Of a DNA stretch of 27,766 nt, positions 1 to 27,766 are shown one piece after another (the first letter of the stretch is position 1; every line of letters begins with the position of its first letter). The stretch covers positions 1 through 27,766 of IMG/VR virus record IMGVR_UViG_3300049135_000200, one strand, 5' to 3'. The notes beneath the pieces are model-generated. The model saw only the letters and a program-made list of their open reading frames with translations, searched no databases and was not told the DNA's origin. Position numbers and translations under genes: made by a program. This DNA is from a virus. Taxonomy: Duplodnaviria > Caudoviricetes.

Positions 1-609
1 ATGACCGACTACAAGATGCCGCCGCTGCGGCGCAACGGAAACACCAGCACGCTGGCCCGGCCGCACGTGTTCCCGCTCCCGGACGACACCGTCGCCGACG
101 AGCCGCAGCCACAGGTCACCCCGCCCGCGCAGCCCGAAGAGCTGGAGAACGAGACCCGCAAGGGCGCACTGGCCAAGGTCAGCGACTGGAGCCGAAGCGC
201 CATCGCCAGAGAGTCCCGCCGGGCCGCCAAGTCGCGTGGCGTCTGGGGCGAGCACCCGCCGTCCCTGTCGATGCTGCACCAGTGGATCAAAGTCAGTGAC
301 TGGTACTGCAGCGAGGCGGGCCTGAAGAAGGCACTCGCCTGGATCGACGGCCACCTGGTGGTCATGCCGATCACCGCGCTGCTGTACGGCGCCGCGTGGA
401 GCCTGCACCTGCTGGTGAGGCGCGGCCTCTGGCATGACGCCCCGCCGCCGCTGTCGGCCCTGCTGGAGGTGAGCGGCGCCCGCCGATGGCTGCTGCCGCT
501 GGTCCTTCCGATCACCGCGCTGCTGTACATCGCCACCTGGATCTGGCAGCGCCCCCTGCGGCGGCTGGTGGCCGCCGTGCTCGCCACCATCATCCACCTC
601 TACCTGTAG
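1..609 (+). CDS. Membrane protein with internal duplication (probable transfer/spread accessory)
   Basis: 202 aa ORF with GC3-biased codons and hydrophobic segments; PITALLY occurs twice. The stop overlaps the RBS of the next gene (TAGGAG). Confidence 0.8.
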   Translation: MTDYKMPPLRRNGNTSTLARPHVFPLPDDTVADEPQPQVTPPAQPEELENETRKGALAKVSDWSRSAIARESRRAAKSRGVWGEHPPSLSMLHQWIKVSDWYCSEAGLKKALAWIDGHLVVMPITALLYGAAWSLHLLVRRGLWHDAPPPLSALLEVSGARRWLLPLVLPITALLYIATWIWQRPLRRLVAAVLATIIHLYL

Positions 610-618
610 GAGACGGCC

Positions 619-1542
619 ATGCCGATGATCCTGCTCGCATTGGTTATCTCCTGGGCCCTGGTGCGGGCCGCCGAGGAGACCTGGGGTCACGCCAAAGTCG
701 CGACAGCCACGGCCCGCACCAAGCTCGACCAGACAGTCCGTGACCGCATCAAGGCCAAGCACTGGATTCCCGGCCGCACGAAGGGCACCTGGTGGCCCTT
801 CGTGGGCTTCACCAGCCTCTGGCTGACCGGCAAGACGCTCAAGCACGGATGGGGCGTCTCCAAGGCCGTCGGCCGGGGAGTGCGCAAGGGCGCCAAGGAA
901 GGCCGTCGGCGCTACGCCGAAGGCAAGGCCGTCCGCGACGCCGAGCAGGGCCGCAAGTGGTCCTGGGAAGAGTGGGCCGACTACCTGGACGACGTGTCCA
1001 AGCAGCCCACCCGAGGCCACGCCGAGCGCGTCGACGAGACGCCCGAGGCCAGCCCGGAGCCGGAGCCCGCCAAGCCGACCGGCGAGCCCGAAGACATCGT
1101 CGAGGCAGAAGTGATCGACACGCCTCACGAGACGGCGGACGAGCCCCAGACGCCGCCCGCCACAGAGCCGCTCCCCGCCCTGGAGAGCGGCGAGACCCCG
1201 GCCACGACCGGGACTGACACAACAGGAGAGATCATGACCCAGGCCATTTCCGGCGAGGCCACCAACCTGGCCGCCGCCCGCGCCGTCGCCGCCTGCATCG
1301 AGTCGACGATCGCGGACAGCGCGAACACCGTCGAGCAGATGATGGGCGACCTCAGCTCCCAGGGCGTCGGCGACGGGACCATCGCCCGCTTCTACGGCGT
1401 AATGGAAGCCCTGCACAACACCCGCGCGCTGGCCTCGGCCGCCGCGCAGGGCATGGAGGACGACCACGCCCAGGTCGAGGAGATCATCCAGGCCAAGTCC
1501 GACGTCGTCGCCAGCAACACCGCGTTCTACCAGGGCGGCTGA
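619..1542 (+). CDS. Membrane-anchored transfer accessory protein (TraA-like position) with acidic Pro-rich linker and helical C-terminal domain
   Basis: AGGAG RBS, N-terminal hydrophobic helix, P/E/T-rich linker, about 100 aa helical C-terminus ending AFYQGG, directly upstream of the FtsK-like gene. Confidence 0.8.
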   Translation: MPMILLALVISWALVRAAEETWGHAKVATATARTKLDQTVRDRIKAKHWIPGRTKGTWWPFVGFTSLWLTGKTLKHGWGVSKAVGRGVRKGAKEGRRRYAEGKAVRDAEQGRKWSWEEWADYLDDVSKQPTRGHAERVDETPEASPEPEPAKPTGEPEDIVEAEVIDTPHETADEPQTPPATEPLPALESGETPATTGTDTTGEIMTQAISGEATNLAAARAVAACIESTIADSANTVEQMMGDLSSQGVGDGTIARFYGVMEALHNTRALASAAAQGMEDDHAQVEEIIQAKSDVVASNTAFYQGG

Positions 1543-1550
1543 ACCGCTCA

Positions 1551-1585
1551 CCGGGCCTCGCATCGTGCGGGGCCCGGCCTGTTTT
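1551..1585 (+). terminator. Hairpin (possible terminator or attenuator) upstream of the traB-like gene
   Basis: CCGGGCCTCGCA-TCG-TGCGGGGCCCGG forms a 12 bp stem with one G-U pair, followed by CCTGTTTT. Confidence 0.45.
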
Positions 1586-1618
1586 CCCCACTACGAGACC
1601 CCGGAGGGGGTGCCCCAG

Positions 1619-3502
1619 ATGACCTGCAAGAGCCATGAGACCGACGCCCCCGGCACCGGGGAGAAGAAGAGCATCAGCCTGGCCGAGGTGACCCGCGAGG
1701 TCCGCAAGGACATCGTCCGGGGCTACCACGTGACTCGCCGCTACCGCTATTCGCTGGCCCCGCTGGTCACCATGGGCAGCCTGGCCGGTTCCGGCGCCCT
1801 CGCCACCGCCTTCAACGCCCCGTCGCTGGCCATGGCCGCAGGGACGGTAGCGGTCGGTGGGATCGGCGCTGTCGTCGCCCGCCAAAAGCTGGCCGCGACC
1901 ACGCGCCGCTGGTGGGCCGGAGCCGTGACCTGCTGCTCCGCCGCCTGGCTGGGCACCGTCGCCGCAACCGGGATGGCCGAGCCGATGCCTGGCCTGCTGG
2001 CCCTCGGCACCGCCGTACTGGGCGGCCCGTGGTGGTATCACTACCGCAACCGGCTTCGCCTGCCGCAGGCCGTACAGCCCGTGGCCGCTCCCGTGGCGAC
2101 GTTCGCTCCTGAGGTCGCCGTGGCGGTGACCGACCCGATTTGGGACAACAAGGTGGTCGCGGCCAGCGGCCCGCTGGCGGGCGCGATGTCCGACGGCTGG
2201 ACCAGCATCGAGAACGGCCGCACGACCGGAGTCTGGCTTCCCGACAACGCGAAGATCCTCACCGACGCCGCCATCGGCATGACCATGCCGATCACGCAGC
2301 TGTACCGCAAGTGCATCGGTGAAGTCATGATCGAGCGGCACGAGGACCGGCGCGAGGGCCACATCCAGGTGACGGTGTTCGACCAGCCGCCGCTCATGCA
2401 GGACATCCCGTGGAAGGGGCCGCAGCTCGATCGGGAGACGGGCATCTTCCCGATCGGAACCTACGCCGACGGCCGGGGCCAGGCGATGGTTCGCCTGTAC
2501 AACCGGGACCGCTACGGGGTCTATCACACGCTCGTATCCGGCGGCACCGGCTCCGGCAAGTCCATCGTGCTGAGCACGCTCATCGCCGAGATCGAGCACT
2601 CCGGCCTGGGCGTGACCTGGATCATCGACCCGCAGGGTGGCCAGTCGCTTCCCGAGTGGATGAGCTCCGACAAGATCGACAAGAAGGCCAGGACCGCCGA
2701 GGAAGCCTTCGAGCTGATCCGCGCCGCCGAGGCGGTCATGCACGCCAACTCCAACTACCTCAGCAACGTGAAGTGGGTCGACGAGGACGGAGATGAGCAG
2801 GTCGGCAAGGGCTGGTTCGAGCCGACCCCGGAGATGCCGTTCCTGGCGGTGGTGATCGACGAGGCGCACGTCCTTCTGCAGGACAAGGACTTCGCGGCGA
2901 TCGTCGCAAGGATCGCCAAGATGGGTCGCAAGGCGGGCGTCATGCTGATCTTGGCCACTCAGTCGGTCAACCAGGACGAGTTCGGCGCGGGCAGGGAGGG
3001 CGCTGCGATCCGTGACAACGTCGGCATGGGCAACCAGATCGTGCTGCGCACCAAGAGCAAGATGACCTCGGCGATGCTGTCCCTCCCGATCGACCCGGTC
3101 AAGCTGCCCGAGCCGCCCGGCTTCGGCTTCGCCATCGGCCCCGTCTCCCCACGGCGGGTCATGATGCGCGCGGTCTACAGCAAGAAGCTCGCCAAGTGGG
3201 CCAAGGCCGCACCGGGCACGCGCCTTCACCGGTTCGCCCAGGAAGCCGCCACGCGGTCCGATGGCAAGGCGGCCAGCTCTTCTGGCAAGACGCTGGAGGA
3301 GCGGATCGTGGATCACCTGTCGCTGTCCGCCAGCGCCGTGACGCCGGGGGAGCTGGTGGTGGCCGGACTGCACTCCTCGTGGACCGCGATCCAGAACGCA
3401 CTCGCCAATCTGGAGCGCCAGGGCGTCGTCTCGCGCGACGGCCAGAAGTTCCGGATCGAGCTGCAGGACCACATGCTCGCCCGGCTGAACGACTCCCGGT
3501 AA
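1619..3502 (+). CDS. traB: FtsK/SpoIIIE-family DNA translocase, TraB-like conjugative transfer protein
   Basis: N-terminal TM helices, Walker A GGTGSGKS, Walker B VVIDEAH, GRKAGVMLILATQ motif, C-terminal winged-helix-like segment. ATG at 1619 follows a GGAGGGGG RBS and is preferred over GTG 1565. Confidence 0.85.
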   Translation: MTCKSHETDAPGTGEKKSISLAEVTREVRKDIVRGYHVTRRYRYSLAPLVTMGSLAGSGALATAFNAPSLAMAAGTVAVGGIGAVVARQKLAATTRRWWAGAVTCCSAAWLGTVAATGMAEPMPGLLALGTAVLGGPWWYHYRNRLRLPQAVQPVAAPVATFAPEVAVAVTDPIWDNKVVAASGPLAGAMSDGWTSIENGRTTGVWLPDNAKILTDAAIGMTMPITQLYRKCIGEVMIERHEDRREGHIQVTVFDQPPLMQDIPWKGPQLDRETGIFPIGTYADGRGQAMVRLYNRDRYGVYHTLVSGGTGSGKSIVLSTLIAEIEHSGLGVTWIIDPQGGQSLPEWMSSDKIDKKARTAEEAFELIRAAEAVMHANSNYLSNVKWVDEDGDEQVGKGWFEPTPEMPFLAVVIDEAHVLLQDKDFAAIVARIAKMGRKAGVMLILATQSVNQDEFGAGREGAAIRDNVGMGNQIVLRTKSKMTSAMLSLPIDPVKLPEPPGFGFAIGPVSPRRVMMRAVYSKKLAKWAKAAPGTRLHRFAQEAATRSDGKAASSSGKTLEERIVDHLSLSASAVTPGELVVAGLHSSWTAIQNALANLERQGVVSRDGQKFRIELQDHMLARLNDSR

Positions 3503-3599
3503 GAGCACGCTCCGTAGCTGCCTCTCATGAGACTCGCATCGCCCGTGAGAGCCAGCGAACCCCCTGAGGGCCGAATCCGAGCCCCCCTACGCGGAGGCA

Positions 3600-3617
3600 C
3601 GCGCGCGTACGCGCGCG
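3600..3617. repeat. Perfect 18 bp palindrome CGCGCGCGTACGCGCGCG
   Basis: Read directly; intergenic, downstream of the traB-like gene. Confidence 0.85.
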
Positions 3618-3697
3618 AGGGTAGCGCCCAGCGAGAGTCTGCGCAACCCGCGAACTGACTACCGACTGTGACTAACGACCATGAAGGAGAAGCCCCC

Positions 3698-4726
3698 ATG
3701 ACCACCCCAAAGCGCCATAAGAAGATCACAGGAAAGATCGGCACGATGCTCGCTGTGAGCGGCGTGGCTGGCTTGGGTGTCTCCATAGGCGCCTTCGTCC
3801 TGTCCTTTGACGCCATCAAGGCCGTTGCCGAGGCCGCTCATGTTTCTGAGTCAATCTCCTGGCTGATGCCGGTATCCGTGGACGGCGCCATGACGGTAGC
3901 CACCATGGCGGCGATGTCCCTGGAGGTGCTCGGCAAGAAGAAGCTCTGGTATCCGGGGTTCGTCTTCGTGGCCTGCTTGGTCATCTCGCTTCTCTGCAAC
4001 GCCCTGCACTCGGCGAAGAGCAAGACCGTCGGAGTGGGCGAGGCGGCCAAGAACGTCGTCGAGTTGGAACCGCTCTATGCGGCCCTTGTCTCGGCCATCC
4101 CAGCCATCGCGTTGGCGCTCACCCTTCACTTGTTGATCATGATGATTCAAGCCGTCGGCGACTACCTCAGTGAGGGCAGTGAAGACCTCACTGGGGCCTC
4201 GCCAAAGGTCGCCAGTGAGGCTCCGGAGGGCAAGATCAGTGAACCCGCCGAAGCCGCTCCAGTGAACCTCGCGGCGACCTCACTGACTGCCTCACTGGCG
4301 ACGCCCCCCGGAGCTGTCAGTGAACCCTCACTGGCCCGCTCCAGTGAACCCTCACTGGCACCCTCACTGGCCCGCTCCAGTGAACCCAGTGAACCCCTCA
4401 CCGGTGAACCCAGTGAGGCCACGCCAGTGAGGCCCCCGGCGTCCTCCAGTGAGCCCCCGGCGAAGCCCGTCCGCAAGCCTTCCCGCCCGGCGGCCAAGCC
4501 CGCCAAGGCTCGCCAGGAAGCCGCCTCCGGCAAGATCGATATCACGGCCATGGGCGACTCCGACCTGCTGGAACTGCTGGCGCGGGACTTCGCTGCCGAC
4601 GAGCTGTCGGCCAACAAGATTCGCCTTCGGTACAGCATCGGCACCGACAAAGCGAAGGTCATCTACGACCGCTGGAAGACCCTCACTGACATCACCGACG
4701 AGCAGCTTGCGGCCGTCGGCGAGTGA
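3698..4726 (+). CDS. DUF2637/SpdB2-like membrane protein with Pro/Ser-rich linker and C-terminal HTH
   Basis: Four hydrophobic segments with AFVLSFDAI, WLMPVSVDG, SLLCNALH and VSAIPAIAL motifs typical of DUF2637. ATG at 3698 follows AAGGAGA. The C-terminus contains LSANKIRLRYSIGTDKAKVI. Confidence 0.8.
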   Translation: MTTPKRHKKITGKIGTMLAVSGVAGLGVSIGAFVLSFDAIKAVAEAAHVSESISWLMPVSVDGAMTVATMAAMSLEVLGKKKLWYPGFVFVACLVISLLCNALHSAKSKTVGVGEAAKNVVELEPLYAALVSAIPAIALALTLHLLIMMIQAVGDYLSEGSEDLTGASPKVASEAPEGKISEPAEAAPVNLAATSLTASLATPPGAVSEPSLARSSEPSLAPSLARSSEPSEPLTGEPSEATPVRPPASSSEPPAKPVRKPSRPAAKPAKARQEAASGKIDITAMGDSDLLELLARDFAADELSANKIRLRYSIGTDKAKVIYDRWKTLTDITDEQLAAVGE

Positions 4727-4940
4727 AGTCAGTGAACCCTCACCGGCTTCACCCAGTGGGGGGTTCACTGACACCCTCACTGGGTGCCTCACTGGAGCAC
4801 TCAGTGAGGCGCATCCAGTGAACCAGTGAACCCTCACCGGGGCTCACTCAGTGAGGGGTTCGGTGAACCTGAAAATCAAGATCACAGTGAACCTCGTGCA
4901 AGATCACAGTGAGGACACGCCAAGCAAGATCAGTGAACCT
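4166..4940. repeat. Dense array of CAGTGA/TCACTG motifs (unit CAGTGAACCCTCACTG)
   Basis: About 30 exact hexamer copies by manual count in both orientations, in two clusters (4166-4455 coding; 4681-4940 mostly non-coding), plus CGGTGA/TCACCG variants. Confidence 0.95.
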
Positions 4941-4954
4941 CTGGAAGGACGCCC

Positions 4955-5353
4955 ATGAACCCGCTCCCCTTACACAAGCTCGCGCTCATCTCCGCCGGAT
5001 TCGCCGTCGCTGGGTACGCCATGGCGTTTCCCTTCGACGACCCCGTTCACGAATGGGGAATCTGGGCGGTCATCGTCCTCGCACCCAGCTTCGGCGTCAT
5101 TATCGGCTGGCGGGTGCATCGCGACCGAGGCGGCCCGCTGGGCCAAAGCCTGATTCTTCACCTCGTGGCCCTAGCCCTGTGGGTCCTGGGCGCTCTCACC
5201 ATTGCCCGTAACAGCGTCGCCTTCATTGGGCACCTCGTCCCCATCGACACCTTCTACGACGGACTCGCCACGGCTCTCATGGTCGTCGCCCCCCTCCTGA
5301 CGATGGCGCTGCTGATCGTGGATGCGATCCGGATGGGCGAGCCGCTCAACTGA
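4955..5353 (+). CDS. Small four-TM membrane protein of unknown function
   Basis: GAAGGA RBS; 132 aa with four hydrophobic stretches; followed by a terminator. Confidence 0.75.
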   Translation: MNPLPLHKLALISAGFAVAGYAMAFPFDDPVHEWGIWAVIVLAPSFGVIIGWRVHRDRGGPLGQSLILHLVALALWVLGALTIARNSVAFIGHLVPIDTFYDGLATALMVVAPLLTMALLIVDAIRMGEPLN

Positions 5354-5382
5354 CCAAGGTTCGCCGATCGCCCCGAAAGATC

Positions 5383-5431
5383 AAAGCCCCCGGTTCCGAC
5401 CTCTCCGACGAGGTTGGAACCGGGGGCTTTT
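5383..5431. terminator. Strong, probably bidirectional intrinsic terminator
   Basis: AAAGCCCCCGGTTCCGACCTC-TCCGAC-GAGGTTGGAACCGGGGGCTTTT, a 21 bp stem between convergent blocks. Confidence 0.85.
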
Positions 5432-5868
5432 GCATGTCTGCGATCAGATGGCGTGATCATGGAAAATCGAGGCCCTGAGATGGCCGTAGACGGACGAACG
5501 GCAGGTGGGCGGTATGGCGGGATGGGTCCCACAGAGCGGCCCTCACAGGCCAGTACAGCGATTGTGCCTCTGACCTGCGTAAACACGGAGGGAGGGGCTC
5601 GACTCGGTCAGAACCAAGATCGAACCCCTCCCATGGCGCCGGGGCATGACCACCCCCACGGGGACTTCACCCGGCGCGGCACGGGGCGGGGGCCGCCGCA
5701 CATATGATCAAGGTTACGGCTCAGCGGGCGGCCGTGTCGCGGCCTTCGATCTCAGTGTCCGATCAAGGCAGTGGCACCGGTGAGCGCGTGCCTCCCACTG
5801 CGACGACAGGGTGAACACCGCGACGAACCCGGCCGCCATGCGCCACCCCAGACAGCGGATGCGCTCGA

Positions 5869-6882
5869 TCACAAGCCCACGTTCCTCATCGCGTTGTCCT
5901 TCCAGCGATCTACCGCCCGGATGTAGCCCAGCACCACGGGCGAGTTAGGGTTCCATCGCCCGTGCTTGGCGATCACCGAAACCGGGATCCCGGCCGCGTA
6001 CGCCACGGTGGCGCCGCCCGCGCGCAGCGAGTGAGCGGTGTATGTGTCGGCGTTGGGCACCTCGGCGTCCTTGGCGAGCTGGCGAACGATGTCGTTGACG
6101 GCCTTGGCGCCGAGCGACGGCAGGATATTGCCGTGGCGGTCCACCGAGCGCAGCAGGCGGCCGTCGGTGATGCCCTCGGCGGCCAGGGCGGCCAGCCAGT
6201 CGCGCCAACAGGCCACCGGGTCGGTCAGCGGGTGCGTGCCACGCGGGATGGCGATGACCTCGCCCTTGCTCTCCTTGTCCGTCTTGGACGACCTGATGCG
6301 CACCTCCAGGCCCTCGGCGGCCTCGGCGACGTCGGCCAGGGTGAGTGCGACCAGCTCGGAGCGGCGGCCCATGAGGGCGAGCCCGAGCACCAAGACCAGG
6401 CGGTTTCGCACTCCAATGCGGGTGTTCAGGTCGCACGTGCCGATCATGGCGCGCAGGTGCTCGACGATGACCGGCGTGGACGCGCGCTGACCGCCCTTAC
6501 CGTCGTCGGCGCGCTCGCGCTTGTATGAGCGCAGCACGGCCCGCGCGGCGGCCGTCTCGGGGTGGCCGCCGAACCCCGCGACACGGTGGTTAGTGCGAAT
6601 GGTCGCCACAGCTTGCTCGATGCTGGCGGGCGCCAGGCCCCGGTCGCACAGGACGCGGACGTACTCGGCGAGCGTCTGCGGAGTGGCCGGGAGGTAGGTA
6701 CGGCCGCGCTCGGAGCACCAGGCGGTGAACTCGCTCCACTGGCGAGAGTAGGCGCGGCGGGTGTTGGCCGGGACGCCGTCATAGATGCGGGCGCGCGTGG
6801 CCTCGCTGACGGTCAGATCGGCGTCGGTGTGGATCACTGGGGGTCGGTCGGGGATGCGCTCCAGGGCGCCCTCACTGGCCAC
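5869..6882 (-). CDS. Cre-like tyrosine recombinase
   Basis: SAM-like N-terminus (NTRRAYSRQWSEFTAWC, PATPQTLAEY), catalytic R (GRRSEL), K (SKTD), HSLR, HGRW with Trp as in Cre, and Tyr (GYIR). No arm-binding domain apparent. Confidence 0.92.
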   Translation of the reverse strand: MASEGALERIPDRPPVIHTDADLTVSEATRARIYDGVPANTRRAYSRQWSEFTAWCSERGRTYLPATPQTLAEYVRVLCDRGLAPASIEQAVATIRTNHRVAGFGGHPETAAARAVLRSYKRERADDGKGGQRASTPVIVEHLRAMIGTCDLNTRIGVRNRLVLVLGLALMGRRSELVALTLADVAEAAEGLEVRIRSSKTDKESKGEVIAIPRGTHPLTDPVACWRDWLAALAAEGITDGRLLRSVDRHGNILPSLGAKAVNDIVRQLAKDAEVPNADTYTAHSLRAGGATVAYAAGIPVSVIAKHGRWNPNSPVVLGYIRAVDRWKDNAMRNVGL

Positions 6883-6894
6883 TCTGGCCTCATT

Positions 6895-6931
6895 TCTGGG
6901 GGACGATAACTTAATCTTATCGTACGTCAGA
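6895..6931. promoter_or_regulatory. lox/res-like recombination site overlapping the likely recombinase promoter
   Basis: TCTG-GGGG-ACGATAA-CTTAATC-TTATCGT-ACGT-CAGA: inverted arms around a 7 bp asymmetric AT-rich spacer, 13 bp upstream of the start codon. Confidence 0.7.
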
Positions 6932-6960
6932 GTTCTGTGTGAGGGAGTGCCAGGAACGCG

Positions 6961-7008
6961 AAAGAACCCCCGCCGCCCCCGGGGGGCCGGAGAGCGGCGA
7001 GGGCGTTC
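6961..7008 (-). terminator. Intrinsic terminator ending the structural operon
   Basis: Minus strand CCCTCGCCGCTCTCCGG...CCGGGGGCGGCGGGGG followed by TTCTTT, just after the last tail gene. Confidence 0.7.
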
Positions 7009-7036
7009 GTGTCTCTCGCTGGTTCAGCAAAACGGG

Positions 7037-7747
7037 TCAGAAGGCCGGGACGCCCCACCCCGAAAATCCAGAGGCGGCCGGGGCGACGGTCACGAGCGGA
7101 CGCGACGCCCGGCGGTTCCCCCAACTGACCGGTGGGCCGTCCTCCTTCGTGGCCCCGGTGCCGCCGGACAGGGTGGCTCCGCTTCCGCTGTAGTCCACCG
7201 CCTCCGGGGACATCAGGGGGTACCAGGCGCGCAGGCCGCTGGTCCTGTTGGGGACGTGCGTCCACGCCTCCTGCTGAAGCTCCGCCACGCTGAGGGTCGC
7301 GCCCCACCACTTAAACCCGGCCATGCACCCGTCGAGCCATTCGCCGCTGTAGATGGACCGGCCAAGCTGGAGCGTCTGGTGCACGATCGCGCCCTGGCTG
7401 GCGATGGCCACCGTCGTAAAACCGCTCGTCGGCGTGCAGTAGACGGCGCTGCCGGTCGCCCCGTTCATCGTGATCCCGACGAAGTACCAGGTGCCCACCG
7501 TCATGTTGACGATCGGGACGGCCGTGAAGCTTGCCGAGGTGATGAACTCAAGGTTCGTGCCAGTGTTGGACGTCTGGAGGATGGAGAAAACGTCGCCACC
7601 GGCGGCGTCGCCCAGGCACCAGGCCGATTGCCAGGTGTTGCGGTCGGAGGTGAGCTTGATCCAGCAAGCCACCGAGTAGGCCGACTGAGACCCGAGCGCC
7701 ACCACGCGGTTGTAGGTCTGGGCCTCGGCGGCGAAGCGGACCGCCAT
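7037..7747 (-). CDS. LamG/concanavalin A-like domain virion protein (candidate receptor binding)
   Basis: YSVACWIK, GTWYFVGIT, LQLGRS, WLDGCMAGFKWWGATLSVAEL and LRAWYPL motifs typical of LamG-like jelly rolls. Confidence 0.8.
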   Translation of the reverse strand: MAVRFAAEAQTYNRVVALGSQSAYSVACWIKLTSDRNTWQSAWCLGDAAGGDVFSILQTSNTGTNLEFITSASFTAVPIVNMTVGTWYFVGITMNGATGSAVYCTPTSGFTTVAIASQGAIVHQTLQLGRSIYSGEWLDGCMAGFKWWGATLSVAELQQEAWTHVPNRTSGLRAWYPLMSPEAVDYSGSGATLSGGTGATKEDGPPVSWGNRRASRPLVTVAPAASGFSGWGVPAF

Positions 7748-8251
7748 CTACGTGTCCGAGTACGACAGCCGGACCGAGGTCAGCAACGCGTCCCCCGCCA
7801 TGGTGTCGGCCGCGTTGCCGCCGATCCTGCCGACCCGCAGCCAGCATTCGTCCCCGGCGGCGATGGAGTCCAGGTTGGAGATGGCGACGCTGGCCCGGTG
7901 AAGTCGCTGGCCCACGGTGCCGAGGTGGGTGTCGTCAACCGTCTGAGCGGTGGCGAGGCCGTCGGTCTCAACGTCCTGGGTGTCGACGTCCGGGGTGATG
8001 GCCGCGATGGCAACTTCCCAACGGACCACGCCGGAGGTTGCCGTGTCGGCATACCAGACCAGGTCACAGGTGATGTTGCCCGAGCCGTACTGGAAGGGCA
8101 CCCACTTCCAGAAGGCGTACTCGGTGGCGGCAGCGTCATAGGCCAGCAGCGAGATCGGGAAGTTCGTGCCGTTGTTCTTGACGTACTGGGCGAACGAAGC
8201 CCCGAGGAACTGGGCCTCCTCCGGGAAGATCCCCTGGTAGACGGTGGCCAT
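7748..8251 (-). CDS. Minor tail or virion protein (beta-rich)
   Basis: 167 aa, good codon bias, abuts neighbours in the tail cluster. Confidence 0.7.
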   Translation of the reverse strand: MATVYQGIFPEEAQFLGASFAQYVKNNGTNFPISLLAYDAAATEYAFWKWVPFQYGSGNITCDLVWYADTATSGVVRWEVAIAAITPDVDTQDVETDGLATAQTVDDTHLGTVGQRLHRASVAISNLDSIAAGDECWLRVGRIGGNAADTMAGDALLTSVRLSYSDT

Positions 8252-8254
8252 CGC

Positions 8255-8515
8255 TCAGTCCTCCTGAGCGCGCAGGCGGCCGATGCGACGCCATAGGACG
8301 TAGGCGAAAATCTCCGCCTTCTGCTCAGTCGTGGCCGCCGCGCGGAACGGCTGGGGTAGCGCCTGGTTGAAGGAGGCCAGGTTGGCCTCGATCCAGTCGT
8401 CCGTAGCCGCCACGGCGGCCAGCAGGTCGGCCTTGGTGAACGAGGTGGTGGTGATGTTCTCGCGCATCCACTGGTTGGCCACGCGCTGACGTGCTTGCAC
8501 CCCGAGTACGGGCAT
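8255..8515 (-). CDS. Small helical phage protein
   Basis: 86 aa, GGAGG RBS upstream, co-oriented in the operon. Confidence 0.7.
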   Translation of the reverse strand: MPVLGVQARQRVANQWMRENITTTSFTKADLLAAVAATDDWIEANLASFNQALPQPFRAAATTEQKAEIFAYVLWRRIGRLRAQED

Positions 8516-8569
8516 GCGAAAGCCTCCGGTTGTCCGGTGAAAGGTGAAGAGGAAAGGGGGGCGCTGCGG

Positions 8570-9058
8570 TCAGCAGAGAATCTGAACCGTGAGGTCAGAC
8601 CCCGCGATGGTCGATCCGACGGCGTCAAGATCGACGGTGAAGTAAGCGCCGTCCGCGATGGTCGTTACGTTGTGGTTGGTGACCTTGCCGCTGGTGAAGT
8701 TCGTCGCGGTGATGGTCGGCCGGTTGCCCTGCGTCGTGAAGATCGTGGTCCCGCCGACGTTGACGTCCACCACGATGGACGCGCCTGTCGGGGCGGTGCC
8801 CACGCTGGCGCGCACGGCCTTGATGGTGAGCGTGGCGCCGGTGTCGTTGTAGATGCGGAAGGTGCCCGTGCCGGTGGTGAGCGTCCCAGCCTTGGAGAAG
8901 GCGAACAGGACGCCCGGTTCCAGCAGTCGTTCGACGCCCGCCGAGGTGCGCAGGAAGAGCTGATCGCCGGTCTTGGCGAACACCGACGTCACGCCCGATG
9001 CCGGGCTGGACGGGGAAGCCTGGTGCGTCAGTTGCAGGGGTGAGACGTTCCTGGTCAT
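8570..9058 (-). CDS. Minor tail protein (beta-sandwich tip domain)
   Basis: 162 aa Thr/Gly-rich; AVRASVGTAPTGASIVVDV...GSTIAGSDLTV; ATGA overlap with the upstream gene. Confidence 0.75.
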   Translation of the reverse strand: MTRNVSPLQLTHQASPSSPASGVTSVFAKTGDQLFLRTSAGVERLLEPGVLFAFSKAGTLTTGTGTFRIYNDTGATLTIKAVRASVGTAPTGASIVVDVNVGGTTIFTTQGNRPTITATNFTSGKVTNHNVTTIADGAYFTVDLDAVGSTIAGSDLTVQILC

Positions 9059-10047
9059 CCCTGGATGACCACCCGGTACTGTGCCGACGTGGGAGCGGTG
9101 CCGAAGTTCAGCCGGACCGCGTTCGTGGTCGGCCGCGACACGTCGCAGTCCACCGACTCGCGCGAGCCGGAGTTGACGAACACCTCTACGCCCACGTCGT
9201 AGGTGCCCAGGTTGTGGGTGACGTCGATCTGCGTGGCCGATCCGTCGCCGACGTTCGCCGCGACATGTCGTGAGATGACTCCGGTGTCCACCGCCACGGC
9301 GTCGGCGGCCACCGAGATGCCGGTCCCGGCGCCGACGGCCAGCACGCCGGTGGTGTGCGTGAGGCCCGCGCCCGCCACGGTGGCGGCCAGGGCCACGTCA
9401 TCGGCGTTGACCGTGATGCCCGTGCCAGCGCCGACCGCGAGAGCTGACCCAGCGCCGCCGGTCAGGCCCGCCCCAGCAGCAGCGGCAGCGATGCGGACGG
9501 CGTCGGAGGAGATCTCCAGGCCCGTGCCGGTGTTGACGCTGAAGGTGCCGGAGGAGTCGGCCAGGCCGTCGCCCGCCGTGTAGGTGACGCCGCCGCCCCC
9601 GAGCTGCGACCAGGCCAGGGCGTCGGTGCCGACGGTCGCGGTGTCGGCCGTCTGGATGTAGACCCGGTCGGCGTTGACGGTGCCCGAGGCGACCGTGACC
9701 GCGACGCCCTTGCCGTCGGTGGTGGCGGCCATATCGGCGGCGCGGGCCGGTGCACCCGTGGCGGCCACGACGTAGATGCCGTTCTCGATGCCGTCGGCCT
9801 GGTCCTTGAGCAGGATGCGGTCGCCGGTGGCCAGTGTGACGCCGTCAACGACGTCGCCGTTCTCGAAGCTGGTGGCGAGCGTGCCCGCCGTGGTGGTGGC
9901 CGCGCGGACGGACTGCTTCCAGTTCAGGCCCCGGGCGACCTGGTCCACGTACTGCTTGGTGGCGGCGTCGGTGGACGAGCTGGGATCGGCCAGGTTGGTG
10001 ATCTTCTGGTTGCTGAGATTCAGCCCATTGAGTACGGCGCGGGCCAT
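9055..10047 (-). CDS. Tail fibre protein
   Basis: KITNLADPSSSTDAATKQYVD fibre motif, DGVTLATGDRILLKDQ...ENGIY motif, repeated AGAGL/AGTGI beta-spiral units, C-terminal VTHNLGT domain. Confidence 0.85.
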   Translation of the reverse strand: MARAVLNGLNLSNQKITNLADPSSSTDAATKQYVDQVARGLNWKQSVRAATTTAGTLATSFENGDVVDGVTLATGDRILLKDQADGIENGIYVVAATGAPARAADMAATTDGKGVAVTVASGTVNADRVYIQTADTATVGTDALAWSQLGGGGVTYTAGDGLADSSGTFSVNTGTGLEISSDAVRIAAAAAGAGLTGGAGSALAVGAGTGITVNADDVALAATVAGAGLTHTTGVLAVGAGTGISVAADAVAVDTGVISRHVAANVGDGSATQIDVTHNLGTYDVGVEVFVNSGSRESVDCDVSRPTTNAVRLNFGTAPTSAQYRVVIQG

Positions 10048-10054
10048 GCTGCTC

Positions 10055-10378
10055 CTATCCGATGAGCGCCGTGCCGGAGAACGGCTCAGCGAACGTGATC
10101 ACGGTGGTGTTCAGGTCGGGGTGCTCGACGTCGGAGTCCACCTCGCGGCCGTCATCGCCGATGACAGTGGCGTGCACGCGCCGCCCCAGGGCGTGGGCGA
10201 TGGTCCAGGTGGATGCGGGTACTCCGGCACGGTCGTAGACGAAGACCGCACCGCCCGCCGGACCAACGGGGCCCGGTGGTCCTTGAGGTCCAGGCACGCC
10301 AACGTTGACGCTGGTGGGCGACTGGGGCGAAATGATGACCTCGTAGACGGGGCCGCTCTCGACGACGATCTCGCTCAC
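10055..10378 (-). CDS. Small fibre-associated protein with a short collagen-like repeat
   Basis: GVPGPQGPPGPVGPAGG and WTIAHALG...ITFAEPFSGTA. Confidence 0.8.
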   Translation of the reverse strand: MSEIVVESGPVYEVIISPQSPTSVNVGVPGPQGPPGPVGPAGGAVFVYDRAGVPASTWTIAHALGRRVHATVIGDDGREVDSDVEHPDLNTTVITFAEPFSGTALIG

Positions 10379-10716
10379 CTGGTCACCTCGAAGTCCACCG
10401 TCACGTCCCCCTTCAGCAGCCGCTCGACCGCGCCGTTCGGGGAGACAAGCTCCAGGTCGTAGACGCCGTTTCTCCAGGTCATAGCGGCCGTCTGCGTGGC
10501 GCTGATGGTGATGGTGACGACGCCCGGCGGACCCGCCTCGATGGCGATGCCCGCCTCGGGGTCGCTCGTCAGCGACAACAGCGTGGACGGCGAGGCGACC
10601 GTCTCGCGGATCTGCATGCGCGCCGTGCAGCCGGTCAGGTCGCGGTCGGTCATGGTGAGGGCCGCCGTCCAGGTCGCGCCCTGCTCGATCGCGACGTCCC
10701 AGACCGTGGCGGGCAC
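10375..10716 (-). CDS. Baseplate or fibre-attachment protein (BppU N-terminal-like Ig fold)
   Basis: IEQGATW, DLTGCTARMQIR, GVYDLEL and RLLKGDVTV motifs. GTG start inferred at 10716, immediately after the previous stop. Confidence 0.75.
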   Translation of the reverse strand: MPATVWDVAIEQGATWTAALTMTDRDLTGCTARMQIRETVASPSTLLSLTSDPEAGIAIEAGPPGVVTITISATQTAAMTWRNGVYDLELVSPNGAVERLLKGDVTVDFEVTR

Positions 10717-10717
10717 G

Positions 10718-11026
10718 CTAGCCCCCCTCGTCGAACATGGGGACTTCGCAGAACAGGTACATGATCGCCCCGGGGTACTCGGGGTACACGCCTCCCGCGT
10801 CCGGGTGGTACCAGAGCTTGCGCGGCCTGCGGAAGCCCTCCCCGAGGCCGATCTCTTCGATCTCCCAGACGTCCATCTCGGTGTCGTTGAGCAGGTAGTC
10901 ATAGGCAGCCTGGACAGCCTCGACGTGGCGCAGCCGGATCTCCTCGATCTGCTCACCGCGCTCGGTGCTGACAAGGGGCGCCTGCTCGACGCAGGGCCCG
11001 ACGCCAGGAATGAAGACGTACGCCAA
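10718..11026 (-). CDS. Small acidic phage protein
   Basis: TTG start at 11026 after a GGGGGAG RBS; 102 aa filling the gap between neighbours. The longer ORF call overlaps the upstream gene. Confidence 0.6.
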   Translation of the reverse strand: MAYVFIPGVGPCVEQAPLVSTERGEQIEEIRLRHVEAVQAAYDYLLNDTEMDVWEIEEIGLGEGFRRPRKLWYHPDAGGVYPEYPGAIMYLFCEVPMFDEGG

Positions 11027-11034
11027 CGCTCCCC

Positions 11035-11523
11035 CTAGGAGATCTGGTAGGTGCCGCCGATGATCAGTTGGTAGCCGTTCGCCCAGACGAACGGGCTGGT
11101 GTTGCTCAGCCCGGTACCGCCCGCAGAGGAGATGCGGTCCATGAGTCCGCTGGTGGTGATGTAGGCGGCCACGGTGTGTCGCTCGATGCCGGTATCTGAT
11201 CCGGCGAAGCCGTGCAACGTCTGCACGGCGATGGGCACCAGGGCGGACGGCAGCGTGAACGACCACAGGCCGGACCCGAAGGTGGTGGTGGAACCGGCCC
11301 GCAGGCGCATACGGACGTGCACCGTGGCGCCGCCGTACCCGACCTGCTTGTAGGCGGCGACCAAGGTGCCGTTGCCCAGGGACGGGTTGGAAGTGACGGC
11401 CGTCCAGGAAGGTTTCCAGTTCGTCCAGGCCGCCTGAAGATCCACGTTGCGGTTGTAGATCTCGGCGTCCCAGAACGGTTTGTCGATGAAGTCCCCGATT
11501 CCGGGACTGACTGGGGCGGCCAT
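11035..11523 (-). CDS. Minor tail protein, paralog 3 of tandem triplet
   Basis: MAAPVSP...WTNWKPSW...GNGTL...AGSTTTFGSGLWSFTLP...GTYQIS. Confidence 0.85.
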   Translation of the reverse strand: MAAPVSPGIGDFIDKPFWDAEIYNRNVDLQAAWTNWKPSWTAVTSNPSLGNGTLVAAYKQVGYGGATVHVRMRLRAGSTTTFGSGLWSFTLPSALVPIAVQTLHGFAGSDTGIERHTVAAYITTSGLMDRISSAGGTGLSNTSPFVWANGYQLIIGGTYQIS

Positions 11524-11530
11524 GGCGCTC

Positions 11531-12016
11531 CTAGGAGATCTGGTACGAGCCGTTGAGCAGCAGGAAGTCGCCCGTCGCCCAGGTGAACGGGGCGCCGTTG
11601 GAGATGCCGACAGTTGCCGTGTAGGCCACCCGGTTAATCGCGTTGCCCGTCAGGTATCCGGCGACTGCGTACCGGGACGTGGTGGAGGTGTCGAACAGGA
11701 ATCCCGAGCAGGACTGGAACGACGTCGCGTTCAGCCCGGACGGAAGCGTGAACGACCAGGCCCCGGTGCCGTATCCGGTCGTCGAACCGGCGACCAGCCG
11801 GAGCCGGAAGTAGACGGTCCTGCTGGTGTCGGGCCGCTTGTAGGCGGCCAGCAGCGTCCCGTTGCCGACCGACGGGGTTCCGCTGGTCGCCGACGTCCAG
11901 GTGGGTGTCCAGTTCTGCCACGCGGACGCCACGTCCACCCAGCGGTTGTAGACCTCGGTGTCCCAGAACGACTTGGTGATGAACTGGCCGAACGTGGGGT
12001 TCACGGGTGCAGCCAC
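11531..12016 (-). CDS. Minor tail protein, paralog 2 of tandem triplet
   Basis: MAAPVNP...WQNWTPTW...GNGTL...AGSTTGYGTGAWSFTLP...GSYQIS. Confidence 0.85.
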   Translation of the reverse strand: MAAPVNPTFGQFITKSFWDTEVYNRWVDVASAWQNWTPTWTSATSGTPSVGNGTLLAAYKRPDTSRTVYFRLRLVAGSTTGYGTGAWSFTLPSGLNATSFQSCSGFLFDTSTTSRYAVAGYLTGNAINRVAYTATVGISNGAPFTWATGDFLLLNGSYQIS

Positions 12017-12025
12017 GGGTGTCTC

Positions 12026-12517
12026 CTAGGAGGTCTCGTAGACGCCGGTGACCAGCAGCGAGGCGTTCTGTGCCCACTCGAACGGGACGTCCGTGGCACC
12101 CGCGTTGGTGCGCACGCCCGAGGTGCCGCTGTAGGTGAGCCGGAAGATCCCGGCGGAGGCGGTCAGGTAGGCCGCCAGCACGTACCGCGCCGAGGCCGCC
12201 GAGATGGCCATGGCTGAGCAGGTCTGATGGATCGCAGGCGGGGCGTCCGTGGGCATCGTGAAGCCCCACAGGCCCTCGCCGAAGGTCGTGGTGGATCCGG
12301 CGACGAATCGCATCCGGAAGTCCACCGTCTTGCCGACCATGTGATACGCGCCCGCCAGCGTGCCGTTGCCGATGCTGGGCGGGCTCACCGAGCAGGACCA
12401 GGTCGGCGTCCAGGAGTCCCAGTCGGCGTAGAACTCCCGCCAGTGGTCGCCCACCTCGGCGATCCAGAAGTCGTCATCGGGGGTCGATCCGGCTGACGGG
12501 CTGACGGGGTCGGCCAT
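12026..12517 (-). CDS. Minor tail protein, paralog 1 of tandem triplet
   Basis: MADPVSP...WDSWTPTW...GNGTL...AGSTTTFGEGLWGFTMP...GVYETS. Confidence 0.85.
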   Translation of the reverse strand: MADPVSPSAGSTPDDDFWIAEVGDHWREFYADWDSWTPTWSCSVSPPSIGNGTLAGAYHMVGKTVDFRMRFVAGSTTTFGEGLWGFTMPTDAPPAIHQTCSAMAISAASARYVLAAYLTASAGIFRLTYSGTSGVRTNAGATDVPFEWAQNASLLVTGVYETS

Positions 12518-12523
12518 GGCGTC

Positions 12524-14461
12524 TCACACTCCCAGGCGGGTGGTCAGGCCCAGCTCGCTACGTCCGGCGATCTGGAGCTGCCACACGTCGCTGTGTGCGG
12601 CCGGTGAGGTGTTGTAGGTGACCGCGTGGTAGTTGTGGGAGATCGTCTCGCTGTACCCCTCGACGTGCAGGGCGACGGTCGTCTCAGGGGAATTGGACGG
12701 CAGCCCGGACAGCGTGACCACGTCCGAGATCTCCAGGTCCAGAACGTCCTCGTGCAGGGTCAGCGCGTTGGCCATGACGGTGACCTGCGTGACGCGGGGT
12801 GGCGGATCGGCTCCGATCGACACCGCCCACTGGGCGGCGGCGAGCGCGTCGGCGTCCGAGGCCCACGGTTGCGACTCGCCGCCCGAGTAGATCCCGTACT
12901 CGTCGATGCTGTCCTGGTCGATCACGCGCTGTTCGGCGCCGCCGTCACGCTGGTTCGTGACGTCGTTGACGAGCGGCTGGTCGTCGTCGGACCACGTCAG
13001 GTCGCCCTGAATGTCGGCGTCGGTGAGCGTGAGCGAGGACGCCTTGTTGTACCGGTAGTTGCGGCACTCGAAAATGATCTCGGCGGAGGATCGCGAGGCG
13101 TACACCAGGCCGTTCTCGACCTCGGCGACGTCCTGGAGGGCCTGGATCGGCGCCTTGCCCCCGGCGGCCTGGGCGTCCATTAGCGTGCTACTGGTGCCCA
13201 GGATGCTGCCGGTGAGCCCCAGCAGGGCGCACAGTCGGGTGAACCTGGCGGTGACCAGCGTCGTGGTGCTGCTGCCGGTCGCCCACACGTTCGCCCAGTC
13301 GGGCATGGTGCCGGTGCGCTTCATCCAGACATGCGACAGCGTCCCGTCGAACATGGTGGAGTTGCCGCTGCCGGAGTGCGTGCCGCCGCCGACGATGAGC
13401 CGCCGGTAGAAGTTGACCCGGATGCTGTCTGGCCAGGCGTAAGTGAAGCTGGCGAGTTCGCCGTCCAGGTAGGTGGACACATTGCCGCTGCCGTCGATCA
13501 GGATGCCCAGGAAGTGGTTGTCTTCGTCGAAGAAGTCGATGTTGGGCCATTCGGCGTCGGGCTCCAGGTCGCTGAAGTCCACTGACTCGTCGCTCTGGGC
13601 GTACAGGTTGATCATGGCGTTGGCGCTGCCTCGGACGCCGAAGATGTTGGCGTTGAACTGGACGCCCTCGCGGTCCGGGTCGTCGGTGTCGGACTTCTGG
13701 TTGTCGGCCAGGCTGAAGAGGTTCCAGGCGGCCTGCGGTTCGGCGTCCGGGCCGTCCTTGATGAACCAGATGCCGATGGCGTAGCCGCCGGACCCTGGAG
13801 GGAGGGCGACTTGCAGGTGTTTGCCCTGCGTGGTGTCCCCGGTGAAGGCGCCGCCGTACAGGAAGTGCGCGGCGGTCAGGCCGTCCACGCCGGGTCCTTC
13901 GGCGGTGCCGAAGGTGATGGTTCCCCGCCCGGCCGCGCTGGGGTTGTCCGGGGCGATGGCCATGCTCCGCCAGCCGTTGCCGGAGGTGTCGCCCGCCGAG
14001 GTGGCGCCGTCAGGCTCGCTGAACGTGTAGTACAGGTCGGGGTCGAGCGCCAGCATCTCCTCTTCCAGCAGCGAGCGCATGGGGGCGACCATGCCCAGCC
14101 GCTTGAACAGGTCGGTGCAGGTGATGGACACCAGAGACAGAGCGGTTCCGCCCTCCCAGGCCACCGGCCACTCGTTCACGTAGCCGTCAAAGCGCGTGTA
14201 GCTGTTGACTCCGACGACCACCCGGCAGCGGATCCGGCGCCCCTTCTTCACGTTCGGGTAGTAGGCGCCGGACGCCAGGCCGGGCGTGAACCGGCCGTCG
14301 TTGATCAGGACGAGCGACATCGTCCCGGGGGCGACCTCCCCCTGCTCGTCACCGCGCCCCCGCGTGATGGAGATGCCGTCGCTCACCCGCACGTACGAGG
14401 TGATGTTGGTCCAGTTCACGCCGTTGAACATGACCTCGACCACCACGGAGAACTCGGCCAT
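12524..14461 (-). CDS. Large minor tail (hub/tail tip) protein with an inserted LamG-like domain
   Basis: Follows the tape measure. WTNITSYVR...ITRGRGDE...DGRFTP N-terminus, central LYYTFSEP...FDGTLSHV lectin-like region, DSIDEYG C-terminal region. Confidence 0.85.
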   Translation of the reverse strand: MAEFSVVVEVMFNGVNWTNITSYVRVSDGISITRGRGDEQGEVAPGTMSLVLINDGRFTPGLASGAYYPNVKKGRRIRCRVVVGVNSYTRFDGYVNEWPVAWEGGTALSLVSITCTDLFKRLGMVAPMRSLLEEEMLALDPDLYYTFSEPDGATSAGDTSGNGWRSMAIAPDNPSAAGRGTITFGTAEGPGVDGLTAAHFLYGGAFTGDTTQGKHLQVALPPGSGGYAIGIWFIKDGPDAEPQAAWNLFSLADNQKSDTDDPDREGVQFNANIFGVRGSANAMINLYAQSDESVDFSDLEPDAEWPNIDFFDEDNHFLGILIDGSGNVSTYLDGELASFTYAWPDSIRVNFYRRLIVGGGTHSGSGNSTMFDGTLSHVWMKRTGTMPDWANVWATGSSTTTLVTARFTRLCALLGLTGSILGTSSTLMDAQAAGGKAPIQALQDVAEVENGLVYASRSSAEIIFECRNYRYNKASSLTLTDADIQGDLTWSDDDQPLVNDVTNQRDGGAEQRVIDQDSIDEYGIYSGGESQPWASDADALAAAQWAVSIGADPPPRVTQVTVMANALTLHEDVLDLEISDVVTLSGLPSNSPETTVALHVEGYSETISHNYHAVTYNTSPAAHSDVWQLQIAGRSELGLTTRLGV

Positions 14462-17400
14462 CAGGTGATCCCCAGTTGCGTACGGCCGTTGGTCCGCTTC
14501 AGCTTCTTCAGCACCTTTTCGATCTCTCGGGCGGCGGACAGGGAGTCGATGACTCCGTGCAGGTGGATGTGGGTGTCTCCGGATACCGCTGCGAGCTGGT
14601 CGGGACGCAGGACGTACTCAGGGCCGCCGGTGCCGTTGTAGATGGGCGGGCTCATACCGGGCCCCAGCACGCCGCCGGTGTCCATCACCCACGGCGGACG
14701 CCCCCACCAGGGCGTCGAGCGCATGCCGACCTCGCGCACGTGAGCGCCCGTGTAGGGCGCTTCGATCATCTTGCCGGGGGCCGACATGAGGTAGGTGTGT
14801 CCCGGGTGCGGTTGGCCGACGTCGCCCGGCCTGGGCGCGCTGACGCGCTTCAGGACGCCCTTCTGGCTGTAGGTCGTGCCGCCGATGGACCGCTTGGTGG
14901 CCTGGTACCAGGCGTACTCGGTGAGGCCGGAACAGTCGAAGCCGTACGTACCGGCGCCCCGGCCGATGCCGTAGGACGGGCCGTGCGGACCGCCGCCGCC
15001 CCACGAGTACGGCATGCCGATCTGCTTGCGGGCCGCCGCCACGGCCTTGCCGCCGGTGCCGCCGCCACCTGCTGAGATGGCGTCTTCCTTGCCGTCGATC
15101 CAGTTCAGGAAGCCGCTGATCATGCGCCGGGGGACGCCCGCGAGCATCTTGGCGAACGGCGAGTCACCCATGCCCGATTCGAGGCTGCGCAGGATGGGTT
15201 CGGTGACCAGCTTGGTGGCGTTCTTGACGCCATCCATGAACCAGTCCTTCGCCTTGCCGAAGAACGCCTGGAGGCCGCCTACGATGCCGCCGTCTTGGAA
15301 GCCGGGGATGCCCAGGCCGCCCGGGTCGCCCGCGACGCCCAGCAGCTTGGCGGCGTTGCCCTTCAGGGAGTTGGCGCGGTGGATGAACCGCTCGCCGAGG
15401 GACTTCACGGCCTCGGGGACCAGGATGCCCTCGCCGGAGCGGGCGGCGATGACCTGGTCGTCGGTGCGGGAGTAGCCGGGCAGGATGCCGCCCTTGGCGA
15501 ACCCCTTGGGGAGCGAGATGTGCAGGTCGTCGGGCTTGAGCTTGAACTTGCTGGCGACGAAGTTCCACGCGCGCAGGATGCCGTTGTTCAGGACGGTGTT
15601 GACGACGAACTTGATCGGGGCCTTGGCGTAGCCCTCGATCTTCTTCCATGCCTTCTTGATGAAGTCGGCGGCGGTCTTGAAGCTGTCGCCGACCTTCTTG
15701 ACGCCGTTCTTGATGCCCTCGAAGGCGGGCTTGATGAAGCCGTTCCAGACGGTCTTGATGATGTTGCCGATGGTCTTGAACGCCGGAGAGATGACGTTCT
15801 TCCACAGCCACACGATGATCGGGATGAGGACCTTGGAGACGTAGGCCCACCATGCCTTGAGGAGTGGCTGGATGATCGTGTTCCAGGCCCAGGAGATGAT
15901 CGCGCCGATGGCCTTGAAGACCGGGGCGACCACGTTCTTCCACAGGAACATGATCACCGGGACGAGGATCTTGGAGACGTAGTACCACCACGCCTGAAGC
16001 AGCGGCTTGATCACGCCGTTCCAGACCTCGCCGATGATCTGGCCGATGAACTGGAACGCTGGCTTGACCACGTTCTGGTACAGCCACGTGATGGCCGGGC
16101 CCAGGTAGGTCTTGACGAACGTCCATAGCGCCGACAGGGCGGGCTGAATCGCGTTGGTCCAGACGGTCTGTACCAGCAGGCCAATGTCGGAGAACACCGG
16201 CTTGAAGACGTTGTTCCACAGGAACAGCACCTTGGGCATGACCTCGGTGACCAGGAAGTTCCGCAGCGCTTCCAGGGCTGGCTTGATCACGTTGTTCCAG
16301 GCCACGGAGACGGCCTGCTGAATGCCCTGCCAGGCGGCCTGGACGATGGCCCGGAAGGTCTCCGATTTCTGATAGGCCAGTACCAGCCCGGCGACCAGCA
16401 GCCCGATGGCGATCAGGATCCAGCCCAGGGGGCCGCCCTTCATTACCTTGTTGATCAAGCCCCAGACGGTGACGAACGCGCCGCCGACGCCCTTGATGAC
16501 GCCGATCAGAGCGAACAGCTTCGCGCCCAGGACGCCTGCGACCAGGCCGAACGCCAGGACCTTGGCGACGACTCCGGCGACCTGTGGAGACAGGTAGGAC
16601 AGCAGTCCGGCGATGGCGGTCAGGGGGCCCAGCAGGTAGGGCAGGATCGTGGCCAGGCTGGACAGCACGTCCCGGAACATCTGGAAGATCGTGGCGATCT
16701 TCTCTTGGCCTGCGGCTGACTTCACCCACGCGGCGGCCTTCGCGGTCAGCCGCTCCAGGATCGACAGCAGCCCCTCGCCGGGGTCGGCGGCGTGCTTGAA
16801 GGTGTTGAACAGGATCACGCCGATGTTCTTGGCGATGCGCCCGAGCGAGGCCAGCGTGTTGCCCGCGCTGAGGATGGCCCCCTTGAGGGCGTCGGACCCC
16901 TTCTTCGACTTCAGGAAGCCGTTGACGGCCAGGGCCCCGTTCTTCGCCCACTCCGCCATGCGCTTGGCCAGCGGCATCCCCGCGTTCCCCAGGCGCAGCA
17001 CCGACATGACCAGGGGTCGGATGGCGCCGCTCAGGGTGTTGACGATGCCCGTGGTGCCCTTGAAGGTCTTGGCCAACTGCCCCTTGAAGGTCTTGGACTG
17101 GGCGACGTTGGCGGCCTCCTTGGCCACCTTGTTAAGGGATCCGGCGACGCCGGTCATGCCCTTCTCGATGGTGGGCAGCAGGTTGCCCCCCGCCTTGCCC
17201 ATCTGGGCGGCCAGGCCGTCGAACAGCCTCTCCTGGACGGCCTGCTGGACCGGCTTGAACGCCTTCTGGAGGCCCGCCGCTTCCTTGACGAAGGCACGGG
17301 CGGCCGGGGAAAGCTTCTTCAGCGCCTTCTCAAGGGCCTCGGCGTCGCCCTCGGCGACCGCCCCCATGGCATCGGAGACGCCCATCAGGCCGACCTTCAG

Positions 17401-17652
17401 GGTCGCCGACGCCGCACGAGCCGCCAGCATCGCGGCAGGCATGGCGGCCACTGCCGCCGCCGCCGGAGCAGCAGCGGCGCCCAGCGCCGACACGCCACCG
17501 GCCAGCGTGGCGATGCCGCCCGCCTTCTTGGCGATGCCGGACATCCGCTCGACACTGGACGAAAGCTTGTCGGACTGGGCCGCGACCTTGGCGAACGTCT
17601 TCGAGACGCGCTCCCTGGCAACCAGGAAGAGCGAGACGGTACGACCAGCCAC
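14461..17652 (-). CDS. Tape measure protein with C-terminal NlpC/P60 peptidase domain
   Basis: 1063 aa, Ala/Lys-rich and helical, with roughly 11-residue-spaced Trp/Phe repeats (WNNVIKP), and PYSWGG...FDCSGL...GH NlpC/P60 motifs. Confidence 0.93.
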   Translation of the reverse strand: MAGRTVSLFLVARERVSKTFAKVAAQSDKLSSSVERMSGIAKKAGGIATLAGGVSALGAAAAPAAAAVAAMPAAMLAARAASATLKVGLMGVSDAMGAVAEGDAEALEKALKKLSPAARAFVKEAAGLQKAFKPVQQAVQERLFDGLAAQMGKAGGNLLPTIEKGMTGVAGSLNKVAKEAANVAQSKTFKGQLAKTFKGTTGIVNTLSGAIRPLVMSVLRLGNAGMPLAKRMAEWAKNGALAVNGFLKSKKGSDALKGAILSAGNTLASLGRIAKNIGVILFNTFKHAADPGEGLLSILERLTAKAAAWVKSAAGQEKIATIFQMFRDVLSSLATILPYLLGPLTAIAGLLSYLSPQVAGVVAKVLAFGLVAGVLGAKLFALIGVIKGVGGAFVTVWGLINKVMKGGPLGWILIAIGLLVAGLVLAYQKSETFRAIVQAAWQGIQQAVSVAWNNVIKPALEALRNFLVTEVMPKVLFLWNNVFKPVFSDIGLLVQTVWTNAIQPALSALWTFVKTYLGPAITWLYQNVVKPAFQFIGQIIGEVWNGVIKPLLQAWWYYVSKILVPVIMFLWKNVVAPVFKAIGAIISWAWNTIIQPLLKAWWAYVSKVLIPIIVWLWKNVISPAFKTIGNIIKTVWNGFIKPAFEGIKNGVKKVGDSFKTAADFIKKAWKKIEGYAKAPIKFVVNTVLNNGILRAWNFVASKFKLKPDDLHISLPKGFAKGGILPGYSRTDDQVIAARSGEGILVPEAVKSLGERFIHRANSLKGNAAKLLGVAGDPGGLGIPGFQDGGIVGGLQAFFGKAKDWFMDGVKNATKLVTEPILRSLESGMGDSPFAKMLAGVPRRMISGFLNWIDGKEDAISAGGGGTGGKAVAAARKQIGMPYSWGGGGPHGPSYGIGRGAGTYGFDCSGLTEYAWYQATKRSIGGTTYSQKGVLKRVSAPRPGDVGQPHPGHTYLMSAPGKMIEAPYTGAHVREVGMRSTPWWGRPPWVMDTGGVLGPGMSPPIYNGTGGPEYVLRPDQLAAVSGDTHIHLHGVIDSLSAAREIEKVLKKLKRTNGRTQLGIT

Positions 17653-18078
17653 CTACAACTCCTTGGCTCCAGGGCGGGGAAGCGCCCTCTTGCGGGCGGG
17701 CTTCTTGTCGGTGGGGTCGATCCCAGGCCGGGGGAAGGGCTTCGGCTCAGGGACGGGGTTCTTGCCGCGCGCGGTGTGGACAGCGCCGGTCAGGTACATC
17801 AGGCCCCGGAGGGTGTCCAAGATGGCCGCGAGCAGATGCCGGTCCAGGGTCCACTCGATGCGCTCGCCGCCCTCGCCGGGCAGGTACGCCGAGGTGGCGG
17901 CCTTCGTGGCGGAGTTGGCCGGGAGGCGGGACACCAGAACCCACAGGCGCCGCATGGACATGTCGCCGGTCAGGAACGCCGCGAACTGGTCGGCGTCGCG
18001 CGGGTAGAACCGCGCCAGGTCGGCCTCGACATCTTCGGAGTGCTCGCAGATCAGGCTTGCGAGCTGGGCAAGTTTCCC
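17653..18078 (-). CDS. Tail assembly chaperone, -1 frameshift extension (gpT-like)
   Basis: The -1 frame from the slippery site is open: KLAQLASLICEHSEDVEADLARFY...MSMRRLWVLVSRLP, through to the stop at 17653. Confidence 0.85.
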   Translation of the reverse strand, partial: GKLAQLASLICEHSEDVEADLARFYPRDADQFAAFLTGDMSMRRLWVLVSRLPANSATKAATSAYLPGEGGERIEWTLDRHLLAAILDTLRGLMYLTGAVHTARGKNPVPEPKPFPRPGIDPTDKKPARKRALPRPGAKEL

Positions 18079-18359
18079 AGGTCAACACCGGTGACGGCGA
18101 CGGTGAAGTCCTCGAAGAACTTGACGGTCTCGCGCTCTTCCAGCTCCAGTTCTTCGAGCTGGTCGGCCACCTCTTCGCCGAAGACCACGGTGATCGCGCC
18201 GAACAGGTCCTCGCGCTGCATGCAGCGCAGCACCTTCATGCGCTTGAACTTGCGGGGCACGTTCAGCGTCAGCTCGCCGACGACGATGGTCCGCTTGCCG
18301 TTGTTCGCCTCGGCCTCGGCGGCGTCCAGCTCTGGGGTGTCACCCGTGCTCTTGGTCAT
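18051..18359 (-). CDS. Tail assembly chaperone (gpG-like)
   Basis: ATG at 18359 (ATGA overlap, GAGAGG RBS); 102 aa acidic protein ending LGNLPSSQA, containing the slippery site. Confidence 0.85.
   Translation of the reverse strand: MTKSTGDTPELDAAEAEANNGKRTIVVGELTLNVPRKFKRMKVLRCMQREDLFGAITVVFGEEVADQLEELELEERETVKFFEDFTVAVTGVDLGNLPSSQA
18072..18078 (-). other. -1 ribosomal frameshift slippery sequence G GGA AAC
   Basis: X XXY YYZ pattern in the correct phase (CTG GGA AAC). Confidence 0.88.
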
Positions 18360-18856
18360 CCGTTTTCTACCTCTCTCGCGATGCGTTCGACAACGGATTG
18401 GGCCGCTCGGGCGGCCTCTTCCTCGGCGGGCCGGACGGCCTTGAAGAAGAAGGGGTGCGCGGACTGGGCGTACCAGCGCTCCGCGTCGCCGAAGAGGGGG
18501 TGACGCCACTGGCGGCGCCTGTTGGTGCCCTCCACGTAGGAGGGCAGCGACCCCTGGCGGTCTGGCATCTTCTTGCCGGACACGATGATCGACACCCCGG
18601 CGGCGCGGCCCCCGGTGGTGACCCGTAGGGCGGTCGCCTTCTGCAGGCGTTTGCGCAGCGTGACCCGCCCCCGGCGGGCGTTCTCACCCTTGGAGGGCAG
18701 CGTGGCGATGGCGCGGCGCACCGCCGGGACGAACGGCTTGGCGGTCTTGCGAAGCTCGGTGCGCAGCTCCTTGGCCAGCCGCTTGCCGTCGGCGTGCTTG
18801 CGCAGGTCCTTGGTGAGCTTGCGAAGGTCGTCGCCCTTGATCTCCAGCCGGGTCAT
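18356..18856 (-). CDS. Basic neck/tail completion protein (HK97 gp10-like)
   Basis: Start MTRLEIKG at 18856 (TGATG overlap); very basic; YVEGT...WRHPLFG...W...HPFFFKAV. Confidence 0.7.
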   Translation of the reverse strand: MTRLEIKGDDLRKLTKDLRKHADGKRLAKELRTELRKTAKPFVPAVRRAIATLPSKGENARRGRVTLRKRLQKATALRVTTGGRAAGVSIIVSGKKMPDRQGSLPSYVEGTNRRRQWRHPLFGDAERWYAQSAHPFFFKAVRPAEEEAARAAQSVVERIAREVENG

Positions 18857-19266
18857 CAGGCGACGGCGCGGGTCCAGGGTCCGGCGATCGGCCACGAGAC
18901 GGACCGGGTGGCCAGGTCGCCCACGCTGCCGTCGATCGGCGTCATCTCGTTGACCAGGACCGACCCCTCGTACTCGGGGTTGTCCGCGCCGACCACGCCC
19001 GCATCCGGCCTGATGACGACGTTGACCGTCTGGCCCCACAGGGCCCACAGGCTCTCGTCCAGGCTGTTGTCATCGAAGTCGTTGACGAACTCGATGTCGA
19101 GCGAGCCGTCCTTGAGCCCCATGATCCGGGACCGGAAACCGTTGCCACCGAAGGTGGTCGTCTCGACGTCCTCGCCTTCGAGGTTCAGCGTCACGCTGGT
19201 GGCCTTGTTCGACCAGTCCACCGCATTGATTTCGATATAGGCGTTAACGAAAACCATCGCCGCCAT
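18856..19266 (-). CDS. Major tail (tube) protein
   Basis: ATG at 19266 after a GAGGAG RBS; 136 aa acidic and beta-rich; EDVETTTFG...GLKDGSLDIEF, NPEYEGSVLV, GSVGDLAT. Confidence 0.82.
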   Translation of the reverse strand: MAAMVFVNAYIEINAVDWSNKATSVTLNLEGEDVETTTFGGNGFRSRIMGLKDGSLDIEFVNDFDDNSLDESLWALWGQTVNVVIRPDAGVVGADNPEYEGSVLVNEMTPIDGSVGDLATRSVSWPIAGPWTRAVA

Positions 19267-19283
19267 GCGTGTCTCCTCATAGC

Positions 19284-19348
19284 AAAGGCCGCCCCGAAGG
19301 ACGGCCTGAGGTGCGGAAATGAAAAAGCCGCCCCGGTCGGGACGGCCT
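19284..19348 (-). terminator. Two tandem related hairpins; the first is terminator-like
   Basis: Minus strand GCCGTCCC-GACC-GGGGCGGC-TTTTT, then AGGCCGTCC-TTCG-GGGCGGCCT-TTG. Confidence 0.7.
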
Positions 19349-19355
19349 GGTGGTG

Positions 19356-20072
19356 CTACTGAACGGCGATGGCTCCGGCGACCTCGAAGGTCCCTGTCAC
19401 TGCCGAGACGTTGAGACGCCAGTGGCTTTCGCCGACGAACGGTCCGGCGACGCGGGCCAGCCAGAACCCGCCCTCGGTCGTGACGGCCGGGAAGGTGGCC
19501 CGTACGGTCGGCGTGGCGAACGTGCTGTTGGTGTCGGACTGGACCTGCACGGTCAGTGTCGTTCCGGCGTCGAAGACGTGCAGGGAGGCGTAGACGTACT
19601 GGCCGGAGGTGGGGGCGGTCAGCTCGACGACGCTGCCCAGCGCGCCGGTGGCGCTCACGGTGCCCTTGGCCTTGGCGAGCTTGCCGCGCACGACGCCGAG
19701 GGTGTTGGAGCTCATCATCGAGATGCTGAAGGGGATCAGCTCGCCGACGGAGCCGCCGATCTCGTAGGAGAACTGGCCCGCCTGGTAGAAGTAGGCCGGG
19801 CCGCCCTCCACGCCGGTCGGGGAGACGGTGACAACGCGGTTGGTCTTGCCGAAGCCCTCCCACATCGCCTCATCGACGGGGCCACTCCAGAACCCGGCGT
19901 GCTCGCTGGACACCTCGCGCAGTCCCATCACTCGCTGCCGGAAGCCATTACCTCCGAACGTGGTGGCGTCCAGATCTTCGCCCTCGGCGTTGAGCGTGAT
20001 GTTGTTGCTCTGCGTCGTGTAGTCGAAGCCGTGGATCCACGTCGTAGCGTCTGTGAAGACCAGGGCGGGCAT
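19356..20072 (-). CDS. Tail tube paralog with an extra C-terminal beta domain
   Basis: The N-terminal 130 aa or so align by eye with the downstream tube protein (TLNAEGEDLDATTFGGNGFRQRVMGL, GSVGEL); about 100 aa extension. Confidence 0.8.
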   Translation of the reverse strand: MPALVFTDATTWIHGFDYTTQSNNITLNAEGEDLDATTFGGNGFRQRVMGLREVSSEHAGFWSGPVDEAMWEGFGKTNRVVTVSPTGVEGGPAYFYQAGQFSYEIGGSVGELIPFSISMMSSNTLGVVRGKLAKAKGTVSATGALGSVVELTAPTSGQYVYASLHVFDAGTTLTVQVQSDTNSTFATPTVRATFPAVTTEGGFWLARVAGPFVGESHWRLNVSAVTGTFEVAGAIAVQ

Positions 20073-20290
20073 CAGCTCTTAGCCTTCCGCCCAGCGCTCT
20101 TCTCGGAGGCCGCCACAGGGTCGGGGTCGCCCTCGGGGACCTTGTCGATCGCCTCGACCTGGCCGGTCTCGACCAGGATGCGGATGTTGTACCTGTCGGG
20201 ATCCAGCTCGACGGTGTTGGGCGCCTCGACGCCCGCGACCGCGTTTGGCCCGATGACCTTGACCTTCACGGTGTCCTTGGACTTGGCCAC
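20072..20290 (-). CDS. Small phage protein
   Basis: 72 aa, GAGGAG RBS, GTG start, overlaps the next start. Confidence 0.7.
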   Translation of the reverse strand: MAKSKDTVKVKVIGPNAVAGVEAPNTVELDPDRYNIRILVETGQVEAIDKVPEGDPDPVAASEKSAGRKAKS

Positions 20291-20300
20291 GGGAAACTCC

Positions 20301-20720
20301 TCAGATTCCGGATGCGTAGATGCGCAGCGAGAACTCGCCGACGTACATGGGGACCCCGCCGACGTCCTGGCGGCCGAAGGGGCGAAAGGTGGTGACGATG
20401 CAGTCGCTCACCGCGCCACCCAGCCGCCGATCCGCCTCAACGGCGCGCACGACCGAGCTGCCACCTGCGGGATTGCCGTAGGCGGCCAGGGCCAGCTGAC
20501 CGGTGCGGTCATCGACCGAGGTGACGAAGACCTGCACGCCCAGGGATAGCTCGGCCAGGCCGCGCCCCATCGCGGTGTGGTAGTCGACGACCTCGGGCAT
20601 GCCGACGGCCGCGTGCGGCGGGTTGATCTGGTCGGGCGTGTAGAACGACACGCGCAGGCCGCTGATCGTGCGCAGGCGGGTGGCGACGCCCTCCATCACG
20701 GCCTCGAAGGTGAAGGCCAT
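20301..20720 (-). CDS. Tail terminator-like protein
   Basis: Start MAFTFEAV at 20720 (TGATG overlap); RLRTISGLRV...PDQINPP...AVEADRRLGG; expected position in the operon. Confidence 0.7.
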   Translation of the reverse strand: MAFTFEAVMEGVATRLRTISGLRVSFYTPDQINPPHAAVGMPEVVDYHTAMGRGLAELSLGVQVFVTSVDDRTGQLALAAYGNPAGGSSVVRAVEADRRLGGAVSDCIVTTFRPFGRQDVGGVPMYVGEFSLRIYASGI

Positions 20721-21337
20721 CAGGCGACCAGCACCGTGGCGGAGGCGAGCTGATAGGGCTCCAGCAGGGCCACGACGAGGGCGTTCTCCCGCACTCGCAT
20801 GGGTGCGGCGAACTCGCTGGTGCCGCCGGTCACGCCGAACGCGGCGTCCTTCAGCTTGAACAGGTCGGTGGCCAGCGCCAGCGTGGCCGACTTGATCGGA
20901 GGCGGAACCGCCTCCCAGCCGTACTTCGCGGTGATGCGCACGCGGGCCTGACGGCTGCACGGGAAGCTGTAGGTGCTGGCGTAGATCTCGGAGTAGGGCC
21001 AGCCGGAGACGCCGTCCACGGTGCCGTTCAGCGGCTCCAGGACGTAGTCATCGCTGGCCCAGGTGGTGGCGAATCCGCCGTCCCCGGCGGTATCCACCTC
21101 CACCACCAGGCCATCGGTGGTCCAGATGTCCGACACCGCGAGCCGACCGGATCGTGAGGGCCGATACAGCTGCGGGACCGCGACGTCGGCCCGGTTGAAC
21201 TGGCGGTGACACCAGTTCTCGACGTGCCGGGAGGCGGCATCCAGGGCGCGGGTCAGCTCGGCGTCGTTACGCGAGTCGGTCAGCGACAGGGACGCCTTCA
21301 GCTCGTCCAGGTCGGCATACGGGTCGCCCAGGGCCAC
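20720..21337 (-). CDS. Head-to-tail adaptor (gp6/gp15-like)
   Basis: YADLDELKASL...AASRHVENWCHRQF...VRITAKYGWEAVPPPIKSATL. Confidence 0.85.
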   Translation of the reverse strand: MALGDPYADLDELKASLSLTDSRNDAELTRALDAASRHVENWCHRQFNRADVAVPQLYRPSRSGRLAVSDIWTTDGLVVEVDTAGDGGFATTWASDDYVLEPLNGTVDGVSGWPYSEIYASTYSFPCSRQARVRITAKYGWEAVPPPIKSATLALATDLFKLKDAAFGVTGGTSEFAAPMRVRENALVVALLEPYQLASATVLVA

Positions 21338-21357
21338 CGTGCTCTCCCTCGTTGCAG

Positions 21358-21397
21358 CAGGAAGGGCCGGAGAGCAGTGCTCGTCCGGCCCTTCCTG
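21358..21397 (-). terminator. Strong hairpin after the head genes (terminator or mRNA stabiliser)
   Basis: CAGGAAGGGCCGGA / TCCGGCCCTTCCTG, 14 bp perfect arms; no U-tract. Confidence 0.6.
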
Positions 21398-21411
21398 GGG
21401 GTCTGGTGGGG

Positions 21412-21660
21412 CTACTTGGCCTTGTCGCCGCCGCGCTTGGCGGCCTTGTCCTCACCGGGCACGGCCTGCTTGCCCTGCTCGTCCTGGACCTCGGCGTCGG
21501 GCTCGGCCTCGGGCTCCTCGGCGCTCAGCGAGCGGACCTTGTCCTCGTCCTTGGGCTCGACCTCATCGCCGGGGGCGTAGGCGAGGGTGGCCGCCTTCGG
21601 GTTCTCAGCGGCGACCAGCTCGCCGTCAGCGGTCTTCCAGATGTGGCATTCGGCCTGCAT
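21412..21660 (-). CDS. Small acidic head-associated protein
   Basis: 82 aa, AAGGAGAG RBS, charged low-complexity C-terminus typical of genes following the capsid gene. Confidence 0.75.
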   Translation of the reverse strand: MQAECHIWKTADGELVAAENPKAATLAYAPGDEVEPKDEDKVRSLSAEEPEAEPDAEVQDEQGKQAVPGEDKAAKRGGDKAK

Positions 21661-21675
21661 GGTGTTCTCTCCTTG

Positions 21676-22083
21676 CTAGTCGGGAACGACGACGTAGAAC
21701 AGGACGACATCGAAAACGCCCGCCGTCAGGGCGGCCGTGGCGACCGTGGCCGTGACCTTGCGGGTGGTGGTCGTCTTGACCATGGCCGACCCGGTGAAGT
21801 CGGGAACGATGTCCTTGCGGCCGGTGCTCGACCAGGGGGCGCCGGAGATCGCGGCAGCGGCCACAATGTCGCCCGCCCCCTCGATCTTGACCGCCACGGT
21901 GGCCGACCCGCCGGAGGTTGGCACGGTGTCCACCTCCAGGAAGCCGCCGATCACCACGGCGTTGGCCGGGAGGTTGGCGCTCAGCTCGATGTCGCCGACG
22001 GCACCGCCGTCCACGGCGAAGTCGTAACGTCCACGGATGGCCTTGATGGACCCGACCGACGGGTACCCGCCCGAGTAAGGCAT
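21676..22083 (-). CDS. Probable capsid decoration/cement protein
   Basis: 135 aa beta-rich Ala/Val/Thr protein (LPANAVVIGG...LTAGVFDVVLFY) directly after the major capsid gene. Confidence 0.65.
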   Translation of the reverse strand: MPYSGGYPSVGSIKAIRGRYDFAVDGGAVGDIELSANLPANAVVIGGFLEVDTVPTSGGSATVAVKIEGAGDIVAAAAISGAPWSSTGRKDIVPDFTGSAMVKTTTTRKVTATVATAALTAGVFDVVLFYVVVPD

Positions 22084-22099
22084 GACATGTTCTCCCTGA

Positions 22100-23326
22100 T
22101 CAGACGCTGGTAACGGTGCTGAACGCGGACGGCCGATAGATCACCAGAGCGGCCCGAAGGTCAGCCCTGATCGCCTGCTGGCCGGACGTGAACAGATCCG
22201 CGTGGCTGTTGGAGATCTGCACGTCGATGCCACGCCGGGTGGCCAGCTCCGAGAAGTTCTGGAAGTCGCCGACCAGGGCGGTGTTCTCGGTGAGCGCCTG
22301 GGCCTCGACCACGGGCAGGCCCCACATGCGCGGCGTTCCGGCCTCCGAGGGCGAGCCGTAGAGGTAGATGCCGTCGGTGGTGCGCAGCAGGCGGACGTCC
22401 TGCCAGTCCATCGGGTTCATCACGATGGCGTTCGGCACGGCCTGGCCGTTGACGCGGACCTTCACCAGCGCCCGGTAGATGGCGTTCAGCGAGTTGTCCG
22501 TACCGCCGCCCACGGCCTCGGTCTGGATGCCCGTGGTGTTGAGGATGCCGCGCAGGTTCGGCGCGGTGCCCGACCCGGTGAGAATCTGAGCGTCGAGCCG
22601 CTGGCGGACCATGAACGGGAGCCGGTTGTTGATGTAGCCCCGGATCTGCGGCACGTCTTCCAGCTGCTCGTCCGTGACCGGCAGCCACACACCGATCTTG
22701 CGGACCGGGCTGGTCCGCTCGGTGAAGACCAGCGCAGCCTCGGGGTACGCGCCACCCTCAGAGATGGCGGCGGCGTTGTTCGTGAAGGTCGTCTCCTCCA
22801 TGAACGTAATGGCGGTCTGCGTGGTCGTGGTGGACGGGATGATGTCCGCGACCTGAAGCGGCGTGGTGATGAAGTCGACCACGCGCGGGCCGCGCGTGGT
22901 CTCCGGTGCCCAGCCGGAACCGGTCTCCAGCAGCGCCTTCAGCTCGACATCCAGGCGGGCCTCAGGGCCGACAGCGCCCTGCTTGCCCTTGAACGCCTTG
23001 GACTCGATGAACATGTCCGCGAAGGACTTGGCCTGACGCGTGGATCCGCCCGGCTCAGCGCCGGGCTCGACGTTCTGGGAGTCGCGCTGCCGGGAGCGCT
23101 CGGCGGCCTTGGCCACGTCCTGAAGCGCCTCGATCTTGGTGCCCAGCTCGTCCATCTCGGCGTTCTTGGCCCGGATCCATTCGATCTTGGCCTGACTGTC
23201 GCCGTCCAGGGACTTGATCTGGCCCATGTCCATCTCGGGACCGGCCTCGGCGAAGACGTCGTTGAGCGCCTTCTGGGCAGCGTGAAGCTTGCCCTGAGCT
23301 TCCGTCAGGGCAGGGAATGCCGTCAT
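22100..23326 (-). CDS. HK97-fold major capsid protein with N-terminal delta domain
   Basis: Coiled-coil N-terminus; EGGAYPE, VRKIGVWLPVTDEQLED, ILTGSGTAPNLRGI, MNPMDW, WGLPVV, LVGDF. Confidence 0.95.
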   Translation of the reverse strand: MTAFPALTEAQGKLHAAQKALNDVFAEAGPEMDMGQIKSLDGDSQAKIEWIRAKNAEMDELGTKIEALQDVAKAAERSRQRDSQNVEPGAEPGGSTRQAKSFADMFIESKAFKGKQGAVGPEARLDVELKALLETGSGWAPETTRGPRVVDFITTPLQVADIIPSTTTTQTAITFMEETTFTNNAAAISEGGAYPEAALVFTERTSPVRKIGVWLPVTDEQLEDVPQIRGYINNRLPFMVRQRLDAQILTGSGTAPNLRGILNTTGIQTEAVGGGTDNSLNAIYRALVKVRVNGQAVPNAIVMNPMDWQDVRLLRTTDGIYLYGSPSEAGTPRMWGLPVVEAQALTENTALVGDFQNFSELATRRGIDVQISNSHADLFTSGQQAIRADLRAALVIYRPSAFSTVTSV

Positions 23327-23352
23327 GGCGGTTTCTCCTGGTATGCGCGGCG

Positions 23353-24069
23353 CTACGCCGCGTGAGTCTTAGCGAGATAGCGCAGGTACTCGCGCTGAAG
23401 CTCGCTCGTGATGTCCGGGGCGGTGTCGCTGGTCAGCAGGCCGGAGAGCTTCTTCAGCTCCGCCTCGACCAGTTCCAGCAGGGCCACCGAATCGGCGCCC
23501 AGCCCCTTGCCCTTCTCGCGCCGCTTCGCCATGACGTCGGCAGCGCGCTCGGTGAGGGACGCCACGGCGGCCACGACCGCCTGGGCTTCCTCGCCGAACT
23601 TCAGGGGATCGGCGCTCTTCACCGCGAGGGTGCGTGTGCCGATTCCAGCCCCCAGCAAAACTGGGGAGACCTCGTGGATCTTGGACTTCTCCAGGATGCG
23701 GACGCGGTCCTCGCCGCGCTCCTCGTAGGAGAAATCCTCGATGTCGAACCCGTAGCTCCACTCCTGGAGGGAGCCCATCTCCTTGACCACCTCGAACGTG
23801 TCCCGTCCGGCGGCGGTCTGAAGAAAGAAGCGGCCCTCCAAGATGGCCTCGGTGTCTGTGACGCGGACGACGCCCTTGCCGACGGGCAGCGCGCCCTCCC
23901 AGGACTTGTGCTGGTAGGCGCTGATGCGCACGGGGGCGCCATCCTCGAACGCCGTCGGCAGAGTCAGGTCGCCATCTTTGTCGATCTTCCCAAAGGTGGA
24001 GAAAACCGCCGACACCTCACCCTTGGCGGCATCCTTGATCTCGACCTGGCCCAGGCTCTTAGTGATCAT
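23353..24069 (-). CDS. HK97-family prohead protease
   Basis: DKDGD...AF, YQH, WSYGF and HEVSPVLLGA motifs; lies between portal and capsid. Confidence 0.9.
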   Translation of the reverse strand: MITKSLGQVEIKDAAKGEVSAVFSTFGKIDKDGDLTLPTAFEDGAPVRISAYQHKSWEGALPVGKGVVRVTDTEAILEGRFFLQTAAGRDTFEVVKEMGSLQEWSYGFDIEDFSYEERGEDRVRILEKSKIHEVSPVLLGAGIGTRTLAVKSADPLKFGEEAQAVVAAVASLTERAADVMAKRREKGKGLGADSVALLELVEAELKKLSGLLTSDTAPDITSELQREYLRYLAKTHAA

Positions 24070-25472
24070 TCGCTCTGCTCCGTTGCGGGCTCGGTGGGTT
24101 CGTCATCAGGGCCCGCATCGGGGGCCGGGGCAGTCTGTGCGTCCTGGAGCTGGACCGACCGGACACCGGAATCGACCAGCAACGTCTCGTCGTCAGCCGC
24201 CACGGCGTCCCGCGCCGAGTCGAGCGTGTAGCCGATCTCGGCGTACTGGCGGATCGTCTGAGCACGGGTGAAGGCGATCTCGGCGGCGTCCTTGCGGTCC
24301 TCACGCAGGAACGCGATGTCGCGCTCGTCGATCCACAGCTCGGCGTCGGCAGGCACATCGACCAGCCGCGCGAGCGACCCGGCGATATTGCGCCACAGGG
24401 GTCGCATCGTGCCGTCAGCGAACCGGCGGCGGGCGGCGGCGTAGTTGCCCTGGTTGAGCGAGGATCCCTGAAGGCCCTCGGAGAAGCCCACGATGACCGG
24501 CGGCACCCCGGCCGCCGAAGCCAGGCGCGTCTCACCGCCGCCCTGCAGCGCCTTGAAATCCAGGTCCCGGAAGTTGAACGTGAGCGGCTTGACGTCGGCT
24601 CCGCCGCCAATGATGAGCGGCTTGTGCGCGTTGTCGGTGCCCTGATGGGCCTCCAGGAACGCCTCGACGAACTCGGTGAACGCGGCGGGCTTCACCGAGG
24701 CATCCAGGGAGATGGACAGGTTCGGCGTGGCCGCGTTGGAGAAGAACTTCAGCTTGTGCTTGGTCGTGGCGTTGTCAGCGGTGATCTCCCGCAGAACCGG
24801 CGTCAGCCAACTCATGCCGCGCCAGTTGAACTCGGGGTCCGGGATCGGCGCGAAGTGGGCGACCTGCTCAGGAAGCAGGATCGTCGGCTCCACGCGCCCG
24901 GCCACGCGCGGCTCGTAGACGTAGGCCACGACGCGGGCGTCCAGCGCAGCGCCACCCAGGGGCGACGAGGGGTCGCTGGCCGACTCGGAGATGATGGTGA
25001 CCCAGTCCGGCCGCAGCAGCCGCAGCCGCTCGCCGTACTGATCCTTGACCTTGGTGACGTAGGCGTTCCCGGCCAGGTCCGCGTGGGCGATGATGCGAGC
25101 CAGCAGGTCACCGGTGGTGCCGCCCGGCCACGGATTCTCCAGCAGGTTCAGGGCGGGCGTGCCGAACAGCTTGCCGCCACGGCCGTGACGCAGCTGACGG
25201 AACTGAAAGCGCGCCTCGGAGAAGATCTGCAGGCGGACCAGCATGAGCGAGAACACCGGGCCGTTGCCCTTGAACGCTCCGGACAGGTAGCCCTCGAAGT
25301 CGTTCTCGATGGTCTCTTCGTTGTAGGCCAGCGAGGTCGGAGACAGCCAGTTGTAGCGGGCGCGCTGCAGGTCCCAGAACGGCGAGTCCGCCCACGGGCC
25401 AGAGCTGGTGTGCCCGTTGATGGTCAGCCCCTTGCGGCCAAGGCGCTGGCTGGCGCGCTGGAGAAGGTTCAC
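24066..25472 (-). CDS. Portal protein (HK97 family)
   Basis: LAGNAY, LRPDWV, GMSWL, FFSNAATP and AGVPPVIVG motifs. Confidence 0.93.
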   Translation of the reverse strand: MNLLQRASQRLGRKGLTINGHTSSGPWADSPFWDLQRARYNWLSPTSLAYNEETIENDFEGYLSGAFKGNGPVFSLMLVRLQIFSEARFQFRQLRHGRGGKLFGTPALNLLENPWPGGTTGDLLARIIAHADLAGNAYVTKVKDQYGERLRLLRPDWVTIISESASDPSSPLGGAALDARVVAYVYEPRVAGRVEPTILLPEQVAHFAPIPDPEFNWRGMSWLTPVLREITADNATTKHKLKFFSNAATPNLSISLDASVKPAAFTEFVEAFLEAHQGTDNAHKPLIIGGGADVKPLTFNFRDLDFKALQGGGETRLASAAGVPPVIVGFSEGLQGSSLNQGNYAAARRRFADGTMRPLWRNIAGSLARLVDVPADAELWIDERDIAFLREDRKDAAEIAFTRAQTIRQYAEIGYTLDSARDAVAADDETLLVDSGVRSVQLQDAQTAPAPDAGPDDEPTEPATEQSE

Positions 25473-25666
25473 GGGGCGAGCTCCTCATCAACGCCAGGCG
25501 GCGGGGCGTCGACATCCACCAGTAGGACGGATCCGACGAGAACGGCGACGCCCGAGGCGATCAGAGCCGCAGGGATCCCGGCGAGCAGGTACAGGCCGAC
25601 GACGATCAGGACGGCCCCGACGATGAACCCCACCGACGCCCGGTCGAGCTTGAACAGCGTGATCAC
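25469..25666 (-). CDS. Small two-TM membrane protein
   Basis: 65 aa with two hydrophobic helices, between terL and portal; GTGA overlap with portal. Confidence 0.7.
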   Translation of the reverse strand: MITLFKLDRASVGFIVGAVLIVVGLYLLAGIPAALIASGVAVLVGSVLLVDVDAPPPGVDEELAP

Positions 25667-25677
25667 CCGGTTTCAGG

Positions 25678-27252
25678 TCAGAGGTCGAAGAAGGCGAAGC
25701 CGGGAACGTTGTGCTCCTCGACCGGGTCAGGGGCGGCGATCCGCCACAGCGCGATGACCAGCGCCACACAGCCGTCGATCTTGCGCTTGGACTTGCCCTT
25801 GGACAGGGTGAAACCGCGCTCTCCGGGACGGATGGCGGCAGACTTGACGTGGGCGCCGAGATCGGGATCCCCGTCATGAACGACGTCGCCATTGACGACG
25901 GCCACCAGGGCGTGACCGCACGCTGGAGCCATCCGCTCAGGCCTCTGCGGAAACTCGACCATGTTGAAGCCCTCGTCTTCGAGCATCCGGGCGGGGACCT
26001 CGAAGAAGCGCGGGTCGTAGGTGACCTCAGTGACCGTGTAGGCGTTGGCCAGGTCGAACCGGATGTAGTCGATGACGGCGAGGTGGTCGATCTTCCCGCT
26101 GCCGTCGGGTTTCCAGATCCTGGCCTTGACCGCGACCTTGCCATCCGGCCGCTTCCAAGCAGCTAGGACGGCCGTCGAGTCGTGCTTCGAGGACATGTCC
26201 ACCGCCACGACCACGTCGGCCTTGTCGGGGATCGTGGCGTCACCGGCGCACTTGTCCCAGGCGCCCGGGTAGTCCTTAAGCCAGGAGTCTTCGGCGATGT
26301 CCACCCAGCGGTTGGCGTAGTAGCGCATCCACTCGTGCCGGGGCATCGACGGCTTGCCCCAGTCGTCGACCCGGTCGGCGATGTTCCACAGGACCCCGGC
26401 CGCCTTCGAGGCGGCGCGCACCGCGATGGCCCGCTGCTTGGGGTCCTCGTAGTCCAGGTCCTCGGGAGCCTCCTGCCAGTCGAACAGCAGGCGCGGCGCG
26501 AGCGAGGGATCCTTCAGCGCCTTCAGGCCGCGCTTGTACATGACGCCCAGCAGGGAGTGGTCCACGTCGAAACCAGCCGTCGACAGGTTCAGCACCCGCC
26601 CGGACCCGCGCGCCGTGTTGCGCTTCTTGGTCGACTTGGAGATGACCGTGTGGACGCGGGCGCTCTTCTCGCCGACGTCGCCCCACTCGTGCACCTCATC
26701 CGCGATGAACAGGTGCGGCAGGCCGCCCTCGTTCGTCCCGGCCATGGCCGCCACGCGCCGGATCTCGCCCGGCTGCCCGTCTCGGAACCGGATGACCTTG
26801 TCGTAGACGGCGAAGAACCCACACAGGGGCGCCTCGGTGATCTCGTCGTTCTGGCCGCCGACCATCTGTCCGGCCTTGGCGAACAGCTCGTTGGCCTGAT
26901 CGAGGGAAGCTGCCGCGATGTCGATCATTGGCGAGATGGGGGCGATCTGTGGCGGCCCTGCGAACTCCAGCAGGGCGATGGCCGCGATGAAGGTAGTCTT
27001 CCCGTCGCCCGTTGCCGCGCCGCGTACGCCCTCGTCGTAGCGCCACTGCTGGCACTGCGGGCAGTGCGAGTACCAGTCCCACAGGAACCGCTTCTGGTCC
27101 TCGCGCAGCCGGAACGGCTGGCCGAACGTGTCCCCTTCCGGGAAGCACAAGTTGTCCTGAATCCAGCGCACGGCCATGCCGCCGAGGGACGGCCACAGTG
27201 CGCCCGGGTCCGATGCCCACCCGCACGCCTGACAGGGCTGATCAGGCCCCAT
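25678..27252 (-). CDS. terL: Terminase large subunit
   Basis: Q-motif (LREDQ), Walker A-like ATGDGKTT, Walker B IADEVHEW, LSTAG, nuclease VDMSSKHDSTA, YDP, KIDGCVA. The start is probably ATG 27252 (GAGG RBS) rather than 27300. Confidence 0.93.
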   Translation of the reverse strand: MGPDQPCQACGWASDPGALWPSLGGMAVRWIQDNLCFPEGDTFGQPFRLREDQKRFLWDWYSHCPQCQQWRYDEGVRGAATGDGKTTFIAAIALLEFAGPPQIAPISPMIDIAAASLDQANELFAKAGQMVGGQNDEITEAPLCGFFAVYDKVIRFRDGQPGEIRRVAAMAGTNEGGLPHLFIADEVHEWGDVGEKSARVHTVISKSTKKRNTARGSGRVLNLSTAGFDVDHSLLGVMYKRGLKALKDPSLAPRLLFDWQEAPEDLDYEDPKQRAIAVRAASKAAGVLWNIADRVDDWGKPSMPRHEWMRYYANRWVDIAEDSWLKDYPGAWDKCAGDATIPDKADVVVAVDMSSKHDSTAVLAAWKRPDGKVAVKARIWKPDGSGKIDHLAVIDYIRFDLANAYTVTEVTYDPRFFEVPARMLEDEGFNMVEFPQRPERMAPACGHALVAVVNGDVVHDGDPDLGAHVKSAAIRPGERGFTLSKGKSKRKIDGCVALVIALWRIAAPDPVEEHNVPGFAFFDL

Positions 27253-27766
27253 CGACGACCTCACCGCTGACGATCCGCAGACGTGGGTCCGGGTCGTCAT
27301 CGTCCTCAGCGGCGCCCGGATCGCTGTAGCGGGCGTTCATCTGGGCCAGCGACCGCTGCTCGGAGATGGCAGCCAGGCCCAGCGAGGCGGCGTTCAGACC
27401 GCCGATGCCCAGCTGCTTCTCGCACCGCTCGACCACGTTTATGGCCTGCTCGGCGATCTTGTACAGCGGGTTCAGTACTTCCTGCCCCTGCGACCCCTCG
27501 ACCAGCGGAGACTGGTCCGCCTCCGCCACCGTCCGCAGGTAGCGATCCAGCGCGTCCACCCAGCGCAGCAGCACGACCTTGGCCGCCGGGGTGACCAGGT
27601 GCGCGGGCCGGTCCTCCCAGAACGCGTCCCACGCGGCCTTGGCGGGCTTGGACAGGCCGCGCGGAGGCGCGAACTTCTCCACCTTCAGGCCGGGAACCAC
27701 GCCGAGGACCTGCTGGCCGTTCCGCTTGTCCACGGCCGTGCCCGCGACCTTCTTCGCTCTGGGCAT
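27242..27766 (-). CDS. terS: Terminase small subunit (P27-like)
   Basis: PPRGLSKPAKAAW, GSQGQEVLNPL and EKQLGI motifs; directly upstream of terL. Confidence 0.85.
   Translation of the reverse strand: MPRAKKVAGTAVDKRNGQQVLGVVPGLKVEKFAPPRGLSKPAKAAWDAFWEDRPAHLVTPAAKVVLLRWVDALDRYLRTVAEADQSPLVEGSQGQEVLNPLYKIAEQAINVVERCEKQLGIGGLNAASLGLAAISEQRSLAQMNARYSDPGAAEDDDDPDPRLRIVSGEVVDGA

Follow-up and report, generated by a model that had tools for sequence, protein, structure and literature searches.

The DNA analysed here, a window of 27,766 nucleotides from a virus record, is likely to make up roughly two thirds of a temperate siphovirus whose host would be a Streptosporangiales-like filamentous actinomycete and whose lysogen would be a plasmid of the pZL12 or PhiNon1 kind. 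Judging from its genes, a tailed virus is joined here to a DNA pump of plasmid type and an enzyme that untangles DNA, probably giving it a plasmid life and movement between cells without virions. The kind is already in print, and the window adds a compact, Streptosporangiales-like example with swappable resolution and transfer cassettes. The coordinates of the features are listed in Table 1.

The virus record is cut at start codons at both ends, and these trimmed borders rule out the window as the entire element. The whole element measures at least 36 kb, and the source contig has 41.3 kb, of which about 13.5 kb lie outside the 27.8-kb window. The codon-position GC is similar across orf1, orf2, traB, the recombinase and the virion genes (0.89 to 0.94). 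No Rfam family reached its gathering score in the window. The GC-skew minimum near 5 to 6 kb was set aside as evidence for an origin, being explained by the gene strand switch.

Table 1. Features of the 27,766-nt window
Feature	Position	Strand	Evidence or remark
orf1, 202 aa, transfer-operon membrane protein	1..609	+	2 hydrophobic segments
orf2, 307 aa, transfer-operon protein	619..1542	+	0 Pfam/PHROG matches
TraB/Tra-like FtsK-family dsDNA translocase, 627 aa	1619..3502	+	PF01580, E 2.6e-9
DUF2637 membrane protein	3668..4726	+	PF10935, E 1e-12
clt/TRS-like repeat field, C[AG]GTGA[AG][CG] x35	4150..4945	22 plus, 13 minus	
132-aa protein, four transmembrane segments, Spd-like or holin-like	4955..5353	+	no family match
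Conserved structured non-coding backbone segment	5376..5656	.	78% over 289 nt to G419, E 6e-58
Cre/SCP2.07c-type tyrosine recombinase, 337 aa	5869..6882	-	PDB profile matches
Putative resolution site 15-7-15, core GATAA-N7-TTATC	6895..6931		directly upstream of recombinase
Distal tail, receptor-binding and decoration genes	7037..12517	-	
Minor tail protein (645 aa) and tape measure (1063 aa) with NlpC/P60	12524..17652	-	
Tail chaperones, two tail-tube-like genes, tail terminator, head-tail adaptor	17653..21337	-	
Head and packaging, including small genes	21412..27766	-	family and PHROG matches
HK97 major capsid	22100-23326	-	
Prohead protease	23353-24069	-	
Portal	24066-25472	-	
terL	25678-27249	-	
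terS, P27-type	27242-27766	-	

The transfer module

The left end codes for an FtsK-family Tra translocase with accessory membrane proteins, which share one DNA molecule with the virion operon, as expected of a plasmid-phage. A sequence-only reading had placed a convergent traB/spdB2-like module within about 500 bp of the recombinase, and the last plus-strand gene indeed ends 515 bp from the recombinase stop. The translocase has N-terminal membrane helices, a Walker A motif GGTGSGKS (308), a Walker B motif VVIDE (411-415) and a C-terminal winged helix, which matches HTH families solely below the cut-off. The Foldseek matches for its AF2 model are FtsK, EccC and TcpA, and its identity is 28% to SCP2 TraA and 29% to the PhiNon1 gene. 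Against the NCBIfam model NF041214 (plasmid_TraB) it scores 56.7 bits, far under the cut-off of 800; the product lies outside this equivalog and is predicted to work like TraB.

orf1 contains a 141-bp internal duplication, missing in the variant from sequencing run X5, and has weak homologues upstream of TraB in the record G006 and in PhiNon1. The homologues of orf2 upstream of TraB in the loci L170 and L171 are 27% identical, and 10 relatives were found among 1.84 billion representative sequences. The DUF2637 protein, with at least three hydrophobic segments and Atlas clusters that are also DUF2637, is by its architecture presumably SpdB2-like; as a query it gave no matches in the compared relative loci.

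Of the repeats in the field, 21 lie in the DUF2637 gene and 14 follow it; 500 shuffles gave a mean of 0.5 copies and a maximum of 4, and G419 and G006 carry other motifs at the equivalent position. Short repeats near tra, a membrane FtsK translocase with a C-terminal winged helix and adjoining membrane proteins are also found in the TraB/clt/Spd systems of pSVH1, pIJ101 and pWTY27 (PMC4447253, PMC3583192, PMC4170104). The 8-bp repeats of clt regions, which TraB recognises, are described as direct (PMC4447253), whereas those of the window occur in both orientations, and no TraR or KorA is found within the window.

That TraB alone mediates transfer, as the earlier reading held, is too simple, since SCP2 and pZL12 are described to require tra and two adjacent genes (PMC3583192). 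We consider it distinctly unlikely that the element is a plasmid-phage whose FtsK/Spd module serves intramycelial spread or spore segregation and not transfer between strains, the repeats perhaps being sites of the DUF2637 C-terminal domain. The location of the repeats, mostly within the DUF2637 gene, and their mixed orientation do resemble SpdA2/sps, a stability system with the site in its own gene (PMC4170104), and some actinophages carry SpdB2 homologues, perhaps assisting spreading (PMC4447253). However, pSVH1 transfer is abolished on loss of TraB (PMC4447253), the closest named protein to the window TraB is the major transfer protein of SCP2, and the repeat variant CAGTGAAC is polar (11:1).

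The recombinase and its site

The recombinase has a complete catalytic set (R173, K200, H284, R287, W310, and Y320), and its profile matches 17 PDB sequences, each of which is Cre or its derivative Tre. It shares the fold and every catalytic residue with P1 Cre, but at low identity (profile E 6e-22), and is 36% identical to SCP2.07c, which we take to be MrpA (site mrpS), and 31% to pZL12.36c. The inverted repeat next to it has 15-bp arms with 12/15 positions matched and is identical in contigs of two sequencing runs. A Cre-like recombinase with an adjoining inverted repeat, as first read from the letters, is borne out by the Cre-only PDB matches and the 15-7-15 repeat. The 6-bp spacer of Cre/MrpA-type sites is replaced by 7 bp in the window; among the kin loci, 59 of 90 have GATAA-N6-TTATC, and a 7-bp spacer occurs in none. 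The core is of a GATAA-N6/7-TTATC type, different from loxP. In P1, Cre/loxP is described to resolve dimers of the plasmid prophage (PMC7969092).

None of the 80 isolate-genome loci with the recombinase has TraB or a window-type TerL within about 10 kb. The family is likewise absent from all 34 terminase-related virus records, and 6 of the 10 virus records that contain it also contain a TraB match. Queried alone against viral_contigs, neither the recombinase nor TraB returned a usable locus.

The junction: one element or two

The earlier claim of a single element is well supported by a contig spanning the junction at even depth, by the layout of the virus record G419 and by a parA gene in a record of 99.7% identity, and PhiNon1 and pZL12 are complete precedents. 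In run X1, which may be the source sample, one contig covers 1-7307 with 0 differences at a depth of 41.1, and the virion pieces have depths of 39.5 to 41.7. This bridging contig led us to reject a chimeric assembly. TraB, recombinase and TerL are each listed on one 41,324-nt contig. Run X5, from another study, contains a 92 to 95% variant with both modules at depths of 10 to 18 on separate contigs.

G419 has 79% nucleotide identity, unbroken virion genes and an equal order, the virion genes and recombinase converging on spd and traB. Its recombinase is unrelated (XerC-like, blastp E 0.07) and its TraB is 28% identical. The zone 5431-5868, where a break between two elements had been proposed, is largely backbone DNA conserved in G419; the junction is 78% identical and the recombinase leader 81%, similar to the virion genes. 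The conserved segment contains a strong hairpin at 5383-5430, a probable two-way terminator, and a second at 5590-5632; the segment has frame-breaking indels relative to G419, and both hairpins refold there. Without the first hairpin, the fold z score is -4.0 in the window and -1.2 in G419, and the two sequences show both-side changes in 2 and 1 pairs, with 4 broken pairs per hairpin. We do not claim a structured RNA on such thin covariation from two sequences. G419 was the sole match to the junction DNA in viral_contigs; there was no match in plasmids or in 401 Streptosporangiaceae genomes, the latter searched without a positive control. The exact left-end DNA was found in 0 viral records.

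An unlikely explanation is that two elements meet here, a prophage that ends near 5376 and a TraB plasmid or AICE that it has entered or adjoins, with virions packaging the phage part alone and the recombinase acting as its integrase. The homology to G419 does stop at the 5376 hairpin, past which the transfer genes are not orthologous, and the trimming of both records at gene borders resembles provirus calls. Metagenomic TraB kin also lie, among the scanned genes, in AICE- or plasmid-like contexts with GntR, Prim-Pol, DUF3987 or ParA, mostly without virion genes, and FtsK is missing in most terminase kin. This explanation, however, needs two unrelated recombinases to have inserted at one spot, behind spd and the repeat field, in two different plasmids. 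The sequences flanking the recombinase cassette have no common word of at least 10 bases, no tRNA target or att repeats, as expected of an integrated prophage beside an AICE, were found there, and the window has 0 tRNA or tmRNA genes, in agreement with the earlier statement that no tRNA separates the modules. The enzyme is moreover of the Cre/SCP2.07c resolvase type with its own upstream site, TraB is part of the proven circle PhiNon1, and parA lies on the opposite side of the phage.

This parA is found in the record L236 (99.7% over 8.4 kb), which extends the right end with HNH and parA genes. It lies 2.4 kb past the right end of the window, and only its 5' part is present, being cut by the contig end. 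It has no match in plasmids and no close copies, the best 79 loci being 32 to 67% identical. Of the plasmid genes that the earlier reading had proposed to look for, parA lies beyond the right end in the near-identical L236, and no rep lies in the sequence covered; parB, a repressor and a circular end were likewise not found in the window and the 2.7-kb right extension.

Relatives and linkage to TraB

An FtsK module also faces the virion operon in G421 (TerL 83%), in G006 and in the complete circle PhiNon1, whereas G420 (TerL 83%) has an integrase and no FtsK. FtsK is matched in at least 4 of the 34 terminase-related virus records and in none of the 9 with an estimated completeness of 90% or more; the search misses pZL12 itself. 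Counts of TraB are lower bounds, because the TraB profile missed the FtsK of G421 and barely detects that of pZL12. TerL matches at E<=1e-60 occur in 4 of 401 Streptosporangiaceae genomes, with a traB match in 0 of these 4 (60 to 100 kb examined). Of the linkage of terL, capsid, Cre and traB that the first reading proposed to search for, G419 shows the layout with another recombinase and pZL12 has a Cre-like gene and an FtsK gene with its virion operon; the TraB link is patchy among the terminase kin. ParA was detected in only 3 of 20 related records; this count, the 7-bp spacer, the mixed-orientation repeats, the low plasmid_TraB score, the lack of an endolysin in the sequence covered and the patchy TraB link speak against the preferred reading.

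The virion operon and lysis

The minus-strand operon from 27766 to 7037 is a full HK97-type siphovirus morphogenesis operon without frame breaks, as expected of a plasmid-phage. It contains terS, terL, portal, prohead protease, HK97 capsid, adaptor, terminator, two tail-tube-like genes, chaperones, tape measure and tail genes. A slippery site GGGAAAC precedes the first stop of the tail chaperone genes, and the distal genes include a LamG lectin, a head-decoration-like gene and three paralogous genes of about 160 aa. The operon had been called intact-looking, which holds for the morphogenesis genes; no endolysin or holin family was found among the 35 scanned window genes or in the 2.7-kb right extension, and the late operon of G419 has no endolysin either. 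The single PHROG "endolysin" label belongs to the tape measure, and one weak spanin label to a small head-region gene.

A plasmid that conjugates and retains its virion genes but cannot lyse the cell by itself, its particles being freed by host or helper lysis or never, is highly unlikely in our estimation. It would explain the missing lysis genes, and G420, G421 and PhiNon1 all have a lysin after the tail genes. However, 13.5 kb of the source contig lie outside the window, G006 keeps a peptidoglycan-binding enzyme away from its tail genes, and the unbroken virion genes in the window and G419 suggest selection.

Comparison with known plasmid-phages

The Streptomyces plasmid-phage pZL12, or phage ZL12 (NC_013420; Zhong et al. 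2010 as cited in PMC3583192, PMC4487206, PMC5431353, PMC7157519), resembles the element in its virion operon, parAB, FtsK-family transfer gene and GntR, although GntR and parB are not among the window features. Its Cre-like gene (profile E 3e-44) has a GATAA-N6 site and lies directly downstream of the virion operon. It differs in its host and size (90 kb versus about 41 kb), in an unrelated head and terminase (0 tblastn matches), in an FtsK without blastp match to that of the window, and in a tra locus that precedes the virion genes and runs in their direction, where that of the window is convergent.

PhiNon1 of Nonomuraea gerenzanensis (NZ_LT559120.1, 59,257 bp; PMC5431353) is also from the Streptosporangiales and has an HK97-type head, a P27 terS, a TerL with 40% identity, a DUF2637 gene and a transfer module that faces the late operon in convergent orientation. 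It was detected as a circle, whereas the window is known from trimmed sequence, and it differs by an integrase with attB in tRNA-Val, many replication genes and the lack of a homologue of the window's recombinase. SCP2 shares the recombinase type, with a 15-6-15 inverted repeat upstream, and the TraA similarity extends over 297 aa, but it has no virion genes and a 6-bp spacer.

The novelty implied by the earlier reading is not supported, as plasmid-phages that conjugate and form particles are already described (PMC4170104, PMC3583192). Such conjugative hybrids are rare, with very few cultured cases (pZL12, pFP4, PhiNon1), and conjugation surveys based on relaxase or MPF miss them (PMC7969092). 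The window adds a small HK97-type lineage, leaving the concept itself unchanged.

Proposed life cycle

In the preferred reading of one plasmid-phage, the lysogen would be a low-copy circular plasmid in an actinomycete host. The recombinase would resolve plasmid dimers at 6895-6931 and may repress its own gene, as the site lies just before its start, and ParA would partition the circle. A TraB hexamer may bind the CAGTGA(A/G) repeats via its winged helix and pump the double-stranded circle into the neighbouring hypha or compartment, assisted by the membrane proteins. On induction, HNH-terS-terL would fill HK97 heads with genome units of about 40 kb that contain traB. A conserved phage backbone would accept the resolution and transfer cassettes as exchangeable modules.

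A bolder and improbable extension is that the window and G419 form a compact lineage of about 41 kb without lysis genes of its own and with a swappable resolvase in a post-tail slot, which would spread mainly by TraB, release virions only at mycelial self-lysis, replicate from 5376-5656 and exchange plug-in cassettes with relatives, every cassette bringing a site and repeat code of its own. The RNA-based prophage origins of mycobacteriophages (PMC7157519) serve as the model for the replication idea. With differing TraB proteins and repeat motifs, and differing recombinases and sites, on a 79% backbone, the two records are a natural swap experiment, and they supply testable pairs of TraB and repeats and of recombinase and site, including the unusual 7-bp spacer for a Cre-type enzyme.

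Gene content of the window

All 35 predicted genes of the window were scanned with Pfam and PHROGs. The sequence-only reading had described an intact-looking siphovirus operon, and all virion genes are indeed unbroken, with a GGGAAAC slippery site in the tail chaperones and a tape measure of 1063 aa carrying NlpC/P60. No endolysin or holin family was matched among the 35 genes. The tape measure did draw a PHROG endolysin label, and one head-region gene a weak spanin label (E 2e-4). A tRNA search of the window found none; that reading had noted the lack of one between the modules.

Main features of the window
Feature	Position	Strand	Description
Transfer module	ends 5353	plus	orf1, orf2, FtsK gene, DUF2637 gene, four-helix membrane gene
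Repeat field	3' half of DUF2637 gene and DNA behind it		796 nt; 35 copies vs 0.5 expected
Cre/SCP2-type tyrosine recombinase	5869-6882	minus, as virion operon	profile match to Cre/Tre
Putative recombinase site	6895-6931		inverted repeat; 15-bp arms (12 matched), 7-bp spacer
Virion operon	27766 to 7037	minus	P27-type terS, terL, portal, protease, HK97 capsid, adaptor, terminator
Virion operon, tail part	within 27766-7037	minus	two tail-tube-like genes, tail chaperones, tape measure, tail genes

The convergent traB/spdB2-like module of the sequence-only reading is recovered as the FtsK and DUF2637 genes, and the hairpin at 5383-5430 probably terminates both converging transcripts. The FtsK protein scores far under the plasmid_TraB cut-off; its identity is 28% with SCP2 TraA and 29% with the gene product of PhiNon1. 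Its structure model (pLDDT 72.6) has N-terminal helices, a motor and a C-terminal winged helix, with EccC, FtsK and TcpA as the top Foldseek ranks. The repeat field, overlooked at first reading, holds 16 copies of CAGTGAGG (1 elsewhere) and 12 copies of CAGTGAAC (0 elsewhere).

Two smaller features lie in this module. Within orf1, an in-frame internal duplication of 141 bp (366-508) is missing from variant contigs in the metagenome runs X4 and X5. A CGCGCG-rich palindrome between traB and the spd-like gene (3586-3625) recurs in the related virus record G419 (L333 11216-11262), in both preceded by TACGCGG and followed by GAGGGTA, despite the very low similarity of the proteins on either side; loci L172 and L182 contain similar DNA. 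The palindrome is possibly an operator or promoter.

The recombinase and its site

The 17 PDB sequences matched by the recombinase profile (30 sequences) are Cre or Tre throughout, which bears out the earlier assignment as a Cre-like recombinase; R173, K200, H284, R287, W310 and Y320 are invariant in the profile. Its kin carry an upstream site, ACCCG(C/T)GATAA-N6-TTATC(G/A)CGGGT, found by pattern at 51/91 loci and by score at 59/90, the latter all with a 6-bp spacer; it is absent from the upstream regions of several close homologues (L080, L081, L092, L122). Neither TraB nor a window-type TerL lies within about 10 kb of the recombinase at any of 80 isolate-genome loci, and the recombinase is therefore regarded as a promiscuous cassette.

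In Nonomuraea and Streptosporangium genomes (L090-L169), the family is widespread, away from TraB or window-type terminase, and has a well conserved 28-bp dif-like site.

One element or two neighbours

A single contig from run X1 covers 1-7307 with 0 differences at a depth of 41.1, the remainder of the window lying at 39.5-41.7, which rules out a chimeric assembly; depth in run X2 is 58-98 over the transfer and virion parts. As X1 and X2 may be source runs, this evidence excludes a chimera and leaves the case of adjacent elements on one chromosome untouched. In run X5, from another study, there is a 92-95% variant in which the transfer genes lie at a depth of 17.6 and virion genes, on different contigs, at 10-14.

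Of the long relatives, G419 is the closest, with a TerL identity of 86% and a nucleotide identity of 78.8% across 11.3 kb. Its genes run from HTH-HNH-terS to tail, followed by a 342-aa recombinase and, in converging orientation, a 352-aa membrane gene and TraB. This recombinase is XerC-like and unrelated to that of the window (E 0.07), and the TraB, merely 28% identical, has its own repeat motif. Even so, window positions 5376-5656 match G419 at 78% (E 6e-58, 289 nt), and positions 6936-7032 do so at 81%. A synteny break in 5431-5868 had been named as the sign of two independent elements; most of that zone is instead conserved backbone, with the recombinase plus site and the transfer genes swapped as cassettes on either side. 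Homology to G419 does stop at the 5376 hairpin. The phage could accordingly have inserted into different TraB plasmids, a course of events that we consider improbable.

Related linkage is seen in other virus records. In G421 (TerL 83%), it is another FtsK module that faces the virion operon, and the 65-kb G006 combines terminase, portal, coat, tail tube and tape measure with a 68% recombinase copy, TraB, an orf1 homologue and GntR. The TraB profile matched 6 of 10 virus records with the window's recombinase family, and 6 of the 7 at least 87% complete, the terminase being confirmed in G006 and G011-G013 only. The longest contig listed is 38,696 nt both for a recombinase at 76% identity and for a TerL at 78%, suggesting that the two share one contig. 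One element is the likely reading of the window, and the sequence-only interpretation is upheld in part.

G006 also carries a lone CRISPR Cse1 (Cas8e) gene and an ATP-dependent ligase between tail genes and transfer module (L219 4373-5791).

From 80 terminase-related virus records, 34 were chosen by length and identity. The TraB profile matched 2/34, one weakly, and the window's recombinase family 0/34, with 1 weak partial match. PF01580 matched 4/34, and 0/9 near-complete records, in a search that also misses pZL12. ParA was found in 3/20 related records, and G420 (TerL 83%) is a provirus with an integrase and without FtsK. The linkage is thus a trait of a small branch and not of the terminase clade.

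Known systems and proposed mechanism

In the pZL12 record, a Cre-like recombinase immediately follows the virion operon, and parAB, an FtsK gene and GntR are present as well; the triad of virion operon, Cre-like resolvase and Tra thus already exists there, and the novelty implied for the single element was overstated. pSLE1 is described as syntenic with pZL12 (PMC4487206), and PhiNon1, whose record matches the window's TerL (40%) and TraB (30%), as reminiscent of pZL12 and detected as circle and prophage (PMC5431353). An RNA-origin precedent appears in PMC7157519; PMC12282955 and PMC4685060 contributed little. Our literature search, with most subscription journals outside its coverage, found no paper on this lineage or on such cassette swapping. 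New are a compact build of the HK97 type, a clean exchange of both cassettes between two relatives that are 79% identical, a recombinase site with a 7-bp spacer, the conserved junction between recombinase and transfer genes, and the lysin missing among the scanned genes.

TraB recognises the 8-bp repeats of clt, binds them and acts as a pump for dsDNA, and Spd proteins spread plasmids within the mycelium (PMC4447253); tra and two adjacent genes are required in SCP2 and pZL12 (PMC3583192); and recombinases may resolve dimers of phage-plasmids, as P1 does with Cre (PMC7969092). What the sequence shows is the gene content, intact motifs, site, repeats and linkage; beyond that, we propose that the prophage would be a circle of ~41 kb maintained by ParA and the resolvase, that TraB would act on the CAGTGA repeats to move it between hyphae, and that packaging into HK97 heads would start from a cos-type site near HNH-terS. 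An HNH gene beside terS is a sign of cos packaging.

Extent of the element and minor observations

The window is a virus record of 27,766 nt whose left and right ends coincide with the start codons (ATG) of orf1 and terS, respectively, and so was cut at gene borders, presumably by a provirus caller. Since an X1 contig extends 5,802 nt beyond the left end and L236, a 99.7%-identical record (over 8.4 kb), 2,681 nt beyond the right, the molecule measures at least 36,249 nt; the longest contig listed is 41,324 nt for each of TraB, recombinase and TerL. In this extension L236 carries HNH, followed by a small HTH gene, a gene of DNA-binding type and a parA of which just the 5' part is included. Runs containing window DNA are soil metagenomes, and the nearest named homologues are from Streptosporangiales (recombinase 65-72%, TerL 77-82%).

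Another X1 contig (9,653 nt, starting at 18199) would stop ~85 nt beyond 27766, between HNH and terS, where a cos end is expected; it may also be an ordinary assembly break.

Tandem tail-tube-like paralogues of 136 and 238 aa (18856-20072) are shared with G419. Between them L236 (11094-11681), like the X5 variant, has ~620 nt encoding a 195-aa HNH_3 homing-type endonuclease, where the window (19267-19355) retains just two similar hairpins. Three tandem paralogous genes of ~160 aa at 11035-12517 (repeat spacing ~495 nt), likely variable receptor-binding parts, correspond in G419 to three unrelated ~150-aa genes.
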